Shown: one piece after another, positions 1 through 64,000 of the stretch | How positions within the stretch are numbered: position 1 is the stretch's first letter | How the letters are laid out: the number at the start of each line of letters is the position of its first letter | Origin: Psammoneis japonica | Taxonomy: Eukaryota | Reading direction: 5' to 3' | DNA length: 64,000 bases | Assembly (NCBI GenBank): GCA_008632985.1 | Contig: QPGO01000099.1 | Span: 165,679-229,678, forward strand | The notes under the pieces: model-generated | Told to the model about the DNA's origin: nothing | Database searches by the model: none | What the model saw: the letters and a program-made list of their open reading frames with translations, nothing else | Position numbers and translations under genes: made by a program

Positions 1-128
1 AAGAAAATTATTTCCGCAGAGCAAACGTCCAGCTTCCACCGGGTTGGGGTAAAACGTTGTTGGCCTTGGAAACACTTTCGCGGTTAGCACGAGAAAGAGT
101 AGGTCCCGATCGATCAAAAGTTCAGTGA

Positions 129-2249
129 GTGACATGCGCAACACTGAAACTCATCTTGGTCGATCAAGTGCTGGATTTCTCGGATGGCTCTGGACTTGTT
201 GCCGACATTTCGCACTCGAGATTGATTGTGGCCAGTCAGACAAGCCGCACCGAGGCTTGCACCACATTGGTTGACAAGTCTGCAGCTTTTCTTCCCACTC
301 ATGAGAGTGAGCTGCGGTTCATTGCCTGCGCTTGCAACTCTCTGCCACGGGTTGGAGAGGCTCTTCAAGCGATTGGAGGCAGCATTTCCTTTGGTATTTT
401 TGACGAAGCACACGAGATGGAAGGAGCAGGGAGGCTATTTGGATACGGTCTCTATGATTCGTTTCTTCCAGTCGACTACCGTCTCTTCCTTACAGCAACT
501 CCTCGTCGGTACACACAGTCTCCGAAACAAATCACCGTTCTGGGATCCAAGCTTGACAAGTACGGCGCGCAAACACTCTTGCCGAAAAGGGAAGCAGAAA
601 CCACTCGTTGCCTCTCGGGCATTAGGAGCTTTGTCGATGAAGCGCTCTTTGGACCGTGCATCGAACGACGGACGTTGATAGAAAGCGTGGAGCAAAACAT
701 TACAGTCCCCATTACACTATGTGTTGTGGATCAAGACGAGGTCAGTGAACACGCACATATCGATTCCAGCCAGCTCTCAAAAGATACCTTGCTGCCTTTT
801 GCAATCGAAGCGGCTTTCTATAAGTTAAATGTAAGCCGTGCTGTGTCGTTCCACTCTACCAATGCTCGAGCACGGGCTTTTGTGGACTCGACTGAAACGG
901 CGTTGAAGGACGACATATCTACATTTGTTGTTTGTGGCAGTCCCAAAATGTCTGCAGTAAATCGGGAACATGTGCTACAAGAAGCCAGGTTTGCATCGAA
1001 ATCTATCGTTGCGAACTGCAAAGTACTGGCGACAGGTGTTGACGAGGCGGATTGGGAGTTGGTTGTAATGGCCGATCCCGTTCGGAGTTCAGTTCTGGCA
1101 CGTCAAATGATTGGACGTGTAAGCCGGAAAGCGTTCGGAAAAAACCGTGGTTACGTTCTTGTTCCCATTCCAATTGCTTCTGATGAGGAATTGACCGAGG
1201 ATACCAACGGATACGAAACTTTTACCACTGCTTTTGAGGCCATGGTTGGTCTGGATCCCGAGTTACGTCAGGATGTCTTGTTTGTGATTGAAGAGAGCGA
1301 CAGGCTAGGAAGGCCTTTGAAGGAAGACGAGTACCCTCCTCGTGTCCTCAATTCCTTCATGCTTCCCGATTTGTTGTCCTTTGAAACGAAAAAAGACATC
1401 ATGAACCGCGCCATTAGAGAATACAAGGACAAGAGTTCCTGGGATCGCATGTACGATTTGCTCTTGAAGTATAGAGACCGCGAAGGCAGTTGCAAAGTTC
1501 CTTCTAGGCACAAAGAAGAGGGGATGAGTTTGGGGCATTGGTTAAGCAGACAACGGCAGGCCAAAAAGAATGGGATGCTGGATATTTCTCGTCAACAAGC
1601 GCTCAAGAAGGTGGGAGTCGAGTGGAACGTGTACGATGATAAATGGAATCGCGCTTACAGCCTACTCTTGGTTTACCTGGAGAGAGAAGGCAATTGTAAT
1701 GTTCCCAGTAAATACGTTGAGGATGGCTTTGCCCTTGGACGTTGGTTGAGCAACCAACGACTAAAATATAAGCTCGGGAAGCTTGACATTGTCAAAGAAG
1801 AAAAACTCGAGGAGGCTGGAGTGGAGTGGGACGTGTGGGAAAACCAATGGGAGACTATGTTTTCACTTCTCGAGCAATTCAACGAACGGGAGGGCCATTG
1901 TAGGGTACTGTTTGGTCACGAAGAGGATGGGGAGAACCTTGGAAGGTGGTTGGACACCCAAAGGAAAGCTAAAAGGAAAGGGACAATGGACGCTTCCCGA
2001 CACGAACGACTGGAGAAGGCTGGAGTGGAGTGGGACGTTCGGGCTGAGCGATGGGAGACTATGTTTTCTCTTCTTGAACGATTTGTGGCGCGTGAGGGCC
2101 ATTGTAGGGTGCTGCGGGGTCACAAAGAGGATGGGATGAATCTTGGAGTTTGGTTAAGCGATCAAAAGCAAGCATGGAAGGCTGGAAAACTAAAGAATAG
2201 CCGGAAGAGTCGACTGCTGGATCTTGGCGTTGTTTTCGCTAGAGAGTAG
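129..2249 (+). CDS. SF2 (DEAH-type) helicase with C-terminal tandem helicase-associated (HA) domains; 5' end uncertain
   Basis: 706-aa ORF with FDEAH (motif II), TATP (III), VLATGVD (V) and QMIGRVSR (VI), then four W...L..Y/F..REG.C.V.......LG.WL..Q repeats. A Walker-A-like LPPGWGKT lies in the same frame at ~33-56, upstream of a TGA at 126-128, so there is an intron or a disruption. Confidence 0.85.
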   Translation: MTCATLKLILVDQVLDFSDGSGLVADISHSRLIVASQTSRTEACTTLVDKSAAFLPTHESELRFIACACNSLPRVGEALQAIGGSISFGIFDEAHEMEGAGRLFGYGLYDSFLPVDYRLFLTATPRRYTQSPKQITVLGSKLDKYGAQTLLPKREAETTRCLSGIRSFVDEALFGPCIERRTLIESVEQNITVPITLCVVDQDEVSEHAHIDSSQLSKDTLLPFAIEAAFYKLNVSRAVSFHSTNARARAFVDSTETALKDDISTFVVCGSPKMSAVNREHVLQEARFASKSIVANCKVLATGVDEADWELVVMADPVRSSVLARQMIGRVSRKAFGKNRGYVLVPIPIASDEELTEDTNGYETFTTAFEAMVGLDPELRQDVLFVIEESDRLGRPLKEDEYPPRVLNSFMLPDLLSFETKKDIMNRAIREYKDKSSWDRMYDLLLKYRDREGSCKVPSRHKEEGMSLGHWLSRQRQAKKNGMLDISRQQALKKVGVEWNVYDDKWNRAYSLLLVYLEREGNCNVPSKYVEDGFALGRWLSNQRLKYKLGKLDIVKEEKLEEAGVEWDVWENQWETMFSLLEQFNEREGHCRVLFGHEEDGENLGRWLDTQRKAKRKGTMDASRHERLEKAGVEWDVRAERWETMFSLLERFVAREGHCRVLRGHKEDGMNLGVWLSDQKQAWKAGKLKNSRKSRLLDLGVVFARE

Positions 2250-2458
2250 TCTCTGCAATGCAGGAACCTACTGAGCCTCGGCGGTGTTTCTGTTTTAAAG
2301 AATGAAAGGACTAGCTGAAATTTGTGAAGCGAGATAGTATCTACTAGAACCAACTCTAAACCTCGTCCTTTAACAACTCGCACGCGACGGCTTGGCTAGC
2401 CCAGTTATATACCATGATATGCGTGTTCTAGCCGTGAATGATAACAACTCCGATGCTA

Positions 2459-4530
2459 CTAGTCCATAGAAATATATTTTGCCCAAATATACTGAGTAAA
2501 CCCCAAGATACTTCCCGTGTGCATCATTTTGGCAATCAAATCAGCCGCTGATTCCGAACAAAACAAATCTTTGCAACGTTGCTGAATACCTGCAAACGAA
2601 GCATGTCGAACCAAGTCGAGAGGAGAAAAGGTTCTCTTGTGATCCCGGCTTTGATTCGACTTGTGCAGCTTCAACACACGATTGCCCTCGAGAATTCGTT
2701 CCAAAATGTATTCTTCCGATGTAATGATGCGATCCACCAAGGACAAATCCTTTGCTTCGGAACCCAAATACACATCACCATTGCAAACTTTGCCCAACGT
2801 CCCTTCCAACGAAGGCCGGCCTTGGACAACTAGTCGTTGAAATGCCGCATGCGTCTTGTCAATGGATCGTTGTACCGTTTTAATATTGTCCTTGGTGACT
2901 TCACCAAAAGACGAAAGAGGCGCCTTGCGTTCACCCGCCTTGATCAAAAGCGGTTTGACCCCCCGACGTTCCAATGCTTCGCGGAGATTAATGCTTTGCG
3001 TATAAACGCCAACCGATCCAACCGTGGCAAAGGGTGCAGCAAAGACGTGGTTGGCTTGAGACGCAATCATGTACCCACCCGATGCGGCAACATTGTCGAC
3101 ACACACCGTAGTAACGATACCGGCTTCTCTCGAGAGTCGTTGTACTTGAGAAGCTGCCAATCCAAAGTCCGCCACGCCGCCGCCGGGTGATTCGACCAGC
3201 AAGACCACTTCCAATTCTTTCGGTAGCGGGGCTGTCTTTTTGCCGCCATTTTGTTTGATGCTTCCAAAGGCGTGTCGACGATGCTGTGTTAGTAGAAAGG
3301 AAACAACTTGTTCTAAATGATCCACATCAATAGCTTTTCCCTTTTTATCCTTGTGCCGACCCACTTCCACCACGACCACCGTCTTGTCAAAGGTATCCTT
3401 GATATTATAATCCAGTGGCGGTGGCTTGGGTCTTCTCCATCCGACTCGTTTTCGTACAATACGTTTCCATTTTCGTTTCGACATGGTCATGGGTGGCGTT
3501 GCCAAGGCTGTGTCGAGCGCGTGTTGATCCTTGGTGTACTTGTCGTTTAATCGTTCCCACACAAAATGCTGAATGGGACGCATCAATTCTTCGTGAGAAA
3601 GCCATTTGGATATCGACTTGATGAGCCATAGACGCATCATGGTGGAAAAGGCCGAGCTTGCCATAACATCCAATACAGCCATGTTGCCGGCTCGTCCCGC
3701 TCGGCCCATACCACCGTACATGGCATTGTTTGGCATTTTTCTTTGTTGGTTCTGTCGTCGCGATGACATGACCCATGGGATATTACTAGGTGGCTGTTGT
3801 TGTGGTGGCTGCTGCAAGAACGGAGATCGCATCACCATGTATGCTGACGTACTATTTGACAGCGTCTTCTGGGGTTGTGGTTGAGTACTTGTAGTCTCTG
3901 GCTGTGGTTTACTAATCGTGGTGGTTGTATTGGTGGATGATATGATTCTTCACTTTTTCGAGCTGCATCTTTCGGACTATCCTCCTTTTTTGCATCAGTG
4001 ACGGGTTTGGGTTTAGCATCAACAATCTCCTCCTTCTTCTTTAGAGTAGTTGATTCTCGATTCTTTTTCTTATTGGCATCTTGCTTGATGGCTTTCTTTT
4101 CCTCCATACTAATTTCCTTTTTAGGTACTGACGGCTCTTTATCTTTTCCTTGGGGTTGAAACCACCACGAGATGCTCCGCTCAAGTTTTGACGTACCGGT
4201 CGATGATGATTCTGGCTGTTTTGATGATTCTTCGCTGCTCGACTTTGATTTGCCCTTTCCAAACAACCCACGTCTGCTACTACTCGTTGTCTCGGGTGGC
4301 GGCGCTTTGCTAGTTTCCTCTTCAGACTTACTATTATTGTTCCTGGGCAAAAAGTACTCAAAAACAGATCGAAACCTCTCGGGTTCTTTGGAAGTGTCTT
4401 CGTTACGGCGGCGCTCTCGGCGATTTGTGAATGACGGCGCAGCAACAGCCCTGTTGCTGCTTTTACTAGTAGAAGCATCGCATAACGCTGCTGCCACCAA
4501 AAGTAGGGGTATGCAACGGTCCACTCTCAT
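2459..4530 (-). CDS. Peptidase S49 (SppA/SohB-like) with signal peptide and long low-complexity N-terminus; two frames joined near ~3945
   Basis: ESPGG, VAASGGYMIA and FATVGSVGV motifs in ORF 2459-3838, whose frame stays open upstream to ~3950. ORF 3832-4530 starts with a signal peptide (MRVDRCIPLLLVAAALCDA). Confidence 0.8.
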
Positions 4531-4649
4531 TGTTGGAAACTCGAGCTCTGACTCTAGGCTGATATTCTCTGTCGTATCGATGCCTCTTCTCCGTTGTGGT
4601 TGTTGCCATCAAAATCTGAAGTCTGAAGCATGATGGTGGATGCGATGGG

Positions 4650-6100
4650 TGGATTTTGGATTTTCGCTGATTCGCCTGCGGTTCCACGTGTTGGAGGGAG
4701 GGAATCTTGTTTCAAAAACATCAATTTTCGATGACGTGTCATCAAATCATGAATGGATCTGTAAATACGAGATTCCATCACTGACCTGTTGGCAGCAGGC
4801 AAAACGAAAGAGACAAACCATCATGATCAAAAACTTTTGGTCAATGAAGAGACGGTCTGATTCATTCAACGCACAACACAATGATGGTACACACCTTGTC
4901 TCTCCATAAGAAGTTGCATCCAAAAGTTGTGTTCTTCTGATTTGTTTCTTTTGGAAGCACATCATGTCACACGTGCCCGCTTCTTGTGCATTTTTTCTGC
5001 ACACAGGGCAGCACTGCACAGACGTGCTCATCTCTCCTGAAAACAGTGGCAGAACACATTAACCATGAGAGAAACAACAGCACCCCCAAGCAGAGTTGTC
5101 AGGGAATTGGATGGCTGGTGCCACTGCCCAAGTTGGGGTGGTGTTGGAGGAGAGGAGGCACACACAGAAAGCTGCCACAAACACACACCACCCTTGCCTC
5201 TGTTTTGCAGACAGCCCACTTTCACCCTTTGGTGCAAGAAAAACAGAGCAGAGCCATGTCATTAGAATGGGTTGCCTTCCTTCAAGGTGGCATGGGTGCA
5301 AAAGTGGGCCCGATTCCACGTGCTCAGAACTTGGCACATTTTCTGCACAAATCGCCGAAGTCACCTTGCCAACTTGAACCCTCTTCCAGATGATGGAAAC
5401 TTTAAAATTTCACATGACAAAGTGTTCAGACAACTTAATTAGACTCCCCTCAACTTGTTCATGGAGAGAAGCTGCAATTTTCCACACATTCGTCGTTTGC
5501 TGCCACAGCTCTGACAAACTTGAACGTCGTGATTTTGGCATCTTTCTGATTAGATTTCGTGTGCATCTTCAAAAACGCATGGAAACTTGCAGCGCCTCTC
5601 CACAAACAAGTCAAGGGAAGTGCAGTTGAGTGGTTTGGCTCAGCACCCCAACATCAATGAGAGATGGAACATTTTTTGGCCTGTGCAATTCGCGCAATGT
5701 GTGAGTTCATTGAGCCTTTGACCATGATTCCAGCCCTTCTTGCTCTCCAGTTTGCTGGGGTCATTGCCCACCAAATGCAGCCATTGATGGCAGAGAGCGC
5801 AAACAGAGCTTCTGCTTTTTCCAGGCAGCTGCCACATTTTGCTTTTTGGCCAGAGCAACTGGTGCACTCCTCCATGAATGTGGCAGCTCAACTCCAACAG
5901 CATGGAGCAACAAAGCAAGGCACAGGGCCACACATTGGATGCAGCTGCATCTGGCAACAACCACACTTGTTTGTTGGTGGATGAAAAAGCATCTGGCAGC
6001 TGTGCTTGCTTGTCAATGACATCATCTGCAAAGGCCCTCACTTGCTGCAGCAGCGCTTGCCATCATTTTTTTTTCAAAAATCATGAGTTCTAAATAAAAT
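4650..6100. mobile_element. TpA-depleted degenerate repeat/TE remnant, family unassigned
   Basis: Near absence of TA, with TG/CA excess and overlapping Cys/His-rich, Tyr-free ORFs. One minus-strand frame reads LFALSAINGCIWW, weakly reminiscent of a transposase C-terminus. Confidence 0.5.
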
Positions 6101-6921
6101 CAACCACCAACCCATGATCCATTCTCAATTAAAATGGACACCGCAGGGCTCTTTCCAAGCTCTCCACTTGAGGCGCTCTGCTGGCCACAGACGAGCTGAT
6201 CTTTATTCGGGACACGGATGAATTACAGACCCCCTGCAGAAGCAGGAGCGCCCAGTTCAACAGGGCACATTATCTATGGCATTCGCCAAAATTTCTTGTA
6301 GAAACATACCAGGCTCTACAGTGGAGAATGCGTTACAACCGTTATGGGTACAATTTTTTGTACCAGTCTTTGTGTATAATTCTACGTAATTTTTCGCCAG
6401 TGGATAATTTATCCGGTGGTCAGACGACGTCATTGAGATATAGACTTAGGGCAATACCCATTCCTTTTATCTGTATACATAACAATTTAGTTCTTCATTA
6501 AAATGTTTTTTCCGTTGTGCCTAACAGTATAATTGTAGTATTGCCGAATAAGACATGCTTTCGATTTATTTATATACAGTTGTAAGAAACCCACATACGT
6601 GTAAGTCCGTCCTCCTCGCCGCGCGACGCCCACCGATGCCGTGATTTGCGACAGAACAAACGTGCTTTGTTGCCGGTGTTGCGTGTGTCTTGTGTGTGTT
6701 GTGCAAGTTGGCAAGGGCTCATTGTGTGTGCTGTGTGCTAACCGGGACAAAGCATGATAAAAGAAAAGAGACAACAGTATTAACTTGGATTTTTTGGGAT
6801 TGTAAAGTTGCGTTTCAGAGGAAAACGAACGTTCATAATCGCCTGAGAACGACCAGCATACCGACTGACGTGAGCCTGATTACATCAAGGATCGCGAAAA
6901 CATCATTATTCATAACTCACC

Positions 6922-9065
6922 ATGCCGACTTCAGGGATGCCCCGGAAGGGTGGCGAACGACACCACAGTAGCGACGAATTTTATACTTACAGTGACGATG
7001 ACAGCGGTTCTCTAAACGATTCATACTTTCTCACTCCAACATCACCGACGCCTGCTGCTGAAACAAGCGGGAGGAGCAGGAGACAAACCGAACCCGCCTA
7101 TCAGACCCGGCTGCAGCCATTGTCGGAAGGAGGAGATGTTCTCCATTTTTCTGGAGACGAAGGCGATAGCAACGGACTTGCTCGTCATACTCAGGCGACG
7201 TATGGTAGCATCGTCAATGAATTGTCTCAGCAGGCACCGCCAGAACTCCCAATTCCAGACAAGAAGCTTGCTCGTCGGCTCAGAAGAAAGCAGTTGGAAC
7301 ATATTGCTCGCGAAAAGGCGGTATACGAAGTACGAGGAAAGCAGCAAGACAAAAAGTGTCGAGATACGGGCTGGGCGGTGCTGTTTGTGGTGCAGCTATT
7401 ACTCGTCGTGTTTTCAGCACTCAAGTTCGGTTCGGGTGTCGTGTTGAGCGATAACAACTCGAGCAAGATGGTCAAGAGTATGGGTGTTTTGGAAATCACA
7501 GACTCAAGCAAGGGCGTTGATAGCACTGCCTTTACAAATGTGAATGACGTCTTGGAACAACTGCAAGAGTTCGACTTGACTGAAGATGTTTCGGAACGAC
7601 TGGCTACGTCCCTGTTCACCATTGACTATCAGAACGTGATCAACCTCTGCTGGATTACGGGCTTTTACGCCTGTATTCTATCCATTCTTACTGTCAGTTT
7701 CATGCTCATCATTGCCAAGTCACTTATCCAAACAACGCTGGTGTTCTCCATTGCCATGTCCTTGGCTTGGGGTTGGATTGGCCTGTCGGTGCCAGGATCT
7801 CATTTCATGATTCCCGTCATGGGCTTCATTGCTTTCTTCCTCACCGTTGGCTATACCTTTTTGAAATGGGATCGGATTCCTTTTGCAGCGACCAATCTCA
7901 ATACAGCACTGGCTGCCATGCGATGTACGGCAGATATTGCCTTGGTAGGGATGGGAATGCTAATGCTTGCGTTTGCTTGGAATGTCGTGTGGAGCACCGC
8001 GTTTATTGGGATTGTCGATACCATCAATACAAGAGATTGTGGATCCATTGATGATGACGATACGGTCTGTACCGAGGAAGCGACCAGTAGCCATCTTGCA
8101 CTCTACATTATGCTCTTTCTTTCGTTTCTGTGGACGAATTTGGTCATCAAGGTACGTTCGTTTGATGATCTATTGCCGGCGCTATGGCGTCGTCATGAAT
8201 TCGCTTTGAACTCACTCGCCGTTTCTTCTGAACTTTACGAATGTAGAATATTGTCCAAGTGACTGTCGCAAGCGCCGTTGGCACTTGGTGGTTTCAACCA
8301 GACGAAATCAGTCCATGCTGTACCAAGGCCGTGACGTCTCCGTTGATACGCTGTTTTACCACATCGCTCGGGTCCATTTGCTTGGGAAGCTTGCTGGTGG
8401 TACCATGCCAGTTTCTCGGAAGAATTACAAACCTACTTTGCGCTCCATGTAAAAAATACTTATCGTGCCGTTCTCAAGGCAAGAGGAGCGACCAGAAATG
8501 GCTTTGCCGATTTCTGGAGGCCATTGTTCATTTCAATCAATGCTGCAATCGCTGGTCTTTTACATATATTGGTATGTATCAATATGACTTTGTCGATGCT
8601 GGTGAAAAGGCGCTAAAGTTGTTTGAAACCCGAGAGTGGATAGAAGTGGTTTCGGACAATCTTATTCATAACGTTCTCTTGATCGTTAGCATTGTTATGG
8701 GAGGTAGTACTGGCACGTTTGGTGTACTCGTCGAGGAGGTGGACGGATATACGTTCTCTTCCTTTCACAAGCCAATCATTACTGCCTTTTTGTAAGTTGT
8801 CTGCTACTTGTTGTAGTGATTTTGTTTCTCGAGTCGCCATCTCACTTGCTCTCCCCCCGCTTATTCCGTTGTGCTTAGTATTGGGTCTGTGCTGGGATTT
8901 GTTCTTTCCAGCATATTACTCGTCGGAGTTATTGGAAGCGCATTTGATACGGTCCTGGTTTGCTTTGCAGCCGGGCCATTTGAGTTCCACCAGAACCACC
9001 CGTATCTCAGCCAGGAAATGAGAGATTCATGGAGTCAGCAAGTTTGGGAAGACTCGCCAGTGTGA
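6922..9065 (+). CDS. Choline transporter-like (CTL/SLC44) membrane protein; exons 6922-8151, 8247-8791, 8879-9065
   Basis: CRD..W..LF, WDRIPFA, GTWWF, TTSLGSICLGSLLV, NRWSFTYIGMY and DTVLVCFA motifs. GT..AG introns 8152-8246 and 8792-8878 restore the frame. Confidence 0.9.
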
Positions 9066-9444
9066 TGATTGCTGGATAGATCCCCATGTCCTTTGTAATA
9101 CCGCTCTTCTCTCACCCATGGAGTAGACTTGGTGCCTCGGCTTTAAGAAGCACATGTTTTGATGATTCATAACGTTGGTGGCAATGTGCAAGCATGCGAC
9201 AGACAGTGGTAGGAGTGGAGGATTCAAGGGTGGCAGGCTCTGACAACTCTCTTTGCATAACCATGATTGGTGCCTCTTTGCACCGTGCAAGATTTTTAAT
9301 GGATACTGTGCATACGTGAAGAAACTTTGACTTTATAATGAATAGATTTTGTTGCGCGTTAGATGACTTCAAAGAGTGTAGGCTATCGCTTATGATGTCA
9401 CTTTTAGGTCTCCACTTCTTCCGTTCTCGGTTCTTGTCCATTCG

Positions 9445-9863
9445 TCATGACATATCTAAATCTTCTCCTACTTTCTCTACACTAGAAAACACATTCTACG
9501 GTATACAGAACAGCAAGACAAATTGTGAGATCCATACATTTTTGGAAACGCATATACGGTATATGGGATATAGCAACAGGGATTCACTCCTATACGGCGC
9601 AACTCAGATCTCAGTCCGCAACATACCTCGTCCATCCATTCGTCGACTTTTCGGGATATTTCTTCTCGCGCTGCGGCCTTTACCAATAAATGTTTCGCAT
9701 CTAAATCCTTGATAATAAACTTCTTGTCCACCGGTTTTTTGTCGTTCAAGAACTGAATGAATTGCTTGGTGGGAACGTCGCAGGAAATCAAGTATCCCGA
9801 TGTTTCAGGAGCATCGGCTGCTGCTTTCTTTTTCGATGACGTCTTTCTCTTTTTGGAACTCAT
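9445..9863 (-). CDS. TFB5: TFIIH subunit p8/Tfb5; one intron (~9496-9626)
   Basis: GYLISCDVPTKQFIQFLN..KFIIKDLD..HLLV..VDEWMDE is spliced (gtatgt...cgtag) to NVFSSVEKVGEDLDMS*. Confidence 0.85.
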
Positions 9864-12102
9864 TTTGTTTGGTTATAAGAAGAATTGGAATCAAGGTGTG
9901 TTGCATAGAGAGATAATATGGATTTTGCTTTTCAACGTGTTGGCGGCTGTGGCGTGATACTCAATACGGCCCCGCCCGCGGCCCCATACACCGTCGCATA
10001 GACTACATCATGGCGGTCGGTCCATGCCTCCTTTTCAAAAACGTTTCTTTGCTGATGATGACGTCACACTCATCTTTTCGTCTGGCTTTCGTCCGGTTCA
10101 GGTCGGCAGATACAAAGTTGAAAGTGTATCTTTCATCTTTCTCGCGGACTGACGAATTGACAATGACAAACACTGAACGCGGCAGCAATTCAAACATTCC
10201 GCCCCGTTCAGCAGAAGCTATAACCAACGTACCCACTCTCTTCTGTTGGAAAGGTATGACAACATGAAAGCAACCAGTTAGGCCTTGTGTTGCTCTCGGG
10301 GAAATGCCAACTACCAACTACCTACTACTACCTTGCAGTCGATTCAGAAATGCTTCCCCGGAGCACACAGTATGTTCTTAACATTACGATACTCGAACAG
10401 TTGGTCCCAAGCTGATGTAACCACAATTGAAAGCTTGACGCAGCTACACATGCTGGAGAGAGAGAGAAGACGAGTCGCCAGTCGCGAGAAGATTAGCTTT
10501 TGCTTTCTTGATTGTGACGCGAGCCTTGGTGGAGGTGGTAGTAATCCGGAGCACGGCACGGATTTCAAATGCATCTTCTCGCCCATTTGGTTGTGAGACC
10601 GAGACCGACAATTTTTTAAGCCCTTATCTGAGCGACTCGAAATGATGAAAGATTTTTCGAATGGTGGAGCAGAGACTCACAAGATCGTCCTGAGGATGCT
10701 GGCAGAGACATATGTTCTCAGATCTGAACACAGCGGTATTATTGGCGAAAATCTCATTCTAACAATCCGACTACGTTGGTTCACAACTCGGCAACTAATT
10801 TACTTCTAATCGTAAGCCTACATTTGTGCTTCTCGAGAATGGCAACCGTTGCGGCACCGCCGGAGTGAAATCCTACTGGGTGAATATATCAACGTGGCAT
10901 CGGAAGTCAAAGAACGCAGTACAGCGTTATATGAAAGCATTTTCCTACATGAGTGTTGCTTCTCATTGCACTTGAGGATATTCTCCGGACGTGGACTGAA
11001 TCATTTACTCTGTGAAACGCCAACAAATTCAAGCACGCAGTTTCAACTCTGACGTACGGAATTTCGTTCCTTCCAGGGTGATTCCAGACAAGGCGAAGTT
11101 TTAGTGTTACCCGTGATGAGCCTTTACGTCCTGCCATATTATGTCATCTTGGGTGGGTACCTCTCGCTTCGTGTTTCACTGAATTGAATTGTATCACTCT
11201 GTGTCGTGGGGGGTAGATGATGGCGCCATACAACAAATCTTCTGCGAGTCAATGTGGAGGCGTGTGTATGTACCGATTTGATACACTTTTTTTTGTAGCA
11301 TTGCTATCAATGCTGTGTGCTATTATCTTGACATGGCTTTGCCGTCCCTCTGAGACAATCAGGCGAGATGGCTCGTGTCTGTGCACGAGCCGGTCTGACA
11401 AGAATCCGTAATGGCCACGAAAAGACAAAACTAATTCCTTGCACCACCGGGAACTGCGCCAACTTTGTTATTCTCTCACATTGGAAATCGAGGCGGATCG
11501 TCTGATAGGAGCTCCATGAGGTGCTTGCTTGACTCTAGAGGTCGAATCGAGTTTTGGGCTCGACCCAAATGCTCACATTATCTCTCTTTCTCAACCGGTA
11601 TAAGGGCATTCTTCTGTAGCACAATCGACTGGAGGAGTGCTTGTTGAGTTAGCTCAGGAAGTCGAGGTTGACTGAAAGTGGATACGAGTCATCATGGGTG
11701 CCGTCTTGAAGTGTGTTTTCAGTGCTTTTCCTCGTGGCGCGTCTTGTTCATTGTTGCTCCCACGTCAAGTAGGATATCTTGATCCGGAGCATTGCAGAAT
11801 AGCGATAACTAGATAATATTCATTACGAATGAAAACCAATATCAGTCTCGGTCTCTGATTGTTCCTACCAAGAAGCCTACGACTAACCGAATGCAAACGT
11901 GCCAACATCCCGCGAAATTCGAAAATCGTGAGGGACTGCGTCGGATTTTCTACGGGCTCTTCCAGTACATTTTCTACGCATTCACGAATGGGCCAACCGC
12001 AACAACGAGCGACCGTCTCGCACTCACCACACAATTTCAAGTTTTGCTTGCATTGAAACACTCTGATACCAATCTATCTTTATTGATACTACTACCCCCA
12101 TT

Positions 12103-13692
12103 ATGATTGCATACATTGCACTACTCATTCAATTTATCAACCTCCTGCTACGCGTATTTCACGGTAAGCAGAACCACGGCCGAATCGTTGGCGGTTTCCT
12201 TTCGGGAGCGTGGGACACGATTCGCTACACGATTCACGCTGTCGTGTCCTTTGTCGTTGCGATCTGGAAAGCTCTCCTCTCCTTATATGCTGGGATATTC
12301 ATACACTCCTCGTTGAAGTTGATTGGTGCTAAGGTCTATTTCTTGTACTGTCGGATTATGGAAATCGACGACCTTACCTCTCTTCTTTGGGATCGAGCTT
12401 GCGATGCTGTTGCGGTTACTCTCGCGGTTGCATTGATTGTATGGACCGTGTATTGGTTCTCCTACTTCATCTATGTCCCCTTGCGGTTTCTGTTCCCGTG
12501 GTTGCTGCTGTTGAAGCGCAAACTAGTTGGTCGTGGGCGCATCAGATGGAAACCGGAACGAATGTTGCTGAAGAACCGATACGTTGGTGACGCTCCCCCC
12601 GTTCCAACCGGCGTGGCCGCTCCACGAAGTCTTCGGATACCTCGATACACCCGTGTCATTCCCCTCTTGAATGATCAGCAATTGGCTGCTGCGCTGCTTG
12701 AGTTCGGCTGGAAACAAGACCGATATATTCGTGAGTATCGTACGGATCCAAGGTATGATCACTGGCGTGGCTGGGTGCGGACTCCAGCGGCCATGGAACC
12801 GGCCGAGGCTCTTGCTGATCCAGTAGAAAGGCATGTCAGGTGGAAACCCGACCGAGTGATGACTCAAGACTTTCACGTTGGTGACATTCCTCCAGTCCCA
12901 ACCCGTGTGCCTGCCAAACGCGTTCTTCGACGTGCACGTTACACCCGTGTGATACCCGTATTGAATGATGAGCAGTTGGCTGTGGCGATGCTTGAATTTG
13001 ATGCGGGTCAAGAAGAAAGTATTCATTACTGGGACTCTGATCTTTCGTGTGATCACTGGTGTGGCTGGGTGCGGACTCTAGCTGCCATGGGACCCGCTGA
13101 TGCTACGGACAACAACCCCATTGCTGACGATGCCTCGGATATTTTGGATATGGAACCGGCTGAGGATACGGACAACAATCTAAATGCTGTGGAGGAAGCA
13201 GTTCCTGATGTTGTTGAAGAGCCTTGGGAAGCCTTGAATGAGCCTACTGTTGACGACGCACCAGACGATGCGGAGGTGGGCGTTCCTGTTGCTGTAGTAG
13301 AGGAACCTGTTGTTGAAGCCGTGGGCCATCCTGCTGTGGCTATTGACGATGCTCCAGTCGATGCGGAGGTGGGCGTTCCCGTTGCTGACGTTGAGGAACC
13401 TGCTGTTGCTGACGCTACGGACGATCCCGTGATTGCTGTACACGACGAGGAAGTTGTTCTTGGAGCTGTAGCCGAAGAGCCTGACGATACTTTCGACGTT
13501 CACGATATGGCTGCCGACAACAATCCAGTGGCAGAGGAGGATGCTGTACTTGTGAGAAACAAGGAAAAGCAAGCCCACACTGGCCAATTGAGACGCTCGC
13601 CTAGGCTCCGTCAAGCCGCTGGCAGTGTCTTTGTTTCGTCTAATACTGGGCGTGTCGTGCGTAGATCCGCAAGGATCATGAGTCGCCGCTAG
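12103..13692 (+). CDS. Hypothetical protein: N-terminal TM helices, ~100-aa internal duplication, acidic repeat, basic RRSPRL..RRSAR tail
   Basis: 529-aa intronless ORF. RWKP.R....VGD.PPVPT...RYTRVIP.LND.QLA...DHW.GWVRT.AAM occurs twice (~12541-12795 and ~12835-13090). Confidence 0.6.
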   Translation: MIAYIALLIQFINLLLRVFHGKQNHGRIVGGFLSGAWDTIRYTIHAVVSFVVAIWKALLSLYAGIFIHSSLKLIGAKVYFLYCRIMEIDDLTSLLWDRACDAVAVTLAVALIVWTVYWFSYFIYVPLRFLFPWLLLLKRKLVGRGRIRWKPERMLLKNRYVGDAPPVPTGVAAPRSLRIPRYTRVIPLLNDQQLAAALLEFGWKQDRYIREYRTDPRYDHWRGWVRTPAAMEPAEALADPVERHVRWKPDRVMTQDFHVGDIPPVPTRVPAKRVLRRARYTRVIPVLNDEQLAVAMLEFDAGQEESIHYWDSDLSCDHWCGWVRTLAAMGPADATDNNPIADDASDILDMEPAEDTDNNLNAVEEAVPDVVEEPWEALNEPTVDDAPDDAEVGVPVAVVEEPVVEAVGHPAVAIDDAPVDAEVGVPVADVEEPAVADATDDPVIAVHDEEVVLGAVAEEPDDTFDVHDMAADNNPVAEEDAVLVRNKEKQAHTGQLRRSPRLRQAAGSVFVSSNTGRVVRRSARIMSRR

Positions 13693-14530
13693 ACTCATTA
13701 ACTGCTTCTTTTGTATCCTTGGAAATCGAGCATGCATGGGGGCATCTCTCGATTCCATTTCACGGTACAATACAGCTTTTATGCGCATCAAAGACTCGCC
13801 ACCATTGCACGAGTTTGTCGTGCAATTCATAAAACCCTGGGGTGCACTCGTTATATCACGTTACATTCGAATGCACCCCCAATGTAAGTAAAGTTCGTGC
13901 CTCCTCTCCATTTTCCATTGAGACTTGTTTTCTAACCTTGCTTTTTGTTTTCATTTCACAACATAGAAATACACCCTTTACCCGGTTCGACCACCCGACT
14001 TGAAACGATACGACAGACAGTCTTTGTTGAAATACTAAGGTTCAAGTAACCGTGGGTCCCGCCCCGCAACTTACGTTTTCTCAAACAAAATGTGTACCAG
14101 GCATGATTGGTCTTTCAACATATCAAGAATACCCTGTTCGTATCTGCTCGAGACCCGTGGAGGTCAATGGACCAACCCTATAACTTTCAATGTCGGACGC
14201 GGAGAAATATGAATTAGAATACGGTAGTAGTGACAAAACGGAATCGGACGTCATGGATAGCGGCTCCAATACTGTCACGCATTCCGTTGCGTCTAGTAAT
14301 AATTAGTAGGGCCGAGGTTTAACAGTGTAGTGGCACTTTAATTTTGTATTACTGTCCTATTTCGTCAGATATTGTGTGAAGCTTGCGTACGAAGTATTTC
14401 TATAAGTCGACCAAAATATTCTAGTTGTCATGAAGAATCAAGTACTACCAGAGCGCATTCGGCTATCGGAGATTTACACGAGGAATATTATCAGTCGTTC
14501 TTCCGTGTTCTCGTAGGTCCAACACGGTAG

Positions 14531-16768
14531 CTACAAGCCTTTTCGAATCATGGCCAGGGCCATGTCTTCTTGCGCCTTGACGTCTATGCTGCCACGAGCA
14601 TCCTGGTCATCGCTACTTGATGATGATGACGACGACGATTCTGAATCGCTCTCCTCGTCGCTGCTGCTGCTACTACTAGAAGACCCCTCGTCGTCACTAT
14701 GTCCGCCAAGAGTCACCATCATGGCAGTATCTTGCTGCTGCTCGTCCAATGCACCCTTTGCTTTGATTCGTTTCTGCTTGTGCATTTCCCGTACTCGCTC
14801 CTTTTCCTGTTGACGATCCTGCTTCATATTATCCTCCAACCGCTGACGCACCTTGTCGACATATGATTGATTTGCATCCGCCAACGAGTCCGGTACCTGA
14901 TGCAGAGTGTCCGTATTTTTTAAGGAAAGCATGGTAGGATCCTGTTCCTCTCCGTCGTCATCAAAGACGATTCGTTTATTCTTGATATCTGAACCTCCAT
15001 CTACCTTGATTCTCTTTGCCTTTCGAGATTTGGTAACTTCATGAATGCCACCCTCGGTTGCGTCAACATCCTCCTGGCTCCACTCGTGCCGTTGCTTTAC
15101 AACCAACAAGTCGTCCTCTTCGTTCTCCTCCACGTTTGTATTTTCCAGCGGACGTTTGTTGTTGTCGAGTTTAGCAATCTTTTTCGCCAACTTTTCCGCC
15201 TTGATTTGCTCCTTGAGCTTTTGAAGCTTGTGATTGACATTTTTGGACTTGCGCATCTCCGTTCGATCCTTGAGTTTTTGTAGAAACCGAAGGTTGGGAG
15301 TAAAGGGCAGTCCCAGAGAAGTGGCAAACTCGTCCACGGCCAAGTCCTCCAACTTGAAGATGTCCTTATTTGGCATTAAATGAATCGATCGTAGATAGGA
15401 CTGAAACGCCTTTTTCGCAAGCGACTGTAGTTTAGGATTGGACGCGACAATCGAGGCTGCACGTTGGGTAACAAGAACCGTCTTGGTGGGGTTCATGGCC
15501 AACTTTTTCAACGGCACGCGAGACTTGCTCAGCAATTCCAACATGCCGGCTTCTTCCTGTGGCGTGACACACAATAACGACTTTCCACCACGATTATACC
15601 GTGCTGTTCGTCCAACACGATGAATATACATGTCTTGGTCTTCGGGCGCATCCACTTGAACGACCCAATCGACGCTTGCAAAGTCCAACCCACGCGCCAC
15701 AACGTCTGTCGCAAACAAGACGGCGTTGGGTCGATGGACAAAGTCAAAATAAATAGAGGTTCGTTTTGTTTGTACCAGTTTGCCATGCAATGCCATGACG
15801 GGAATACCGGGTTGAAGTGCACAAAAGAGCTGCCACGCAAAGCGTACTTGGGAACACGATGCCAAGAATATAATCGATTTTGACTTGAGATGTGACTTGA
15901 TAAAGGAATACACCATGTTGAGCTTGTGCTCGAGGGGGACCACAACAACAGACTGAACCAGATTGGATGGAGTAGATGTTGACTCCTTGTCGTGTACACC
16001 AAGGTATTCGGGCTTTTTCAGCGACAACGCGGCCAAATCAGAAACTCGTTTCGTCTGCGTTGCAGAAAACAACAAAGTTTGTCGTTCGCTCGGTAGATAT
16101 TCCAAGATTTGTAGCATTTGATTCCGAAAGCCCATGTCGAGAATTCGATCTGCTTCATCCAATACTAGTATTTGCAAGTTCGAAACGTCAAAGTTTGGTG
16201 TCTGTTCCAAGTGCTGCAACAAACGTCCCGGTGTAGCCACGAGGATATTGGTGGATCCGACATGCTGTTGTTCGACATGATACTCTTTTTTGCCGCCCAC
16301 TACTAGTCCAGCCGACAATGCATGATGTTGACCCACCTTTTTTAATACTTGAAAAATCTGAACCGCAAGCTCCCGAGTCGGACTTAGAACAAGAGCACCG
16401 GGCCCGTCGGAGGGAGTGTATCTCGAGCGAAACAGTTTTTCAATAACCGGAACCAGAAACGCAAGAGTTTTTCCCGAGCCCGTTCGTGCCGCGCCCAAAA
16501 TGTCTCTCCCACACAGCGCATGAGGAATACAAGCGTTTTGTATTTCCGTCATGGTGACAAAGTTAGCTCCATCCAATCCACGCAACGTTGCTTCCGACAA
16601 GGGCAGCGCTCGAAACGAAACCTGCTGACCAAGCGGAGGAGTATACCCTCGATCAGGAGCTTCTGCAGCAATCCGCTGTTCCAGACTCTCAATCTCTTGC
16701 TCTAATTTTACAACATATCTCTCGTCGCCCTGCTTCTTTTGGGGGTAGCGGCGCTTGTACTTGGCCAT
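14531..16768 (-). CDS. DBP4: DEAD-box RNA helicase DBP4/DDX10 (18S rRNA biogenesis)
   Basis: Q motif MTEIQ, GAARTGSGKTLAFL, SPTRELA, TPGRLLQHLEQT, DEADRILDMGF, SATQT, ARGLDF and YIHRVGRTARY. The probable start is MAKYKRR. Confidence 0.92.
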   Translation of the reverse strand: MAKYKRRYPQKKQGDERYVVKLEQEIESLEQRIAAEAPDRGYTPPLGQQVSFRALPLSEATLRGLDGANFVTMTEIQNACIPHALCGRDILGAARTGSGKTLAFLVPVIEKLFRSRYTPSDGPGALVLSPTRELAVQIFQVLKKVGQHHALSAGLVVGGKKEYHVEQQHVGSTNILVATPGRLLQHLEQTPNFDVSNLQILVLDEADRILDMGFRNQMLQILEYLPSERQTLLFSATQTKRVSDLAALSLKKPEYLGVHDKESTSTPSNLVQSVVVVPLEHKLNMVYSFIKSHLKSKSIIFLASCSQVRFAWQLFCALQPGIPVMALHGKLVQTKRTSIYFDFVHRPNAVLFATDVVARGLDFASVDWVVQVDAPEDQDMYIHRVGRTARYNRGGKSLLCVTPQEEAGMLELLSKSRVPLKKLAMNPTKTVLVTQRAASIVASNPKLQSLAKKAFQSYLRSIHLMPNKDIFKLEDLAVDEFATSLGLPFTPNLRFLQKLKDRTEMRKSKNVNHKLQKLKEQIKAEKLAKKIAKLDNNKRPLENTNVEENEEDDLLVVKQRHEWSQEDVDATEGGIHEVTKSRKAKRIKVDGGSDIKNKRIVFDDDGEEQDPTMLSLKNTDTLHQVPDSLADANQSYVDKVRQRLEDNMKQDRQQEKERVREMHKQKRIKAKGALDEQQQDTAMMVTLGGHSDDEGSSSSSSSSDEESDSESSSSSSSSSDDQDARGSIDVKAQEDMALAMIRKGL

Positions 16769-17104
16769 GGTGATGTTTGTTTCTTTCGCAGAAAGAAGAA
16801 AGTGAGCGAGAAAAAAGTGAGAAAAAATGAGTGGGTTCTGCGAACAGCTCAGCACCTATTTGATTCCATCGACTAAAAATCTGCATAGTGCTCGTATCAT
16901 AGTTGTGAATCTGCGATTTAGAGTCTCTCATCTTCGATCGATAGATACCGTAGTCCCATAATTCTAGCTAGAGCAGTATTTTCGTCATTTGCTATTCTAG
17001 TGTAGTCGTCCGTGGTTGAAAGGAAAAAGAAAAAACGCAGCAACACTGCTCCTCGCGTTCCATTCGAATTGTAGTGTGCTGCTACAGATTCGAGCCGCAA
17101 AAGT

Positions 17105-18046
17105 CTATTTGAAAGCCATTTCCTCCTCCTTTTCCGTTTCGGTATCCCTCTCAACCATACTTTGCTCTACTTCATCTTGGTCAAAGACTAAATGGGCAAT
17201 ATCGTGTCCAATCACTTCAATTTCGTGAGTAATCTCTTCCAACTCGTGCTTCAACTCAATGCCAATCTCTTCTGCAGTCGTGTGCGGAAACAAGTCGTCG
17301 GGAAGAATACAATCACCCTCCATTCCAGTGACACAATATGGTTCTTCCTCTTTGAATTCCTTAGTCGACCCGGCAAGAACCGAAAGCCAAAACGTCCAAC
17401 ACAAACCGCATACCGACAGAAACGGGATTTGCAAACTCTCTTGGATAAAACTAAACTGTATAAATTGTATAGGTATCCAAAAGAGCAAGTTCCGTTGCAT
17501 GAGGGGTAAAAAGTTTTGCTTGGCTCGTTCCAGGGCGGCGTCGGCTGACAAGTTTTGTACCATGCCTGTCAATGCAAAAAACACGGGATAATAGAGAAAT
17601 GGCACAATCCCCAATTGACTAGCCAGAGTCTGTTCTGCCGCGGCTGCAAAATCAACCGGTGTTCCCGAAAAAATAGACGTAATATATTGTCCGTGACAGT
17701 GTTGTACAATGATTGGAAACGCCACGTGCTGCAGCGCTCGGTAACACATATCAAAAGCTGCAAACGATGCAGCTCGTCGCTTGTCGTAGTCGTTGGGTTC
17801 GTGCGCTTGAGCGATAGAATCTCCCGCAACCGCAAGAGTCGCTCCTGTTGCCATTTTTGTTGGCAAGGGATGAGCCGCCAATGTGTTCATGTACGCTCCT
17901 AGAATTGGAATGGCGGATGTTGTTGAAGAAGCTGCCGACAGCAATAACGAGTGATCGGGTACAATCAGTGGTGCTAAACTCGATGATCCCGGCAAAGTAC
18001 AAAGCCCGGCCAGCAGCGCTGTAAACTTTCGATAGAGACGTCTCAT
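17105..18046 (-). CDS. Mpv17/PMP22 family membrane protein with N-terminal targeting peptide
   Basis: AHPLPTKMATGATLAVAGDSIAQ...YDKRRA, QLGIVPFLYYPVFF and FWIPIQFIQF motifs. Confidence 0.85.
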   Translation of the reverse strand: MRRLYRKFTALLAGLCTLPGSSSLAPLIVPDHSLLLSAASSTTSAIPILGAYMNTLAAHPLPTKMATGATLAVAGDSIAQAHEPNDYDKRRAASFAAFDMCYRALQHVAFPIIVQHCHGQYITSIFSGTPVDFAAAAEQTLASQLGIVPFLYYPVFFALTGMVQNLSADAALERAKQNFLPLMQRNLLFWIPIQFIQFSFIQESLQIPFLSVCGLCWTFWLSVLAGSTKEFKEEEPYCVTGMEGDCILPDDLFPHTTAEEIGIELKHELEEITHEIEVIGHDIAHLVFDQDEVEQSMVERDTETEKEEEMAFK

Positions 18047-18241
18047 GGCGACTTATGGAGAAATATGTTTCGTTCAGATCAGTTTGATGTGCTTGCAAGA
18101 AAGCTTGAGGCAGTGATAGAAGAAGAAGAGAATGATCGACACTATGCTCAATGCGACTTACACGATTTTTCTTTCGCCCTGCGCTGCCTCGTCGGTGCCT
18201 GTATCTTTGCCGAAAAGTCATGTGCGACCAACCAACACGAT

Positions 18242-18670
18242 GCTGTGTATTGGTGTTCCACCAAAAAGTGCCAAGTTGCACACACACAGACAAACGTAAA
18301 AAACAATTTTTTTTTTTGTTATCACAACACCCGTCACACCACTCTCACTAACTCTCGGTGTTATTTCTCATCAACCAAGCCACGCCCAGAGACATACAGG
18401 GGCGTTTTAGAAACGTCTTTGAACGGTCCATAAGGCTATAACGCGAAAGAGCGAATCTCGTACGTACTGCTAACGAGAATTGGCGAAAATTGACGCGCAA
18501 AACGTTGTTTTGTTCGTGTGAAATCGAGAAAGGTTGTTTGTTCGTACCGAATACCTCTTTCCCCAAACGCTACCTGCCGTCTAACAATCGCCTTTTGTGT
18601 CTTAAATAACGTCCTGTACTTGGTGTCATTGAAAACGATGGGGTACAAATAATATTCAGTAACCTGCCGG
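18242..18670 (+). repeat. ~430-bp inverted repeat, left (TA-retaining) copy
   Basis: Its reverse complement aligns essentially gap-free with 29885-30312. Confidence 0.95.
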
Positions 18671-18726
18671 ACACCGTTTCAGGAGCGCCAGAATACAGTG
18701 TTATCATTTCATTCCTATTCTGAGCC

Positions 18727-20835
18727 ATGAGTGGGAGGGCTCGACAGAAAAAGCGAACGACACAGTCGCTGCGTTCGCCATTATTGTCAAGCGAAGAGAG
18801 CGAAGAGGAAAGTCCCCAAGTTTCGAGGAAGAAATCGAAAAATACCAAACAAACCCGGATCATTCTTGATGACGCAGCTTTGAAGACCGCGAAAGTTCCC
18901 GTGGTGCTCCGACTTTCCGCCATCAATGGAAAGAAGAAGGCTAAATTCAATAATGACTTCTTCTTGGACTATGTTGAACATGATGAACTTGATTGCAGCT
19001 CCAATTTCCAAGACATTGAGCTGGCAATCGACGAAGCGTTGGCCAACAAGGAAGGAAGCATGAAGTTTGAGAGGTCGGTGGACAGTTCAGGCATTGCCTT
19101 CTGTGCACATTCTGAAGAATTTGCACAGGATGAACTCAAGACTGTTCCTTTGGTAGACAAGCAAGACAAGCTACGGGCTTTGAGCAATGATGCATCCTTC
19201 GGCAATGCGCTCAACCACATTGCTTGCCAAGAACTGAGCCGCTCCCGCCGCAGGGTGGACCGATGCATTCTTGATGTTGTCGTGCACATGAAGGAAAAGA
19301 AAGTTGTAAAAGCAAAGAAGCACTCTGGTGGCAGTGGCGGCACCAACAGGAATGGTGGGAATCGGGCTCCTGCTCCCAAAGCCAAGGAGAATGTCAAGGA
19401 TTGTGACACCAAATTAATTGTCGACACACTTGGTCCAGTCGTCAAGCAACTCGACGAGAAGACTGATCAGCATGTTGCAAAGATTCACGAATCAAACTGG
19501 GACATCCTAACGACAATTGAGATCCCCCCACGAAATGCATTTGAGCAAGAACACGGACTTGATCTCGATGCTTTCACAGAAAGAGAAGACATGCATGATG
19601 ACAACGACGACAATCCGAGTTGCTGCGAAGGCATGAAGCACCACATCATTCGTCGAATGATTTTTTTTTGAAGCTCGTGAACTTGATGGGTGCAAGAATG
19701 GCACTGTTGCAGGTGCCTGCATTGGGAGCAAATCCAAACTGTTCGTGTGGATGAATGGGGCAAAATGCAAAATGACCGAGTTGAACAGGCGCACCTCAAA
19801 GGCGTGGGAGATGCTCAATCAGAAGCGCAAAAGCAAGAAAGACAAGAACATCAGAGAGTTGCCATTGGCGTTGGCATGATTGATTCCAACAAAGACGTTG
19901 CACATGACCCAGCTGGTGAGCCGCAGCATGACGACGAAGGTGTTGAAGAAAATGATGCGAGTGAGTTGAGTTCTCCACAGAAGATGGCACCAAAGAATGG
20001 AAGCAGCAAACAATCTAGAGCTGCTTCACAATCGCTGTGCATGGAAGCCAAAACCTTTGCAGAAAAGCTCACAGGAACACCGTGCTCTGATCTTTACGAC
20101 GCTTTCACAGAAGAGGCATTCAATTGCTTCCAGAGTGCCATTGCGTCAGATCCAGAATGCCGCAAGCCAGATCCAGCATGGGCGACATGGCAGCTGGATG
20201 AGAATGACATGGGAACATGGCCTTCAGTGAGTGATTTTGATTTCATCGCCAAAGAGAAATTCATCAAGCGCAACAACGGCAAGCGACCTGAAAAGAGTGC
20301 GCACCCCAGAGTGGATGGCAAGCGTCCGAGCAAAGACGGCTCCTCTGATCTCACACCAGAAGTCCGGGCGACTCTTGAGTGGGGTCGTCAGTCTGAAACC
20401 CGCACAATCAGCGGCAACGCCAATGAAGAGTTCGTCATGCCCGGAACAGCAGTGTTCAAGTTCACTCGGGGTGATGAGAGTGGGGCTGGCGAACCAACCG
20501 CAACCATGAAAGATGCAAATGAGACGATGAAGAGTCTCCGGAAACGCTGCACCCAAGATCGTACCCACAAAGTGTTCTGCATCTCTCAATCAGATCTTGA
20601 CAGATTGAAGGCAAAGGAAATGGAGTGGCAAGTCACCATTGGTCCTGACGATGAGTGGGTCGCCTTGCACTCTGCCGTTAAGACTCTGACGACGAAAGAC
20701 ATTTTGGAGGCACTGCAAACAAAGCAGAGGCAGAGGAATCCAATGAAACTCAAGTTTGATCTGGTGAAGACACACCAGGATGAGGAAGGGGCTGTCCTTT
20801 GCGACAGTGACTGGCAGTGGTGTAAAATGGGGTGA
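18727..20835 (+). pseudogene. Degenerate TE-associated ORF of unknown function, frame break at the T-run near 19661-19669
   Basis: Consecutive 314- and 381-aa ORFs just inside the left IR, nearly Tyr-free, convergent with the DD34E transposase. Confidence 0.55.
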
Positions 20836-20899
20836 TGGGATGAGAGTGGGACAATGTTTGCTGTAGAGTGGCAGCAGTGGAAGTTGCAGTTGCATCTGC

Positions 20900-21790
20900 T
20901 CTTTTCTGCATTTGTGCCAGAGGCGGCGCCTTTTGCTCGCCGCCGCCAAGACGATCATCCGCCTCTGCTTCCTCTTGCGCATGATGAGATGTTGTCCCAG
21001 CTGTTGCAAGTCATCTTCCTTCTCCTCAAGAGAGGCAACCGAAGGAAAATGTTCACAGCCTGGAACACGGGAATGGCGACAAAATGAACGAGCCATTGCA
21101 GGAGCGACACTGTCAAGAGCATCAAGGTGATGCTCGAACCACCGGGTGCTCCCATGTCGCTTCAAGTGCGCCTTGCAGCGACCAAACATCATTTCAATCG
21201 GATTTAGATCAGGGCTGCATGGTGCAGCACAGATGATTGCAGCCCCCATGGCTTCAATCATGTTGATGGTGCAATCAGAATGGTGTGTCGACGCATTGTC
21301 CAGCACCACGATGGACCTCGGCTCACCCTCACTGCAGCTGCCGAGGCATGGAACGAGTTTCTCTTCTGCCCACAATTCAAATCGTTCCTGATCCACAGCT
21401 CCAATGAGGGGATCCCTCTCTTCATCTCCTGAGTTGCCTCGCTGAACAATGTCACACGCTTCCTTCATAAAGCCGTTGATGTCACAGGCAGCAAGCAATG
21501 AGTGCCGAACGCGTTTGTCAATCTCGAAGGACGTTGACCGAACAGGAGTTTCACCCCTTTTTGACCACCAACGCCTCTTTCGTGCTGCACTTCGATCCTT
21601 GTGAGACTCGTCCAAGAATGTCAGCATGTCGGGTTCATGAGCCGCGGCTTGCAAAGCGTTGGGGTGCCTCGCCCTTTCTTCCTCGTCCATTTCGATCGCC
21701 TTGTCGGTTGCGACTTGAAGTGAGTGCCCCACGTCCTTTCTGAGTTTCTCCCATGTCTGACTTGGACTCCACTTTTTATTGGTTCCTCCT
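20900..21790 (-). mobile_element. IS630/Tc1/mariner-type DD34E transposase, catalytic part, mutated
   Basis: FLDES...VVLDNASTH-(34 aa)-APCSPDLNPIE. The family consensus is PYSPDLNPIE. Upstream in frame is KKWSPSQTWEKLRKDVGHSLQV. Confidence 0.9.
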
Positions 21791-22008
21791 TTATGGCAGG
21801 AACTCTGGACACGAAGTGAGGAGGTGTGGAACCCGGGCTGGTTTGGATTGCCATGCGTGCGAGCATCAAATTTTAGAGCTTTGATCTTTGCTTGCCACCA
21901 ATCATTTTTTAAAAAATTCGCACGCTTAAATGATGGGTTCGCAATTAATTAATGTGCGACGTAATTCTACATTTATGTTTTAACATTGTGTCAAAAAATG
22001 GCGATTTA

Positions 22009-22398
22009 GACGCGTTCCAAGTCTAGGTGGGACCTCGCACTACTGAACTGTGACATCGACAGTTTTTTGAATCACGTCGTATGTCGCGCACGTAGATTTC
22101 TACGTGATTTTTTTGATATTTTGTGTCATTTTACGGTACACTTATTGAGCGATCCGTCCAACAACTTTTGACATTTTTTGTTACAGCGCGATTCTATAAT
22201 GTCTTAAGAATCGCGTAGGGCAGGTGCATTTGCAAAAACGTCGAGTGGTAAGAGGCATAATTGTACCACAAACTTGGCCGTTTATTTGATGTTGAAGATA
22301 AATATATCCATTAATTAAATTCTCGTACTACGGAGCTCGCACGTAGAATTCTACGGGCCCAATGTCACACGGAGTCCCACCTAGGGCTGGAACGCGTC
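22009..22398 (+). mobile_element. 390-bp MITE, ~25-bp TIR (GACGCGTTCCA..CTAGGTGGGAC), 4-bp TSD TTTA
   Basis: ttta|gacgcgttcc ... ggaacgcgtc|ttta. It is a near-identical inverted copy of 27474-27863. Confidence 0.92.
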
Positions 22399-22698
22399 TT
22401 TAATTCTTGCATTCGTGCATGGACACATTATAAGAAGAGACGTGGGTTTCCCCTTTTTTGATGATTCTGGTGTGATTGTTCTATGGTGGATGACAAGAGA
22501 ACTGTCCTGACGTTGTGCATCACTGGTTGCTGAGTGTGTCTGTCATTGCAATGATGCACTGACATCGATTTGTTAGATTGGACCCTTTGTTTTCTGTTGG
22601 TTGTTGCCGGGCACGCCTGCAAGCCCGCGTGCAAAGCTTGGAACATTTTCCAAAATGCAGAAACAATTCCCATGTGCAGCACCAAAATGTTCTGTGTG

Positions 22699-25600
22699 TC
22701 AATTGGACTGCAAAATGTCATCATGCTGTTCATTGGTGAAGCACGTGACACTTTTTCCTTCCATCAACCGGAGCAGGGCGTCACACCCGTCCGGCAGTCT
22801 GCACAGACTTAAGTCTCTCTTCAGCGGTTGCCGAAGACACAGACCATTTCTGGTCTCAACCCTGGAGAGCATGACACATGCCCAGTTTTGTGTGTGGCTC
22901 CAGCCACGCACAAACACATTGTCGACACCGCTTCCTTGAAGCTTGTGTCCTGCAGTCGCGTTGTTTGTTGTGAATGGCAATTGGGTTGCTTTCAGTCCGA
23001 GCACATGTTTCTCTTTTTCCTCAGCTGTCATCTGTTGGGTTGGGTCCTTTAAACAGGCTTTGAAAGTGGAAGACTCAGGCTTGAGCGAAAAGGTGGGTGG
23101 ATCGATGCTTTTGTTGCTGTGCTTGAGTTCTGCATGATCCACCTGGGATGCTGTGACACCTCGAATGGATGTTCCACAGTCCAAGACCACTTGCGATGAA
23201 TGTTCTCCTGGTTTCAGCACGACTTTTGCCACAGTTGCTTGTGTTCCGTTCGCAACACCATTTGCCACATTTTCATTGCACGGGATCATGACTCTACATC
23301 CCTTGTGTGTTCGTAATGCTGGATCAAGCCTGCCAGATTGCATTTCCACATCGCTCTCTCCACAGTTTTTCCAGAATGTTTTGTACACCGGGAAAGGCCT
23401 GTGCTGTCTTGCTCCGTCACGCACTTGTAAATCGTCACTGAAAATGGCTGGAGAGTCCAAGACTTCTCCATCTCTTTGGTGCAGTCTCTTGGTCCTTTCC
23501 TCAAACAAGGCTGTGTTGATGGAGTCTCTTTCTTTGTTTCTGTGTGATGCATGTTCAATGTTCTCTGGCAGTTGTTGACCCTTTCTCACTGCTCTTTCAT
23601 TGATTTTGTCGATGTCTTCGAGAGTCGCTTCGCCATCTCTAAATCGTTTTAGCAAACTGCCCCATTCTGGATCCTCACTGAATCTGTGCATCCCATGCAA
23701 CTGGATGTGGCAGTTCACCCATTCCTGGAATTCGGCACAGGTCTCCTTGCACAGAGGGTGCATTCCGTGTCCAACTGGCTCGAGTTGTCTCAGGTCCCCT
23801 GCAAACACCACATTTGCACCCCCACAAGGCCTGTCTAAATTGGATTTCACGACAGATGGATTAGCATGTAATTTTTCTAAATCTCTTCTGCAAGCAAATG
23901 ACATTTCGTCGACAATCAGCAGACGAGTGTCACTCCAGCTTTCCATTTGTGTTTCTGTTGTTTCTTTTTTCCTGTTTAGATGGGCAACTCTGTGAATGGT
24001 GTCTCCTTTCAGAATTGTCGCTGCAACTCCGGTCATGGCAGTGACGGCAATTGTTTTTGCAGTGAATGGTCGTTCAATTGAAGAGCAACATTCTCTTGCG
24101 CACAAAACAACAAGATCGACAACAGTGGATTTGCCACTTCCTCCTGCTCCATGCAAGAAACAAATTAACTGTGTGCCTCTTTGTTCTCGCACTTCAACCA
24201 ACTTGGCCAATCTCCTGCACTCTTTGTTAAATTCGTGTCCAATTCCTCCTCTTACATCACCACTTGCTTGTTCTCCCAGAGCGTCTTTGCAGTGCGTCAA
24301 AATGAAAGTTCCTGCCATGACTTCAAAAGCACGACTTTGATGTGGGTCTAGCTTGGCTTTTTTTGACCAATCAACTGAGCTTTTGGCTGAGCCGTTAGCT
24401 TCAAGGACATCAACGGCTTCTTCCGAATTAGTTGTGTCTTGGAAAGATCGTCGAATGCGTCCAGTCTTGGTCAGTGATGCTCAAACTGCATCTCGTTTCC
24501 CAATTTGAGGCACAGGTTCTTCATCTGCTTGCATGCTGTTTTCATTGTCTTCTTCATTAACCTCAATTTCTGGTGGCTCCATTGTTTCTACGACAGGGAC
24601 CGAATTGATGACAGTGTTTTGATCTGAAGAAGTCATGCACATGCATGCCAAGTGCTGACATCCTGCAAGGTGACTTCCCTTCTGTCTGGTTTGTTTGCCA
24701 CTTAAATTCGTGGGTGCGGCTGCTTCATCATTTGCTTCCATCCCGTCTTTGTGTTCATGGTTCACCAATTCATCTAGAAGAGCATCAAGCATTTGTCCTT
24801 GCAAAGCCGTTCCGATGTCGTCTTCGGTGTCGCTTTCGCACCTTGTGCTAAATTCATTGTCGTCCGATGCATGCTCGCGGGCAGTGCGTTTAAGAAAATC
24901 TGATGTGCTTTTTAATCGCAGACAATTAGATTTTGCATCTTGCAGATTTTGCAAGAATTTCAGATTTTCTTCAGTGACGATTTCTCTCTCCACCGCTTGA
25001 CGGAATGANNNNNNNNNNNNNNNNNNNNNNNNNNNNNNNNNNNNNNNNNNNNNNNNNNNNNNNNNNNNNNNNNNNNNNNNNNNNNNNNNNNNNNNNNNNN
25101 NNNNNNNNNNNNNNNNNNNNNNNNNNNNNNNNNNNNNNNNNNNNNNNNNNNNNNNNNNNNNNNNNNNNNNNNNNNNNNNNNNNNNNNNNNNNNNNNNNNN
25201 NNNNNNNNNNNNNNNNNNNNNNNNNNNNNNNNNNNNNNNNNNNNNNNNNNNNNNNNNNNNNNNNNNNNNNNNNNNNNNNNNNNNNNNNNNNNNNNNNNNN
25301 NNNNNNNNNNNNNNNNNNNNNNNNNNNNNNNNNNNNNNNNNNNNNNNNNNNNNNNNNNNNNNNNNNNNNNNNNNNNNNNNNNNNNNNNNNNNNNNNNNNN
25401 NNNNNNNNNNNNNNNNNNNNNNNNNNNNNNNNNNNNNNNNNNNNNNNNNNNNNNNNNNNNNNNNNNNNNNNNNNNNNNNNNNNNNNNNNNNNNNNNNNNN
25501 NNNNNNNNNNNNNNNNNNNNNNNNNNNNNNNNNNNNNNNNNNNNNNNNNATGACGTTGGTTTTGTCATGAGCATGAGCACTCCAGAGCAATCTTCTTACA

Positions 25601-28600
25601 GTTTCCGCTGCATCAGAAGAATGCTTTCTAAGCTCTGTCGCCAGTTTGTCAGTGACATTCAGCACTTCTTGGCAAGTGGCAGTGTCGTCTTTTTGGGTGT
25701 CTTTGAGTGTGTGCTCAATGGTGCACTGTGCAGAGGGGCCTGGCATCAGAGTTGCGATGTTTGTGTTGCATGTCAGCTTAGATCTGCTGATTGCAGGGCA
25801 CGACACATTCTGGAAAGCATCGCATTTTCTCCTCTTGGGGACAATTTCTTTGACGCATCTACAACGGAATGAGCCANNNNNNNNNNNNNNNNNNNNNNNN
25901 NNNNNNNNNNNNNNNNNNNNNNNNNNNNNNNNNNNNNNNNNNNNNNNNNNNNNNNNNNNNNNNNNNNNNNNNNNNNNNNNNNNNNNNNNNNNNNNNNNNN
26001 NNNNNNNNNNNNNNNNNNNNNNNNNNNNNNNNNNNNNNNNNNNNNNNNNNNNNNNNNNNNNNNNNNNNNNNNNNNNNNNNNNNNNNNNNNNNNNNNNNNN
26101 NNNNNNNNNNNNNNNNNNNNNNNNNNNNNNNNNNNNNNNNNNNNNNNNNNNNNNNNNNNNNNNNNNNNNNNNNNNNNNNNNNNNNNNNNNNNNNNNNNNN
26201 NNNNNNNNNNNNNNNNNNNNNNNNNNNNNNNNNNNNNNNNNACATGCCACAAACTCTGGGTTTGTCCAGCATTTAGTGCAATGAGGGCAATGCGCGAACA
26301 TGCCATTTTTTGATTTCTGACCGTGCTTGTGCCTCAGGTGTCGAAGCTGCTGATTGCTGACCATTTTAGGCACAGTGCGACAGGCAAGATTAACAGTGCA
26401 ATCATGATCAAAAGTTTCTGTGATGGACAGTCGAGTGTAATCCTCGCCACATGTCAACCCAGTTGTGCAGATCCGACTGGTCAGTTTGGACAGTGTTCTT
26501 TTACCATCACGCCTAAAATCTCCATTGTCAGAATGCAGATTGTCTCTTGCTGTGTTTGTGTCTTCAAACCATGCCTGAATGTGACCGTGTGCCGAGAGTC
26601 TACCTTGTTCTTCCATTGCAGCTGTGAAAGCGGAGGGTCTCCCTGTGTAGAATTCAAAATCTTCTCTGGGTGAATTCCTTTTTAAGTCCCATCCTGTTGC
26701 TTCTTCTGTGACGATTTCCAATGACATTTCGAGCGCAAAAGCCGTGACACCTGGGTGCTCCACACGAAGCTCGTTTCTTGCCTTGGCCTTTTCGGTCAAT
26801 TCTTCATCCGACATTTCTGTCACATCTCTGCCTTTGTCGATGAGCATGTCCGCACAAATTTGAACTAAAAAGGAATTGGCATCATCGGGGCTTGTCGTTG
26901 AAAATGCTCCAGGTTGTCCAAAGTGGTGTTGGCAGGTTTCAGCATTTCTTCTCATTTTTTTTTGCTGCTTCATTTGTGTGTGGAACAGATGCCGACACCA
27001 CATCCACTGCACTTAAGAAACGATGTCCCAATGCGCAATTCCTGCGTTCACCGGTCTGTCTGTCACACATGGCACGGTCGATGTCGTCTTGTGTCAGTTC
27101 ATTTGAGAATTGTCTGGCTTGATTTTTGTCTCTTGCTTTCCATCCAGCACTGTGCACCATTCGTTGCTTCACAGTCAGATTGCACAGGGTCAGAACAAAG
27201 AGTTGCTTGTGGAAGTGGGGCTGAGAAATGCGGGCCAAGTGATCTGCGCAATGTGCTAGATTTGTGCAGTCGGCGAGACTCCCATCTTCTTTCATTCTTG
27301 TTTCATTGATGCCGCCACGCCCACAAGGAAATTGCAGCAAGCAAGCATTTGCCAGGTTGTTGTCCTTAAAGTCACTGACTGATTCTTTCAAAAGATCAGC
27401 TTTGAATTCAATGTCAAAACCGCTTGCAGCTGCATCGTGCACCAAGTCTTTGAAGCTGTCTAAATTACGTTGTGACGCGTTCCAGCCCTAGGTGGGACTC
27501 CGTGTGACATTGGGCCCGTAGAATTCTACGTGCGAGCTCCGTAGTACGAGAATTTAATTAATGGATATATTTATCTTCAACATCAAATAAACGGCCAAGT
27601 TTGTGGTACAATTATGCCTCTTACCACTCGACGTTTTTGCAACTTCGCCTGCCCTACGCGATTCTTAAGACATTGTAGAATCGCGCTGTAACAAAAAATG
27701 TCAAAAGTTGTTGGACGGATCGCTCAATAAGTGTACCGTAAAATGACACAAAATATCGAAAAAATCACGTAGAAATCTACGTGCGCGACATACGACGAGA
27801 CTCAAAAAACTATCGATGTCACAGTTCAGCAGTGCGAGGTCCCACCTAGACCTGGAACGCGTCTTGTCCACCAGTTGTTGAAGAAACGGCACCATTGGGG
27901 AAATGAACACTGTGGGACTCCGTGGTTTCAATGTTTGCATTTTCGCTTTCGTCCAAACTGCCATTGTCCACTAAAACTGGATTCTGCAAATTGCTTCGCA
28001 CTTCCTCTAGATCGATGTCTTGATTCATCCAATTCTCGTGGTGATGGACAAGCCATTCCAGTGCTCTCATTGCACAGTGAGTCCTGATTTTGTTCTTTTG
28101 TCTGGCCATTCGCCTTTGCTCTGGTGTCATTTTGCCGGATGCCAACACAACCACATTTTGATGAAGGTTCAACACGTCAAAGTGCATGATGGTGCGGGCG
28201 ATGCTCTTCATGTTTGTCTTGCAATGGGAAAGACCACCTTGCAGTTTCTTCTGTTTGCCACCGACAAAACTGAAGCAGCAGCCATGTGTTTTCACAGGTG
28301 TCAACAAAGCTGGCTCTACTTTGGCAAGACACGATAATTCAGGTGGTGGTGTTCCAAAACAGCAATTGTTTGCTGTTGCGCACAGAGGCACAGAAGCAGT
28401 GCAGAGACTTCTTTTGCAAGGCCTGCAACAAGTGAATCCTTCAGACCTTCTGTTGTCGTTCGGAACAACATGTCGAGCTCTTGGCAAAAGCAACAGGTCG
28501 GAAATCCATCGGCAATCCCGTGGAATGTGTTCGTCATCGATGCGACAACAATCGTGCGGGTCTTCCGATGCTTGGTTCCATTCAGATGGAGTTGACAGGT

Positions 28601-28976
28601 GTCTGGTTTCTTTCAATTTGTTGACAGAAAGTCGAGCAGTCTGAGACGGTTTTGACAATCTGTCACACACCAAACAAACCCAAGGGATGTGCTCGTTTCC
28701 GTTCCTGCAGCGAAGCTTTTCAAAACGTCTGTTTGTGTTGTCTTGGTGCCTGGTGTTGCTGTCATCCACAAGACAGCTTGTGACGGCAGGCTCACACTGC
28801 GCAAAGATGAGTTGAACCAACAACGCAGCAATGGGTGCACACCAGATGACACGATGACCCATGAGACTTGCAATGAGAACAATCTGAGCAAAGTCAATGT
28901 GATCAACAGATGGCACGTTGTAGATCGCTCGTCTCGATTTGCTTGACATGTCATCGTTCGCTCGTGCGCTCTGCAT
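22699..28976 (-). mobile_element. Helitron-like Rep(HUH)-PIF1 helicase element, degenerate, interrupted by a MITE and two N gaps
   Basis: N-terminal ATANN..FGTPPPELS.L..VE and QFPCGRGG; PGAFSTTSPDD; HUH motif EEQGRLSAHGH; Y2-like QCTIEHTLK. PIF1 motifs are GAGGSGKS, TAMTGVAA, LLIVDEMS, FAGDLRQLEPV, VANGT, GHKLQG and CVMLSRV. Confidence 0.85.
27474..27863 (-). mobile_element. 390-bp MITE copy, 4-bp TSD TTGT, inserted in the Helitron-like ORF
   Basis: ttgt|gacgcgttcc ... ggaacgcgtc|ttgt. It splits the Rep ORF between the 27846-28976 and 26939-27445 segments. Confidence 0.92.
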
Positions 28977-29419
28977 TGGGATGCACTGCTGACAGCAGCG
29001 GCATCACACCGGTGAGGTCATGAACGTCAGCGGGAACGACATCTTGTGGAAGTTCAATGTGCGATGATGTGTCTTGCAGTTGAAGTCGGTTCTGCCCACT
29101 GCGACTGCACGACGTTTGTACGACTGTGACGCCTCATGTCTCGATCTGCTGCCAAGTGCAACAGATGTGTGTTGTTGCAGTGTGTCCTCATGATCGGCAC
29201 GTTCCTTTCATCCCACTTGTGAAATGGAAGGCGTCCGTCGATTGGGTGCAACAGCCCTGCGGCAGCATGTGCTGCACACATTGTGTGGGATGCATGCCAG
29301 ACACATGTTCTTGCTGACGCAGCACAGCATGTTTCAACGAATTCTGCTGTGCAAATCCCACTCATCATGCAACCGTGGCTGGATGTGAGGAACTGCTGGA
29401 TGGCCATTGCATCAGCAAT

Positions 29420-29700
29420 GTCATTCATTCTCAGTGCTGGCTCATCCAAACACAGCCCAGGTTCCTGATCAACGACGTTCTTCAAGATGGCGGCATGCCG
29501 GTGTGTCCACAAGTGTCGCTGGTGCCCTGTGCAAGATCTTGTCATCCAACCATCAGTTTCAGCAGGAGTCTCACCATGCTGAAGATGATGATTGAAATGT
29601 CTTTGACATGTTGAAGGATCATGGGTGTCCCGAGGAAGACAGAGATTGCTCGCTTGCTTGCACAGGTTGGAGAGCTTGGTTTTCGCGCCAGCTCCGACTT
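29420..29700 (-). pseudogene. Probable N-terminal (HTH) half of an IS630/Tc1-like transposase
   Basis: HGETPAET...ILKNVVDQEPGLCLDE..LRM resembles the ..P.LYLDE.. HTH segment of IS630-like transposases. Confidence 0.5.
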
Positions 29701-29884
29701 TGACAATGTCTGAGCCCAACCCGATTAGAACAAACGGAGATGACAGCCTGTTGAAAACCACGGCGATTGTAACGCCGGACCATTGGGTCAATCTTCATGG
29801 TGTTGCTTTGCTGATTTCCCAAAGCAAGAGTCCGCTCTGATTGCTCTTTCATTGAGTGGATGATTTCCGTGACAAAATGCCCCC

Positions 29885-30312
29885 CCGGCAGGTTGCTGAA
29901 CATTGTTTGTGCCCCATCGTTTTCAATGACACCAAGCACAGGACGTCATTTAAGACACAAAAGGCGATTGTCAGACAGCAGGCAGCGTTTGGGGAAAGAG
30001 GTGCTCGGTGCGAACAAACAACCTTTCTCGATTTCACACGAACAAAACAACGTTTTGCACGTCAATTTTCGCCAATTCTTGTTGGCAGTGCGTGCGAGAT
30101 TTGCTCTTTCGCGTTGTGGCCTTGTGGACCGTTCAAAGACGTTTCTAAAACGCCCCTGCATGTCTCTGGGCGTGGCTTGGTTGATGAGAAATAACGCCGA
30201 GAGTTGGTGAGAGTGGTGTGACGGGTGTTGTGACAACAAAAAAAAATTTGTTTTTTACGTTTGTCTGTGTGTGTGCAACTTGGCACTTTTTGGTGGAACA
30301 CCAACACGCAGC
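29885..30312 (-). repeat. ~430-bp inverted repeat, right (TA-depleted) copy
   Basis: It differs from 18242-18670 almost only at TA and CG dinucleotides. Confidence 0.95.
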
Positions 30313-30524
30313 TTGGACAAAAGGGTTTAGTCCCATGGGGGAATGCGCCACACGTGCGACTGTTGCCACCATGGCAAAACCTGTGGTTGCTCCACCACCA
30401 TCTTGGCACTTTTTGGTGGAACACCAACACGCAGCTTGGACAAAAGGGTTTAGTCCCATGGGGGAATGCGCCACACGTGCGACTGTTGCCACCATGGCAA
30501 AACCTGTGGTTGCTCCACCACCAT
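30279..30524. repeat. 123-bp tandem duplication (30279-30401 / 30402-30524)
   Basis: The unit cttggcactttttggtgg...gctccaccaccat is repeated apparently exactly. Confidence 0.9.
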
Positions 30525-33099
30525 CGCACTGCCGCAGAGGGCAACACAGCACGCACTGACACAGCAAACAGCATGCCAACAACACATTCCGCAATCACTT
30601 TTGGGCAATTGTTGGCAAATGTGACCAAACATTTCATCTTTTCGAAAGAGGAACCTCCAAGGAGCTGCTGCAACAAGGTTGCTTGCCTCCTTTGCTGGTG
30701 TGGTGCTCTTGACAAAAAGACCGCCAGTGATTTTGCCGCAACTTCTCATGGCACAAAAGAGCAAAAAACACTGGCTTGAGAGCTGCATCTCTGCCAGCAG
30801 TGCTGAAACAACCAAACCAACCCACACTTTTGTCGCACTGAGTTGCAGTGCCAAAAAAGTGGCTTCAGCTGGCCGAGCTCATTGCCACTGGAGAGGACAC
30901 TGAGCAGCATGCCAGCCAAAGCAACAGAGGATTTTTGACCCCTGTCATTGTTGAAAACTTGTGAGCTCTCATCATCTCAATTTTTGGAAAGCTTCCCCAG
31001 CACCCAGCAGCATTTTGTGCACATGTCACCGGCGGCTGCCCAGGGGGCACGTTCTTGGTGTGCTCCCTCTCCCCCCCTTGAGACCCACCTCCTTTTTGTC
31101 AGAATGTTGCCAAGCATCTGCTGCAAGCTCCTCATTCTCTTGCAGTCAGGAGAAGCCCAAATGTGACCCAGTCAAAATGTGACAGCTGTGACTCATGCTT
31201 TGCCTGCCACTCTGAAGAGCAGCGCATGGCATGTCTCTTGAGCTGCGCGCCTTGTTCCCTCAAGCTTCCTCTCTGATGTGTGCTCAGCCCAAAACAAAAG
31301 ATGGTCAGGAGGCCTGTTGCATGGAGCAGCAGATGTCAAACATGCAGCCATGGAAGGCAGGCACCAAGGACTCCAGCAGCATGTTTTGGTTGCTCTGTGT
31401 GGCCATTGTGTGGTGTGCCAAGAGCTGTGGTCAAAAGGCCAAAGCACTGGTGGCTGCAAAGACAGCCAAAGTGACAACAGAAAGCAACATGAAGCAAGTG
31501 TGTGTTTCAAGTGTTAGAGGCAGACTCTGTCTTGACCAAGCATGATGTTGTCTCAGCTTCTTGAGATGGCAGCAATCTTTTGAGGGAGTTGAGGGATTTT
31601 GACTCAAGATTTGTTCAGCAACATTGCACTGCTTTTGGCTCAACTGCACAGTCATCTTTGAGACAGAGCTTTGCTGAGAAAATTGGAGCTTTTTTTACAG
31701 TGGGCACAAACTGCACTGCCATGTCTTGGCCACCCCAGGTCAAATGCCCCTGAGTGGCTGCACCAGCAATGATGTGCAAACTGCGTTGTTGGGCCACATG
31801 GCTCTTGCTGGCATCATCACAAAGGCAGGTTGTGTGGTGGAACTTGCACCCACGTGTCATCACTTTGAAAGACCTTGCAAATGTGACTCAAGCACTGTCA
31901 TGGCACAGCAGCTCAGCCACAGTGATGCCTTTGCATGGTCACAGCCCACATCTCCTGCCAGTCAAAAGTGCTTTGCACACCTGGTTGAGTGTGGGGTGGC
32001 AGAGTGCTGGTTGCCGATGCATGGCATCTGGGGCAGACTTGTCATTGCTGCAAACACTGAGCAACATTGACCCCTGCACCACTTCAAAAGATTCACCCTC
32101 AACAGACACTTTTTCCAGACTTGGGTGCACAAACATGAAAAAAATGCCCCTTTTTGAATGAAGCACACAGCCCAAACTGCAAACACTGAGCACCATGAGC
32201 CCACACCACTTCAAAAGACCCGCCCTCAACAGACTTGGTTGTTCCAGACTCGGGTGTGCAAACGTGAAAAAAAAACCCTTTTGCGCGAAACTTGCAGTCC
32301 AAACTTTTGGCACCACCCTCAAAAGCAAAAACACAACAATCTTCAAATGTGGTGTCATGAACACATGCAAAAAGGTCTCTTGTGTGTGCCCTGAAAAAGT
32401 CTTGAATGGGTGACAAATTGTGTTTTGTCAAAACACTTTGAGCACAAGTTGCTCTCAATGAATTAAATGAGACACTCATTGGCGCTAAAGCTTGAGAAGA
32501 CGTGAGAAGAAATTGAACTTAGCCCATGCACAATGGCACCCACTTTGGACCCTTTTTTCACTGCTTTGCCAACATGGATGACTGGAACACTTGCATCAGT
32601 TGATGGTGTGGATGAAACACACACAGAAGTGGAAAGGAACTTGTCCTCAGAGGCACCAAATGGTGAGTGAAATGAGGCCAAAATGTTGTTGCCAACAGAT
32701 TTGTCTTGCTTCTTTTGCTGTGCTGCAGCCTGCACCAAGCATTTTTCCTGCTGTTGTTGATGACACAGACTGCACAAAAAAAGCAGGCCATCATCATTGC
32801 TGAAAGCCATGGCCATTCTGGCTGCAATTTGCTTCAACAACACAGCCCTTGCACTGGGAAGTGACATCCTTTCCAGACTGGAGGTGTGCAAAGCTGCACT
32901 GCACCAGCCTTGGCACATTTGTGGCTGGACAAAACCTGTCAGAAAAGTGTTGCAAAGGGAGACAGCTTCAAAATGAGTGCAGCCCAACATTGCTGCACAA
33001 GCCACAGCTGCTCAATGCCTGCAGCAAGCTTTGTTCAAAAATGAGCTTGTTTGGCTCTTCTGGCAAGGTTTCTTCACCACCATTCAAAAGAACAAGGAG

Positions 33100-34540
33100 C
33101 TGACCCCTCTCTTGTTGAAGAAGTCAGCGCCAATGTGTGCACTCATGCTCAACCCACCTCACCCATTGCTGGTGGCTAGACAAAATGGGCTTCACCAACA
33201 ACTTACAGCCCAGTCATCTGAGGCTTGGGTGCCCCTGATCAAAATGTTTCTGGTGTTCAGAGTTTTGTGGATGAATCACTCTTTGTGCTGTGCATTGAAA
33301 AACAGAGCTGGCAAGAAAGCGTGGCACTCTGCATGTTGGACAGAGGCAAAATTGCAAATTTTTTTGGAGACACCCACACAAATGAAAAGGATTTGCTTCT
33401 TCCGTTTGCCACTCAAGCATCATTTCACAAGTTCAATGCAAGTCGTGCAGTTTTGTTTCACTCTGCAAATGCAAGAGAACAGGCGCATGCTGAGTCGGCC
33501 GGAAAAGTGCTGTGAAACAACATTGCCACATTCGCAGCAAGTGGCAGCCCAAAAATGTCTGCATCAAAGGGGGAATTGGTTTTGTTGAAGTCCAAGTCTG
33601 TGTCCAAATCTGTTGTTGCAAACTGCAAAGTGCTCGCGACAGGTGTTGACAAGGTGGGTTGGGACCCAGTTGCAATGGCTGACCCTGTTTGCATTGTCGC
33701 AGTCCTTGCACATGAAATGATTTGGCATGCAAGCTGGAAAGGAATTGACAAAGACCGTGGTTGCATTTTTGTTTCTGTTCCAGTTGCTTCTCAGGAAGAA
33801 TCACAGTCCAAGGATGCCAATGGATGCAAAATTTTCACTGCTGCTTTTGAGGCCATGGTTGGTCTGGATCCCAAATTACGTCAAGACGTCTTGTTTGTGA
33901 TTGAAGAGAGTGACAGACTCAGAATGCCCTTGAAGGATGCCAAGTTCCCTCCTCTTGTCCTTGACTCCTTTGTGCTTCCTGATTCATTGCCATTTGAAAT
34001 GAAAAATGACATCATGAAAATGCAAAGTTCTTCACAGCCACAAAGAGGAAGGGATGATTTTAGGGAGTTGGTTGAGCACACAGAGGGTGAAAAAAAAGAA
34101 TGGGAGGCCAGGTGTTTCTCATCAACAAGCTCTCAAGAAGGCTGGTGATGTGTGGGATGGGGTGGATCTTGGAAATTGGCTGTGCAAGCAACGGGTGGCC
34201 AAGTGGAAGGGGAAACTGGATGCTTCTTGACAAAGATGACTGGAGAAGACTGGCGTTGAATGCTGCATTTTGGCTGAGTGACAGGAAGCCATGTTTTCAT
34301 TTCTGGGTCAATTCAATGAACGGGAGGGACATTGCAGGGTGCCTCAATGACACATTGAAAATGGAAAGAGACTTGGAGTTTGGATGGGCAATCAAAAGCA
34401 AGCATGGAAGGCGGGAAAGCTGGAGAACAGCCGCATGAACCGACTGCTGGATCTTGGCATTGTTGTTGCTAGAAAGCAGTCTCTGCAATGTGGGAACTTT
34501 GTTGGTCTCGTGTGTGTTTCTGTTTTAAAGAATGAAAACA
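33100..34540 (+). pseudogene. Hypermutated, frameshifted paralogue of the HA-domain helicase at 129-2249, including 3' flank
   Basis: ANCKVLATGVD, AFEAMVGLDP.LRQDVLFVIEESDRL and QKQAWKAGKL..NRLLDLG are shared. GY->GC occurs twice and the stop region gagtagt->aagcagt. Confidence 0.9.
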
Positions 34541-34889
34541 GCTGCTTTGAAATGATTGTGTGTGTTCGCTCTTTACAATGCCAGAGTGTACTTTGGTGTC
34601 GTCGGTGTTGTGCTGCCGTAAACCGTAAAGCATGGAAACGATTTCTCCGAATTCGATTGTGCACAGTAACGTCGGTTCCGCCAATCACGAGGGCGCCTTC
34701 ATGACGGCTTGGTTCAAAGGCTTCTTTTTAGATGTGAGAGTTCTCGCACAGCATCGGGCATCTCTCTCTAGAGCAGGCCGCCAGAAGTCCATCATTGGAT
34801 CCAGTTTAATTGCTGCTCTGGCTAGAGAGTGTGGCTCTGCTAGAGTAGCTATCGTAGAGCAGGGGTGCACCGCCATGCATCAGTCGTCG

Positions 34890-35001
34890 GTATCATCGTC
34901 CACCCATCACCCAGGCACGACCGCCCACGTTGATGACACAGCGTATCATCGCGTCCACCCATCACCCAGGCGCGACCGCCCACGTTGATGTCACAGCGTA
35001 T
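34890..35001. repeat. ~54-bp tandem duplication
   Basis: gtatcatc(gc)gtccacccatcacccagg..cacgttgatg.cacagc occurs twice. Confidence 0.85.
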
Positions 35002-35230
35002 TTACTCGTAGGGCTATCTCGCTCGATAGCCGAGCAGACGACTCTTTTGGAGAGCAATAGCCTTAATCTCACTCCTTTCATCCTTAGGATACGATTCCCC
35101 ACGCCATGGTCAAACTGGGCGGCAATTCAGACAAGCGCATTTTGTGATTCTGTTTAGGATGAAATTATCGATATATTTATTGCTACACGAACCTACGCAA
35201 TGTGCTTTTGCAAAACTACAGCACGCCCAT

Positions 35231-37356
35231 CTATAGCCTTGTTACATCTCGGCCAAACAAAGAGCTCTTGATCCAATCAAAGGTGACAAGGACACGATTT
35301 CTTGTAGCAACTTGTTTCACCAGATATACGGAACGCCACAGCACAAAGGAAATACTCCCAGCATAAGAAAAGATGTTGGTGTCTCCAATTTGCACCTGAG
35401 AAAGAGCTTGTCCGCCGCCAAGATATGCAAGCAAGCCCAAGTTCATGAATCCGAAACCCGGAGCAGTCTCCAAGCCACGAAGCCGGAGCCAAGATTCAAA
35501 GAGGGCGTCACCTGCTTGTAGACTAGTAGTGCTATTTTCTCCCTCTATTCGCAAATCGTTCCTTGTCCCAAGACGCGGGGGTGTGGTTTTCAGGTTGTAT
35601 CCACGACACAAGAGACGAGCTGCATATGCTCCTTGTTGTCCAGCGACTTGTGCTGTCTGGGGAAGAAAGGTCTCATTGACTCCCTTGCGTTCTTGAAATG
35701 AGGCCGCGTCTCCCAACACTAGCACAGATCCAAACGTGTCTGGACTCCCAGTATCAACACGCATCCATTTGTCAACATTGATTCTCCCTTCATTCCCCAA
35801 TGCCGATTCTGGCAATTTATCTAGCAGTGTATTTACAAATGGAACTGGAGCTGTTCCAGCGCACCAAACGGAAACGCCGACGGGCAAGGTTTCTTGTTTG
35901 GTCCCAACGACGTTACCATTGTTATCAAACTCTTTCGAGCTGAGATCAACAAAGCCATCGCCGACCCTGGTGACTTTGGTATGCAATCGCACCTCAACTC
36001 CCTGTTTCTCGAGAGCAATCAGCGCCTCATCTCGTAAGTCACCTTCAAATTGTTGCAGCAATTGACCACCTCCATGAACAAGAATGACTTGAACAGCATC
36101 GCCAAGGCGAGGATAAGCGCCAACACGAGGTTTCGTAATGTCTTTGGCCAAATCCGAGAGTTCTCCTGCCAACTCGACTCCTGTCGGACCCCCGCCTACA
36201 ATGAGAAACGTGACTCGCCTCTTTCTCTCTCGTACTTTGTCCGGATCAGTACCCGCCACGTCGGGACGGCTTGCATACTCGAAGCATTCTCCAATACTTT
36301 CACGTAAATTGCGTGCATCATCACAACTCTTAAGCTTCAGACAATGCTCAGCCGCACCAGGAACCATGTCGTCAGAGACTCTAGCACCCACACCAACTAC
36401 CAAGTGATCATAGGGTATTTCAACACTTGGTGGCTCCCCCTCGGCGATGCTTTCCAAGAGCGAGTTTAACTTTACGGAAACGACCTTGTTTTCAATATCC
36501 ACGTCGGTTGCCATGCCCTCAACATACTCTTCAATCATGGGGTTAGCGGCACGCACCGCTTCCGTCATGCTGCGATACTCTACCGTCCCCACCGCAGCAC
36601 TGGCTAGCATCGGCGTAAATAGAAGTGATTGGAGGGAGAGACGACAATAACTCGCAACTTGAAATTGTCGGCAACCTTGAGCAACGCATGAGACGCCCAG
36701 CCACTGCCGAGTACAACGACTGTTTTTCGCTCTGGCATGGTGATATCTTTCTGCCATCCCAAATCATAAGGAACGCGCTTGAGATGCAACCACACGTCCT
36801 CGACGGTATCCAGGGTTCGTTCGAAAATGAGACCGAGAGGAATTGGGCTGATATAGTCTTGACCGTTTAGCACCTTGACACCCAGCTCAGAACTTAGTAA
36901 GCGAAGTGCTTCATTCTCCATATCTTCTGGATTCAAGTCATAAATGCTCTCTGAAGAACTCGGATTCGTAGGGTATGATGATTTCCCGGGCGTATCTTTG
37001 GATAATGTTTGGAGAACTTCTCGCTCCATACTCTCTGAAGAACTCGGTTTCGTATGGAGTGATGATTTCTTGGGCGTATCTTTAGATAATGTTTGAAGAA
37101 CTTCTCGTTCCATACGTTGCGGGTCAATCGCGGATAGTTCCTCAACAAGCTTGGAATCAAAGTCGGCTTTGTGACGATTCTCTTCCGCGTCGTTCTCGGA
37201 AACTGATTCGCCTGGAACAGGTTCTTTTGTAGAGAACAAGATTCTTCCCGAGGAACCTGTTGTTCTAATAGCACCTGGAGTGATCAACGCGGTAGTAGTA
37301 ACGTCCTTCAGAAGAATAGCACTGCATGCTATAGAAAGACTTAGTATCCTTCTCAT
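35231..37356 (-). CDS. Type II NAD(P)H:quinone oxidoreductase (NDH-2) with targeting peptide; apparent 1-nt deletion at ~36622
   Basis: [58 protein letters not shown] and [13 protein letters not shown] motifs. A 26-aa internal duplication lies at ~36945-37110. Confidence 0.85.
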
Positions 37357-37882
37357 GTTGGTTGAGTGGTTTAGCAATGTCATGGATGCAAGAAAAGGAA
37401 TTGTGAGACAACGGATCGACCGACATTGCATTGCGACGACACCTTACAGATGTTCCGCGTCGTGTCGGCGAATTTCAAAGAACACGCGAAAAGGCCTTCC
37501 GAAGATCGCGCGACACAAACGCGACCGAACGATGCACGCAAGACTGAAGACGCGACTGACTGAATGACTGAGAATAAGTAGAAGTAGTAGCCTCTAGCTG
37601 AGTAGAACTTTAGCGCTACTGCTACTCTGAGACTCTTCTAAAGGGAGCTGGAATGGAGCAGACAAGTAATCGCCTTCCTCTAGTAATACAGTTGAGACAT
37701 AGGAATGGTTGCAGACACGTAAGAAGCAAAAGGAATTGCCGCAGGGAAAAAAAAACGACCCACTCGATAGTATTACAGTCAGACAGATACTGCACCAAGT
37801 AACTGGAAGGAGAATCCGGTAATCCGTGATCCTCATGTACAAGATAGCTTTCTTCCTTGATGCTCGTCAGACCGATATCACC

Positions 37883-39769
37883 TCACCCGTTGATTCCCTT
37901 GTCAATGTCTCTCCAACCGACTGGGAATTCTCGCGCCCAATAGAAGGGATGCAGTGGCAAATAGTTTGTCATTGACGTCTTTCCGTCCCTTGGGAAAATA
38001 TAGTAACTTTGTATTCGCCCTTCCTTGTATCCCTCTGACTTGGCCTTTTGCGAGTGATAGCCACGAAGGCGATTGATGTACCCAGAAAAGGTTGAAAAGT
38101 AGGTACCAGCAAAAGTGTCACCGCGAGATGCCACGAGTTGATCAATCATTCCGAAGAAGTTGGTATTCACACCCTCGAGCACATGATTAAAGTCAGAAAG
38201 GAAGTGGAGTTTGTAATGTTGACCGAGAGGTTCAAAAAATGTCAGATTGCGTTCGTCCGTTGCAACAAACACTGTGGAACCTTCTTCGATTACGTCCTTG
38301 ATGTTTTCATATATTTCCAGTGCTTCAAGACGAGTCTTTTTGTATTGAAAGTCACCTCGACGAATATGCAAAGAATTAAAGTCTCCATTCGTGCCATGCT
38401 CTTTTGATCTTTTGCGAACTTCATTCACCACCCGTGCCGCAGCACACTGAATCTCGTCAACATAGCGTAATCGGTCACGCACAAACCGCTTGGTCCTCGT
38501 GTCTTGTTGCCATTGCTCAAAAAAGAGAAATACATAGAAATGGACCAACAGACGCGCCCCACTGGCCAGGTCCCCCGTGAAGTGAACCACGGGTGCCTCT
38601 TGTAGTTTCTCATTGTAGACGCATAGCTCCGATCTAGTCGATAGTTGTTCGCGCATTCGATCCACTGCCGATGCATTTACAGGAGTTGGATTGTTTTCAT
38701 AGTTGTTTATTCTCGGACCCATGGCAAGCGCTCCCTCGCCCCGTCGGATGTTGTGAAGCATTTTGTAAAAACTTGCCATTCGCACGGGTCCCGGTTCTTT
38801 GGGAATGACGGCAATACATTTGTTGTAATCCCAAAGCGGAGCCTGCGCAATTGCATTTCGCATCCATAACTCTAGAGGTCTCATGTGAAAGCGTCCAATG
38901 CCGTTCCAGTTGGTACGGTTATTTGGTGGAAACGAATAGTCACCCCATTTACTCTTTATTCGGCCCGACATGATTTCTCGTTTCAGAAACTCTTCTGTGC
39001 TTACAATATCAACGAGACCACTAGATTGGATTTCATCAAAGGGGAAAAAGTCAGCAAAGCCGAAACTATTTTTCTGTTGGTTTTGATTCTGTTATTGACA
39101 AGCGAGGAAAGATTGTAAGAAGGTGCATTGGTTTTACAATACTTCACGAGAATTTCAAGTGCTTACATTGTTTAACAAGTACATGATTTGCGAGGGTGGC
39201 ATGACCAAGGTACGTCCCATTGCGAAAGCCATTGAAACGACCGTCTCCATTGACATTCGAATATTATTCCAACCACCTTCATCTGGAGACCGAAAAAAAG
39301 GACAATCACGTCAGTTTCTGCTTTGACACGATAGATAATCAAGAAGGAACGGAACTGTTCGATTCTTACCAAGTTCAAATGTCAAGTACTTTGGATTCGG
39401 TCCATAAGCTTTGAATGGACTTGCAAAGTTAAAATCAGCTGCAATATTTGACCAATACACCATCTCGGACGCCACTTTATCAGATGGCCCACCGTACTTT
39501 TCACAGGACAAATACGCCGTTTCGTCCTTGTCAGCTCCAGCTCTCCCGTCACCAGAATTGTATGTGTGATTTGAAGCGATTGTTGTAGTCGTTGCATTTT
39601 CAATGTCAAACTTCCTCTCGTTGTAAGCAGTATCAGTAAACCCATCGAGTACGACAGTCATAGATGATTGCAAGTCTTGTTGAAATTCGTTGGTAAGCAG
39701 CAAAACGATATTCAAAAAGCACGCAAGACAAATAAATGTCATGAGTAAGCCAACCCGGCAAGTCAACAT
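37883..39769 (-). CDS. GDP-fucose protein O-fucosyltransferase family protein (introns near 39.09-39.16 and 39.28-39.37 kb)
   Basis: N-terminal TM helix, then KYLTFE..GGWNNIRMSMET, LLVHFY.FLFFE, HIRRGDFQY, FVATDE and DQLVASRG.TF.GT..STFSGYINRLRGY. Confidence 0.85.
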
Positions 39770-40303
39770 GAGTGCAGTGTTGTCTCTCTGACAAACGGTA
39801 GGGATACGAGCGTCGTCTATCTTGTGAGTGATAGGGCTTCACCGGAACGTGATCATCATTGAGCGATGCTACTAAAGCAAAATGACATGTGTGCGTGGAA
39901 CGCATGATGTGATAGGCAATCGCCGATTTTGTGAGTTGCCACACATCGCAGGTAGGTGGCCGAGAGATAACGTCTTTCGTAGAACTAACAACTTTCGTGA
40001 CTTGATAGAATACATAAATTTTAACGGACATTATCAAATAACCAATAACATTATGTAAATAAGATATGATTTTTTTTGAAATTTTTATGCCGGCCACGCA
40101 ATTATTGAAAAATTTGCTGGTTGGAGCGACCTTCATTACTCTAGAAGTAGCTAGCCTCTTACAACAGAAATCAACTTCACTCAAAGCTAGCATCACGCAG
40201 TACAAGCAAGAAGCCTGTTCAATCAGTATCAGACGTAACGAAGGCTTTGCTTTTTCTCAGAAAGACACAGACTGCGTTGATCGGGATATCAAATATCATC
40301 ATC

Positions 40304-41251
40304 ATGGGGCTTTTCTCTCGATCCCTCTTTCTTGCGACACTGTCCACTGTCTGGTCAGTCTCATCCGCAGCTCCAGGCTATGTTAGCTGCTGGACATCTT
40401 ATATCTTATCTGGCTTTTCCATTATTGACTTTGCCCACTACAACCGTTGGTTCGACGAGGACAGTGTCATGGAGCTGGCCCAGGCCGGAACCTATGAGGG
40501 TGCCGGTAGCGTTGAGGAGTACGCTCGCTTTTTTGCTGGGGACATGCCACACTGGGCTGGTGTGGGTTTCTTTGATCGAACCCTTTTACTCAAAGATGAG
40601 GATGACGGTGCACAGGAGGGCGAGTGCGTCATGCTCATGACAGTTGCTTCCCCTCTCGCGACCAACCCAGAAACGGCCATTCCATCTGCATTTTCCATGT
40701 CTTTTTTGTTCAAAGTCTACTACACACCTAAACCCTTCTTGAATGGTATTACCGTTCGTCGAGCCAATGTTTACGTCACCCCTGAAGCCGTTACTCACAT
40801 ATTTGATATGATGGGGACTTCTTTGACGAGCGAGTGGACATGTAGCATGATGCAGAAAGAATGCTCAGAGACGTTTGCGTGGAATGGCTTTAGTTCTGTT
40901 GCAGACTGTGTTGATAAAATGCAAAAGCTTGACAATTACGGAGCAGGTACAGTTGATTTATCAGGCAACGTTCGTGGGTGCAAGACCCTGCACGCAACGT
41001 TTGCTCGTTCGAATCCAATGCACTGTGCCCATACGTCCATCAAGCCACAGGAGGATCCATCTGGTAAAACAAAGTGCCAGACCACATCCAACGTGGATCC
41101 TTCTGCATTATTTACAGACAATGATATTTCCTTTTTCGAAAACCGAAGTGTACAGTTGGGTCTTGGAATCGAAGGTTTGCATGTTTGTGACTGTGCAAAC
41201 CTACTTCCACTCCAAGAACTGCCGCACTGCACTTTCTGCGATAGAATTTGA
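40304..41251 (+). CDS. Secreted Cys-rich hypothetical protein
   Basis: Signal peptide (MGLFSRSLFLATLSTVWSVSSA), an intact ORF with normal Tyr content, and a C..LHA.FA..NP.HCAH motif. Confidence 0.7.
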   Translation: MGLFSRSLFLATLSTVWSVSSAAPGYVSCWTSYILSGFSIIDFAHYNRWFDEDSVMELAQAGTYEGAGSVEEYARFFAGDMPHWAGVGFFDRTLLLKDEDDGAQEGECVMLMTVASPLATNPETAIPSAFSMSFLFKVYYTPKPFLNGITVRRANVYVTPEAVTHIFDMMGTSLTSEWTCSMMQKECSETFAWNGFSSVADCVDKMQKLDNYGAGTVDLSGNVRGCKTLHATFARSNPMHCAHTSIKPQEDPSGKTKCQTTSNVDPSALFTDNDISFFENRSVQLGLGIEGLHVCDCANLLPLQELPHCTFCDRI

Positions 41252-41381
41252 ACTGCTTAATTTGAAGCGGGTCGTTTGCTACCTACTCCCATGTGTATGT
41301 CAAAATGTATGTCAAAAGCTCGAATATAGAATCGGTGGCAACCCAGAACGCTGTTTCAGGCGCGTTCTACGTACTTCTAGT

Positions 41382-42863
41382 TTACCCTTCAATTACTACT
41401 TGATCGCTCCAAAATCGTCGCTTTGTTTCCATTTCAACCATGCCATCCAGTCTCTTTTTCACCTTTTCATTTACCGATTTGAGGAATTGAGTGTTTTTGC
41501 AAACGAGTGACAGTCGAGGATGACGTCTCTTCATATCGCTATCGAGATTGGCACAGTACTTGCTGCTCTCCTTATTGGAAGTCAAGTATCCCAAGGTTTC
41601 ATCTACGTGCTTTCGAAGGTAATAAGCAGCCTCCAGGGCATACTTTGCATGGATTTTGGCCTTTGCCTCCTTGTCGTCGTCGACATGAGCTCGGTAAAGC
41701 GCTTGTTGCTCCTCTGGACGTGACTCTAGCAACGCATAAAGAACCGAATCCCATACAGCATTGGATATCGCCCCGTCCTCGGTTCTGTATACCATCTTGG
41801 ATCGATCGGTGCATCCCAGCTCTACCAATTCAGGACTGGGGTCTGTAAAAATGATTTGAGAAAAGATTTCCGGCATGGTTTCGTCGACAAAACCGAAAAT
41901 GACAAGAAAGCGATACGGATTGTTCAATCCATACGACAGGTACAGATTCTCTCCTCCCTCGACATCGCTCAGTAGGACAAAATAAATCATGTCGGAATCG
42001 GGATAGTCCTGTACCATGACATTGGCCGGTTCTCGATGATTAAACATATCTCCAAGAGGCACAATGTCGGCGTCTTCGTCTTGCCCACCCTCTGCCGAGT
42101 ATCGCCAACACCTTGTAAAGACAACATTGAAGGCCCATTTGCTTACATGTTGAAAGTCGTCACTGTCCACTAGGGACGCAAGATGTCTGAATTCTGGCTC
42201 TAGCTTTATCGCACGCACGGCATGGCAAAAGACGTCGAGCTTTTGCTTTTCATACGTTGCCAAGGCGAACCCCAGTTTCGGCAAGCACGACAATTCCACA
42301 TTATCCATGCATACACCGGTATCAAAGGACTTTGGGAGTGACTCCAACCACGCATGCCACCCACTGTCAATTCCCAACGACTTTTCTGTCAGAATCTTGA
42401 GAAACAGCAGAAACTCTGGCTTGTATTGAATCATATCGGCTCGTTTCAATATGTTGTCTGCGTCCTTCAAATCCAACGTTTTGTTCATATCAACACTTAT
42501 ACGACTGGATGAAAAGGCCAAGTCCCGTGGTACACGCAAGACAATATCCCCAGCCTTTTTTGGTTTGTGCAGTACAACCCCCCAGTCGCCGCCTTTTTCG
42601 TTTTGTGATAGCGAAACGTCTAAGGCAAACTCGATTCCCTTGGAACTAGCCCAGTCGTTGAGCGATTCCATATTTCTATCGTGGCCGCCGTTGATTGCCT
42701 CTAACCATAGTTTCGAGTCACGAGCAGCCGACGTTGCTCGATTGCTCGTCGTCGTCGTTGTCATCGGCACAACCATAAAGGCATCAACAACTGCTACTTG
42801 TATCGCGATGGACTGCCAAAGTGCGACAACGCAAACTACATTCCATGCATGTACGAACCACAT
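41382..42863 (-). CDS. SET-domain (Rubisco LSMT-like) methyltransferase, plastid-type presequence
   Basis: Signal peptide ending VDAF, then WLESLP, WAFNVVFTR, IVPLGDMFNH and LYLSYG..FLVIFGF. Confidence 0.88.
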   Translation of the reverse strand: MWFVHAWNVVCVVALWQSIAIQVAVVDAFMVVPMTTTTTSNRATSAARDSKLWLEAINGGHDRNMESLNDWASSKGIEFALDVSLSQNEKGGDWGVVLHKPKKAGDIVLRVPRDLAFSSSRISVDMNKTLDLKDADNILKRADMIQYKPEFLLFLKILTEKSLGIDSGWHAWLESLPKSFDTGVCMDNVELSCLPKLGFALATYEKQKLDVFCHAVRAIKLEPEFRHLASLVDSDDFQHVSKWAFNVVFTRCWRYSAEGGQDEDADIVPLGDMFNHREPANVMVQDYPDSDMIYFVLLSDVEGGENLYLSYGLNNPYRFLVIFGFVDETMPEIFSQIIFTDPSPELVELGCTDRSKMVYRTEDGAISNAVWDSVLYALLESRPEEQQALYRAHVDDDKEAKAKIHAKYALEAAYYLRKHVDETLGYLTSNKESSKYCANLDSDMKRRHPRLSLVCKNTQFLKSVNEKVKKRLDGMVEMETKRRFWSDQVVIEG

Positions 42864-43099
42864 GAATGGCTCGCTATCGAAAGACGTTCGAAAGCTGTTG
42901 CTCTATCTAACCCAAGCACTGAAAAAACCGACACAAGTTCTCAAACTTCACCAAGGTATGTGCTTTCTCTCTGATCTATTGAATGCAAATGCAAATCTTG
43001 TTGGCGGATACCGGTAGAGCGGGCGCATCAAAACCACACGCATCGCATCGCACCCGCATCAATTCACGAGCGCGACTGAAAAATGACGGGAAAGCGAAA

Positions 43100-44250
43100 A
43101 ACGCGACCCATGACACGACTGAATGCAGCACAACAACCATCCCAGTGCAGTGGCCAGCAGCAGCGATCACAGCTGGTGACATGGCACCTCTGATGCTGTG
43201 GTTCCAGCTCTCGTTCGTTGTGTTGACAATTTGAAATGAAGCTCGAACAATCACTTCACAGAAAAAAGCATGGGCTGATGACACCAGTCATCTCCTCCCG
43301 CAGCGAGGTGTGGTCATTGTGCATGTTGTCCACAAACAATTGCCACGAGTCAGACCCGAGTGCTTGGGTCTTTGATGGTGTTTTTGTGCAAATGATTGCT
43401 TGCATCTTTGGAAGTCAGTTTGAGGTGAAATTACAACCACCCATCACAGAGCAGTCTCAGGGCCTTGGCACGGAGACAACGAGGCAGAGAGGGTGTTGCT
43501 TCTTTCAAAGTGCACAAGGGTGCCACAGTGCGCCAAGAGCTGGAAGAAGCTGATGTGTTTGGGGTCCGAAGCATGCCAGAGGTTTTGGCAAAAGATCAAG
43601 CAATGCATCCTGTGCCAGCAACGTGCAGTGTCCTTTCAACCTTTTGGGGAAGCACGCGCTCCCCTGGCTGGCTTGTGGCCAGTGAAGTTGTCAACACAAG
43701 GTGAGGCCAAGACACTTGCACTCAACACCCAACTTCTGGGTGACACAACACTCTTTTGTGGCTGCACTTGTTTCCTTGGGTCCAGCAAACGCAAAGCTTT
43801 TAAGGCTTTGGCATCTTGGCAAAGTGAAGAGAGTGGAGTGGGCTCAGAAGTCATGCTGCAGGCACCACTTGCACAGATGGCTCAAGTTGGGCACCTTCCA
43901 AGTTTTGAGCTGGTCTTCATTGCAAAGGTTGGCTGACCAGGGTCATGGCAAGACTCTTTTGAAGCACAAGGGTGTTTGGGTTTGGTGAGTCTGCATTTGC
44001 AACTGACTTTCCTGCACAGACTGAGCTGCTTTCAAGCACCAGAGTCACATCAAGCCAGTGGGCCATGCTGTTCTTGCCCCAAGAGTGTCATTTCCTGTGG
44101 TTGCCACATTGCAAGTGCCATGAATTTTTTTCAGATGGTTGAGCTGTTTTGGCCAGATTCGAGCCGAGAAAAGCAGCAACTGGTCTGCCTCAAAGGCAGA
44201 CTCGGATCCCTGCGGACACTCAAGATCTTGAGTGTCTGCATGTCTTTAGA
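43100..44250. pseudogene. TpA- and CpG-depleted degenerate segment; left edge homologous to ~53760-53960
   Basis: cgagcgcgactgaaaaatg.cgggaaa..aaaaacgcga and cagctctcg.tcgttg..gctcgaac.atca are shared with the 53.8-kb region. Composition is shifted to TG/CA. Confidence 0.6.
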
Positions 44251-44624
44251 TCCGAACGAGAGACTAGACGTTGCTGCAACGACGCCTCTCACAAAATCGA
44301 AGTGAGAGCTACGGCCCAAGAAAATGAATATTTCCGTGGTTTCCTCGTCCAAATCGAGGACCCGAGAGGATAGGTAGATGCATTTGACTGCCTTCAGTCC
44401 ATGGAGGACATAAAGAGGTGCAAGTTTCGGAAGTCTGTCGGACAACGAGGGAACAGGAGGATTAACACACCTTTCTGGAGAAGGCACTTCAGTCGTTCAA
44501 GGGATTCTGACTACAGAGTTCGTCAACTACGCCAAGGTTAATTTGCTTTTGGATGTTACAGTCGTTGTGGAAGATACAGAAGATCGGAATGAATGGCACT
44601 ACTCCAGATTTTGGTTAAGATCCG

Positions 44625-45218
44625 TTGAGTTGGATAAACAACTTATCGACTGTTCCAGCTGCTCCCAAACCGTCGACCATGAACAACAAAAGCAAAAACA
44701 GGAAGGCTGGATGGTACTCTACCTATCCCAACCAGAAACCGAAAACGTGGTACTCTTCTGCCATGAAAGCAATGCCATCAACCCCAGCTGCTCCAAAACC
44801 ATCGACCAAATCCAACAAAATCAACAATAACAACTACTCTATTAATCCCGGACAGAAACCGAAAAAGTGGTACTCTCTGCCCAAGAAAAAAGTGTCCTCG
44901 CCCCACAAGTATCCTCGGAAGGTACCCAACTACAAGAAGAAGCATCATGGTCCTGCTCGCCCTTCTTATCCAAGTCGTAATGGAAAAAGAAAGGTGGCTA
45001 TGGTTATGCTGGGTGGAAAGGGAGGCAAAGGCTCGATGAAGAAGAATACGAAATATCAGATGAAACGTCCGGTTTATTCACCCGGACCACACCCTTCTTC
45101 CTCTACAAGTAGGCCGGCTCGAAAAAGTAAAGAACGCAATGGGAACAAACTGGAGGAGCGATACGTGAACAACCATTTGGTCGAGCGGAGAGTCAACGGA
45201 GTTGTTGAGAATATCTAA
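44625..45218 (+). CDS. Lys/Pro/Ser-rich hypothetical protein with internal repeat
   Basis: 197-aa ORF with repeated PAAPKPST and QKPK.WYS. Confidence 0.45.
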   Translation: MSWINNLSTVPAAPKPSTMNNKSKNRKAGWYSTYPNQKPKTWYSSAMKAMPSTPAAPKPSTKSNKINNNNYSINPGQKPKKWYSLPKKKVSSPHKYPRKVPNYKKKHHGPARPSYPSRNGKRKVAMVMLGGKGGKGSMKKNTKYQMKRPVYSPGPHPSSSTSRPARKSKERNGNKLEERYVNNHLVERRVNGVVENI

Positions 45219-45783
45219 ATACAATCGTCGTGATGGACTTCGAAATATCGGAATACAGTACATCGCAATGCCCCATGGGTGTCGAGATAAACGAGAAACA
45301 TGTACTGTACAATACAACTGCGCTTACGTCAATACTTGACTTGATTCGATTCATTTCACAAGCTGAGTGCTTGTACATTTCGTACTACTAGAGTAGTAGT
45401 AGCCATAATGCTCTTAGTTCTGATTTAGTATTTTAACATATGTAAGCTACGGTGAAGTTGTTGAGCTTTCCGCGTCCAAACGTTCAGGTCGATGTACTTT
45501 GTTTTGTGTGACTGCCTCATATTTTTCATTAGACTATACTTCTATAGTCACTCTAGTACACATACTCGTTTCGCATATACAGGATTCATGGCTTTGTCAT
45601 CATCTTTCCGATCACATCCAGTATTGGCGCATTTCTCCAAGTTCCCAAACTAAACCCCTGGATCTTTCTTGCTGCTTTGCCGTTCTTCCGTGAAGGGTCA
45701 CATTATCCATCCGAACTTTGACAAAGTCGTCCTCCTGTCGTTCACCAAACTTGCCCTTACCTATGAAGACACCGGCGATTGCT

Positions 45784-46791
45784 CTACGCGTGCTTCTTTG
45801 GCCTATGAAGAATGTCGAATGGACGAAGCTGCTTGATATTCTTTTCACGTATTGACATGCTTGGACGTCCAAAATCAAATTTCACCTCCCATCTCTTTTC
45901 TTTATTCGGGTCTGGTCCAATCACCTTGACAATGAGGTTATTAAGCTCGGGCTTGCTTTGCAAGCCAAATAGGCGGATGAGATCCCCATCCTTGAGTTCG
46001 CCGGGTTCTCGGCAGTACTCTTTGTGACCGTACGTCTTCCATGACTTTATCTGACACTCTTTAGAGCAATAGAAACCCTTTTTGCATCTTGAGCACTTCA
46101 ACAGAGGTTCTTCGCCCTCCGGCTTCTCACAGCAGTCGCAGCATTTTCCACCAATCTTTATCAATCTTGCAAACTCATTCTCGTTCATCATTCCACGCAC
46201 TATCGTCCCTGGACGATAGTACGATCCTACCCAAGGATCATAGGTACCATCCGACCGCAGTTTCGGAGCAGGCGGCGGTCGATTAACGTTTGCGTTAGGA
46301 TTAGTCAGCTCCTCAAGATTGCTTCTCAAATCCTTCATGACGGGTTCGACAAGGGATTCAAGGGTGACAAAACTCAAGTTGAACTGCACTTTTGTTTGCT
46401 CCCTTTTTTTGTCACGCTTGGTGAGTTTCTTTTCTCCAATCATGATGGCCTCATAATACATTTCACCAGCTTCAAACCGATCCCCGCAGCGGAAATGAAG
46501 AAGCCCCAACGCAAGTCCCGCCTCCAGTCGAAAAGCTCTGATCTCACCATTGTCTCTCATAATCTTTTTGAGATTGTCGAAATCTTCTGCCCTCGGAGGA
46601 AAGTATCCTTCCCTCAACAAAGAACTGTAGCCATGAAAGATTTGATATCGATTCGGGTCTGTAAGACTGGGTGAATGCTGTAGCGCAAGGAAGTACTCGT
46701 CGGCGGATTCTCGTTTTCGTCCCTGGTGAAAGAACTGGACACCGCGATTTCCATGGTATTGATACTTTCTTGTCAATGTGTTGGCGTCCAT
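45784..46791 (-). CDS. MYND zinc-finger protein
   Basis: CDCC..LLKCSRCKKGFYCSKECQIKSWKTYGHKEYC, followed by a GLQSKPELN SH3-like segment. Confidence 0.85.
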   Translation of the reverse strand: MDANTLTRKYQYHGNRGVQFFHQGRKRESADEYFLALQHSPSLTDPNRYQIFHGYSSLLREGYFPPRAEDFDNLKKIMRDNGEIRAFRLEAGLALGLLHFRCGDRFEAGEMYYEAIMIGEKKLTKRDKKREQTKVQFNLSFVTLESLVEPVMKDLRSNLEELTNPNANVNRPPPAPKLRSDGTYDPWVGSYYRPGTIVRGMMNENEFARLIKIGGKCCDCCEKPEGEEPLLKCSRCKKGFYCSKECQIKSWKTYGHKEYCREPGELKDGDLIRLFGLQSKPELNNLIVKVIGPDPNKEKRWEVKFDFGRPSMSIREKNIKQLRPFDILHRPKKHA

Positions 46792-47915
46792 TGTGCGGAG
46801 TGAAAAAGTGAAAACGGTGGGAATTACAGTATGATGCGTGTAGCTGCTGTCTTTGACTCTTATCTTACGGATGTGTGATGTGGTTGCAGGAGGTTTAATA
46901 GGGCCCTACAATGCCGTAAGCGGAGAGACATCATCATAGCGCCCAAGCGGAGACACCATAGCCCACAGGCGGATAGGTACGCACCGCGCATATGTGTTCT
47001 GAGCTTCAAAACGAGTCGAACGAGTCGGAAATCAGTCGTTCGAAGCTGTGCTTGAGCTTTGCCTGCAACATCGAAAATCCACGTTGGTTTACATTGTGCT
47101 GTTGAAACTTTCAATCACTGGCACTAGAGTCAGTGCTTCCTTTCCTTCCTCTCATCTGAATTGGTTCAAGTCCAGACACATCTCCAAACAGTGTGGGGTT
47201 TGGCCCCATGACAGCAGCATCGCAACGAGTTTTTTTCTTGCCTTGACCATCTTTGGTGGCTCCATGTCTGATGCACATCTGTCTTCTGCAGGATCTCGCT
47301 CTTCCACCTTCTCCTCTTCTGTTGGAAAATCACTTGACACACCATTCTTGCTGCCATCAGCACTTCCTAAAATGGCAAGTTCGCCACCAACACCACCGCA
47401 TCCAGCAGCTGTTCCAGCGGGATCAACTTCAATGGATGTGACTGTGCTGCTGTGAATGGAAGGAACAATCGCCTCTCCATGACCCCCGCCCCCTTGGTGG
47501 GATCCACAAGCTGCATGACAAGACCTCCTCTGCTGTCCCCACAACTTGGTGCCAACAAAATTGCCATGATTGGGAGAGACAGATGACCGTTTCTGGGCAA
47601 CTTCGCCAGCATGCGTGGAATGTGAGGCACAACGCAAAAGCACGGAAGCTCTCACTGAGCCACAACTCCACTTTGATGATTGCATGCTCTTTGCGGCTTT
47701 GATGGCAGAATTTTGGTTTGTCTTTTCCTTCGACCAGTGGCCCACGTTCCGGTTTCCAAGCCCAGCGGCAGCCAAGTGTGACAGACAACCTGTTCATCAT
47801 CATCAGCGATGCACCAATCAAGCCCAGCAAGCCAAGCTGCAATCAAATCAGCACGAGGCACTTGGAAAAATGGGAGAAACATGGGCTTGCCATCACCAAT
47901 GCTTTGCATTCCATG

Positions 47916-48347
47916 TGCAGTGTGCACGCAGACAAAAGGTTGTTTTTGTCACGCCCTTTGTGACATTTAAAGGCTGTGACACGTCGCCGTGATGCATTGG
48001 CTCTTGTCAGTGGCTGTGTGTTGCACTCCTCCCCATGTGTCACGCGTCCATGCAGCTCTTTACTGACGTGTGCTGACACTGCACGGTTTTGGTGGAACAG
48101 TGTGGGCATGCACAAAGGAACACACAGAACTGCACAGAGTTTTGCGCGTTCGACAGTGATCAACGTTGCTGCAGACAACTCCCACTCAGGGTTTCGAACC
48201 CCTGGCCTCCTGCCTGGTGGTTGCGATGTGCCACTCCGCTGAGAATTCACAATGCAGTGTGCATGCAGACAAAAGGTTATTTTTGTCACGCCCTTTGTGA
48301 CATTTAAAGGCTGTGACACGTCGCCGTGATGCATTGACTCTTGTCAG
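47916..48347. repeat. 95-bp direct repeats (47916-48010, 48253-48347)
   Basis: tgcagtgtgca.gcagacaaaaggtt...gatgcattg.ctcttgtcag occurs twice with 3 mismatches. Confidence 0.9.
48179..48246 (-). other. tRNA-like/Pol III element (pseudo-tRNA or SINE head)
   Basis: Minus strand has CAGCGGAGTGG (A box if CA was TA) and GGTTCGAAACC (B box) in a T-arm stem CAGGG/CCCTG. There is no clean cloverleaf. Confidence 0.5.
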
Positions 48348-50018
48348 CAGCTGCACATTGCACATGCTTCTTGGTGCTCACTTCCTTTTCCACCAGTGTG
48401 GGGCCCAGCTCCCTGTGCATGTTCACTCAACGCCTGGCAGAAATTGAGCCTTTGGCAATTCCTCCAGCGCCAAATGCATTGCACATGACTTCTGCAGAAA
48501 AGCTGTGTTGGGCACCATCCAAAGTGAGCAATTTGCAGCTCTGTGGCATGCGCAAAGAGACTCAAACTCAACAAAAACAGAACAACATCCTTGATCGCTT
48601 CTGGACCTTGCTGCTTCCTGTTGCAACAGGTGTGCACACGAACAAAAAACAATGAGAGCCAACAAAGCCAGCAACACAAGACCTCGCCAACCACACTCAC
48701 CTTCCAAGTGTGAGGTCGATCCAAGCAGGCAGCATTTCCCAGCCAATGTTGCTTTCAAGCACTTCCCTCATCACTCGTCACCTTGCCAAACTCATCTGGA
48801 CTGCCGCTGGTCCAGGGAGGTGACTGAACATTGCCGGTTGCCTTGAATTCTTGTTGTGTGCTTGCTCACATTCTTCAAAGAGGCAGGGTTGCAATGGCAC
48901 TCTGGGACAAGCTCGTTTGCCTCTGCCGCCAAAGATCCAGTGCGCATGTCCCACATCTGGGGAATGGAACTGAAAAGCCTGCTGTCCGCAACATCAAAGT
49001 GCCCCCCTTGAAGCTGCCGGTGAAAAGGTTGATCTGTGCAAAAGATGTGCACCCCAGTGAGCCATCCGCCAGTGGCCAACTGGCAGAATCTGAGGAGCAC
49101 AGCAACAGCACCAAGAAGAAAACCAAGAAATCCAAGAAGCGCAATGATGATGATGAAAATCAACACTCCTTTTAGGATGAGTTGTGACAGAAGTTCCTGC
49201 AAGATGCAAAGGACTTCGACAAGGAACTGCCAGAGTTGCACAACACAGCAGATTGCAGCTGGTCACACCTCTGCTGTGGCTCTGGCTCTTGCTTGTTCTT
49301 GCTGATTTGCAATGCAGCTTGAACAATCATCACTTCACAGAAAGCATGGGCGTTGACCATCAGAGATGCACACACTGGTCCTGTGTCTCTCTCTGCTCTG
49401 CCGCTCAACAAGAGTGCCCAGAGTGATGTGGCTTCCAAACCAATCAATGTCATGCATTGGCAACCACATGAAGAAAGATTTGACCCATGTGTGTGTTTTG
49501 CCTGCCAGTCAAAAACAAGACACGCACACAGAGGGTGCAGGATTTGAAAATTTGCAGAAAAACTGTGAGGTGCGAAAAGCTGCAAACCAAAGTGGGCAGT
49601 GCTCAATGATCAGCTTGAACATGACACTTGTTGGAGGTGACACGTGGTTTGTGCCAGGATGTCAACAAGAAGTGGAGAGTGTGCTTGTCCAGCCAAACTG
49701 TTCAGCAGAGCTGCCAATTCTTGACACCACTCTCTGACAAGGCGCTAGGATCTGCAGTGCAAACAGCTTCAAAAGTTGCCAGAAGCTTGACCACACCCAC
49801 CTGTTTGGCTTCTGTCTGAACAAATGCATCCCCTCAATGCCCAGCTCTTGTTCTTTGCCAGCCCGTGCAGCAAACTGGGTGTGGGCATTTGGGTCTGCTC
49901 CCCACAGTTGACAGAAAGCTTCGCCATGTCTTTCAGGGGGGTCAGGAGGGTCAGGGTTGGGTTTTGAGGGTATTTTTTGGACAGGGAAATGTTTGCCCAA
50001 ACCTCATAATTTCGCAGC

Positions 50019-52160
50019 ATGTCTTCAGACGAAGACGAGGCCTCTCAAAGTTCACGTGGGAGCAAGCAGAAGAAGAAGAGGACTCGCAAAGGGCAGTGGG
50101 GCATCAACAAGCCCATCGCTCGGCCAACGAGCGAGGAGGACGCGAAAAAACATCTCGCGCGTCGCGCCTTACTGTATTTTTTCGCGCGACATTTTTCTGG
50201 CAACACACTGGGGGACGTCTTCGGAAGTGAGACTGTCGAAGAAAGTTACGTAGAATTTGTACTAGAACAGTTGTCAATCAGTGCGATTGGGTATTTGGGA
50301 CCTCTGGACAGATCCTACGTGTTTTCTTTTGCGTACAAATTGTACTGGGAAAACCCCCAAACGCACTGGCGATCAGACCGCCTTCGACGATCTCACTTCC
50401 AAAGACGCCCCCCAACACGTCATACCGCTCATCATCACCTGTGACCTTTGACAGCTGACAGCAGACAAGAGACAAACATGATACACCCCGAAGATAGGGA
50501 GGTTTTAGACTTGATCGTAGGCTTGCATAGATTCCGAGGTAGACATGATGAAGAAAAAATAGAATTATCCGAGGACGGTCGCGTGGTGAAACTGTGCTTG
50601 TCAGCAGGTGTAGAGCACTACTCACTTCACCCGTGGAAAGAGCTTCCTCGCGAAGTTACCCGACTTCCCAAGCTAGCAGAGCTTGTGATCACTGACTGTG
50701 CGAGACTGGAGGCTTTTCCAGAAGACATTGGTGGGCTTAGAAATTTGAAGCAATTGTCGTTAGTGCAGGTCATTGAAATTCCGAAGAACATCGGATTGCT
50801 TTCCAACGTGAACGATCTCACGTTTCACCTTAGCACGAAATTGAGACATCTTCCAGAAGAAATGAAACTGCTACGCAATCTTCGAAGTCTGAGCCTTTTA
50901 CAATGCTCAAATTTGGCTGAGTTCCCGGTAGAGGTAGTCAGCCATTGGCATTCGCTCGAGCGTCTGTTTCTCTGTGCCATGTACCAGGTTCCTCGCAATT
51001 TTGGGCTGCTCCAAAATCTCAAGCACTTGGAGCTTGTCAACTTCTCGGGAAGGAATACCAACAGAGATTAAGTATGCAAGGAACTTGAATAAGCTCGTGC
51101 TCAAAGGTTGCAACCATTTGGACGAGATCCCGGAAGAGATTTCTAACCTGGGATTGCTGCAACTCGAAATCTTGGAATGCGATCATATTCCACGAAGCTT
51201 TCACCTATTTCCTTCGTTGAAGTATCTGAAACTTTCCATGTGTTTTCAGACAGATTTGCCGACTGAGATTTCGCAGCTACGCAGTCTCAAACAAATTGAT
51301 TTGTCAGGGTGTCATCGATTGTTGCGCCTTCCCGACGAGATCGGTTTGCTTCCGAATCTAACAGAAATCGTCCTCTTTGAATGTCGTGAAATTGTGCGAC
51401 TACCAGATTGGATCACAAACATTCTAAGACGGCGTTCTTCATCTCATGTTATCCTTACTGGCTGCAGCAAATTGGAGGGTCCGAAAGGAATCACATTAGG
51501 CTGATGAATTGTTCCAGCATTCGGTCCATCCCGCCTGAAATTGGAAACTTTCCTTTGGTTACAGAATTGGATCTGTCTCATTGTGTCGGGATATCTGTTC
51601 TACCGCCAGAGATTGGAAATCTGATTAATTTGACAAAGCTCACCCTTCACTACTGCCGAAGGATCAAGACGATACCGGTGGAGATTGGAAGACTGGTAAA
51701 TCTACAGCATTTGAACGTCAGTTGCATGACCAGGCTATCCACATTACCGGATGAAGTTGGGCAGCTACCATCATTGACTACCCTAAACATGTCTTACAGC
51801 ACAAAGCTCGCAACGTTTCCTCGACAGCTTCACGACTTGACACAGCTTGAGAAGCTGAACGTTGTGGGTTGCTTACGTTTAGATTCATCAACGATTCGGG
51901 AATTTGTAGAACGGAGCTACTCGTTGCAGGAATTGTCTTTCACGCCTAGCTCTGATCTTCCCGTCGATTTTTTTGAAATATACGCGGAACTTAACCGTGC
52001 TGGTCGATATCTGTTGGGATGCGACGAAAACATGAGCGCGCCCCTTGCGCTGTGGAATAAAGTGCTGGCTAAACTGGAAGAGCCGAGCCTTGTCTTTGGG
52101 TTTCTGAGAGCCAAGCCGGATCTATGCCAGCTTGCAACGAGCAATGCAGTAGTCGGATAG
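50019..52160 (+). pseudogene. Leucine-rich repeat protein in four consecutive frames (frameshifts or introns near 50.4, 51.05 and 51.49 kb)
   Basis: Repeated LP.EIG.L..L..L.L..C units and a C-terminal ELNRAGRYLL...PLALW..VL motif. Confidence 0.75.
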
Positions 52161-52250
52161 TGGAGGTTGATGCAAAGCAGGTTTTAAAATTAGCTACAGC
52201 CAATATCTAAATCATCCATGGCTTCCAGTGATTTGTCCGTTTACTTTTCT

Positions 52251-52400
52251 TCATACTTTCGCCGAATTTCGCATGGCTTCCTTGTGCTTCTTTCTCTTGA
52301 TATGATTTTCTAATTGGCCATTGCTTCTGAAATCCTTTCGACAAAATTCACACCGCCAAACGTCGGGTTCCGAGGACTCTTCCGAACTGTAGCCGCAGTC
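52251..52400 (-). pseudogene. Isolated C2H2 zinc-finger fragment (DNAJC21/Jjj1-like C-terminus)
   Basis: SSEESSEPDVWRCEFCRKDFRSNGQLENHIKRKKHKE, with no upstream coding context. Confidence 0.5.
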
Positions 52401-54189
52401 GCTTTCCAATTTGAATGCAAATCCAAATCTTGTTGGCGGAGCTGGGGCATTCCAGCATCGCAACACGACGGGAAAGATATAAACGCGACCCGAACAAAAA
52501 ATTAACAAAGCCAGCAACACAAGACCTCACCGATCGCGCTCACCTTCCAAGTATGAGATCGATCCAATCAGGCAGCATTTCCCAGCCAATGCTGCTCTCA
52601 AGCACTTCTCTCGTTGCTGTACCATATCATGACTAGCGACTCGACATTGCCAAAAGCCTTGACTGTCTCCCATCAACGGTCAACGCGACGGTATCAAAAA
52701 ACCTTTTCTTTCCATTGCTTGTCAGTATCAGCAAATCAGCAATAGGCGCGGCCTCTGGCTTTACTAGACTACCCATCATGGCACCATACGCTGATTTAAC
52801 TCTTCAAGGCCCAACGCGTTCTTGAAACATGGCAGCCGATTCGTCATCCTCTTCCTTCTTCATGGTCCTCATCGTGACTCCAGCTAGCATGTCCGTCCAT
52901 GGCAATGACAAGGCATCGTTCCTCGTATGCTCTTCTCGAAACACAAAGCATATCACGTCGCCCACCGGAGATTCTCGGCTTATTCTCGCGTCTCGCGTGG
53001 TTTCTTACGACCTTCTCTTCGTTGCTAGAGTGACGATATATTCGATTCTGTAGTGCTTGACACCGTGTGTATTCCCATACTCCGACAGAGCGCCTTCAGC
53101 ATCGGATGTATTGGCGGCGTGTTCTGCAATGGTCGAGTCACGCTTTGCTGAACCTTCGCAGCACTTCGAGTATAACCCCCTTACTTTCATCGTTTGAATC
53201 ATAACCGCTACAGCAACTTGGATGTTGAAAAGGCATAACATTGAAGAGCATATCTTCCATATTATTCGTATTGTCATAAGAAGACGTGTCCATCATACCA
53301 TGCACGGTCCTTGGCATCCGAGAGTGTATCGTACGCTTGCTGGACCAATCGAAATTTCTCTCCGGCTTCCTTTTCAGCTCCAATATTCTTGTCTGGATGA
53401 TACTTCAGAGCAAACTCGCTTTAATTTTTCTTTATGGCAGCATCTGTGTCATCTAGAGGAACTCCTAAAACATCGTTGTGGCGCTGAATCTCGGGCGACT
53501 TGTCGTCGCACATTTTCTTTTCGTTGTTTCCTTCGCTGCTGCTACATGGCTGCTACTCTTGACCAAACGACACTGTATGAATCGTAGTATTGTTGCCTTA
53601 TTCACCAGTATGTTGAAGAATAGAGACGGCAATTGAGACGTTGGGCCTTGCACTCGAATTCATTGTCCATTGCAACCGCGGCAGCCGACAACGCTAACGG
53701 GTAGCAAAAGTAGCAACAGCACTTGACAACGCACCGCCGAAAGCGGAATGAATCATCCATCATCCGAGCGCGACTGAAAAATGGCGGGAAAACCAAAAAC
53801 GCGAACCAAAACACGAGCTGACATCATCAGTTCCGCAGGTAACACCCGGTACTACTTTCAACTTCGCCAACTTGCACAAGTAGCTCTATGATATCGCATC
53901 ACAGCTCTCGCTCGTTGTTGCTGATTTGTTATGCGGCTCGAACGATCATGTCATAGAAAACAAACGACAACGCAACAACGGTACAGTGTGTTGTGATGCC
54001 GTTGATCTCCTTCCGGCTCTTTCATTTTTCGCGCACAAAAAGACGCAGAAAAAGTGCGCGAGCGAGGCGAGGCAGTGACTCAGTCCCTTTCTGGGCCGAG
54101 AATGCTTTCTCATTGCCTTGTTGTCTCAGGAGAAACGTTGTGGCCAGTACGCGGACGACTACAATAGACAACGTTTAATAAGAATCAAG

Positions 54190-55472
54190 ATGACAAAGGT
54201 TACAACTCTTTTGATCCTTGTCGCGTTTCTAGTGGTTTCCAACGAGGCCTTTGCTCCTGCAAAACACGGCAATAAGAAAGCCACGTCCTTATTGCGGTCA
54301 ACCGCGGCACCGAGTGCCGACCAAGAGCGAACAGCACAGAAAAAAGCTTTGCTGGGTTTGTTGGGAAAGAAACCAAACGAATCAAAAGAATATGTAGATC
54401 CAGTCTTGGCCGACCCAGATACCAAGGAGGAAATCCGGATAAGTGTCGACGAATCATCTTCCTCTTCGAGTACTCTGATCTTGGGAGGCAATGACAAGAA
54501 AAACAAGAACGCCAAGATTACCATGCGATCCCCCACGGACGAATACGAGGGAACAAGTGGCACATTTCTAAATTTGTTGGAAGCTGTGGATGGAGAAAAC
54601 GATTCCGAGGATGATGCTGTTGCACCTGACTTTGCCGACGCATTGAACAAGTTGCTCCCGTTTGTTCCTCCTCCGTTGCGTACCGTGTTGTCGAGTGGCG
54701 ACGATAGCTACATCCCCATGAGAGACTTGTTTACATCTCCTGCCGTCTCGTATGCCTATGAACGCGGCTGGAGACAGGGCTTTGCTCGAGCCGGTTTTCC
54801 TGGACCGGATGTGGAGTTTCAAATGGCCCAAGACTACTTTCGTCCCGCTGTGGCCATGACTAACTACTCCACCATTGTCGACATGAGTTGTGCGACCGGT
54901 AAGTACATGCATGATTGAAGATTGCAGATGTGTTGTTGTTACCTTATAATCTTACAAGACTATCCTCCTTCGACCATCTTACTGCAGGTCTCTTTACAAG
55001 ACGGTTTGCCAAGAGTGACGAGTACAGTCGCGTCTTGGGCTGCGATTACTCCGAGTCCATGCTGACCGAAGCCCGTCGACGACTGGGCGCAGATCCAGAT
55101 TTACAGTCAAAACGATTGGACTTGGTCCGTTGCGATGTGGGTCGCATACCCATGAAATCCAACAGCATTGACGCACTGCACGCCGGTGCCGCCATGCACT
55201 GCTGGCCCGATTTGACGGCAGCCACCAAGGAGATTTATCGTGTCCTTAAACCAAAGGGACGGTACTTTGCAACCACATTTCTATCGTCGTACTTTTCGGT
55301 ATTGCAGCTGGGGGATTCAAACGACGGCATGGCGCCATCGCAAATGGCATTTCAGTATTTTCAGAGTGCGGACCAACTTCGCGATTTAATGATTGACGCT
55401 GGCTTTGACAGCGACAAGGTTCGCGTCGAAGTCATTGGTCCCGCGTGTGTAGTGATTCGATGCGAAAAGTAA
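54190..55472 (+). CDS. Plastid-targeted class I SAM methyltransferase (Methyltransf_11); intron 54899-54988
   Basis: Signal peptide plus NEAFAP, VSYAYERGWRQGF..GFPGPD.EF, VDMSCATG|LFTRRF, DYSESML and HAGAAMHCWP. Confidence 0.9.
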
Positions 55473-55498
55473 ACTCGATCAAATAGAGTACTGTATTA

Positions 55499-55587
55499 CG
55501 GACCAATTTCGCGATTTAATGATTGACAGTGACAAGGTTCGCGTCGAAAGTCATGGGAACCGTGTGTGTAGTGATTCGATGCGAAAA
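55499..55587 (+). repeat. Degenerate tandem copy of the methyltransferase 3' end (55369-55468)
   Basis: cggaccaa.ttcgcgatttaatgattgac...gacaaggttcgcgtcgaa..gtgtgtagtgattcgatgcgaaaa is repeated. Confidence 0.85.
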
Positions 55588-55761
55588 ACAAGGTCGATGA
55601 AACATCGCATGACGACCATAAACTAGAGAAAAAGCTTAAAAAAAAGGAGGCAAAGTCGAACTTTTAGAAAAAAATCATTATCCTGTACAGTATCATTCGT
55701 TCAATGCCAATTCCCGATTCGTGTCATATTTTTTGGTAAGTCGTACTCCCAATCATAGTGC

Positions 55762-56362
55762 TTAGAGAATCCCGCCACCAGAATGGAGAGCCTGAATATG
55801 TTGTATGGACGAGGGGAAAGTGAGAAGATTAGCTTTCTGTCGATTCTTAACTGAACCTTTTTCATTTCAGCAACTCTTTCTCGGCGTAGCTTACCTGATA
55901 TTCATTGAAATATTTCATTCCTACAGTTCCCAACAATCCTAGGAAAAATGCACCTCCATACAAGAAGGGGCCAACTCCCAAATCATCGGCTTGTGCTGCC
56001 GCATAACGTCTCATTTCGAGAAATTTCTGACTCCTCTCACGATCACTTAGAAAATCGTCCACTTCGGCTTCGGCAAATTCTTGTGTCCGTCCCATGGATA
56101 TGTATTTGAGAATCATTTCCTGCCGGACTTCTTGAACTTCTTCCGACTTGAGTTGCTCTTGCCACAGAGCTTCTTCATCAACAAGGACTTCGTTGTTGGT
56201 GCTTTCAGGTGCAGAGGCATTTTCCATGAACAAAGCGGGACCAGCACTACTTGATCGTTTTGCTTGATTTGAAAAGCTTACCCGAGAAGACGGAGCTACT
56301 GTAAAACCGTTGGAGGAACCCAACAACAATGCAAACGCCGTAATCAAACCAATGCCAGTCAT
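55762..56362 (-). CDS. Small plastid-targeted membrane protein of unknown function; intron ~55792-55894
   Basis: Signal peptide plus NGFTVAP and a C-terminal TM helix. The gtaagc..ttcag intron gives ALHSGGGIL*. Confidence 0.7.
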
Positions 56363-56709
56363 TCTGAACCGTATCAAGCAACCAATGTCAACAACAACCC
56401 AAACCGCAATGGCAAGTTTGCCTCATTTTTTCTCGCGAAACCAAGCCATCTGTCTTTTTGTCGTAGAATTCTACGTGGAGTTCAGTACTTGCGTCACGCA
56501 CCTTTTGCTTCAACGTTATGCCACCCGCGCTTTTCTCGCGCGAAAAGAATGCGCGATCTTTTCGAACCCATCGACTCGTCAAATCATCACGCGCAACACG
56601 CATCACGATCGCTTCTCGCATCAATTTTTCTGCACCGCATCAACGATGACGTAGGATCGAGCCCCGCCGAGGACTCATAGAGCTACGCCGTCACTGATTG
56701 AAGCTCCCA

Positions 56710-59700
56710 GCCACAATATGATGTCATCTGCAGAGGTCAATGTTCAAGATCGACGAGGCTTTGAGTCGCCCGTTTTGTGTGTTTGGCGCGGTTCTCATGA
56801 TGGCCAGCATCCGGCATTCTTCTCTCTGTGACTCTGCATTTGCACGTTTGGGTGTCAGCGCAATGGTTTTTCTCTTGGGATTTAAAACATGGTGCACTTC
56901 CATGCAAATCCATCAAGCGCCTCGTGATGGTGCACCTCATTTTGTGGGGTGCAAAAGGTGCGGTGGCACAGAACAACCAGAGCCACAAGCACTGCTTTGC
57001 ATCGGCGACTCTCCGACTCTTCTTGAAAGGCTCAATCAAGAAAGCAACACTTCAACACAAGACAATTTTGATGGTCAACATCCATTGCATGTCACAAATG
57101 CCGGTCAGAACAGCGTTGTTTGTTCTTGGACTGTGAAGCATGAAGAAAGACTGGGTGCAGTTCTGAGTGCATGCTCTCCACTCTCCGGACTGCTTCTTGC
57201 TGTGAATTGGAGCTGACAATTTATGATCCATCTGCAAGGCATTGTGGGGATGCAAGAACCAACCATGGATGACCTCTTGCTCCGTGTTGCAGCCATGTTG
57301 AGCGGCCATGTTGAGCGGCACGGTGCAACACGAAAACAGCAAGTGCGCTGGGTGCAGTTTGTGCCCTGCCTCCCATGTGGTTGCAAAGAAAGCAGATCGG
57401 CTGACCAAGTTTGCAAGGCAACAAGAAACTCAGAAAAAAGCAATCTTTCAATGTCTTGAGAAGAATGAAGGATGTGCACTTGTCAAATCCAAGGATCTCC
57501 AGCTCATGGTGCCCGAGGTTGCAGCTTTGCGAGAGTGGATCAATGCCTCTGGCAATGGGATGCTGTGCATGAATCAGTTCTTTCGTGCCCATCTTCCAAA
57601 AGAGATCAGTTGTTTCTGAAGAACCTGTGTCAAGATGTGTCAAAAATTGAGTGTCAGAATGACACCACACTCCACATTTCTCAAGCGGAGCTCTGCACGA
57701 GACGGGCTCCAGCCCCAGGTGGGACTCCGTGTGACATTGGGGGCCCGCAGAATTCCACGTGCAAGCTCCACAGTAAATTTGTGCTGCAATGAAAACATGA
57801 ATGATTGCCAACAGAAAAAGAGGCAACCTCACAAGTGCATCTCCTCCTCCATGCTCAAAGCACATCATCAACAGTTTGCCCGGGTGCATTCTTCAGACAT
57901 TTGAGAATGTGCCCAGCGCATTTTCATTCTCATGAATGTTGAAAATAGAAAGCCTTTGGCTTCGCAAAACAGGGAGCATGAAACAATTTTGTAGAATGCA
58001 ACATGCAGAAATGCACGTGCGCAACATGCGATGTGATCCAAAAAACTGTTGATGTCACAGTGCAGCAGTGCGAGGTCCCACCTGGAGCTGGAGTGAGTCA
58101 GCTCTCCTCTTTGACACGCCGGTTGTGTTTCAGGCAGCGCGTGGGTCTTTTCTTCTTTTTGTTGTCACGGCATTTCTTTTGACATTTGTTGTTGCAAAGC
58201 AATCCCAAAAACTGTTGATGTCACAGTCATGCAGCAGTGCGAGGTCCCACCCAGAGCTGGAGCGTGTCACGAGCAAGTCCGAGGACAAGAGATCAATGTG
58301 CACATTTTGGTGCATGAAAGATCCTGCACAGCTGGTGGAGAAACAAGTTTCAAGCACAGTCAGAAGTGGCAATTTCATCGATTCAAAAAACTTGTCTTCT
58401 CATTTGGATGTTTTGATCTTGCCTTTCGGAGTTGCCAACAGGAAAGATGGAAACTCAGTGACTTGTTGCATTCCTCTGGGCGATGTTTGAAAACGGATCG
58501 GAGTGTCAATGCAACATGGCAGTCACCATGTTTGGTGATCTGTGTCCAGCACGAATGTTTCTCCAGAAGCCCCTGTGCTTGGTGATCTGTGTCCAGCACG
58601 AATGTTTCTCCAGAAGCCCCTTGATGGGTTGTTGACCACTCTGATTCTGAGGTCAATGTTGCCACAGGGCAAAGTGCATGACTGCACCTGTTTGTGATTG
58701 ACATGAGGGGTGAAGAAGGCAGCTCCATTGTTCCACCCACCGCAAAGTTTGAGCTCACCCATCATGGGGAGGAACCAACCCCTTGACCAAATTTGAGCTC
58801 AGGTGCGCGCTCCCAGCCAAGAGTTGTTGCACTTGCACAACCTTCTGCAGAAGAACCAGCTGTTGCTCACCTTGTTCCATCATCAGGAGAGACTGAATCT
58901 TGTGGGTGCAGCAGGCTCCAGCTCCTCCAACGAGACGAAGTGGTCGCGACTCGCCGTTTGCAGCTGCAAAAAAGTTTTCAGTGTTGCAAGAGGATCAGGT
59001 GCATCTTGCAGCCTTGAAAATGATCAGGTGCATCTTGCAGCCTTGAAAATGATTGGATTTCCATTGCATGACACCAAACAAGGCACCCCAGTTTGTCAAC
59101 TTCACCAAGAAGCTTCCTGCATGGATGGAAGAATGGAGGGATGCAGCAAAAGAGGAGCTTGAGGACATTGGCACAGAAAAAGAGTTTGATTTTGGCCCAG
59201 ATGCTCAACTGCGAACTGATGGGCACTCACTCAATGAAAAGAGCAAACTTTGCAAGTTGCTTGCCGGGAATGGCAAGTGCAAACTGTCCGCCGGTGGAAT
59301 TGCGGCAATCCGGCAAATGTGCACAAGCTGTGTGATGGAATCTCTGCCAAATTTCCACCCAGAAATGGATCCATTGGCCGGCATGCATGCATCACAAGGT
59401 GTGATGTCGCACCTCTGCAAGGCAACATGCAAGAAGATTCATGAACTGGAAGAGAAGGGTCCGTGGCATCAACGTGCTGACACTGTCAAAGCCAACACTG
59501 TCAAAGAACAAGCTGAGCAAGAACTTCAAAAAGACCAAGCTGGCAAGAGAAAGCTCTGCAGAAAGAGAGCAGCAACTTTGACAAAGCAGTGTGGCAGTTT
59601 GAGAACTGGGCCCATGTGGAGAAGAAGAAAGAGCAGCTGTGGGTCCCAACCCTTGAGCAAATCCAAACTGGCACAGCAGGCGTGCTCCTGATGAGCGCAC

Positions 59701-60460
59701 AGACTGTCGCTGCGGCACTGTCGCGGGGAATTTGACCAAATCTAGCACCAACGATGGCGGTGATTGTGACACCAAGAAACATGGTCAATTGGCATCTGTT
59801 GGACAAGCATCCAAACACGTTCTCCACGATTTTGATTTTGTGGCGAGCTGTTGTTGACAAACACACCGATTCAGACGCCATGTGTCGAGTCTTCATCAAC
59901 CACTCATTCGCCGGATTTTTGACACCCACTGAGAGTGAAAGCCAGCGGACATGCAAAGGCAAGCAACGCAGAATCAAGGTGGTGTTGTCATTGTGCCAAA
60001 GTCTCGCTGCTTGTTGTCTCACTCAACTGTCGTGCAGACGCAGCCAATTTTCACAGCGTCAGTCATCGTGTGAGCTCATCGAGGAATCCAATGTTGCAGT
60101 CCCGTCGTCAAACCCGTTTTGGCAATGTCAATGACAAGAGGAATGTTTTTAAAGACTTCGCAACAAAGCAACTGCAATGCGGCCAGCCAAGTGTTTTTGA
60201 GTGGGAGAGGGTGGGGCGTGGGTCGGATTTTGGAGCAAAAATGCAGAGTGAAGTTGGCGTGCTGTTGAAAAGAAGCAGTCAAATGACGTTGACAAAGTCA
60301 CACATTGATGACACTCTCCTGCAGAAGAACAAATTTGTGTGATGGAAGTGCCCCCTTGCTTGTGTGTGCTCCAGATTGGTCGCAAAAACACAAACGTCAA
60401 ATCTGAAAACAGGAGTGTGTTGCTTGCAATGAGTTTTTATGGATCACTTGGCCCATCCAC
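56710..60460. mobile_element. TpA-depleted degenerate block (ankyrin-like gene relic, MITE, TE fragments, small tandem duplications)
   Basis: Composition, a DGQHPLHV ankyrin-like motif at ~57070, and tandem duplications at ~58532-58620 and ~58994-59052. Confidence 0.6.
57701..58268 (-). mobile_element. Heavily mutated relative of the 390-bp MITE with duplicated end; 4-bp TSD ACGA
   Basis: acga|gacgggctccagccccaggtgggactccgtgtgacattgg ... gaggtcccacccagagctggagcgtgtc|acga, with an extra internal end at ~58040-58099. Confidence 0.8.
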
Positions 60461-61149
60461 AGCATGAAAGAGGTCAAATATAGTTGTCACTAGGCCAGCC
60501 ATGGATTAGAGAATAGAACATAGCCATGAAATGGGTCCTGTGTTGATGTCATCATCTGCTCGGTGTCGAGAACACTTCATCGTACAGCGAGTCACGTGTC
60601 TTGAATCCCGTGTGACCCACTCGACTCAACACTTTTGGTGGAAATAGCTAGGTAGACTTTGATCCCCGCTAGAGCCACAAAATACACAAGATATGAGCAT
60701 TGTCAGTCTCCTACCCTTTAAAACAATGTCTTGTGAGAATAGATTGGGCATGTATTGTTCATGGTGTCGGGTGTTTGAATATGGAACTAACGTTTCGCGG
60801 AGCACCTTTATTACACGTGAAAGTACGAGGGACGATTTTTAGTCATAGCTCTATAACTAACGCAACCCTCTACTTGCGACCCCAAAAGTTATCGGGAACT
60901 TAGTATTAGTATGATGTTAGTCGGCTGGAAATGCATTTTGGTAAAAAATGGGGGGGTTGTGATTACACGTGGAAGCATGACGTTGGGACCCATAGCAGCC
61001 CGATGAAGCCACTATATCCATGTTTGAGACAGCCATTACCAGCAGAAGACAGGCTAATCTTGATCACGCTGATGCCACTCAGTGTGGAGCCCAGAATTGA
61101 CTTGAACAAGGCTGTAAGAATATCCTTGCACACATTCAATCTTACACAG

Positions 61150-62056
61150 AATCCGCAATGAAAGCAAAAGGACCCGCCGAGTACGCATTCAACCACGGCA
61201 TCGAAATGTACGGAGGAGTTCGATTCCTCGTCGGGAGCATGGCGGGTTTACCTTGAGTAACGACCATGGGCTGAAGGTGCTGAAGGTTTGGGACAAGATA
61301 TGCAATGCAGTTACGTCGGTGTATGGAGAAAATGATGAAGAGACGGCAGAACTTCGTGAGGAAATCAAGAAACTGATCGACAACTCCAAACGAATCGCCA
61401 CTCATTTACTCACCATTTCTGTAATACTTAAGTCCCAGAAAAAGTTGGACGATGCTTCAACCAAGAAACTCAAAGAGGCACTGGTCAAGCACTCGGTTGC
61501 TTGGAGAGTGGTATTTCCGTAGAAGGACGTTTTCCTCAAGCTTCATCGTCTTGAATGTCATGCACTGGTGGTGTTCATTCTCACTTGTTTTTTTTTTGGA
61601 CTAGTCTCAGAAGAAGGATTTGAGGCCTTTCATCCAAGGATTGGCAAGATAATGGAGAACCTTGCTCCAATGATATCTACGACCCAACGCGTCAAGACTA
61701 CTTTCCGTCGACTTACTGTGGGACTCAATGAAGAAGTGCAACAAGTTGTGAGCGACGTTGTTGAGAAAACGGCGGGGAAAGCAAGAGGCGCAGGAACTTA
61801 CAATGTTTCAAACAACACCAGGGCGAGCCAGAGCGTGGATCTAGTACAGGCAGAGGACCTTCAAGATGTCAATGGTGAGTGCTTGGTGCTCTCTGACGAG
61901 AGCATCATCCCCTCGGCCTGGCTTGATGTTTACGCCATGGCCTCGGCGAACCGCGCCCCGGACGACTGGAGCGCGGTATTTGTGGACAGTGATACCCTGG
62001 GAGACCAAGTGAAAGAGAAGGCAAAATACTGCTCAGTTGGGCGTTTAAAAAAATGA
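61150..62056 (+). pseudogene. DDE transposase C-terminal remnant (Transib/RAG1/Chapaev/Sola-like), internal stop at 61520
   Basis: VFLKLHRLECH then FGLVSEEGFEAFH, matching the K.H....H / G..SE.G.E..H signature. A frameshift lies between them. Confidence 0.6.
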
Positions 62057-62403
62057 AGATACGGGGTTACAAACCAACAAACAACTCGCACCTGATTTGG
62101 TTTTTACCTTGTGTTGATGCTGTCGATTATCGGGACTGTGGCTAAAGAAGACGTAATTTCAAAGGAACACATGGATTCAGAAGAGGGTTACGAGTAACAT
62201 GCCATAAGTTTGACGACAATTGAAGTGGTGTCAGTGGCGCAATCAGCTGCGAACCATCGACCGCCGCCATGCCGAATGCCGAAAGATTGAAAAAAAATGT
62301 TGAGTGTCGGCATGAATTTTGTGTACCAGATTTGCACGTACCTTTCTACGCTGTACAAAAAAAAAATTCATTTCATACGTTGTTGCTTGGGTGTTCCGTC
62401 GAG

Positions 62404-62629
62404 GACGTCATCGTTGTTTAACAATTTAACGGCGTAACAAACCTCCCCTATTTTTTTTAACGGCGTAACAAACCTCCCCGATTTTTTTTAACGGTGTAAC
62501 AACGGCTTTTAATCAATATTTTAATGCTGGATAAAGCATTATGACACCAAAGGAAAAGCCGTTGTTACACCGTTAAACCCAATAGGGCAGGTTTGTTACG
62601 CCGTTAAATTGTGTAACAACGATGACGTC
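62404..62629. mobile_element. 226-bp fold-back (MITE-like) element with subterminal TTAACGGYGTAACAA repeats
   Basis: gacgtcatcgttgtt...aacaacgatgacgtc ends; three repeats on the left arm and two inverted on the right. Confidence 0.75.
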
Positions 62630-63483
62630 ACTTATTTAAGCACAACATGACGACGACTCCTCATCGCCGCCGCTTCCCAAACGCGCATCACTCGCACTTC
62701 GCACTTGCTTTTTCCCACCCGAGAGCCGAAATGAGGGGCGAGAGGAGATGGATTGCTCCCATCTTGTCACTTTGCTACCATGGTGCATGAGCATTGCCAT
62801 GGTCGTTGATGATAATTCGACTAGCAAACTAGCTGACTCCTATCGCTGCTCGACTTGCCGCCGACAACTTACCCCACACGGCAATGCAAGCTGATTTAGT
62901 GCTAGACTATTTGCAAAAGAACGGTTGTTTTGCTGTGTGAACAAAGTCATTTTGAGTCGTTTCGTGCATCAACCATTTTTAATTACTTTCCTCGTTTGTC
63001 TTTTCATCTCTTTCAGGCGTTGGTTTACAGGGTCGACTGCAAAGAGTACCAGCAAACTAATTTGCCTTCTTGAACGTGATTTGCATTTGCCTCTTGGTGT
63101 GACATGGATCAAAATTTCAAAATTCAAATTTCGGTGATACTCCGACCACTCACAACTCGATTTTGAAACACCCCGAAGTCATCTTGGGGTTTCAAAATTT
63201 TTGAAACAATCCAGTTGTGGGCGTCGCGACATCACTCTCACAATCCAAAGACGAGACCGCGTTCGTACGAAAACCATCTAAAGAAGTGTCCATCAACCTC
63301 CTGTCGTTCCATCCGCTTTCAACGGTAAGCCCTTGGATATTACGATTGCCCATGGCGTTCTATTCACACCATTGAATAATTCTCACCTGCTTTGTTGTTG
63401 CTTCTGCCAATGGAATAATTTGATGCACTCACTTTCGGCGTCGTGATATCGCTCTCTGATGTCGCTCTCTAGATCCAAAGACG

Positions 63484-64000
63484 ATGCAGTCCCCGTACAA
63501 GACGCCAAATCGGAGGAGCTCTCCAGCCCCCGGCACCCGCTCCGTGAAACGCCGTCGTCTTAATGTGCTGGACCAGGTGATTCTGAGTCCTGTGGTTGGA
63601 CTGGTTGCTGATGGACCCCGCCCAGATATCAACTCTCTGGACAGTGATAATGAGAAGGTCTTTAGCGTTCTGAAGAAACCAGACATTGATTGCGACTTGT
63701 TGGGTGTTCACCGCAAAGATGTCATCACGCTCGACAAGTTCACGGATGACTACGAACCCTCTCTCAACGCCAGTATCGCGCAAAACCTGAAAAGGTACGA
63801 GTCGGCCATGAAGGCAGAAGGCGTGGCCCGCGGCTACAACAATGCCTGCAAGAACAATGTCTCGTGCATCCGCCGTGAATGGCAAGAATTTGAGGCAGAG
63901 GCTGAGGCCAAACACCGAGATTTCGAAGCCAAACACGAGGCTGCCATGTTGGAGCAGACCGGGTGGCAAGCGTACGAAACTAAATCGTGCATTGTGGCAG
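63484..64000 (+). CDS. Hypothetical protein, 3'-truncated by window end
   Basis: Open from ATG 63484 (MQSPYKTPNRRSSP...) to the end without a stop, with a coiled-coil-like tail. Confidence 0.5.
   Translation, partial: MQSPYKTPNRRSSPAPGTRSVKRRRLNVLDQVILSPVVGLVADGPRPDINSLDSDNEKVFSVLKKPDIDCDLLGVHRKDVITLDKFTDDYEPSLNASIAQNLKRYESAMKAEGVARGYNNACKNNVSCIRREWQEFEAEAEAKHRDFEAKHEAAMLEQTGWQAYETKSCIVA

Follow-up and report, generated by a model that had tools for sequence, protein, structure and literature searches.

Near-saturating loss of TpA, opposite in direction to RIP, within sharply bounded blocks of a transposon-rich window

Described systems and the TpA-depleted blocks

The closest described case comes from the alga Bigelowiella natans, in which hypermutation of integrated viral DNA by A>G/T>C changes at TpA only has been measured in mutation-accumulation lines; the preprint reporting this proposes an ADAT2-like enzyme as the candidate and cites DNA activity of the amphioxus and trypanosome ADAT2 proteins (Mettrop et al., bioRxiv 10.64898/2026.01.13.699255). 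An earlier, sequence-only reading of the window, by which we mean the whole 64,000-nucleotide stretch analysed here, had noticed TpA loss in one inverted-repeat pair and stated that no such pathway was described, a statement that the B. natans lines render out of date. Transposon sequence in which almost every TA has become TG or CA would represent a mutational genome defence running counter to fungal RIP, with one earlier report, in an unrelated alga.

The loss is not confined to the inverted-repeat pair. Nine sharply bounded blocks, which together hold 20,448 of the 63,094 non-N bases (about one third of the window), have an observed/expected ratio (O/E) for TpA of 0.06, compared with 0.58 outside them, and for CpG of 0.49 compared with 1.00, while TpG and CpA each reach 1.67. 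The following were delimited by dinucleotide O/E, without assignment to a strand:

18975..21776: TpA/CpG-depleted block 1, the interior of a Tc1-like element
27847..34470: TpA/CpG-depleted block (TpA O/E 0.04-0.06, CpG O/E 0.21-0.75)
4575..6091: TpA/CpG-depleted block
43015..44247: TpA/CpG-depleted block
47125..50170: TpA/CpG-depleted block
56517..60438: TpA/CpG-depleted block (TpA O/E 0.04)

The block at 27847..34470 spans the 5' part of a Helitron, a transposase N-terminal fragment, one arm of the inverted-repeat pair (arm B), tandem repeats and a degenerate helicase copy. A BEACH-domain fragment lies at 48795-49262, within the block at 47125..50170.

Pol eta produces A>G changes at WA hotspots, and error-prone synthesis of this type at WA motifs in repeats had been one of the candidates of the sequence-only reading. 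AA, however, keeps its frequency in the blocks (O/E 1.25 inside and 1.18 outside), and the conversion is nearly saturating at TA only, which contradicts that candidate and leaves it with next to no probability.

The inverted-repeat pair and the split transposon

The features relevant to the inverted-repeat pair, in which the terminal repeats are putative, are as follows:

18242..18670, minus strand: arm A, left terminal inverted repeat of a Tc1-like element, essentially unmutated (24 TA, TpA O/E 0.70, CpG O/E 1.35)
29885..30312, plus strand: arm B, right terminal inverted repeat, hypermutated (4 TA, TpA O/E 0.14)
20593..21948, minus strand: DDE_3 (Tc1-like) transposase, C-terminal part (Pfam PF13358, E 9e-16; homolog residues from about 97 onward), TA-depleted
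29393..29794, minus strand: N-terminal fragment of the same transposase gene (tblastn, 28 homologs; about residues 1-90/130), 91 bp from arm B
22483..29003, minus strand: nested Helitron that splits the transposase (DUF6570 at 27846-28976, Rep region at 25552-27012, PIF1 helicase at 22699-24318)
25711..25725, minus strand: Helitron Rep motif, Y-x-x-K-Y in homologs and C-T-I-E-H in the window
22008..22398, minus strand: MITE copy 1 (length about 390 bp; terminal repeat GACGCGTTCCAG...; target duplication of 4 bp)
27474..27863, plus strand: MITE copy 2, within the Helitron

Pairwise alignment of arm A (the reverse complement of 18242-18670) with arm B (29885-30312) over 429 columns reveals 28 substitutions and one 1-base gap. 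Read from arm A to arm B, the substitutions comprise 27 transitions (14 A>G, 9 T>C, 2 G>A and 2 C>T) and a single transversion. When dinucleotides are tracked, the 24 TA of arm A correspond to 12 TG, 8 CA and 4 retained TA in arm B, and arm B has no TA that arm A does not share. The 48 columns (11%) that arm A TA occupy contain 20 of the 28 substitutions (binomial P = 1.2e-13), and set against the 20 of 24 TA that were converted there are 8 differences in 380 non-TA columns (2.1%), a per-site excess of about 43-fold or more. CG differs to a lesser extent, with 4 of the 27 CG of arm A reading TG or CA in arm B and two CG of arm B reading CA in arm A. The pair was also recovered independently by a repeat search of the window. 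The counts made by eye in the sequence-only reading (about 20 TA changed and about 4 surviving) were exact, and its description of the arm pair is borne out; what it lacked was the accompanying CpG loss, the blocks across the window and the probable status of the arms as terminal repeats belonging to one split transposon.

The arms appear to form the terminal inverted-repeat pair of a single Tc1-like (DDE_3) transposon on the minus strand, split by the nested Helitron. Because a TA target duplication was not seen at the outer arm ends, it is their geometry that supports assigning both arms to one element. The 28 homologs place the N-terminal part of the transposase at 29794-29393 (for example homolog P0388, residues 1-87, E 5.6e-24 by tblastn) and the C-terminal part at 21912-20920, an arrangement expected if the Helitron inserted into the transposase gene after the Tc1-like element was in place. 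The Helitron Rep region is interrupted by N runs, and each of the three changes in its motif relative to homologs corresponds to one TA>TG or TA>CA.

The borders of the blocks match the borders of elements, and the unmutated stretch within the Helitron coincides exactly with the MITE inserted there. This copy is absent from contigs of paralogous Helitron copies, whose MITE-free joints run 27469>27864 (with four shared letters) and 27466>27874, and it entered the Helitron later than the Helitron's hypermutation. MITE copy 1 has normal TA and CpG content without hypermutation. The MITE family is the most abundant repeat and both of these copies are unmutated; a fragment of the same family at 58002-58099, inside the depleted block at 56517..60438, is mutated.

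The direction of change

The arm pair by itself cannot polarise these changes, and CpA>TpA is the classical RIP preference, so that an ordinary RIP-like C>T process at CpA (Neurospora type) might have hit arm A, with the CA and TG of arm B ancestral and the direction reversed. The proteins of the two transposons argue against this. Across 437 conserved columns compared with 150 homologs, the Helitron has kept none of 14 Tyr columns (nine now read Cys and five His), whereas it has kept Cys at 12 of 12, His at 14 of 14, Trp at 10 of 10, Gln at 17 of 17 and Arg at 28 of 29; its 69 differences from the consensus include 26 explained by a single TA>TG/CA, 6 by CG>TG/CA and 5 by other transitions. 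The DDE_3 transposase has likewise kept none of seven Tyr columns (four Cys, three His). In total, each of the 21 conserved Tyr columns has a Cys (TGY) or His (CAY) codon, whereas Tyr stands at none of the conserved Cys and His columns of either protein.

A gene duplicate provides a second comparison:

129..2249, plus strand: intact HA-domain helicase gene of normal composition, the unmutated reference
33260..34537, plus strand: degenerate HA-domain helicase copy, with TG or CA opposite TA (23 sites) or CG (38 sites) of the gene

The reverse arrangement occurs once in the TA class and four times in the CG class. Thirteen outgroup proteins side with the residue of the gene over that of the copy by 6:1 in the TA class, one of the seven polarised codons thus siding with the copy, and by 16:3 in the CG class, although the test is limited in that all classes of difference lean somewhat towards the selected gene (transversions 17:9).

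The arms are non-coding and direct polarisation covers one of the 20 arm sites, position 29937, which is T, as in arm A, in at least six other contigs of the family among the matches listed (40 of 417). Composition points the same way, the TpA O/E of arm A lying close to the genic background and that of the blocks far below it, and in the most depleted 2-kb windows the RIP indices run opposite to those expected of RIP (TpA/ApT 0.01-0.09; (CpA+TpG)/(ApC+GpT) 1.64-1.90). A RIP-like direction is refuted for the coding parts by the Tyr columns and the asymmetry between gene and copy, and overall we consider it extremely improbable. The direction given in the sequence-only reading, from TpA to TpG or CpA by A>G on either strand and opposite to RIP, is thereby upheld. 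Strand symmetry is evident in three data sets, with TG:CA at 12:8, 11:12 and 9:5.

Paralogous contigs show TG and CA alternating at the same dinucleotide in six places among the 40 of 417 matches listed. These contigs come from one sample, perhaps the one behind the assembly of the window, and they are therefore not independent confirmation. This reliance on contigs from a single sample, together with two N gaps in the region, lends something to the idea of a sequencing or assembly artefact, for instance through misreading of a modified base as G or C or through incorrect assembly of paralogs. We nevertheless regard an artefact as very unlikely: the blocks end where elements end, the sparing inside the Helitron follows the MITE exactly, many paralogous contigs have independent TG and CA states, and the variable-length N runs suggest a scaffolded short-read or Sanger assembly, in which base modifications would not be miscalled. 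The same changes are also heritable mutations in B. natans (bioRxiv 10.64898/2026.01.13.699255).

Targeting, chemistry and comparison with known systems

Arm B lies within a mutated domain and arm A outside it, upstream of a host gene, the Mpv17/PMP22 ORF, whose start (18046) is 196 bp away; the contrast between the two arms thus records the process directly. The sequence-only reading was right to call the process targeted, but its view that repeats are the target finds no support. Arm A is repeated to the same degree as arm B, yet it is unmutated, as are two copies of the most abundant repeat, a MITE, so that position or chromatin seems to decide which DNA is mutated, and we infer targeting by chromatin. 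Taken jointly, the signature, its direction and this domain-wise targeting make up a reading that we hold with considerable confidence.

Over most of the composite transposon and at least six other blocks of the window, TpA has been converted almost to saturation into TpG or CpA (A>G on either strand), probably by an enzyme that deaminates adenine to inosine in the DNA at 5'-TA, the inosine being read as G at the next replication. The targets of such an enzyme would be domains of silenced or foreign DNA and not sequence repeats as such. Its best sites may be TAT and TAC and its worst TAA: of the 76 TA that survive, 44% are followed on the 3' side by A (against 22% elsewhere) and 8% by T (against 28%; P = 1e-12), a preference that may be blurred by new mutations among the survivors. 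The slower loss of CpG to TpG or CpA alongside would reflect 5-methylcytosine deamination in the same silenced domains, which would then be methylated. As to the main chemistry, we give adenine deamination about an even chance, with an ADAT2/TadA-like DNA adenine deaminase as our favoured guess for the enzyme. A deaminase domain was not found in the 85 ORF translations of the window, in agreement with the sequence-only reading.

TpA is its own reverse complement and A>G and T>C are therefore indistinguishable, so all of the sequence data would equally fit a thymine chemistry, in which oxidation or hypermodification of the thymine in TpA (to 5-hydroxymethyluracil or a derivative by a TET/JBP-type dioxygenase, for instance) leads to mispairing or misrepair to C on either strand. 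In dinoflagellate DNA, 5-hydroxymethyluracil is indeed enriched at TpA. Inosine, however, miscodes directly whereas 5-hydroxymethyluracil pairs mostly as T, and the natural substrates of TadA and ADAT2-ADAT3 carry U immediately 5' of the edited A (U33-A34 of tRNA), in agreement with the TA rule. ADARs, which hypermutate RNA derived from repeats, likewise favour a U on the 5' side of the adenosine they edit. The B. natans preprint prefers an ADAT2-like enzyme, and its discussion also raises ADAR-type A-to-I editing (bioRxiv 10.64898/2026.01.13.699255). Thymine chemistry appears unlikely. Editing of double-stranded transposon RNA by an ADAR, fixed in the genome via reverse transcription, is in our view highly improbable, since the targets are DNA transposons (Helitron and Tc1-like), a gene fragment and non-coding repeats without an RNA copy step, the changes are bounded in place and end within one element (as arms A and B show), a T precedes every target while AA is untouched, and the 3' preference is for T or C and not G.

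Adenine deamination would share with TadA, ADAT2-ADAT3 and the TadA-derived adenine base editors a product, inosine, that reads as G, although we know of no demonstration that this family naturally edits silenced domains of DNA genome-wide. The CG>TG/CA changes in the depleted blocks (in the helicase copy they affect 34 of 54 CG, in arm B 4 of 27) resemble CpG decay by 5-methylcytosine deamination in methylated transposons; this accounts for the minor component only, the loss of CpG being slower and more variable among blocks (O/E 0.21-0.75) than the main loss of TpA.

The window resembles RIP in Neurospora and other Pezizomycotina as a mutational genome defence that makes transitions in a fixed dinucleotide context in mobile DNA, kills ORFs and leaves tracts with sharp bounds. 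It differs in that A:T>G:C replaces C:G>T:A, TpA is destroyed where RIP creates it, stop codons (TAA and TAG) disappear where RIP makes them, repetition is insufficient (arm A and the MITEs are spared), and the organism is not a fungus.

Compared with B. natans as described in the preprint (bioRxiv 10.64898/2026.01.13.699255), the window seems to derive from another organism, probably a diatom-like alga, being intron-poor with diatom-like best protein matches (against about 8 introns per gene); its depletion is near-saturating (TpA O/E 0.03-0.13 against 0.45 in the NCLDV region), and its clusters are far denser (3 in 64 kb against 124 in 94.7 Mb). Its targets are transposons and a gene duplicate in place of giant-virus inserts, its blocks have lost CpG, which the preprint's main text does not mention, and it is known from a sequence signature where B. 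natans was measured in mutation-accumulation lines. The two nevertheless share transitions at TpA only, to TpG or CpA on either strand; clusters depleted in TpA and enriched in CpA+TpG (17 of 64 1-kb segments of the window pass the preprint's thresholds, forming the 3 clusters); DDE endonuclease domains among the depleted sequences; and mutated DNA that is foreign or mobile.

Inverted arms and TpA-depleted blocks

The claim that one arm of an inverted-repeat pair differs from the other chiefly by TA to TG or CA changes proved accurate. When arm A (18242-18670, read as its reverse complement) is aligned with arm B (29885-30312), a pair also recovered independently by repeat detection within the window, the 429 columns hold 28 substitutions, 27 of them transitions, and one 1-base gap. 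The 24 TA dinucleotides of arm A appear in arm B as TG (12), CA (8) or TA (4, of which three are TAA), and arm B has no TA that is missing from arm A. The 11% of columns that make up arm A's TA hold 20 of the 28 substitutions (binomial P = 1.2e-13), and TA was converted in 83% of cases compared with a 2.1% difference across the 380 non-TA columns, giving a per-site excess at TA of at least about 43-fold, a lower bound from the arm comparison. The remaining differences comprise four places with CG in arm A and TG or CA in arm B, two with CG in arm B and CA in arm A, one other transition and one transversion. Arm B lies inside a depleted block and arm A outside it, with a TpA observed/expected ratio (O/E) of 0.70, which is a background value.

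Sliding TpA and CpG ratios, which the sequence-only reading had proposed as a check, resolve the window into a mosaic of depleted blocks against a genic background where TpA O/E is about 0.58 and CpG O/E about 1.0. Nine blocks with sharp edges account for 20,448 of the 63,094 non-N bases. Within them TpA O/E falls to 0.06, with certain 500-bp stretches holding no TA whatever, CpG O/E is 0.49 (block range 0.21-0.75), and CpA and TpG O/E are each 1.67. AA is indeed spared (ApA O/E 1.25 in the blocks vs 1.18 outside), and ApT and all other dinucleotides have values in the blocks close to those outside. Other repeat pairs also have TG or CA in the block copy opposite TA or CG in the non-block copy. 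The blocks contain a Helitron, a Tc1-like transposase and a MITE fragment, plus fragments of host-type genes; among the latter, a BEACH-domain fragment and a copy of a helicase gene suggest that hypermutation also extends to pieces of host genes that were captured or duplicated. The right edge of the large block, at about 34470, lies at most about 60 bp from 34537, where the duplicated helicase segment ends. No Rfam family reached its gathering threshold in the window, and the unmutated islands do not correspond to known RNA genes.

Features in and around the depleted blocks
129-2249: intact HA-domain helicase ORF
20593-21948, minus strand: DDE_3 (Tc1-like) transposase (PF13358, E 9e-16)
22008-22398, minus strand, and 27474-27863, plus strand: MITE copies of about 390 bp; terminal inverted repeats start GACGCGTTCCAG; 4-bp target duplications TAAA and TTGT
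22699-24318, minus strand: Helitron PIF1 helicase (Pfam, E 5e-16)
26242-27012, minus strand: weak Helitron_like_N match (24 bits, under the 28.9 cut-off)
27846-28976, minus strand: Helitron DUF6570 (Pfam)
30276-30525: 123-bp tandem repeat, two copies, 99% identical; the outer end of arm B makes up its first 37 bases
33260-34537: degenerate helicase copy, within a block
48795-49262, minus strand: BEACH-domain fragment (PF02138, E 4.6e-9), within a depleted block

Direction and properties of the change

The arm differences might instead be ascribed to classical RIP (CpA>TpA) acting on arm A, but this was rejected by four independent tests, using the Helitron, the transposase, the helicase copy and related contigs. 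The direction TpA to TpG/CpA put forward by the sequence-only reading was borne out by the loss of conserved tyrosines, by the asymmetry between gene and copy and by outgroups. For the Helitron we used 150 representative-library homologs, taking as conserved any column with at least 15 homologs and at least 60% of one residue. The window matches the consensus in 368 of these 437 columns, and yet all 14 conserved tyrosines are replaced, nine by Cys (TGY) and five by His (CAY), with Cys (12/12), His (14/14), Trp (10/10), Gln (17/17) and Arg (28/29) retained. The 69 differences divide into 26 single TA>TG/CA changes, six CG>TG/CA, five other transitions, 16 transversions and 16 that need at least two changes. 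The Rep motif reads Y-x-x-K-Y in the homologs and C-T-I-E-H in the window, all three changes being TA>TG or TA>CA; we take the two tyrosines of this motif to be the catalytic pair of Rep. The transposase matches in 88 of 111 conserved columns and has lost all seven conserved tyrosines (four to Cys, three to His), so that every one of the 21 conserved tyrosine columns in the two elements carries Cys or His.

The helicase gene and its copy give a further comparison. Over 1030 aligned positions, TA in the gene faces TG or CA in the copy 23 times and the reverse occurs once; for CG the corresponding counts are 38 and 4. When codons with a single non-synonymous difference were polarised with 13 outgroup homologs, the outgroups backed the gene residue 6:1 in the TA class and 16:3, with two ties, in the CG class, although the remaining classes lean to the selected gene as well (transversions 17:9, other transitions 12:5). 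Changes in the copy include Y342C, Y362C, R330H, R333W and three Arg>stop.

We also compared the window, at 80% likeness, with contigs from a single sequenced sample (run X1), in which the differing places were 347 transitions and 70 transversions. Among 40 of the 417 difference rows, TG in the window is CA in paralogous contigs, or the reverse, at a minimum of six places (26523/4, 26644/5, 26695/6, 26977/8, 27307/8 and 28690/1). Such alternation is expected if TG and CA both arose from a single ancestral TA or CG, and would be unexpected if TG/CA were ancestral. At arm site 29937, where arm B has C and arm A has T, six other contigs have T (321 of 375 depth units); for the remaining 19 arm sites the direction is given only by analogy with these results. 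The core interpretation of an 'inverse RIP', TpA>TpG/CpA, is thereby supported.

The process acts equally on both strands, with TG:CA counts of 12:8 in the arms, 11:12 in the helicase copy and 9:5 in the Helitron tyrosine codons, and runs tests on these gave no significant strand-coordinated clustering of TG versus CA (P = 0.16, 0.33 and 0.29). The loss of TpA is near complete in elements whose proteins remain 79-84% identical to the consensus in conserved columns, and is much faster than background change and faster also than the block-variable loss of CpG. Among the 76 TA that survive in blocks, the base 3' of the A, counted on both strands, is A in 44% vs 22% outside and T in 8% vs 28% outside (chi-square P = 1.2e-12); TTAA and CTAA are more than three-fold enriched, and ATAT and ATAC about six-fold depleted. 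This context indicates that TAT and TAC are good targets, ahead of TAG, with TAA the worst, although part of the survivors may be later mutations. Any candidate enzyme would have to reproduce this 3' preference.

There are consequences for annotation. Tyrosine makes up 0-0.8% of mutated ORFs compared with 1.8-2.6% of host ORFs, with Cys and His raised in the former, and because TAA and TAG are gone, long spurious ORFs run across the blocks in several frames. Inflated ORFs and tyrosine-free 'proteins' of this kind would lead gene callers to over-predict. Overlapping ORFs of at least 130 aa, none matching a family, were noted in several frames at 28001-34500, 47000-50200 and 56500-60400.

Nested elements and the choice of targets

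The arms bound a composite structure. We mapped 102 transposase homologs onto the window, and in 28 of them the first 90-130 or so residues map to 29794-29393 and the transposase from about residue 97 maps to 21912-20920, colinear and on the same strand. The split gene is bracketed by the two 429-bp inverted arms, with arm B 91 bp upstream of the N-terminal fragment, placing a DDE_3 transposase between terminal inverted repeats as in the Tc1/mariner superfamily. The simplest reading, from this geometry, is that 18242-30312 is one Tc1-like transposon with the arms as its terminal inverted repeats and its transposase gene interrupted by a Helitron. Two separate elements had been suggested by arm-flanking ORFs that show no mutual similarity, a proposal overturned by the homolog mapping. 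The outer arm ends showed no TA target duplication, their flanks being ...AT on one side and TT... on the other, and the exact termini are uncertain since the 123-bp tandem repeat starts within arm B. From summed contig depths in run X1 we infer about ten genomic copies of the arm sequence.

Helitron homologs of about 1900 aa align across 22.7-28.9 kb, and the element combines the Rep and PIF1-type helicase that define the group. Two N runs of unequal length (25009-25549 and 25877-26241) fall within the Rep region, so part of the Rep domain is unseen; a PDB search with the Rep fragment gave no match, and metagenome scans with the helicase protein and with the degenerate end of the MITE turned up no related locus. 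Two TA-depleted ORFs with no Pfam match, at 18724-19668 (plus strand, 315 aa) and 19687-20832 (plus strand, 382 aa), sit in the stretch between arm A and the transposase, which is on the other strand, and may be cargo or another nested insertion.

The change had been described as repeat-targeted, a description that the evidence does not support, because arm A and both MITE copies are repeated and yet unmutated. TA and CpG are normal in both MITE copies, including the one at 27474-27863 that sits within the Helitron, where the unmutated island matches the MITE to within a few bases. Paralogous Helitron contigs lacking the MITE have joints at 27469>27864 (four shared letters) and 27466>27874. 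The MITE family is by far the commonest repeat in run X1, with a summed word depth of about 2e5 vs about 60 for single-copy-looking contigs, and a fragment of it at 58002-58099, within another block, carries the mutations. An insertion that arrives later in a mutated domain can therefore remain unmutated. Arm A is just as repeated as arm B and, on the geometry, belongs to one insertion with it. It is nonetheless unmutated, as are some 300 bp internal to it, the block starting near 18975, and its position is 196 bp upstream of where an Mpv17/PMP22 ORF starts.

The sparing of arm A and the MITE copies implies that repetition is not sufficient and that position matters, and the contrast between mutated arm B and spared arm A beside a host promoter favours targeting by position or chromatin over targeting by repetition. 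A single element with one terminal repeat mutated and the other spared amounts to a natural experiment. Judged from sequence patterns, the process may be directed at silenced or foreign chromatin domains and act in bursts rather than continuously, and regions adjoining an active promoter may be protected.

Chemistry and comparison with known systems

The chemistry that we favour would be deamination of adenine to inosine in DNA at 5'-TA, with inosine read as G. The natural tRNA substrate of TadA/ADAT2 has U immediately before the edited A, which would explain the TA rule, and a 3' preference for T or C and not G fits the TadA/ADAT2 family better than ADARs. ADAR editing requires an RNA intermediate for retro-copying, ranks its 5' neighbours U>A>C>G and favours 3' G. 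ADAR-type RNA editing fixed by retro-copying was rejected, given that the elements are DNA transposons, that the 5' neighbour is T only, and that 3' T/C is favoured and A disfavoured. As TpA is palindromic, T>C and A>G look alike in sequence, and the same products would arise from thymine-directed chemistry, T>C at TpA, which we regard as improbable beside adenine deamination. The window itself encodes no candidate enzyme, as had been stated, with no deaminase domain in 85 scanned ORF translations. The CpG component would most simply be deamination of 5-methylcytosine in transposons that are presumably methylated.

To our knowledge, mutational genome defence until 2026 essentially meant cytosine deamination, by RIP in fungi and APOBEC in animals. 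Fungal RIP converts C to T at CpA and creates TpA, so that TpA/ApT is high and (CpA+TpG)/(ApC+GpT) low, and it hits all sufficiently long repeated copies through homology recognition, with a length limit of about 400 bp. Here the direction is opposite, the most depleted 2-kb windows having TpA/ApT of 0.01-0.09 and (CpA+TpG)/(ApC+GpT) of 1.64-1.90. Unlike in RIP, repeated arm A and the MITEs are spared, although at 429 bp and 390 bp they are near RIP's limit. The present signature seems to occur in other public sequences: six of the 150 public Helitron homologs (P0376, P0351, P0365, P0275, P0276 and P0332) have Cys or His at three or more tyrosine columns, and three of these have less than 0.7% tyrosine.

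The statement that no pathway of this kind had been described did not survive, for there is a direct precedent in Bigelowiella natans (Mettrop et al., bioRxiv 10.64898/2026.01.13.699255), the only description found by a literature search across diatoms and other groups. As presented in the main text of that preprint, two integrated viral regions in mutation-accumulation lines mutate about 1000-fold faster than the remaining genome; of the 231 mutations in these regions, A>G and T>C account for 230, all 230 on TpA; and an ADAT2-like enzyme is proposed, with DNA activity of amphioxus and trypanosome ADAT2 cited (bioRxiv 10.64898/2026.01.13.699255). That main text makes no mention of CpG, diatoms or Helitrons. 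Like the B. natans type as described there, the present case shows A>G/T>C transitions concentrated on TpA, ancestral TpA and foreign or mobile targets. By the preprint's thresholds (1-kb windows, TpA rho <= 0.43, CpA+TpG rho >= 1.52), 17 of 64 windows qualify, with runs of at least three at 28001-34000, 47001-50000 and 57001-60000, and clusters are about 36 times as dense as reported in B. natans, provided the window is typical.

The hosts also appear to differ. Host genes in the window run as long ORFs without interruption, up to 774 aa in length, compared with a reported mean of 8 introns per gene in B. natans (PMC13746701). A choline-transporter-like gene at 6916-8792 (plus strand) is divided between two frames, and the roughly 95 nt that fail to align between profile positions 116 and 117 are probably a single short intron; introns are otherwise uncommon in the window. 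Some host ORFs hold in-frame tandem or internal repeats, at 36944-37111 (84-bp units), 12542-13104 (294-bp units) and 1491-2307 (HA-domain repeats of the helicase). The best matches of the window's proteins are 40-67% identical, the named ones being nearly all from diatoms (Pseudo-nitzschia, Fragilaria, Thalassiosira, Skeletonema and Chaetoceros), with one chlorarachniophyte transcriptome entry at 60% identity, and a collection of 5.8 billion sequences contained no near-identical protein. A preliminary NDH2 tree set the window among diatom sequences at a position that it did not resolve, and an Atlas look-up yielded no more than generic DEAD-box clusters. We take the genome to be distinct from that of B. 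natans and probably stramenopile.

Taking these data together, it is possible, though we would stop short of calling it probable, that a dedicated DNA-editing genome defence exists in at least two distant algal lineages, stramenopile-like here and rhizarian in B. natans, aimed at silenced or foreign chromatin and not at homology. It would be the main fate of transposons here, erasing nearly every TpA soon after insertion, which would destroy catalytic tyrosines and at the same time do away with TAA and TAG stops; active host promoters would mark its sharp limit, and CpG decay driven by 5mC would come after it. If this is the case, it would represent a second 'RIP' that evolved independently and with the chemistry reversed, and in its enzyme nature would have supplied a sequence-specific editor of adenine in DNA. 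A natural editor of that kind, acting on double-strand DNA under a strict TA rule, would be of interest for base editing.

Set against the preprint's account, our results indicate a process of a kind known since 2026, at work in an apparently different supergroup from that of B. natans, much stronger and acting on ordinary transposons. What is new here is the near-saturation on such transposons, the coupled CpG decay, the 3'-neighbour preference and a within-element contrast that speaks against homology-based targeting.

Follow-up and report, generated by a model that had tools for sequence, protein, structure and literature searches.

Why should two near-identical repeats of one transposon meet opposite fates, one heavily mutated and the other left intact? 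This question is raised by a stretch of 64,000 nucleotides from the diatom Psammoneis japonica (NCBI GenBank assembly GCA_008632985.1, contig QPGO01000099.1, positions 165,679 to 229,678 of the forward strand), referred to here as the window. It contains the two arms of a long inverted repeat:

18242–18670, plus strand: left terminal inverted repeat, 429 bp, unmutated
29885–30312, minus strand: right terminal inverted repeat, hypermutated to saturation

Aligned over 428 bases, the arms differ at 28 positions. At 20 of these the left arm carries TA where the right arm carries CA or TG, and the reverse was never found (binomial test, 1e-6). The other mismatches are six CpG-type changes, one transversion and one other transition; with a single transversion in 428 bp, the arms appear to have been near-identical formerly. 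The left arm holds 24 TAs and the right arm four, that is, 20/24 were converted on the right and 0/24 on the left, which bears out the first-pass annotation in its statement that the right repeat is converted. The survivors in the right arm stand in the contexts GTAA, TTAT, TTAG and TTAA. Both strands were converted (TA to CA 12 times, TA to TG 8 times), and the edited A was followed by a 3′ pyrimidine in 15 of the 20 conversions, as counted by hand. The observed/expected ratio (O/E) of TA is 0.70 in the left arm, equal to the host background, and 0.14 in the right arm; CG O/E is 1.35 and 1.03, respectively. The right arm lost only 4 of 27 CpGs compared with 20 of 24 TAs.

The same change marks approximately 23 kb of the window, in seven blocks saturated by conversion of TpA to CpA or TpG. 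TA O/E is 0.03–0.22 across the blocks and CA and TG O/E are each 1.4–1.9 in every block, while their GC content is unaltered at about 0.46–0.51; CG O/E ranges from 0.04 to 1.1 with a median of 0.51. The blocks contain a Tc1-like transposase, a Helitron, a MITE relative and pseudocopies of gene fragments, and the flanking host ORFs are TA-normal. When 92 ORFs of these depleted blocks were searched against Pfam, the matches were confined to fragments of a BEACH and of an HA domain, a low-complexity hit to DA_C (E 1.5e-6, without any one stretch passing by itself) and weak hits with E >0.003. The window also holds a DDX10-type ORF with 57–66% identity to diatom proteins.

The sequence context of the conversion is well defined. 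The TAs surviving inside the blocks comprise 6 RTAY, 40 mixed and 66 YTAR sites, compared with 568, 853 and 288 outside (chi-square 126, p 4e-28), strong evidence that RTAY is the best-converted context and YTAR the worst. Nine of the 24 TAs of the left arm lie in the susceptible RTAY context. No strand bias pointing to a single-stranded or RNA intermediate was seen, since CA and TG gains are about equal in the blocks and in the right arm. Comparison of the window with the contigs of run X1 informs on the direction of the change. Among the 40 of 512 differences that were listed, 29 fall in the transposable-element part and all 29 are transitions: 14 form seven adjacent TG/CA pairs, six are TA versus TG or CA in both directions, seven are CpG-type and two are other transitions, so that 20/29 are TA-derived. 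Adjacent TG/CA pairs between copies require a TA ancestor. Conversion occurred in place, and independently in other copies; the direction, context, saturation and one-sidedness of the TpA mutation are established in this DNA. Finally, TA O/E and CG O/E are correlated (Spearman 0.69 over 125 windows), and no 500-bp window in the whole stretch combines a CG O/E <0.6 with a TA O/E of at least 0.4. CpG decay occupies the same domains as TpA loss.

The two arms appear, from the arrangement of the sequence, to be the terminal repeats of one Tc1-like transposon of about 4.4 kb, which was split by a Helitron. The following parts of the transposon were recognized between them:

18727–19671 and 19690–20835, plus strand: two unassigned ORFs in the same frame, with two stop codons between them
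20593–21777, minus strand: C-terminal part of a Tc1-like DDE_3 transposase (Pfam DDE_3, E 1e-15), hypermutated
29411–29791, minus strand: N-terminal 127 codons of the transposase, aligning to residues 20–125 of homologue P0123 (E 1e-6)

The C-terminal part shares 51% identity with P0123 from residue 136 of the latter. According to the coordinates, the N-terminal part is in frame with the sequence from 21777 downwards; by eye it resembles the N-terminus of homologue P0122, and its ATG lies 94 bp inward of the inner end of the right arm. The Helitron is missing from a contig of 98.4% identity to the window, in which 21777 is joined to 29418. The transposase has 103 homologues, some of them named Tc1-like transposase. 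In an alignment with six of these, read by eye, all seven conserved tyrosine columns are His or Cys in the window, and a scripted search over the 103 homologues found seven such columns, at six of which the window aligned, with His or Cys in 6/6. The stop codon of the transposase is lost, resulting in a read-through of about 110 residues. None of the 103 homologues carries the Tyr-to-His/Cys signature at more than two columns, which says little about other hypermutated transposases, since degenerate copies are rarely called as proteins. For the ORF at 18727–19671 no homologues were found. The ORF at 19690–20835 has eight distant matches (best E 7e-26), and Pfam searches with seven of these eight relatives gave nothing informative except a Calx-beta protein.

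In a second contig, of about 87% identity, 18099 and 30496 are separated by 178 letters, known by their length alone; both arms are therefore absent from it. Summed contig depth on the arms, a quantity not equal to copy number, is about twice that of the neighboring DNA. At least one further, diverged copy of the right end of the transposon exists, as shown by an X2 contig, and it retains a TA that was lost in the right arm. There is no matching target-site duplication at 18241/18242 or 30312/30313, and at the right end a 123-bp tandem duplication has disturbed the original arrangement. The first-pass annotation had named an independent, much younger insertion of the left copy with a target duplication of its own as what would speak against it; no such duplication flanks the left arm.

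The transposon is interrupted by a Helitron, which itself carries two MITEs:

21778–29410, minus strand: Helitron insertion, splitting the transposase gene, with two N gaps (Pfam, and a contig without the insertion)
27846–28976, minus strand: DUF6570 of the Helitron (Pfam)
26242–27012, minus strand: Helitron_like_N (Rep) of the Helitron (Pfam E 5e-5, below Pfam's cut-off)
22699–24318, minus strand: PIF1 helicase of the Helitron (Pfam E 5e-16)
22009–22398, minus strand: MITE copy I1L, 390 bp, whose terminal inverted repeats measure about 45 bp
27474–27863, plus strand: MITE copy I1R, 390 bp, inside a Helitron reading frame
57700–58105, plus strand: third MITE relative, hypermutated, sharing only the termini with the other two and lying in the block at 56.7–60.4 kb

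All three Helitron domains are read in the same direction. The Helitron ends were set at 21778 and 29410 by comparison with the contig without the insertion; there is a 6-bp hairpin at about 21782–21803, and no canonical Helitron termini were recognized at the ends. Hypermutation of the Helitron is less complete than that of its surroundings, with TA O/E of 0.18 in the helicase and Rep part (22403–24999 and 26242–27469) and 0.06 in 27868–29410. The stretch 21778–22008 was considered as a second spared patch and rejected: its 11 TAs are seven YTAR and four mixed sites with no RTAY, and the patch is thus saturated.

I1L is flanked by the 4-bp target duplication TTTA (22005–22008 and 22399–22402), and contigs spanning its empty site skip 394 bases with four shared letters at the joint. 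I1R is flanked by TTGT (27470–27473 and 27864–27867); the joint of 27469 to 27864 has a depth of 890, and 28 contigs have loose ends at 27863/27864. We therefore rejected the possibility that 21991–22398 and 27474–27881 are the two ends of one element, and regard them as two independent MITEs, each having a target duplication to itself. Both are TA-normal deep inside the block, with TA O/E of 0.90 and 0.91, and with a summed depth of approximately 96,000, compared with 55–290 nearby, they are the most abundant repeat here. The claim of the first-pass annotation that only the repeat copy deep in the transposable-element block is mutated is therefore correct in its asymmetry (20:0 between the arms), but depth in the block is not decisive.

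The left arm adjoins a host gene, and the transition to hypermutated DNA lies further inward:

17105–18046, minus strand: host Mpv17/PMP22-family gene (Pfam PF04117, E 2e-15), intact ORF with its ATG at 18046
18671–19300, no strand: graded edge where hypermutation gives out, within unique interior sequence of the transposon

The Mpv17 ORF and its upstream region (17105–18241) are TA-normal, with a TA O/E of 0.57. The left arm had been described as keeping its TAs about 200 bp upstream of Mpv17, and indeed it begins 196 bp from the ATG with 24/24 TAs retained. Beyond the arm, TA O/E falls from 0.25 in 18717–19000 to 0.13 in 19001–19500 and 0.05 in 19501–20500. The unique DNA of 18671–18843 retains susceptible TAs. 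RTAY, the fully susceptible context, occurs for the last time at 18843, and every TA beyond it is partly susceptible or resistant. The gradient is modest: nine TAs in 784 bp (18717–19500) versus ten in 2277 bp (19501–21777; Fisher p 0.036). The fading of TA, annotated at about 18.7–19.0 kb, was thus confirmed and extends to about 19.3 kb. Depleted DNA starts at least 670 bp from the Mpv17 ATG. At three other blocks, by comparison, only 45–200 bp lie between a divergent ORF start and the onset of depletion, so proximity to a promoter alone fails to predict the sparing seen 196–625 bp from the Mpv17 ATG. The proposal that active genes set the boundary does not hold as a simple rule. The block at 4.6–6.1 kb has a left edge beside a divergent ORF start that is graded likewise.

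On its other side the transposon is followed by an older block:

30276–30521, plus strand: tandem duplication of 2 × 123 bp, 99% identical, each unit made of 37 bp from the outer end of the right arm and 86 bp of flank
30522–34460, no strand: older hypermutated block, TA O/E 0.03 and CG O/E 0.20
33386–34537: degenerate fragment of a helicase/HA-domain family, at the end of the older block

The older block contains nine TAs where about 177 are expected. The helicase fragment is depleted and its relative, the ORF at 129–2249, is TA-normal, with 3 versus 34 TAs in the aligned parts; TA to CA/TG differences run 16:1 and CG to TG/CA differences 29:1. The pair had been cited as a second case of an intact gene with a converted copy. 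The TA contrast is real, but at 74% identity, with 99 transversions among 228 mismatches, the two are old paralogues and not a recent duplication, and they add little.

How, then, is conversion aimed? The region 18.9–21.8 kb has a single-copy-like contig depth and is nevertheless saturated. Single-copy DNA was converted while the very abundant, deep-lying MITEs were not; therefore pairing of repeats is not the trigger, and neither homology nor copy number acts as an attractant. Together with the 20/24 versus 0/24 conversion of the arms, this agrees with the earlier suggestion that targeting does not follow homologous pairing. At the level of sequence, a positional domain acting in cis is well supported by the graded edge in unique DNA, the shared CpG decay and the location of the transposon at the junction of TA-normal DNA and the older block.

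We favor a reading, to which we assign a probability of about 0.58, in which TpA hypermutation acts in place and by position, and the mutated domain spread into the transposon from the older block and stopped before the left repeat. The transposon would have landed where the Mpv17 promoter region meets the older hypermutated block. From there the domain would have grown across the right repeat and into the newly arrived element, fading out gradually shortly before it reached the left repeat, which on this proposal was never exposed. The Helitron and then the two MITEs would have inserted later, the MITEs after most of the mutational activity. The domain may correspond to methylated or silent chromatin, and the Mpv17 promoter or the left repeat may act as its barrier.

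Several other explanations were weighed. The edge could be a historical accident, left by a few bursts or processive tracts that came from the right and stopped early with no barrier at the host gene. Activity in the alga Bigelowiella natans is episodic, being found in 11/15 lines (bioRxiv 10.64898/2026.01.13.699255), the unconverted MITEs fit pauses in activity, and the distance from ORFs varies among the edges of other blocks. However, the right arm and the interior have essentially no RTAY left, and such saturation needs many hits, which implies a repeatable stopping place; the similarly graded edge at 4.6–6.1 kb also speaks against an accident, and we regard this account as unlikely. It is somewhat less probable still that the left arm is simply younger, either as a later independent insertion or after restoration by gene conversion or recombination, with only a short exposure. 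Young insertions do stay TA-normal in the block, as the sharply bounded MITEs with their 4-bp target duplications demonstrate, and an X2 contig shows another copy of the right end in which a TA missing from the right arm survives. Against this, the 5′ end of the transposase abuts the right arm in the layout of a single element, neither the arms nor the DNA between them occur in the contig of about 87% identity, summed depth over the arms is no more than about double the single-copy level, no target duplication flanks the left arm, and the arms differ by only one transversion. Moreover, there is no step in composition at 18670; TA fades instead over unique DNA to about 19.3 kb.

Selection offers a further explanation. 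Diatom intergenic regions are short, and 196 bp separate the Mpv17 ATG from the left arm; if the arm carries the Mpv17 promoter, a mechanism guided by RNA or homology could have struck both arms, with left-arm mutants purged afterwards. Selection would not be expected to shield every site, yet all 24 TAs are kept over 429 bp, up to 625 bp from the ATG, with no conversion at all. The susceptible TAs retained beyond the arm in 18671–18843, in unique DNA, and the absence of conversion in an abundant MITE family are also at odds with it, and we give it little credence. The direction of change could also be reversed, with the left arm gaining TAs by a RIP-like C-to-T change at CpA, or with the blocks being natively TA-poor foreign DNA. 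A comparison of two copies gives no direction by itself. This is contradicted by the left-arm TA O/E, which equals the host background while that of the right arm lies far below it, by the conserved transposase tyrosines that are all His or Cys, by the adjacent TG/CA pairs, and by the TAs common to both arms, whose context is the conversion-resistant one throughout the blocks. We therefore rejected it as scarcely credible.

The preferred reading, positional hypermutation of TpA in place, can be set against known systems. RIP in Neurospora and other fungi changes CpA to TpA, raises TpA and AT content, needs a duplication and mutates both copies. The process described here resembles RIP in its dense transitions, which disable mobile elements, and in its dinucleotide-skewed blocks. 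It is nevertheless not RIP, since TpA is destroyed; the framing in terms of RIP in the first-pass annotation does not hold, as the two processes work in opposite directions. In addition, GC content is unchanged at about 0.46–0.51, and conversion reaches single-copy DNA but leaves out one copy of a pair and a high-copy MITE. Methylated transposons lose CpG by deamination of 5-methylcytosine, and a loss of CG to TG/CA likewise occurs in the blocks here. CpG decay probably marks the same domains as TpA conversion, but it is a slower, minor component that cannot account for the TpA loss; its overlap points to methylated chromatin as a possible platform. Hyper-editing by ADAR or APOBEC likewise leaves clustered transitions in mobile or foreign sequence. 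Here, in contrast, DNA transposons and a Helitron are targeted, on both strands equally and in place. ADAR is a metazoan family and prefers a 3′ G, which differs from the 3′ pyrimidine preference of the conversions in the right arm. It favors a 5′ U (bioRxiv 10.64898/2026.01.13.699255).

The closest likeness is found in the chlorarachniophyte B. natans. According to a 2026 preprint (bioRxiv 10.64898/2026.01.13.699255), integrated viral DNA of this alga undergoes hypermutation of TpA to CpA/TpG, at a local mutation rate about 1000-fold above that of the rest of the genome and only in some lines, and clusters that are poor in TpA and rich in CpA and TpG are enriched in DDE and reverse-transcriptase domains. 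The process in P. japonica appears to be of the same type. As described there, change is nearly exclusively A:T to G:C at TpA, giving CpA or TpG by strand, is restricted to foreign or mobile DNA and shows hints of episodic activity. The host here, however, is a diatom and thus a stramenopile. Rates were measured directly in B. natans, whereas our evidence is a fossil signature together with differences between copies. TA O/E is 0.03–0.2 and saturated here, compared with 0.45 in the giant-virus (NCLDV) region of B. natans, and the blocks here lose CpG too. The main text of the preprint makes no mention of flanking or trinucleotide context, boundaries or diatoms, although its supplements may hold data on context or boundaries. 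The RTAY preference, the graded edge and the asymmetry within one element are described here. Our literature search for TpA hypermutation or TA loss of transposons in diatoms found no report, only the Bigelowiella preprint.

Concerning the enzyme, two types could fit the context equally well: an adenine deaminase targeting T-A-Y and a thymine modifier targeting R-T-A. In dinoflagellates, thymine is replaced by 5-hydroxymethyluracil preferentially at TA and TC dinucleotides, and this base has been linked to the silencing of transposons (PMC11572971). This modification likewise concerns T in a SAR lineage, and T-to-C change at R-T-A complements A-to-G change at T-A-Y, but TC is unaffected in the window. 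In the part of PMC11572971 that we consulted, we found no evidence for 5-hydroxymethyluracil as a cause of T-to-C hypermutation.

The practical consequence for diatom genomes is that removal of TAA and TAG stop codons, together with Tyr changed to His or Cys, creates long false ORFs and distorted proteins that can mislead gene callers. Hypermutation of invading DNA directed at TpA has so far been reported in one preprint and one alga; the same signature, saturated, is now seen in a diatom. The opposite fates of near-identical repeats in one element argue for positional over homology-guided targeting. The four-base context, with RTAY converted and YTAR spared, is a constraint that any candidate enzyme must reproduce. 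As a tentative possibility, diatoms may possess, like Bigelowiella, a heritable base-editing defence that methylated or silent domains attract in cis, without guidance by homology, that saturates R-T-A-Y sites fast and that meets a barrier of about 0.3–0.6 kb beside active promoters. If so, the editing could be done by a DNA adenine deaminase of the ADAT2/TadA type or by a thymine dioxygenase with a mispairing product, and the split fate of the two terminal repeats of this transposon would be a natural test of aiming. If the same system operates in Rhizaria and Stramenopiles, it would be an old defence of the SAR lineages.

The window has a G+C content of 47% and contains two N gaps (25009-25549 and 25877-26241). 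A DDX10-type ORF of 774 residues (14531-16855, minus strand) has its best relatives among diatoms at 57-66% identity, with named matches including Fragilaria, Fistulifera and Thalassiosira, which points to a diatom as the source. When calculated in 1-kb windows, the observed/expected dinucleotide ratio (O/E) of the host parts is about 0.45-0.85 for TA and about 0.9-1.2 for CG. Seven blocks are anomalous, with TA O/E of 0.0-0.2, CG O/E of 0.1-0.8 and CA/TG O/E of 1.4-1.9:

about 4.7-6.1 kb, TA-depleted block
18.9-21.8 kb, TA-depleted block
22.45-27.4 kb, TA-depleted block
27.87-34.5 kb, TA-depleted block
43.0-44.2 kb, TA-depleted block
47.0-50.1 kb, TA-depleted block
56.7-60.4 kb, TA-depleted block

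At 30522-34460, 9 TAs are left, whereas the host rate predicts about 177. In the blocks the gains of CA and TG are roughly equal and G+C is unchanged, which indicates conversion of TA to CA or TG on both strands together with a slower change of CG to TG or CA. CpG loss is confined to TA-depleted DNA: across 125 windows TA and CG O/E are correlated (Spearman 0.69), and none of these windows combines a CG O/E below 0.6 with a TA O/E of 0.4 or more. In the depleted blocks, for example at 28000-34500, TAA and TAG stops are lost and TGA is the sole remaining stop, resulting in long overlapping ORFs in several frames on both strands. Real proteins in these blocks show replacement of Tyr by His or Cys as well as read-through, and such false ORFs and altered proteins could mislead gene callers. 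Copies of host-type gene fragments are also found in depleted blocks, namely a BEACH-domain fragment (48795-49262, minus strand, Pfam E 4.6e-9) and a fragment with helicase and helicase-associated (HA) parts (33386-34537). The 109 bp of depleted DNA at 48661-48769 share 90% identity with TA-normal DNA at a distance of 3.8 kb (52504-52612). TA-normal DNA also contains a palindromic stretch of about 226 bp at 62404-62629, whose 68-base arms are 90% complementary and separated by 90 bases.

The two arms of an inverted repeat, left (18242-18670) and right (29885-30312), differ at 28 of 428 aligned bases. Twenty of these mismatches have TA in the left arm and CA (12) or TG (8) in the right, and the reverse was never observed (p about 1e-6). 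Six mismatches are CpG-type (four with CpG in the left arm and two in the right), and the remaining ones are one transversion and one other transition. The left arm contains 24 TAs and the right arm 4. These counts bear out the asymmetry described in the first-pass annotation, a spared left and a converted right arm. Its placement of the TA-retaining left arm about 200 bp upstream of the Mpv17 start was also accurate: the Mpv17/PMP22 ORF is intact, and its ATG lies 196 bp from the start of the arm.

Whether a TA survives depends on the bases around it (R, purine; Y, pyrimidine). The 112 TAs surviving in the blocks comprise 6 in RTAY, 40 in mixed and 66 in YTAR contexts; the corresponding numbers outside the blocks are 568, 853 and 288 (chi-square 126, p 4e-28). 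Scaled by length, survival is about 2% for RTAY, about 8% for mixed and about 40% for YTAR; ATAT is absent among the survivors, and ATAC/GTAT are under-represented tenfold. The four TAs common to both arms stand in GTAA, TTAT, TTAG and TTAA, and 15 of the 20 conversions in the right arm have a pyrimidine 3′ of the edited A (counted by hand). This rule describes either A in T-A-Y or, on the complementary strand, T in R-T-A. The right arm is converted to saturation, with no TA left outside resistant contexts, while the left arm retains nine RTAY sites. Rightward from the left arm, TA fades out, as had been noted before: TA O/E falls stepwise from 0.70 in the arm to 0.25 (18717-19000), 0.13 (19001-19500) and 0.05 (19501-20500). 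There is no step at the inner end of the arm. Susceptible TA sites continue into unique DNA up to 18843, followed by partly susceptible TAs alone to about 19.3 kb and by saturation thereafter. The block at 4.6-6.1 kb likewise has a graded left edge beside a divergent ORF start, with RTAY at 4766 and 4888. A possible spared TA-normal patch at 21778-22008 was rejected, as it contains zero RTAY sites and is hence saturated.

Since the direction of change cannot be obtained from two copies, outgroups were used, namely the 103 homologues of the Tc1-like DDE_3 transposase that lies in the block. In an alignment with six homologues inspected by eye, the window carries His or Cys in 7 of 7 conserved Tyr columns. 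When all 103 were scored by a script, seven columns of conserved Tyr emerged, and the window has His or Cys at all six to which it aligns. The transposase frame also extends about 110 residues beyond the end of the homologues. Both observations indicate that TAY became CAY or TGY and that the stop codon was lost. We also compared the window with contigs from a public run of the same organism. Among the 40 of 512 differences that were listed, the 29 in the transposable-element part are all transitions. Fourteen form seven adjacent TG-versus-CA pairs, an outcome that requires an ancestral TA whose conversion took place separately and on different strands; six are TA versus TG or CA, in both directions, seven are CpG-type and two are other transitions. 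This shows in-place conversion that followed the separation of the copies or alleles.

The following elements lie in the block:

18242-21777 plus 29411-30312, Tc1-like transposon of about 4.44 kb
21778-29410, minus strand, insertion encoding DUF6570, Helitron_like_N and PIF1, thus a Helitron
22009-22398, MITE of 390 bp, terminal repeats about 45 bp, 4-bp target duplication TTTA
27474-27863, MITE of 390 bp, terminal repeats about 45 bp, 4-bp target duplication TTGT

The Helitron was recognized as an insertion because one contig, with 98.4% identity to the window, passes from 21777 to 29418 with seven letters between, which are a diverged copy of 29411-29417. It interrupts the transposase gene. 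The part starting from 21777 begins at residue 136 of the matched protein P0123 (51% identity over 256 residues, E 2e-92), and the 127 codons from 29791 to 29411 match P0123 at residues 20-125 (E 1e-6) and resemble the N-terminus of P0122. By their coordinates both halves share a frame, and the transposase ATG lies 94 bp inward of the right arm's inner end. This layout identifies the 429-bp arms as the terminal inverted repeats of one transposon. An ORF inside it, convergent with the transposase (19690-20835, plus strand), has eight distant relatives (best E 7e-26); 6 of the 7 scanned lack a Pfam domain, and the seventh is a large protein of the Calx-beta type. The ORF is possibly a passenger gene. 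In a contig of 1402 bases with about 87% identity to the Mpv17 side, 18099 is followed by 178 letters and then by 30496; this contig is a second version of the locus (allele, homeologue or paralogue) without both arms and the interior. This version (17202-18099 joined to 30496-30811) has an ordinary depth of 71.5 and is missing 12.4 kb; the sample thus has two diverged copies of the region. Several host positions show two letters at similar depth. Summed depth is about 210 for the arms and 84-138 for neighbouring unique DNA, a roughly twofold difference that fits two copies and not a dispersed family. One low-depth X2 contig represents at least one further diverged copy of the right end. A 123-bp tandem duplication at 30276-30521, 99% identical, takes in 37 bp from the outer end of the right arm plus 86 bp of the adjoining flank; it postdates the conversion, because both units bear converted letters.

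The arms of an inner inverted repeat, 21991-22398 and 27474-27881, were rejected as the ends of one element, each being a MITE with its own target duplication. At both sites contigs skip exactly 394 bases with 4 letters shared, and matches of 28 contigs stop at 27863/27864. The MITEs have a summed contig depth of about 96,000, compared with 55-290 nearby; the family is plainly very abundant, although depth itself is not copy number, and 2102 of 4651 contigs fit two places. TA is at a normal level in both copies (29 and 27, O/E 0.9), and their 17 mismatches are unbiased. Their borders are sharp composition steps at the target duplications, unlike the graded block edges. A third relative at about 57700-58105 has the termini alone in common and is converted.

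The left flank (18100-18241) is TA-normal, while the right flank is depleted from 30313 on, with TTAG as the sole sites remaining. CG O/E is 0.20 in 30.5-34.5 kb compared with 0.6-0.8 in transposon and Helitron; judged by CpG decay, this block is the oldest. The flank contrast and the old right block indicate insertion at or very near an existing junction of promoter and hypermutated DNA. The old block beside Mpv17 would have been hypermutated beforehand; the transposon would then have inserted at its edge, and the domain spread into it, saturating it up to the graded edge. The Helitron probably came later than the transposon, because TA O/E is higher in its helicase and Rep part (0.18) than in the surrounding transposon (0.05-0.08) and it is missing from the 98.4%-identical contig. 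Finally, the two MITEs would have inserted and stayed unconverted. The process appears to have been active until recently, because TA conversions running either way are among the differences between near-identical contigs.

Repetition or pairing is not the trigger, because single-copy-like DNA is saturated, the commonest repeat, the abundant MITE, is untouched, and near-identical arms met opposite fates. The earlier proposal that targeting does not follow homologous pairing is therefore supported. Guidance by small-RNA homology should have struck both arms, given their near identity. The contrast drawn between an intact helicase and its converted copy holds as composition but not as evidence from duplication: the pair is 74% identical with 99 transversions, and such old paralogues are uninformative on the treatment of a fresh duplication. 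The intact ORF (129-2249, plus strand) ends C-terminally in at least four tandem HA-type repeats of about 68 residues, visible as internal direct repeats with 204-base spacing. The process has the behaviour of a cis-acting domain that occupies the same extent as CpG decay and whose soft edge spans a few hundred bases. This domain may be methylated, silent chromatin, with the Mpv17 promoter or the left repeat as a possible barrier; targeting by chromatin state with active genes as boundaries is plausible. At three other blocks depleted DNA comes within 45, 152 and 200 bp of the first codon of divergent long ORFs, putative genes (block edges at 4575, 43015 and 46991; ORF starts at 4530, 42863 and 46791), compared with at least 670 bp at Mpv17, which is contrary to a simple rule of promoter distance.

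Repeat-induced point mutation (RIP) of fungi, the comparison made initially, generates TpA, the reverse of the process seen here, and also differs in its dependence on duplication. CpG decay is present in the blocks as a minor component. Hyper-editing of retroelements by ADAR/APOBEC has targets unlike those in the window, and its 3′ preference differs as well. The closest known match is the hypermutation of Bigelowiella natans, as far as the preprint's main text describes it: de novo changes in two integrated viral regions are almost all TpA to CpA/TpG, at about 1e-7 to 1e-6 per site per generation, with 11 of 15 lines active, and TpA-poor, CpA/TpG-rich clusters in the genome are enriched in DDE and reverse-transcriptase domains; an ADAT2-like candidate is proposed (bioRxiv 10.64898/2026.01.13.699255). 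A word search of that main text gave no mention of diatoms, flanking, trinucleotide or boundaries, and the literature searched contained no report of a TpA-loss signature in diatoms. Thymine hydroxylation deserves mention as a rival chemistry: in dinoflagellates 5hmU is linked to transposon silencing, and the Discussion gives a TA and TC preference; no statement on mutation by 5hmU was found there (PMC11572971). The diatom phenomenon belongs to a very recently described kind, seen here at saturation, and the asymmetry between the twin repeats, the RTAY rule and the co-occurrence with CpG decay place concrete and testable constraints on its mechanism.

Follow-up and report, generated by a model that had tools for sequence, protein, structure and literature searches.

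The window, as we call the whole 64-kb stretch of DNA analysed (64,000 nucleotides), belongs most likely to the nuclear genome of a diatom and holds a nest of dead mobile elements whose 15-kb neighbourhood, together with four other islands, has very probably undergone hypermutation at TpA, by transitions to TpG or CpA that would have struck either strand, in situ and near saturation. The 500-bp TA profile of the window is bimodal with abrupt edges, and five sharply bounded TpA-depleted islands (Table 1) make up ~23 of the 64 kb, with 131 TA in 23,003 nt (5.7/kb) vs 1,619 in 38,700 nt of background (41.8/kb), where TA observed/expected is ~0.6. TG/CA in the islands reaches 1.45–2.0 times expectation, and their G+C of 49% is not below background. 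The edges of the main island are sharp to ~200–400 bp: on the left the last dense TA lies at 18970 and the next at 19154, and on the right a TA at 34061 is followed by one at 34470. Two MITE insertions and a stretch at 21777–22007, all with normal TA, interrupt its depletion, and its CpG is low too (observed/expected 0.04–0.9). Tyr makes up 7 of 2849 residues (0.25%) in the open reading frames of the islands vs 121 of 4530 (2.67%) in host frames of the same window. The islands also contain pieces that derive from host gene families (HA helicase, BEACH), so that ‘foreign DNA only’ would be too narrow a description of what is affected.

Table 1. Positions of the features discussed, numbered from the first letter of the window
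Feature	Position	Strand	Remarks
Main TpA-depleted island	19000..34500		TA observed/expected 0.00–0.23 per 500 bp; TG/CA 1.45–2.0
Further TpA-depleted island	4500..6000		
Further TpA-depleted island	43016..44246		2 TA in ~1.2 kb
Further TpA-depleted island	46992..50006		contains BEACH-domain remnant 48795–49262(-)
Further TpA-depleted island	56518..60437		contains old MITE relative 57700–58092
Tc1/mariner-type DDE_3 transposase remnant	20590..21948	-	PF13358, 57.6 bits
APCSPDLNPIE motif	21193..21225	-	APYSPDLNPIE in homologues
MITE-like element, 391 bp	22008..22398		terminal inverted repeats, apparent 3-bp target duplication
PIF1 helicase part of Helitron protein	22699..24480	-	PF05970, 59 bits
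CVMLSRV motif (PIF1)	22858..22878	-	YVMLSRV in homologues
TGA	24481..24483	-	sole in-frame stop among the readable codons of the Rep-helicase frame (1438 codons)
Rep and linker part of Helitron frame	24484..27012	-	Helitron_like_N 24 bits, below cut-off
QCTIEHTLK, catalytic YxxxY position	25702..25728	-	both columns 93% Tyr in 15 full-length homologues
Upstream Rep piece, other frame	26939..27487	-	one frameshift near 26939–27012; carries QFPCGRGG
Second MITE copy, inverted	27474..27864		97.4% identity to first; TA normal (27 TA)
N-terminal DUF6570 part of Helitron protein	27865..29003	-	PF20209, 52 bits
428-bp repeat, island copy	29885..30312	-	TA-normal partner 18242–18670, just outside island; 93.5% identity
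Island paralogue of HA-domain helicase gene (822–2307)	33429..34537	+	

The Helitron at 22699–29003 on the minus strand is dead: its DUF6570-Rep-PIF1 protein is interrupted by a frameshift, a TGA and a MITE insertion, one of each. The MITE lies between the parts of the frame that encode DUF6570 and Rep, and to judge by position the frame resumes on its far side. Two runs of N (25009–25549 and 25877–26241) hide the HUH motif and some of the Rep domain. The PIF1 frame spans 593 aa between stops, or 539 aa when counted from its first Met, and has a single Tyr; the 539-aa length and the single Tyr are those that an earlier note on this DNA had reported. Adjoining the Helitron, the DDE_3 remnant forms a frame of 452 aa from stop to stop in which D..D(34)E is legible and one Tyr is left. 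The four motif strings to which the note had drawn attention, APCSPDLNPIE, CVMLSRV, QFPCGRGG (27311–27334) and QCTIEHTLK, are all present on the minus strand at the places it gave. In the alignments, FPYGRGG of the homologues stands opposite FPCGRGG in the window, GQYxFKY opposite AQCTIEH and, in DDE_3, IIYTAPYSPDLNPIE opposite IICAAPCSPDLNPIE; at APCSPDLNPIE, Cys likewise replaces another Tyr four residues upstream. The catalytic YxxxY of the Rep has become CxxxH, through a Cys codon TGC at 25723–25725 and a His codon CAC at 25711–25713. Tabulated against homologues, the loss of Tyr proved as systematic as the note had supposed. Specifically, all 13 PIF1 columns with at least 60% Tyr among 100 homologues read Cys (6) or His (7), and across the whole Helitron protein, compared with 15 full-length homologues, Tyr is gone from 26/26 Tyr columns (17 Cys, 7 His, 2 Phe), whereas the other conserved columns are kept at 505/677 (Fisher p = 1.4e-15). 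Compared with 150 representatives, the DDE_3 remnant reads Cys (4) or His (4) at 8/8 Tyr columns, vs 95 of 124 other conserved columns kept (p = 2e-5). No Tyr thus remains at 34 conserved columns (26 Helitron, 8 DDE_3), which show 21 Cys, 11 His and 2 Phe, while ~75% of the other conserved columns are kept.

The direction of the change can be read from the same columns and from two pairs of paralogues. At the conserved Tyr columns, those of the catalytic YxxxY among them, 60–98% of homologues have Tyr, and the usual natural alternative is Phe (143 cells), far ahead of His (21) and Cys (13). At conserved PIF1 columns a TA-loss model explains 27 of 80 mismatches, and the reverse, RIP-like model (TG/CA to TA) explains 0/80. 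The 428-bp pair differs at 28 positions, 20 of which are TA in the partner vs TG/CA in the island copy; 20 of its 24 TA sites are changed vs only 4 of 27 CG sites, and all but 3 of its 23 A>G/T>C differences are at TA. In the HA helicase pair, 23 of the gene's 31 TA sites and 36 of its 57 CG sites lie opposite CA/TG in the island paralogue. In both pairs a single member is affected, and together they contain only one island-copy TA opposite a non-TA in the clean copy. Three independent lines, namely the Tyr columns, the depleted state of those relatives that carry Cys or His there (described below) and the paralogue pairs, support TA as the ancestral state, with TAY changed to TGY or CAY as the earlier note had proposed; the failure of the reverse model agrees with them. 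The direction is the reverse of fungal RIP. Like RIP in Neurospora and other fungi, the process would make dinucleotide-bound in-situ transitions on either strand of DNA that is repeated or mobile, and leave sharply bounded islands of aberrant composition with dead transposases. RIP, however, converts CpA to TpA, so that TpA and A+T rise and TAA/TAG stops arise, whereas here TpA is destroyed, G+C has not dropped, no stops are created, each duplicate pair has just one altered copy, and a MITE of very high copy number has escaped. Deamination of 5-methylcytosine at CpG, known from methylated transposons, also yields TpG/CpA and occurs in the same islands, but at another dinucleotide, and TpA loss is separable from this accompanying decay: besides the 20/24 vs 4/27 sites of the 428-bp pair, many related Helitron loci are CpG-poor yet TA-normal, and one (L021) is TA-poor yet CpG-normal.

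Among 80 Helitron relatives on metagenome contigs, three (L006, L022 and L018) show extreme TA loss, with TA observed/expected of 0.00–0.04 in the match and 0–1 Tyr at the 13 columns, and three others (L051, L025 and L055) show partial loss; the remaining 74 loci never have more than 3 Cys/His at the 13 Tyr columns, and mostly none. Active homologues with Cys or His at these columns would, as the note had pointed out, speak against the loss of an ancestral Tyr, but the carriers are themselves Tyr-depleted (the homologues P0025, P0014 and P0225) or TA-depleted (the loci L006, L022 and L018); instead of active variants, they are additional copies that have been mutated. With P0298, these six extend the signature to independent metagenome assemblies.

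The sites that survive reveal a context preference. The TAs that remain in the islands are over-represented in TTAA (4.3-fold) and in CTAA/TTAG (3.5-fold), and under-represented in ATAC, ATAG, ATAT and GTAC (0.22–0.38); in the paralogue pairs, RTAY survives at 0/15 sites vs 4/14 for YTAR, RTAR sites became CA 11 times vs TG once (p = 0.006), and of 22 informative sites 17 used the predicted strand (p = 0.017). On the basis of 55 paired sites and 131 residual TAs, the preferred target is T-A-Y (equivalently R-T-A), and Y-T-A-R escapes. It follows that both Tyr codons are hot and TAA/TAG cold: TAT and TAC lie in the preferred context and become Cys or His, the other codons affected being ATA, TTA, CTA, GTA and A-initial codons after a T. 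In-frame stops cannot be created, because only TAA could yield TGA; TGA is also what was read at each of the four stops checked, whether in-frame or at the end of a frame. Strand-coordinated runs were not seen among 20 changes (8 runs vs 10.6 expected), which lends no support to a processive single-strand enzyme.

The MITE copies bear on targeting. The first copy in the main island is normal in TA (28 TA) and in CpG, and its k-mer depth in sequencing run X1 is ~1900 times single copy; one X1 contig omits 22004–22399, so that a form without the insertion exists in that run. The old relative in the last island holds 3 TA vs the 28 of the young copy. Because the young, very high-copy MITE is untouched within the main island, its old relative is mutated, and one paralogue per pair is affected, targeting would not follow copy number alone, and may instead follow a silenced chromatin domain or the age of an element.

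The closest known case is the alga Bigelowiella natans (Mettrop et al., bioRxiv 10.64898/2026.01.13.699255, 2026), in which the same change of TpA to TpG/CpA occurs in local clusters, with TpA down and CpA and TpG up. In integrated viral DNA of its mutation-accumulation lines, 230 of 231 de novo mutations were A>G or T>C, always at TpA. DDE-endonuclease and RT genes were over-represented among low-TpA coding sequences; the authors read this as defence against invading DNA and proposed an ADAT2-like adenine deaminase. B. natans is a chlorarachniophyte (Rhizaria), whereas the host here is, by protein similarity, most likely a diatom (Stramenopila); its DDX10/DBP4 frame is nearest to diatom proteins (50–61% identity to named ones). 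The proof in B. natans comes from de novo mutations in two kinds of insert, NCLDV and virophage, that keep many TAs (Rho 0.45), whereas here only the end state is seen, near saturation (0.00–0.2), in a Helitron, a Tc1/mariner element, a MITE relative and host-gene fragments. The accessible text of the preprint makes no mention of CpG, extended context, Tyr-to-Cys/His changes or diatoms.

As to chemistry, and by analogy with the B. natans proposal, we lean towards a deaminase, TadA/ADAT2-like or of another kind, that would act on DNA and deaminate adenine in a 5′-T-A context; enzymatic modification of thymine would be an alternative chemistry of clearly lower probability. Since TA is palindromic, the two predict an identical outcome, extended context included. 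The adenosine deaminases ADAR and ADAT2/TadA produce A-to-I changes that read as A-to-G. In tRNA, the adenosines that TadA/ADAT2 targets are known to follow U33 in every case, and the bacterial TadA target reads U-A-C, which would match T-A-Y. ADARs prefer a 5′ U, but the natural substrate of these deaminases is RNA, and editing of DNA is reported for special cases only (bioRxiv 10.64898/2026.01.13.699255).

Modification of thymine in a more specific form, in which a hydroxylase of the TET/JBP type would oxidise the T of TpA in silenced repeats to 5hmU or 5-formyl-U and the oxidised base would pair with G, giving T-to-C and hence CpA (or TpG on the opposite strand), seems to us doubtful, slightly more so than thymine modification at large. 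It fits the observed outcome and the R-T-A context equally well, and oxidised thymines mispair with G. Dinoflagellates, of a related supergroup, offer a parallel, in that TET/JBP homologues make a repeat-enriched 5hmU that silences transposons and, according to earlier work quoted there, preferentially replaces T in TA and TC (PMC11572971). There, however, 5hmU is an abundant epigenetic mark for which the available part of that article reports no TpA loss, and in our window TC shows no decay: an excess of TC-to-CC is not apparent, and the A>G/T>C differences of the 93.5% identical pair fall at TA in 20 of 23 cases.

We regard it as very unlikely that double-stranded transposon transcripts were hyper-edited by an ADAR-like enzyme and that reverse transcription or RNA-templated repair then carried the edits back into DNA. 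ADAR editing shares the A-to-G change and the preference for a 5′ T/U, a comparison also made for B. natans, but what is affected here comprises DNA transposons (Helitron, Tc1/mariner, the MITE relative) together with gene fragments and non-coding spacers, in a single sharp-edged block of 15 contiguous kb that is changed on both strands, and in B. natans the mutations appeared in situ, in integrated DNA present as a single copy (bioRxiv 10.64898/2026.01.13.699255). Still less credible is an absence of mutagenesis, the islands being foreign or ancient DNA that is TA-poor intrinsically or by selection (for example by a TA-specific nuclease or TA-targeting insertions). TA is scarce in most genomes, and in the background here, yet selection cannot favour loss of the catalytic tyrosines of an element's own enzymes, the same change is found in the HA helicase paralogue and in a repeat with a TA-normal twin 11 kb away, and the state is common to different nested elements and absent from young insertions in the island. 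We give equally little weight to a sequencing or assembly artefact, in which a TpA base modification in heterochromatin would be miscalled as TG/CA. Contigs from run X1 repeat the island sequence at ~60-fold k-mer depth, with 3 differences from the window in 597 bp of the DDE_3 part, although every run covering the region was made from a single sample, probably the one that was assembled, and their agreement is not independent. The independent metagenome assemblies, however, carry the same signature, the Illumina-based B. natans lines show the same change (bioRxiv 10.64898/2026.01.13.699255), and the young MITE copies in the island read TA normally. Pairwise differences alone give no direction, but mutation of the TA copies from CpA/TpG, with the island copies ancestral, is refuted by Tyr (TAY) as the conserved state across more than 100 homologues and by the 0/80 mismatches, and with the TA-bearing copies being an intact host gene and intact homologues and the G+C of the islands no lower than background, we assign it a negligible probability.

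In-situ TpA hypermutation may represent a genome defence in this most probably diatom host. We found no report of a TpA-loss signature in diatoms in the literature; the signature has been reported once before, in 2026, in the unrelated B. natans, and is of a very recently described kind, to which the T-A-Y preference and the survival of Y-T-A-R are new additions. The destruction of Tyr-dependent mobility enzymes, which the earlier note saw as an efficient effect of such mutagenesis, holds here for the HUH Rep, as a consequence of the process.

The conserved tyrosines of the transposon proteins in the main island, a sharply bounded TpA-depleted block carrying Helitron and Tc1/mariner remnants, are lost as a class. 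We tabulated the window residue at each well-conserved alignment column against 100 homologues for the PIF1 part, 15 full-length Helitron proteins, and 150 cluster representatives for the DDE_3 frame, where the columns counted as tyrosine hold Tyr in 60–98% of homologues. All 13 PIF1 columns with at least 60% Tyr have lost it (Cys 6, His 7), and conserved Gly (24/24), Trp (7/7) and Asn (12/13) of the same part are almost all retained. Across the whole Helitron, Tyr is lost at 26 of 26 columns (17 Cys, 7 His, 2 Phe), whereas 505 of 677 other conserved columns are kept (Fisher p = 1.4e-15); the DDE_3 frame has lost all 8 of its Tyr columns (Cys 4, His 4) and kept 95 of 124 others (p = 2e-5). Tyr is therefore absent at every Tyr-conserved column of the three alignments, and an earlier note, which had claimed from the sequence alone that conserved Tyr is systematically read as Cys or His, described the region well: none of 34 Tyr columns is kept and 32 are Cys or His. 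The four motif strings it cited are all present where it placed them, including QCTIEHTLK at 25702–25728 (TGC at 25723–25725, CAC at 25711–25713), and its PIF1 open reading frame does measure 539 aa from the first Met with a single Tyr. Aligned to homologues, the catalytic pair reads AQCTIEH opposite GQYxFKY, with both Tyr columns 93% Tyr, the Rep region reads FPCGRGG opposite FPYGRGG, the PIF1 motif reads NWACVMLSRV opposite NWxYVMLSRV, and in the DDE_3 alignment IIYTAPYSPDLNPIE faces IICAAPCSPDLNPIE. Tyr makes up 0.25% of residues in island frames (7/2849) versus 2.67% in nine host frames of the window (121/4530). This loss is real and far beyond chance.

The affected Helitron is a single protein lying in pieces on the minus strand between 22699 and 29003, collinear with the 15 full-length homologues (906–2012 aa), all 15 of which contain PF14214 and 13 of which contain both PF05970 and PF20209. 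Its Rep and helicase parts share a 1438-codon frame whose only in-frame stop is a TGA at 24481–24483; there is one frameshift near 26939–27012, and one copy of a 391-bp MITE-like element, at 27474–27864, is inserted between the DUF6570 and Rep parts, across which the frame runs on by reading of the coordinates. Two stretches of the Rep region read N, and the frame is continuous through both. They obscure where the helicase linker starts, as well as the HUH motif, which was not located in the readable pieces and probably lies within the stretch at 25877–26241. The Helitron_like_N score comes from a mutated domain that partly reads N, and the Rep alignment to homologues is clear; compared with PDB sequences, the Rep frame gave no match at E <= 1. 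With C-T-I-E-H at the catalytic YxxxY of Rep, where homologues read Y-x-F-K-Y, this copy is a family member by descent, and is predicted to be catalytically dead. Contigs of the sequencing runs show the Helitron to be multicopy. In the Tc1/mariner-type remnant the D..D(34)E triad is readable in translation (FLDES, VLDNAS and NPIE, with 34 residues between the second D and the E). A Pfam scan covering 95 of 105 island frames of at least 90 aa (the ten overlapping frames at 4.0–4.6 and 18.8–21.9 kb were omitted, including the DDE_3 frame, which was scanned separately) yielded only an HA remnant at 34351–34701 and a BEACH-domain remnant; the remaining weak matches fall below cut-off and look like chance. 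The BEACH remnant, a fragment of a host gene family within a TA-free island, was possibly captured by a mobile element. The left-hand portion of the main island is filled by two further TA-depleted frames of 315 and 382 aa, in the same phase and without a Pfam match; they may represent an unrecognised transposon protein.

Features of the window, with evidence or identity where reported
Feature	Position	Strand	Evidence or identity
DUF6570 part of Helitron	27865-29003	-	PF20209, 52 bits
Rep part of Helitron	24484-27487	-	Helitron_like_N, 24 bits (Pfam cut-off 28.9)
PIF1 helicase part of Helitron	22699-24480	-	PF05970, 59 bits
N stretches in Helitron Rep region	25009-25549 and 25877-26241		
Tc1/mariner-type DDE_3 remnant	20590-21948	-	PF13358, 57.6 bits
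MITE-like element, 391 bp, two copies	22008-22398 and 27474-27864	inverted to each other	97.4% identical
Diverged MITE relative	57700-58092		
Five islands	~4.5-6.0, 19.0-34.5, 43.0-44.2, 47.0-50.0 and 56.5-60.4 kb		TA depletion
Host helicase gene	129-2249	+	Four HA domains
Truncated HA-helicase paralogue	33429-34701	+	
Two same-phase frames	18724-20835	+	No Pfam match
BEACH-domain remnant	48795-49262	-	E = 4.6e-9
Choline-transporter-like gene	7781-9370	+	
Tandem or near-tandem direct repeat	12542-13104		Self-comparison; units of ~294 bp, 71% identity
Tandem or near-tandem direct repeat	30276-30525		Self-comparison; 127-bp stretch repeated at 123-bp offset, 99% identity
Tandem or near-tandem direct repeat	47916-48353		Self-comparison; 101-bp copies, 95% identity

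Underlying the loss of Tyr is a compositional feature of the islands. The window is bimodal: the background has a TA observed/expected ratio of ~0.6 and a CpG ratio of ~1, and the five islands have TA ratios mostly below 0.2, with several 500-bp bins lacking any TA, TG and CA ratios of 1.45–2.0, and reduced CpG. In absolute terms the islands contain 131 TAs in 23,003 nt (5.7/kb) versus 1,619 in 38,700 nt of background (41.8/kb), at a G+C content of 0.49 and 0.47, respectively. Their edges are sharp, as at 43015, up to which TA is dense and after which only two TAs occur before 44247. The DNA within them includes the Helitron, the DDE_3 element and an old MITE relative, and also fragments of HA-helicase and BEACH genes.

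Three lines of evidence agree that the change ran from AT to GC and that TA is the ancestral state, as the earlier note had inferred; its observation and main inference both hold across the Tyr columns, the paralogue pairs and a codon model. The first line is protein conservation. At the Tyr columns the usual natural substitute is Phe (143 cells) rather than His (21) or Cys (13). At the level of codons, the conserved PIF1 columns show 80 mismatches, of which a TA-loss codon model accounts for 27 and the reverse, RIP-like model for none; the substitutions explained by TA loss include Ile to Thr/Met/Val, Leu to Ser/Pro, Val to Ala and Lys to Glu. An ‘AT>GT/AC’ control model accounts for 17 of the 80; it shares TAT codons with the TA model and so is no clean control, and the dinucleotide counts carry the weight in its place. 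The second line concerns homologues with Cys or His at these columns, which, had they been active, would have spoken against an ancestral Tyr. They are few and all globally Tyr-poor (the homologous proteins P0025, 0.2%; P0014, 1.0%; P0225, 0.8%; P0298, 0.8%), one of them, P0225, reads GQHAFKH at the catalytic pair, and all four are further mutated copies rather than active variants. The third line comes from paralogues within the window. A TA-normal repeat just outside the main island (18242–18670) is 93.5% identical to the reverse complement of a copy inside it (29885–30312), and 20 of their 28 differences are TA outside versus TG (8) or CA (12) in the island copy; of the 23 differences that are A>G/T>C, 20 fall at TA, 20 of 24 TA sites are changed, and every TA of the island copy stands opposite a TA. 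Likewise, where the HA-domain helicase gene (822–2307) aligns with its island paralogue (33429–34537), 23 of 31 TA sites and 36 of 57 CG sites stand opposite CA or TG. The truncated paralogue is poor in both TA and CpG and lies where the main island stops on its right side, the island's boundary falling at most ~70 bp from the end of the duplicated segment.

The surviving TAs reveal an extended sequence preference. Relative to their background share, residual island TAs are enriched in TTAA (4.3-fold), CTAA/TTAG (3.5-fold) and CTAG (2.3-fold) and depleted in ATAC/GTAT and ATAG/CTAT (both 0.22), ATAT (0.26) and GTAC (0.38). The two paralogue pairs together supply 55 TA sites, which agree: none of 15 R-TA-Y sites survived versus 4 of 14 Y-TA-R sites, R-TA-R sites became CA 11 times and TG once (p = 0.006), and 17 of 22 informative sites changed on the predicted strand (p = 0.017). 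This makes the preferred site 5′-T-A-Y, which is the same as 5′-R-T-A on the opposite strand; we found no such extended-context preference in the literature examined. Runs of strand-coordinated TG or CA were not significant in either pair (8 observed versus 10.6 expected, and 11 versus 12.3). The two Tyr codons, TAT and TAC, fit the T-A-Y site and the stops TAA and TAG are a poor context for it, and Cys outnumbers His at Tyr columns (21 versus 11), as fits the same preference. Moreover, TA loss can yield an in-frame TGA only from an in-frame TAA, so premature stops cannot be created. All four stops checked in window frames are TGA; the islands have 2.4 TAA and 1.7 TAG per kb per strand versus 8.7 and 8.5 outside, a three- to fivefold deficit, and are richer in TGA. 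Because TA loss makes no stops, the heavily mutated 452- and 1438-codon frames are nearly open, and open frames in DNA of this kind are no evidence of function.

CpG is lost alongside TA, but the two losses are separable. In the 93.5% pair, 20 of 24 TA sites changed and only 4 of 27 CG sites, and the best 80 of 183 Helitron-related environmental loci include many with low CpG at normal TA and one, L021, with low TA at normal CpG. TA (27 and 28 sites) and CpG are both at normal levels in the two copies of the MITE-like element within the main island. The element has inverted repeats of ~30 bp at its ends and what look like 3-bp target duplications (TTT, TGT). Its k-mer depth in sequencing run X1 is ~113,800 versus ~60 for single-copy sequence, roughly 1900x, suggesting that the element multiplied very recently to well above a thousand copies, and one X1 contig skips 22004–22399, so a form without the insertion exists in that run. 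The diverged relative in another island has 3 TA versus 28, and 13 of 27 aligned TA sites of the young element stand opposite CA or TG in it. With the young high-copy element untouched and its old relative mutated, high copy number alone is no trigger, nor does the element enjoy immunity; the alternatives are an episodic process with young MITE copies, or targeting by a cue other than repetition. In each paralogue pair the change is confined to one member.

A process of the same kind has been described once, in 2026, in mutation-accumulation lines of the chlorarachniophyte Bigelowiella natans. In that preprint, 230 of 231 de novo mutations were A>G or T>C, all at TpA, in integrated giant-virus and virophage regions and at a rate ~1000x that of the rest of the genome in some lines only; windows poor in TpA and rich in CpA+TpG were clustered, low-TpA coding sequences were enriched for DDE endonuclease and reverse transcriptase, and the authors propose an ADAT2-like adenine deaminase (bioRxiv 10.64898/2026.01.13.699255). 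The window shares with B. natans the A>G/T>C change at TpA, the AT to GC direction, the TpA-poor, TG/CA-rich clusters and targets of viral or transposon origin; the direction was established by experiment in B. natans and by sequence comparison here. The main text of the preprint does not contain the terms diatom, CpG, flanking or trinucleotide, and codon consequences were not found in its Results or Discussion; a full-text literature search found no report of TpA-directed hypermutation for diatoms. What is new in the window is the host lineage, the target classes, a motif matching Tyr codons, the separability of CpG loss and the environmental recurrence.

The enzyme and the targeting rule are ones we infer. 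Compared with ADAT2/TadA or ADAR deaminases, the window shows a likeness only in the 5′-T and 3′-pyrimidine context. Thymine hydroxylation is an alternative chemistry to adenine deamination: 5hmU, made by TET/JBP homologues and reported to fall preferentially on T in TA and TC, marks repeats in dinoflagellates (PMC11572971). TA being palindromic, sequence data fit the adenine and the thymine routes alike. Fungal RIP is a different matter, since it converts CpA to TpA, raises TpA and A+T, makes premature TAA/TAG stops and mutates all duplicate copies. We reject it here because the polarity is opposite (G+C 0.49 in islands versus 0.47 in background), TAA/TAG stops are not created, and the mutation affects one copy only, the HA-helicase gene and the repeat at 18242–18670 being TA-normal with mutated island copies, and the high-copy MITE being untouched.

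The signature extends beyond this contig. Among the best 80 of the 183 Helitron relatives confirmed in a scan of metagenome contigs, three loci (L022, L006 and L018) have TA observed/expected ratios of 0.00–0.04 in the matched gene and 0–1 Tyr at the 13 PIF1 columns; L006 reads 7 Cys, 3 His and 3 Phe there and keeps 89% of other conserved residues. Three more of the 80 (L051, L025, L055) are partly affected, and the other 74 have at most 3 Cys/His at the 13 columns, most of them none. The signature therefore recurs in independent assemblies and diverged Helitron lineages. The L025 match (2944–4659), where the 13 columns include five Tyr, five Cys and a single His and the TA ratio is 0.44, may be an intermediate state with one-strand bias. 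Between L055 and L031 (92.9% identity), 36 of 182 differences are TA versus TG/CA, in both directions, only a modest enrichment. As for the host, the window encodes frames for DDX10/DBP4, S49 peptidase, NDH2, O-fucosyltransferase, SET, MYND and the four-HA-domain helicase; the DDX10 frame is closest to diatom proteins, its named matches (Fragilaria, Fistulifera, Thalassiosira and others) being 50–61% identical and the best unnamed match 66%, and by this similarity the host is most likely a diatom. Only three sequencing runs contain the region; they derive from a single sample, the probable source of the assembly. The island sequence is recovered in contigs of these runs at ~60–80-fold depth, with 3 differences over 597 bp of the DDE_3 part, which argues against assembly error and, coming from the same sample, is not independent support; the variant rows listed (40 of 618) mix paralogous copies. 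A contig of run X2 skips 8150–8244 and 8792–8878 in the choline-transporter-like gene, gaps of 95 and 87 nt that look like two short spliced introns; given this apparent splicing over host genes, X2, although labelled ‘DNA?’, behaves like an RNA run. It has next to nothing on 18349–25008, which has no bearing on expression.

Taken together, the islands are very likely the product of an in situ DNA hypermutation that erases TpA from silenced mobile DNA, near saturation here, and that has killed the Helitron and the Tc1/mariner element through missense changes, including both catalytic tyrosines of Rep. We put forward a broader reading only tentatively: diatoms and other marine and freshwater protists (those behind the TA-free Helitron contigs) might carry a dedicated chromatin-guided DNA base editor that converts T-A-Y to T-G-Y in silenced mobile DNA, acting on double-stranded genomic DNA as a natural A-to-G editor. 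Chlorarachniophytes would share it, which could make it old in SAR; Tyr codons would be hot for it and TAA/TAG cold, so that transposases would be killed by missense alone and their long open frames would then be annotated as genes. To our knowledge, no natural enzyme is established for A-to-G conversion in genomic DNA, and the T-A-Y motif and the sharp island edges offer handles for enzyme discovery, with interest for base editing. Such islands give long Tyr-free, Cys/His-rich open frames that will be mis-annotated as genes, and being Tyr-poor and TA-free is an easy mark by which to spot them. TA loss is further advanced here than CpG decay, and a comparison of both could serve to date when mobile elements were silenced in these genomes. 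The process is a mirror image of fungal RIP, inactivating genes without stop codons and raising rather than lowering G+C. Should the host prove to be a diatom, a mutational defence of the genome that a single preprint describes in one chlorarachniophyte would extend to major marine primary producers, and the environmental contigs suggest a still wider spread.

Follow-up and report, generated by a model that had tools for sequence, protein, structure and literature searches.

Hypermutation of TpA to TpG or CpA has been measured in mutation-accumulation lines of the chlorarachniophyte Bigelowiella natans, according to the main text of a recent preprint (Mettrop et al., bioRxiv 10.64898/2026.01.13.699255), and this is the closest described system to the one considered here. 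As presented in that main text, the process targets integrated viral DNA, that is giant-virus and virophage inserts, at a rate about 1000-fold above background and with a spectrum that is almost purely AT to GC; it showed up in no more than 11 of the 15 lines, and the authors regard it as regulated (10.64898/2026.01.13.699255). TpA-depleted coding sequences were enriched for DDE and reverse-transcriptase domains, and the authors compared the process with RIP and its upstream U/T preference with ADAR (10.64898/2026.01.13.699255). The terms CpG, MITE, Helitron, context and diatom do not occur in the main text of this preprint (10.64898/2026.01.13.699255). No diatom report of TpA hypermutation was found in the literature searched, in which few subscription journals were covered, and in PMC9258296 hypermutation is mentioned only for immunoglobulins. 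Fungal RIP, in the outline accounts used here, changes C to T mostly at CpA and so creates TpA. The transposons of diatoms are CpG-methylated. To our knowledge, directed A:T to G:C hypermutation at TpA against selfish DNA had not been known from any eukaryote before the B. natans preprint of 2026. Here we describe a locus of the diatom Psammoneis japonica in which transposon-filled regions have lost nearly all of their TpA, and in which inserted copies of a short transposon are found both with and without this loss. Protein homology points to a diatom host: for two housekeeping proteins the best matches that carry a name are from diatoms, at 50-61% identity.

The window, that is the whole stretch of 64,000 nucleotides that was analysed, contains five depleted blocks which lie between host genes and whose edges are sharp to about 50-190 bp. 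Delimited by dinucleotide scan, these are A (4700-6100), B (18850-34470), C (43016-44246), D (47000-50007) and E (56720-60437). Within the five blocks (23,423 bp) the observed/expected ratio (o/e) was 0.09 for TpA, 0.50 for CpG, 1.64 for TG and 1.65 for CA, as against 0.60, 1.02, 1.16 and 1.13, respectively, outside them (38,875 bp). Except for two N gaps and two MITE islands, block B is continuous over 15.6 kb, with borders sharp to within about 100 bp, and its o/e per kb was 0.03-0.19 for TpA and 0.14-0.74 for CpG. A decay of CpG thus runs parallel to the loss of TpA, a point that is missing from an earlier note on this DNA; over 20 one-kb segments the two depletions correlate (Spearman 0.62, P 0.004).

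Block B consists of nested transposons and gene fragments. It carries a DDE_3 (Tc1/mariner-type) transposase ORF at 20590-21948 on the minus strand (PF13358, E 1.7e-15) and a Helitron coding region at 22699-29003, also on the minus strand, with PIF1 helicase, Helitron_like_N and DUF6570, broken by the N gaps and by one of the MITE copies. It further contains, on the minus strand at 29885-30312, the converted member of a 430-bp repeat pair, the unconverted partner of which (18243-18672, plus strand) lies just outside the left edge of the block, within about 150 bp, and a converted fragment at 33592-34454 (plus strand) which is a paralogue of the intact HA-domain helicase gene at 129-2249. Block D contains a BEACH-domain fragment at 48795-49262 on the minus strand. 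In about 18 kb, corresponding to five of six block sections, 95 ORFs of at least 90 aa were found, and only two of them match a Pfam family. Many of these long ORFs are false and occur because TAA and TAG are missing.

A non-autonomous DNA transposon of the cut-and-paste type (MITE) is present in the window in three copies, and their ends and identical 4-bp flanks are real at the coordinates claimed for them in the earlier note. Copy 1 (22009-22398, minus strand) and copy 2 (27474-27863, plus strand), both of 390 bp, lie in opposite orientation within block B, where copy 2 splits the Helitron coding region, the ORFs on either side of it carrying DUF6570 and Helitron_like_N. Copy 3 (57701-58268, plus strand) is 568 bp long and lies in block E. 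The target site duplications (TSDs) are TTTA for copy 1 (22005-22008 and 22399-22402), TTGT for copy 2 (27470-27473 and 27864-27867) and ACGA for copy 3 (57697-57700 and 58269-58272); a 4-bp TSD is thus present in all three copies, without a target consensus. The terminal inverted repeat (TIR) core pattern has seven matches in the window, where 0.61 are expected, all of them at copies 1-3, and it is found at both ends of each copy. The 25-bp TIRs of copies 1 and 2, GACGCGTTCCAG..CTAGGTGGGAC, are imperfect: the left end and the reverse complement of the right end match at 23 of 25 positions. The termini are GAC..GTC in three of three copies. Subterminal palindromes of the type CGTAGAAWTCTACG are probably transposase-binding sites. 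An empty site of copy 1 was seen in two contigs of the same organism (joints 22004 to 22399 and 21999 to 22399): at the joint 394 bases are skipped, four letters fit both sides and a single TTTA is left. The elements therefore have what defines a MITE, namely TIRs, a TSD of fixed length with an empty site (copy 1), and small, non-coding sequence in high copy.

Copy 2 is the reverse complement of copy 1 (96% complementary in a self-comparison of the window), and the two are 97.4% identical, with 10 of 390 positions differing. Copy 3 has a second, internal right end at 58099 and a duplicated outer right end at 58190-58268, and its alignment with copies 1 and 2 is limited to the ends, about 75 bp at the left one and about 100 bp at the right one, so that about 175 bp are comparable. 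Since its interior is unlike that of copies 1 and 2, it represents another subfamily.

Copies 1 and 2 are TA-rich islands, as had been noticed. They contain 28 and 27 TpA (o/e 0.90 and 0.91), where the TpA density of the block would lead to 2.75 in 390 bp (Poisson P about 5e-19 and 5e-18). In copy 3 only three TpA remain (o/e 0.08), whereas 568 bp with the density found outside the blocks would be expected to hold 23.6 (P 1.4e-7), and its CpG o/e is 0.53; the changes quoted earlier for its TIR and palindrome are present. It had also been thought that copies 1 and 2 were already converting, on the strength of three differences of TA against TG or CA. These differences exist, at 22042, 22197 and 22060, but they are no more than chance would give: of the ten differences three are of the TA type and two of the CG type, the probability of three or more of ten is 0.12-0.36 depending on the transition:transversion weight, and differences at TA or CG positions are not in excess over the rest (Fisher P 0.18). 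The differences fit ordinary divergence. Only two states, without an intermediate, are therefore found in the window instead of the three stages that had been proposed.

A graded series is provided by contigs of the same organism. Contigs of three runs (X1-X3) were aligned to the 1.2-kb stretch around copy 1; X1, which is possibly the source of the assembly, gave 3528 contig pieces, and X2 and X3 gave 2 and 13 pieces, adding little. The summed depth was 86,000-578,000 in the bins of the MITE and 55-3100 in the flanks, depth not being a copy number, and loose contig ends of low agreement were found at 22398. The MITE family is very abundant in this genome. The likeness of the pieces to copy 1 was itself graded, with 506, 993, 1402 and 627 pieces at 99% or more, 95-99%, 90-95% and below 90%, respectively. 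Among the best 40 of 101 variant places, TA was changed to TG or CA at 14 of the 18 places inside the MITE, with 36-88% of summed depth, these values being shares per site and not haplotypes of single copies. In the flanks, also among the best 40 of 101, 10 of 22 variants have TA and 6 of 22 have CG in other genomic copies where the window has TG or CA. It can be seen from these contigs that conversion forms a graded series throughout the genome.

The direction of change was obtained from pairs of related sequences in which one member is converted and the other not. The members of the 430-bp repeat pair are 93% identical: 20 of 24 TpA were converted (12 to CA, 8 to TG), together with 4 of 27 CpG, and the 325 other positions show 4 differences. 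Relative to those other sites the rate ratio is about 146 for TpA and about 13 for CpG, as historical values from one repeat pair. Between the HA gene and its fragment there are 16 changes of TA to TG or CA and 26 of CG to TG or CA, and one of each kind in the reverse direction. Over all polarised comparisons 48 of 54 TpA were converted. Change therefore goes rapidly from TA to TG or CA and more slowly from CG to TG or CA, and other sites are almost unchanged. As one member of each pair is converted and the other untouched, homology between copies alone does not mark both.

The sequence context of the surviving TpA in the blocks is biased. YTAR accounts for 74 of 129 survivors, as against 268 of 1635 TpA outside, and RTAY for 6 of 129 as against 554 of 1635 (chi-square 139, P 6e-30). 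On the edited strand the 48 polarised conversions show no clear preference at -2 or +1, and in the 430-bp pair the TG and CA outcomes are not significantly clustered into strand-coordinated patches (8 runs in 20, runs test, P 0.16).

The ends of copy 3 bear on where the change took place and on its direction. One TpA of the TIR has become TG in the inner right end, and in the outer right end the same site reads CA. It follows that the two right ends were altered independently of each other and hence in place; the pairing of TG with CA at a single site moreover implies a TA ancestor. The metagenomic relatives L004, L005 and L006 keep CTAGG in their TIR, and L006 also keeps ACGTAGAATTCTACGT; since these relatives have the TA state, the direction of the change in the TIR of copy 3 is known, and the erosion of its TIRs that had been noticed is real. 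The further proposal that mutation is cumulative and goes on after insertion stands in so far as conversion occurs in place and accumulates, which is seen at the ends of copy 3, in the paralogue pairs and in the contigs, but no sign of present activity was found in the window.

Tc1/mariner elements duplicate TA, hAT elements 8 bp and piggyBac elements TTAA. With the TSDs TTTA, TTGT and ACGA these three groups are excluded, as had been argued. Sola elements reportedly have a TSD of 4 bp, in which they resemble the present family, but the one protein remnant linked to the TIR is DUF1280-like. Sola is without a Pfam family in PMC5751038, from which TSD lengths for Sola, Academ and Ginger are absent. 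When metagenome contigs were scanned with the TIR, eight loci were obtained. Five of them (L001-L003, L007 and L008; GC 0.42-0.68) have only the 25-bp pattern in common and are chance matches or unrelated. In the metagenomic elements L004, L005 and L006 the GAC terminus is present in three of three, and the TIR and the subterminal palindrome of the MITE recur among metagenomic elements.

The interior of L004, which is a single metagenome contig of 1075 bp from another organism with one TIR in view, carries a frameshifted and truncated remnant of a protein like P0295 (residues 58-229; 83% and 71% identity), and P0295 reaches 27.0 bits on PF06918 (DUF1280), the cut-off being 25. The link from L004 to DUF1280 was found only by a search for longer relatives: the three ORF pieces of L004 alone gave nothing above threshold in Pfam (DUF1280 at E 0.14), and a representative search with the 65-aa piece gave 54 matches, all short (42-250 aa), of which 19 were scanned and one showed a faint DUF1280 match. 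Viral contigs scanned for relatives of P0295 yielded none, tblastn of P0295 and seven relatives found no match in the window with E below 0.29, and no intact autonomous copy was seen in the window or in the TIR-matching metagenome contigs. DUF1280 corresponds to Chapaev transposases and, in the part of PMC3985635 that deals with them, DUF1280/Chapaev is described from animals; the corresponding part of PMC4079192 gives as Chapaev hallmarks a TSD of 3 to 4 bp and termini that are invariably CAC..GTG. The present family agrees with these elements in its 4-bp TSD and in sharing its TIR with an element that holds a putative DUF1280-type transposase remnant. It differs in having GAC..GTC instead of CAC..GTG in all copies and metagenomic relatives, in lacking the TWA target of Chapaev3, and in its hosts, which are a diatom and an AT-rich organism of the metagenome instead of animals. 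For the MITE family a Chapaev-like (CMC) lineage with GAC..GTC termini is the most likely placement. The Chapaev transposase test that had been suggested came out positive, though only at one remove and through a single contig of another organism.

The polarity of the change might be read the other way round, a RIP-like C to T change at CpA or TpG having made copies 1 and 2 TA-rich from a TA-poor original. Their TpA o/e of 0.90 does exceed the host background of 0.60, and at two places with CA in copy 1, TA is found in a minority of the genomic copies (shares 0.10 and 0.13, among the best 40 of 101). However, copies 1 and 2 are not depleted of TG or CA (o/e about 0.83-1.14) and have a CpG o/e of 1.5; it is the blocks that lie far below the TpA level of the host (0.09 vs 0.60); TA is kept in the intact HA gene and lost in the dead fragment, and it stands in the TIR and palindrome of relatives in other organisms. 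The occurrence of TG and CA at one site of the right ends of copy 3, which only a TA ancestor explains, makes this reading hardly credible. Only slightly more credit, still very little, can be given to the view that the blocks are foreign or viral DNA which was TA-poor on arrival, with copy 3 a diverged subfamily and no mutation in place. The targets in B. natans are integrated viruses, and the scarcity of Pfam matches among the block ORFs might be expected of such DNA; the blocks nevertheless contain transposons of common eukaryotic types (Helitron, DDE_3) as well as pieces of host genes (HA, BEACH). In addition, nearly all differences within the 93%-identical repeat pair fall on TpA and CpG, TA and CG persist where the flanking transposon occurs elsewhere in the genome, and the duplicated ends within copy 3 were converted independently.

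Least probable of all, in our view, is that the change arose not in DNA but by ADAR-like A-to-I hyperediting of double-stranded RNA, fixed by reverse transcription. What speaks for it is the upstream U/T preference, which is ADAR-like in the main text on B. natans (10.64898/2026.01.13.699255). Here, converted DNA transposons, a MITE and gene fragments are nested in a continuous 15.6-kb block with sharp edges, TG and CA arise equally on the two strands, and TSDs and nested insertions are preserved in place, all of which argues against an RNA intermediate. A more serious objection concerns the timing, and it too we regard as unlikely: copies 1 and 2 may be unconverted for reasons other than youth, if the process is episodic or if its trigger (transcription, small RNAs) is missing in short non-coding elements, and the time of insertion could then not be read from conversion. 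The restriction of hypermutation to some of the B. natans lines and its supposed regulation there, as given in the preprint's main text, would suit such a process, as would the unconverted 430-bp repeat copy so close to the edge of block B. Against this, at each listed TpA roughly half of the family's summed depth is converted, so that MITE copies are not exempt, and the 97.4% identity of copies 1 and 2, together with 506 of 3528 pieces at least 99% like copy 1, fits recent insertion.

We therefore prefer, with a probability of roughly 0.8, the reading that a MITE has inserted into transposon-filled regions undergoing context-specific conversion of TpA and CpG, and that its insertions serve as time stamps. 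The genome would subject transposon-filled regions to a DNA-level, strand-symmetric and context-specific mutation, in which the change of TpA to TpG or CpA would outpace that at other sites by about two orders of magnitude, apparently proceeding most slowly at YTAR sites such as TTAA and TTAG. CpG would become TpG or CpA about ten times more slowly than TpA is changed, presumably via decay of methylated CpG, and this decay may be a process separate from the TpA hypermutation. Copy 3 would have entered block E before or during the process and have been converted along with the block, TIRs included, and copies 1 and 2, still unconverted, would have inserted into block B when most of it had already been converted; MITE insertions would therefore work as time stamps. 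What has been shown comprises the elements with their TSDs and the empty site, the direction in which sites change, the fact that they change in place, and the graded conversion throughout the genome. By analogy with the proposal made for B. natans, the enzyme may act by adenine deamination; CpG would be lost through methylation, targeting would be by chromatin domain, and mobility would be lost as the TIRs erode.

The TpA signature is hereby found in a diatom, a member of another major lineage that is ecologically dominant. What is hit here are ordinary transposons and fragments of genes, almost to completion, which makes the process look general and not a curiosity of one alga. The present locus offers handles that go beyond the main text on B. 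natans: an apparent preference for RTAY over YTAR, the slower CpG decay as a second clock, sharp domain edges, and an abundant MITE family with copies from untouched to fully converted. In practice, converted transposons escape homology-based repeat annotation. It is possible, though we would put it at somewhat less than an even chance, that diatoms and chlorarachniophytes share a targeted DNA-editing defence which marks chromatin domains of transposons and viruses and rewrites TpA about 100- to 1000-fold above background, fast at RTAY and slowly at YTAR, which would point to a sequence-reading enzyme. If so, the defence system would be old within the SAR group or have spread within it; TAA and TAG stops, AT-rich promoters and transposase-binding TIRs would all be destroyed by it; and thousands of MITE insertions would form a built-in series for rate, episodes and domain boundaries.

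Compared with known systems, the locus resembles fungal RIP as a genome defence in which context-specific transitions riddle transposon copies and leave a dinucleotide signature. In contrast to RIP, which creates TpA, TpA is destroyed here, and RIP mutates both duplicates, whereas one member per pair is converted here. The decay of methylated CpG in silenced transposons is resembled by a CpG loss confined to the blocks (o/e 0.50 vs 1.02), but it covers only the slower half of the signature. The likeness to B. natans is closest: TpA is changed to TpG or CpA on both strands, the change is confined to regions of foreign or selfish DNA and spares genes, and genome-wide there are clusters low in TpA and high in CpA plus TpG. 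Differences concern the host (a chlorarachniophyte there, a diatom here), the targets (viral inserts there, Helitron, DDE_3, MITE and gene fragments here) and the depth of depletion, which is far greater here (o/e 0.03-0.19, vs a Rho of 0.45 in a B. natans NCLDV region). A parallel loss of CpG and preferential survival of YTAR are seen here, and the spectrum, almost AT to GC only in B. natans, is accordingly broader. Taken together, these comparisons show that the locus provides a new host and added detail for a known TpA process, and not a new kind of process.

Two sequence compositions are found in the window. Five TpA- and CpG-depleted stretches, blocks A to E (about 4700-6100, 18850-34470, 43016-44246, 47000-50007 and 56720-60437; 23,423 bp), have observed/expected ratios of 0.09 for TpA, 0.50 for CpG, 1.64 for TG and 1.65 for CA, whereas the same ratios in the remainder (38,875 bp) are 0.60, 1.02, 1.16 and 1.13. 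The block edges are sharp, within about 50-190 bp. In the remainder, genes of the host with few introns are densely packed: HA-domain helicase, S49 peptidase, DDX10-type helicase, Mpv17, NDH2, O-fucosyltransferase, SET, MYND and LRR. Alongside an ORF for a DDE_3 transposase, block B contains a Helitron (PIF1, Helitron_like_N, DUF6570). Two assembly gaps, runs of N at 25009-25549 and 25877-26241, interrupt this Helitron, so that the window shows its coding region only in part.

The cleanest ruler for the conversion of TA and CG to TG or CA within the window is a 430-bp repeat with no obvious TIR or TSD, which may be a solo LTR, a SINE or a fragment. Its unconverted copy (18243-18672) lies just outside block B, and its converted copy (29885-30312) lies inside the block in inverted orientation. 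Between the two, 20 of 24 TpA sites differ (12 to CA and 8 to TG), together with 4 of 27 CpG sites and 4 of 325 other positions, which places the rates at TpA and CpG at about 146 and 13 times that at other sites. The same direction was observed in an older pair, the intact HA-domain helicase gene (matching stretch 985-2224) and its converted paralogous fragment in block B (33592-34454): 16 TA and 26 CG sites are changed to TG/CA, against 1 and 1 in reverse, besides 169 other differences. A BEACH-domain fragment (48661-49262) likewise lies in a converted block, D, and its counterpart (52504-52612) lies outside. The intact or unconverted counterparts of both fragments are thus found beyond the blocks; conversion tracks location, not homology between copies.

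The TpA sites that survive in the blocks are a biased set. Of 129 survivors in the blocks 74 are YTAR and 6 are RTAY, compared with 268 and 554 of the 1635 TpA sites outside (chi-square 139, P 6e-30). In all five blocks the survivors are chiefly TTAA (5.3-fold over-represented), TTAG (4.2-fold), CTAA and CTAG; ATAC, GTAT and ATAG are nearly gone, and ATAT is absent. These counts suggest a tetranucleotide preference in which RTAY would be converted fast and YTAR slowly. Among 48 polarised conversions, no neighbour of the edited base was singled out as decisive.

When the blocks are taken in 20 windows of 1 kb, depletion of TpA and of CpG is correlated (Spearman 0.62, P 0.004); it is deepest at 30868-33868 in block B (TpA 0.03-0.04, CpG 0.14-0.21), where no recognisable Pfam domain was found. 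The blocks are therefore nests that differ in age, and the most ancient layer of block B is probably 30868-33868. Because TAA and TAG are lost, long ORFs arise in the blocks as a by-product: only 2 of 95 ORFs of at least 90 aa, on both strands of about 18 kb in five of six block sections, have Pfam matches. Gene finders would over-call in blocks A to E. Near-perfect tandem duplications occur within converted blocks at 30276-30521 (123 bp twice, 99%) and 58529-58621 (46 bp twice, 98%); these are younger than most of the surrounding conversion, or homogenised.

Three copies of a MITE, a non-autonomous TIR transposon, had been reported in the earlier note, and their positions and 4-bp TSDs are borne out by the sequence of the window. 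Copy 1 (22009-22398, TTTA) and copy 2 (27474-27863, TTGT), each 390 bp long, lie in block B in opposite orientations and, once one of them is reverse-complemented, differ at 10 positions. Copy 3 (57701-58268, ACGA), in block E, resembles them over about 75 bp at the left end and about 100 bp at the right end, the interior being unrelated, and has two right ends, the inner at 58099 and the outer at 58268. The TSDs are identical on both sides of each copy. The ends consist of GACGCGTTCCAG, two variable bases and CTAGGTGGGAC, and inward of them lie palindromes of type CGTAGAAWTCTACG. The TIR core pattern has 7 matches in the window against 0.61 expected, every one at these three elements. Furthermore, two contigs join 22004 or 21999 straight to 22399, and at the former joint four letters match both sides as a single TTTA; this empty site confirms the boundaries and TSD of copy 1 independently of alignment. 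A further foldback or MITE-like element of small size may lie in unconverted sequence at 62404-62629, where two pairs of inverted repeats overlap (arms of 68 and 55 nt, 90-91% complementary).

Copies 1 and 2 are indeed TA-rich islands in a TA-depleted block: they hold 28 and 27 TpA, against 2.75 expected from the block (P about 5e-19 and 5e-18), with a CpG ratio of 1.5. As they are unconverted and copy 2 splits the coding region of the Helitron, both were inserted after most of the block conversion. The proposal that they are already converting is not upheld, since chance suffices to explain 3 TA-type and 2 CG-type changes among their 10 differences (P 0.12-0.36; Fisher P 0.18), and the window gives no sign that the mutagenesis is currently active. 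In copy 3, TpA is converted at 4/5, 5/5 and 3/3 sites of the left, inner right and outer right ends, and CpG at 2/7, 5/11 and 3/6, while other positions differ at 1/50, 11/75 and 9/56. At the TpA of the TIR (CCTAGA) the inner right end now reads TG and the outer right end CA; duplication therefore preceded conversion, and the sites were converted in place. Cumulative, in-place mutation that erodes the TIRs, as had been suggested, is upheld.

Contigs of sequencing runs carrying the host genes of the window were aligned to 21600-22800 at 80% likeness. In run X1, from the same organism and possibly the source of the assembly, 3528 contig pieces align; summed depth, which is not copy number, is 86,000-578,000 in MITE bins against 55-3100 in the flanks. 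Many contigs depart from the MITE at 22398 and continue in dissimilar sequence (28 loose ends, agreement 0.35). Likeness to copy 1 is graded from at least 99% to below 90% (506, 993, 1402 and 627 pieces). Among the best 40 of 101 variant places, 18 lie within the MITE, where 14 are TA>TG/CA (shares 0.36-0.88), two TG>CG and two CA>TA; of the 22 in the converted transposon sequence flanking copy 1, 10 have TA and 6 have CG in other copies of the genome in place of the TG/CA of the window. Since these pieces bridge the unconverted and converted states, the graded series proposed for the three copies exists across the genome, whereas the copies themselves show two states. The observation is real except for the intermediate stage, and its interpretation was partly right.

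The suggested search for a TIR-sharing transposase of Sola or Chapaev type gave a partial answer. A TIR scan of metagenome contigs returned 8 loci, three of which, from other, AT-rich organisms (35% GC), carry GACRTGTTCCARGTCTAGGTGGGAC: L004 (461-1075), L005 (5-29) and L006 (1-218). All three keep CTAGG, and L006 also ACGTAGAATTCTACGT, which fixes the ancestral state. L004 and L006 stay alike beyond the TIR pattern, and L006 has the palindrome. Reading towards the TIR, the interior of L004 has three ORF pieces in different frames that jointly match residues 58-229 of P0295 (83% and 71% identity), a protein of 326 aa with a score of 27.0 bits on PF06918 DUF1280 (cut-off 25). This decayed DUF1280-type remnant breaks off some 75 bp before the TIR, and L004 reads, from its sequence, as an element that has lost internal parts and is turning into a MITE. 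No P0295-type ORF was found in the window or among viral contigs. DUF1280 corresponds to Chapaev transposases (PMC3985635), the hallmarks of which include a 3- to 4-bp TSD and CAC..GTG termini (PMC4079192). The 4-bp TSD of the family fits but its GAC..GTC termini do not, so we name it Chapaev-like and do not class it as a member.

The named best matches of NDH2 and the DDX10-type helicase are diatoms (50-61% identity), with one Lotharella and one Alexandrium-labelled record among them; no diatom report of TpA hypermutation was found in the literature searched. A mechanism of this kind has been described once before, in mutation-accumulation lines of B. natans, where an integrated giant virus and virophage undergo TpA to TpG/CpA hypermutation and TpA-depleted clusters are enriched in DDE and RT domains; an ADAT2-like adenine deaminase was proposed (10.64898/2026.01.13.699255). 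For the present sequence, which enzyme acts, what signal targets it and why CpG is lost are matters of inference. The terms CpG, MITE, Helitron, context and diatom are absent from the main text of that preprint, which likewise makes no mention of the RTAY/YTAR preference suggested here (10.64898/2026.01.13.699255). What is new here, in comparison, is the host and the added detail.
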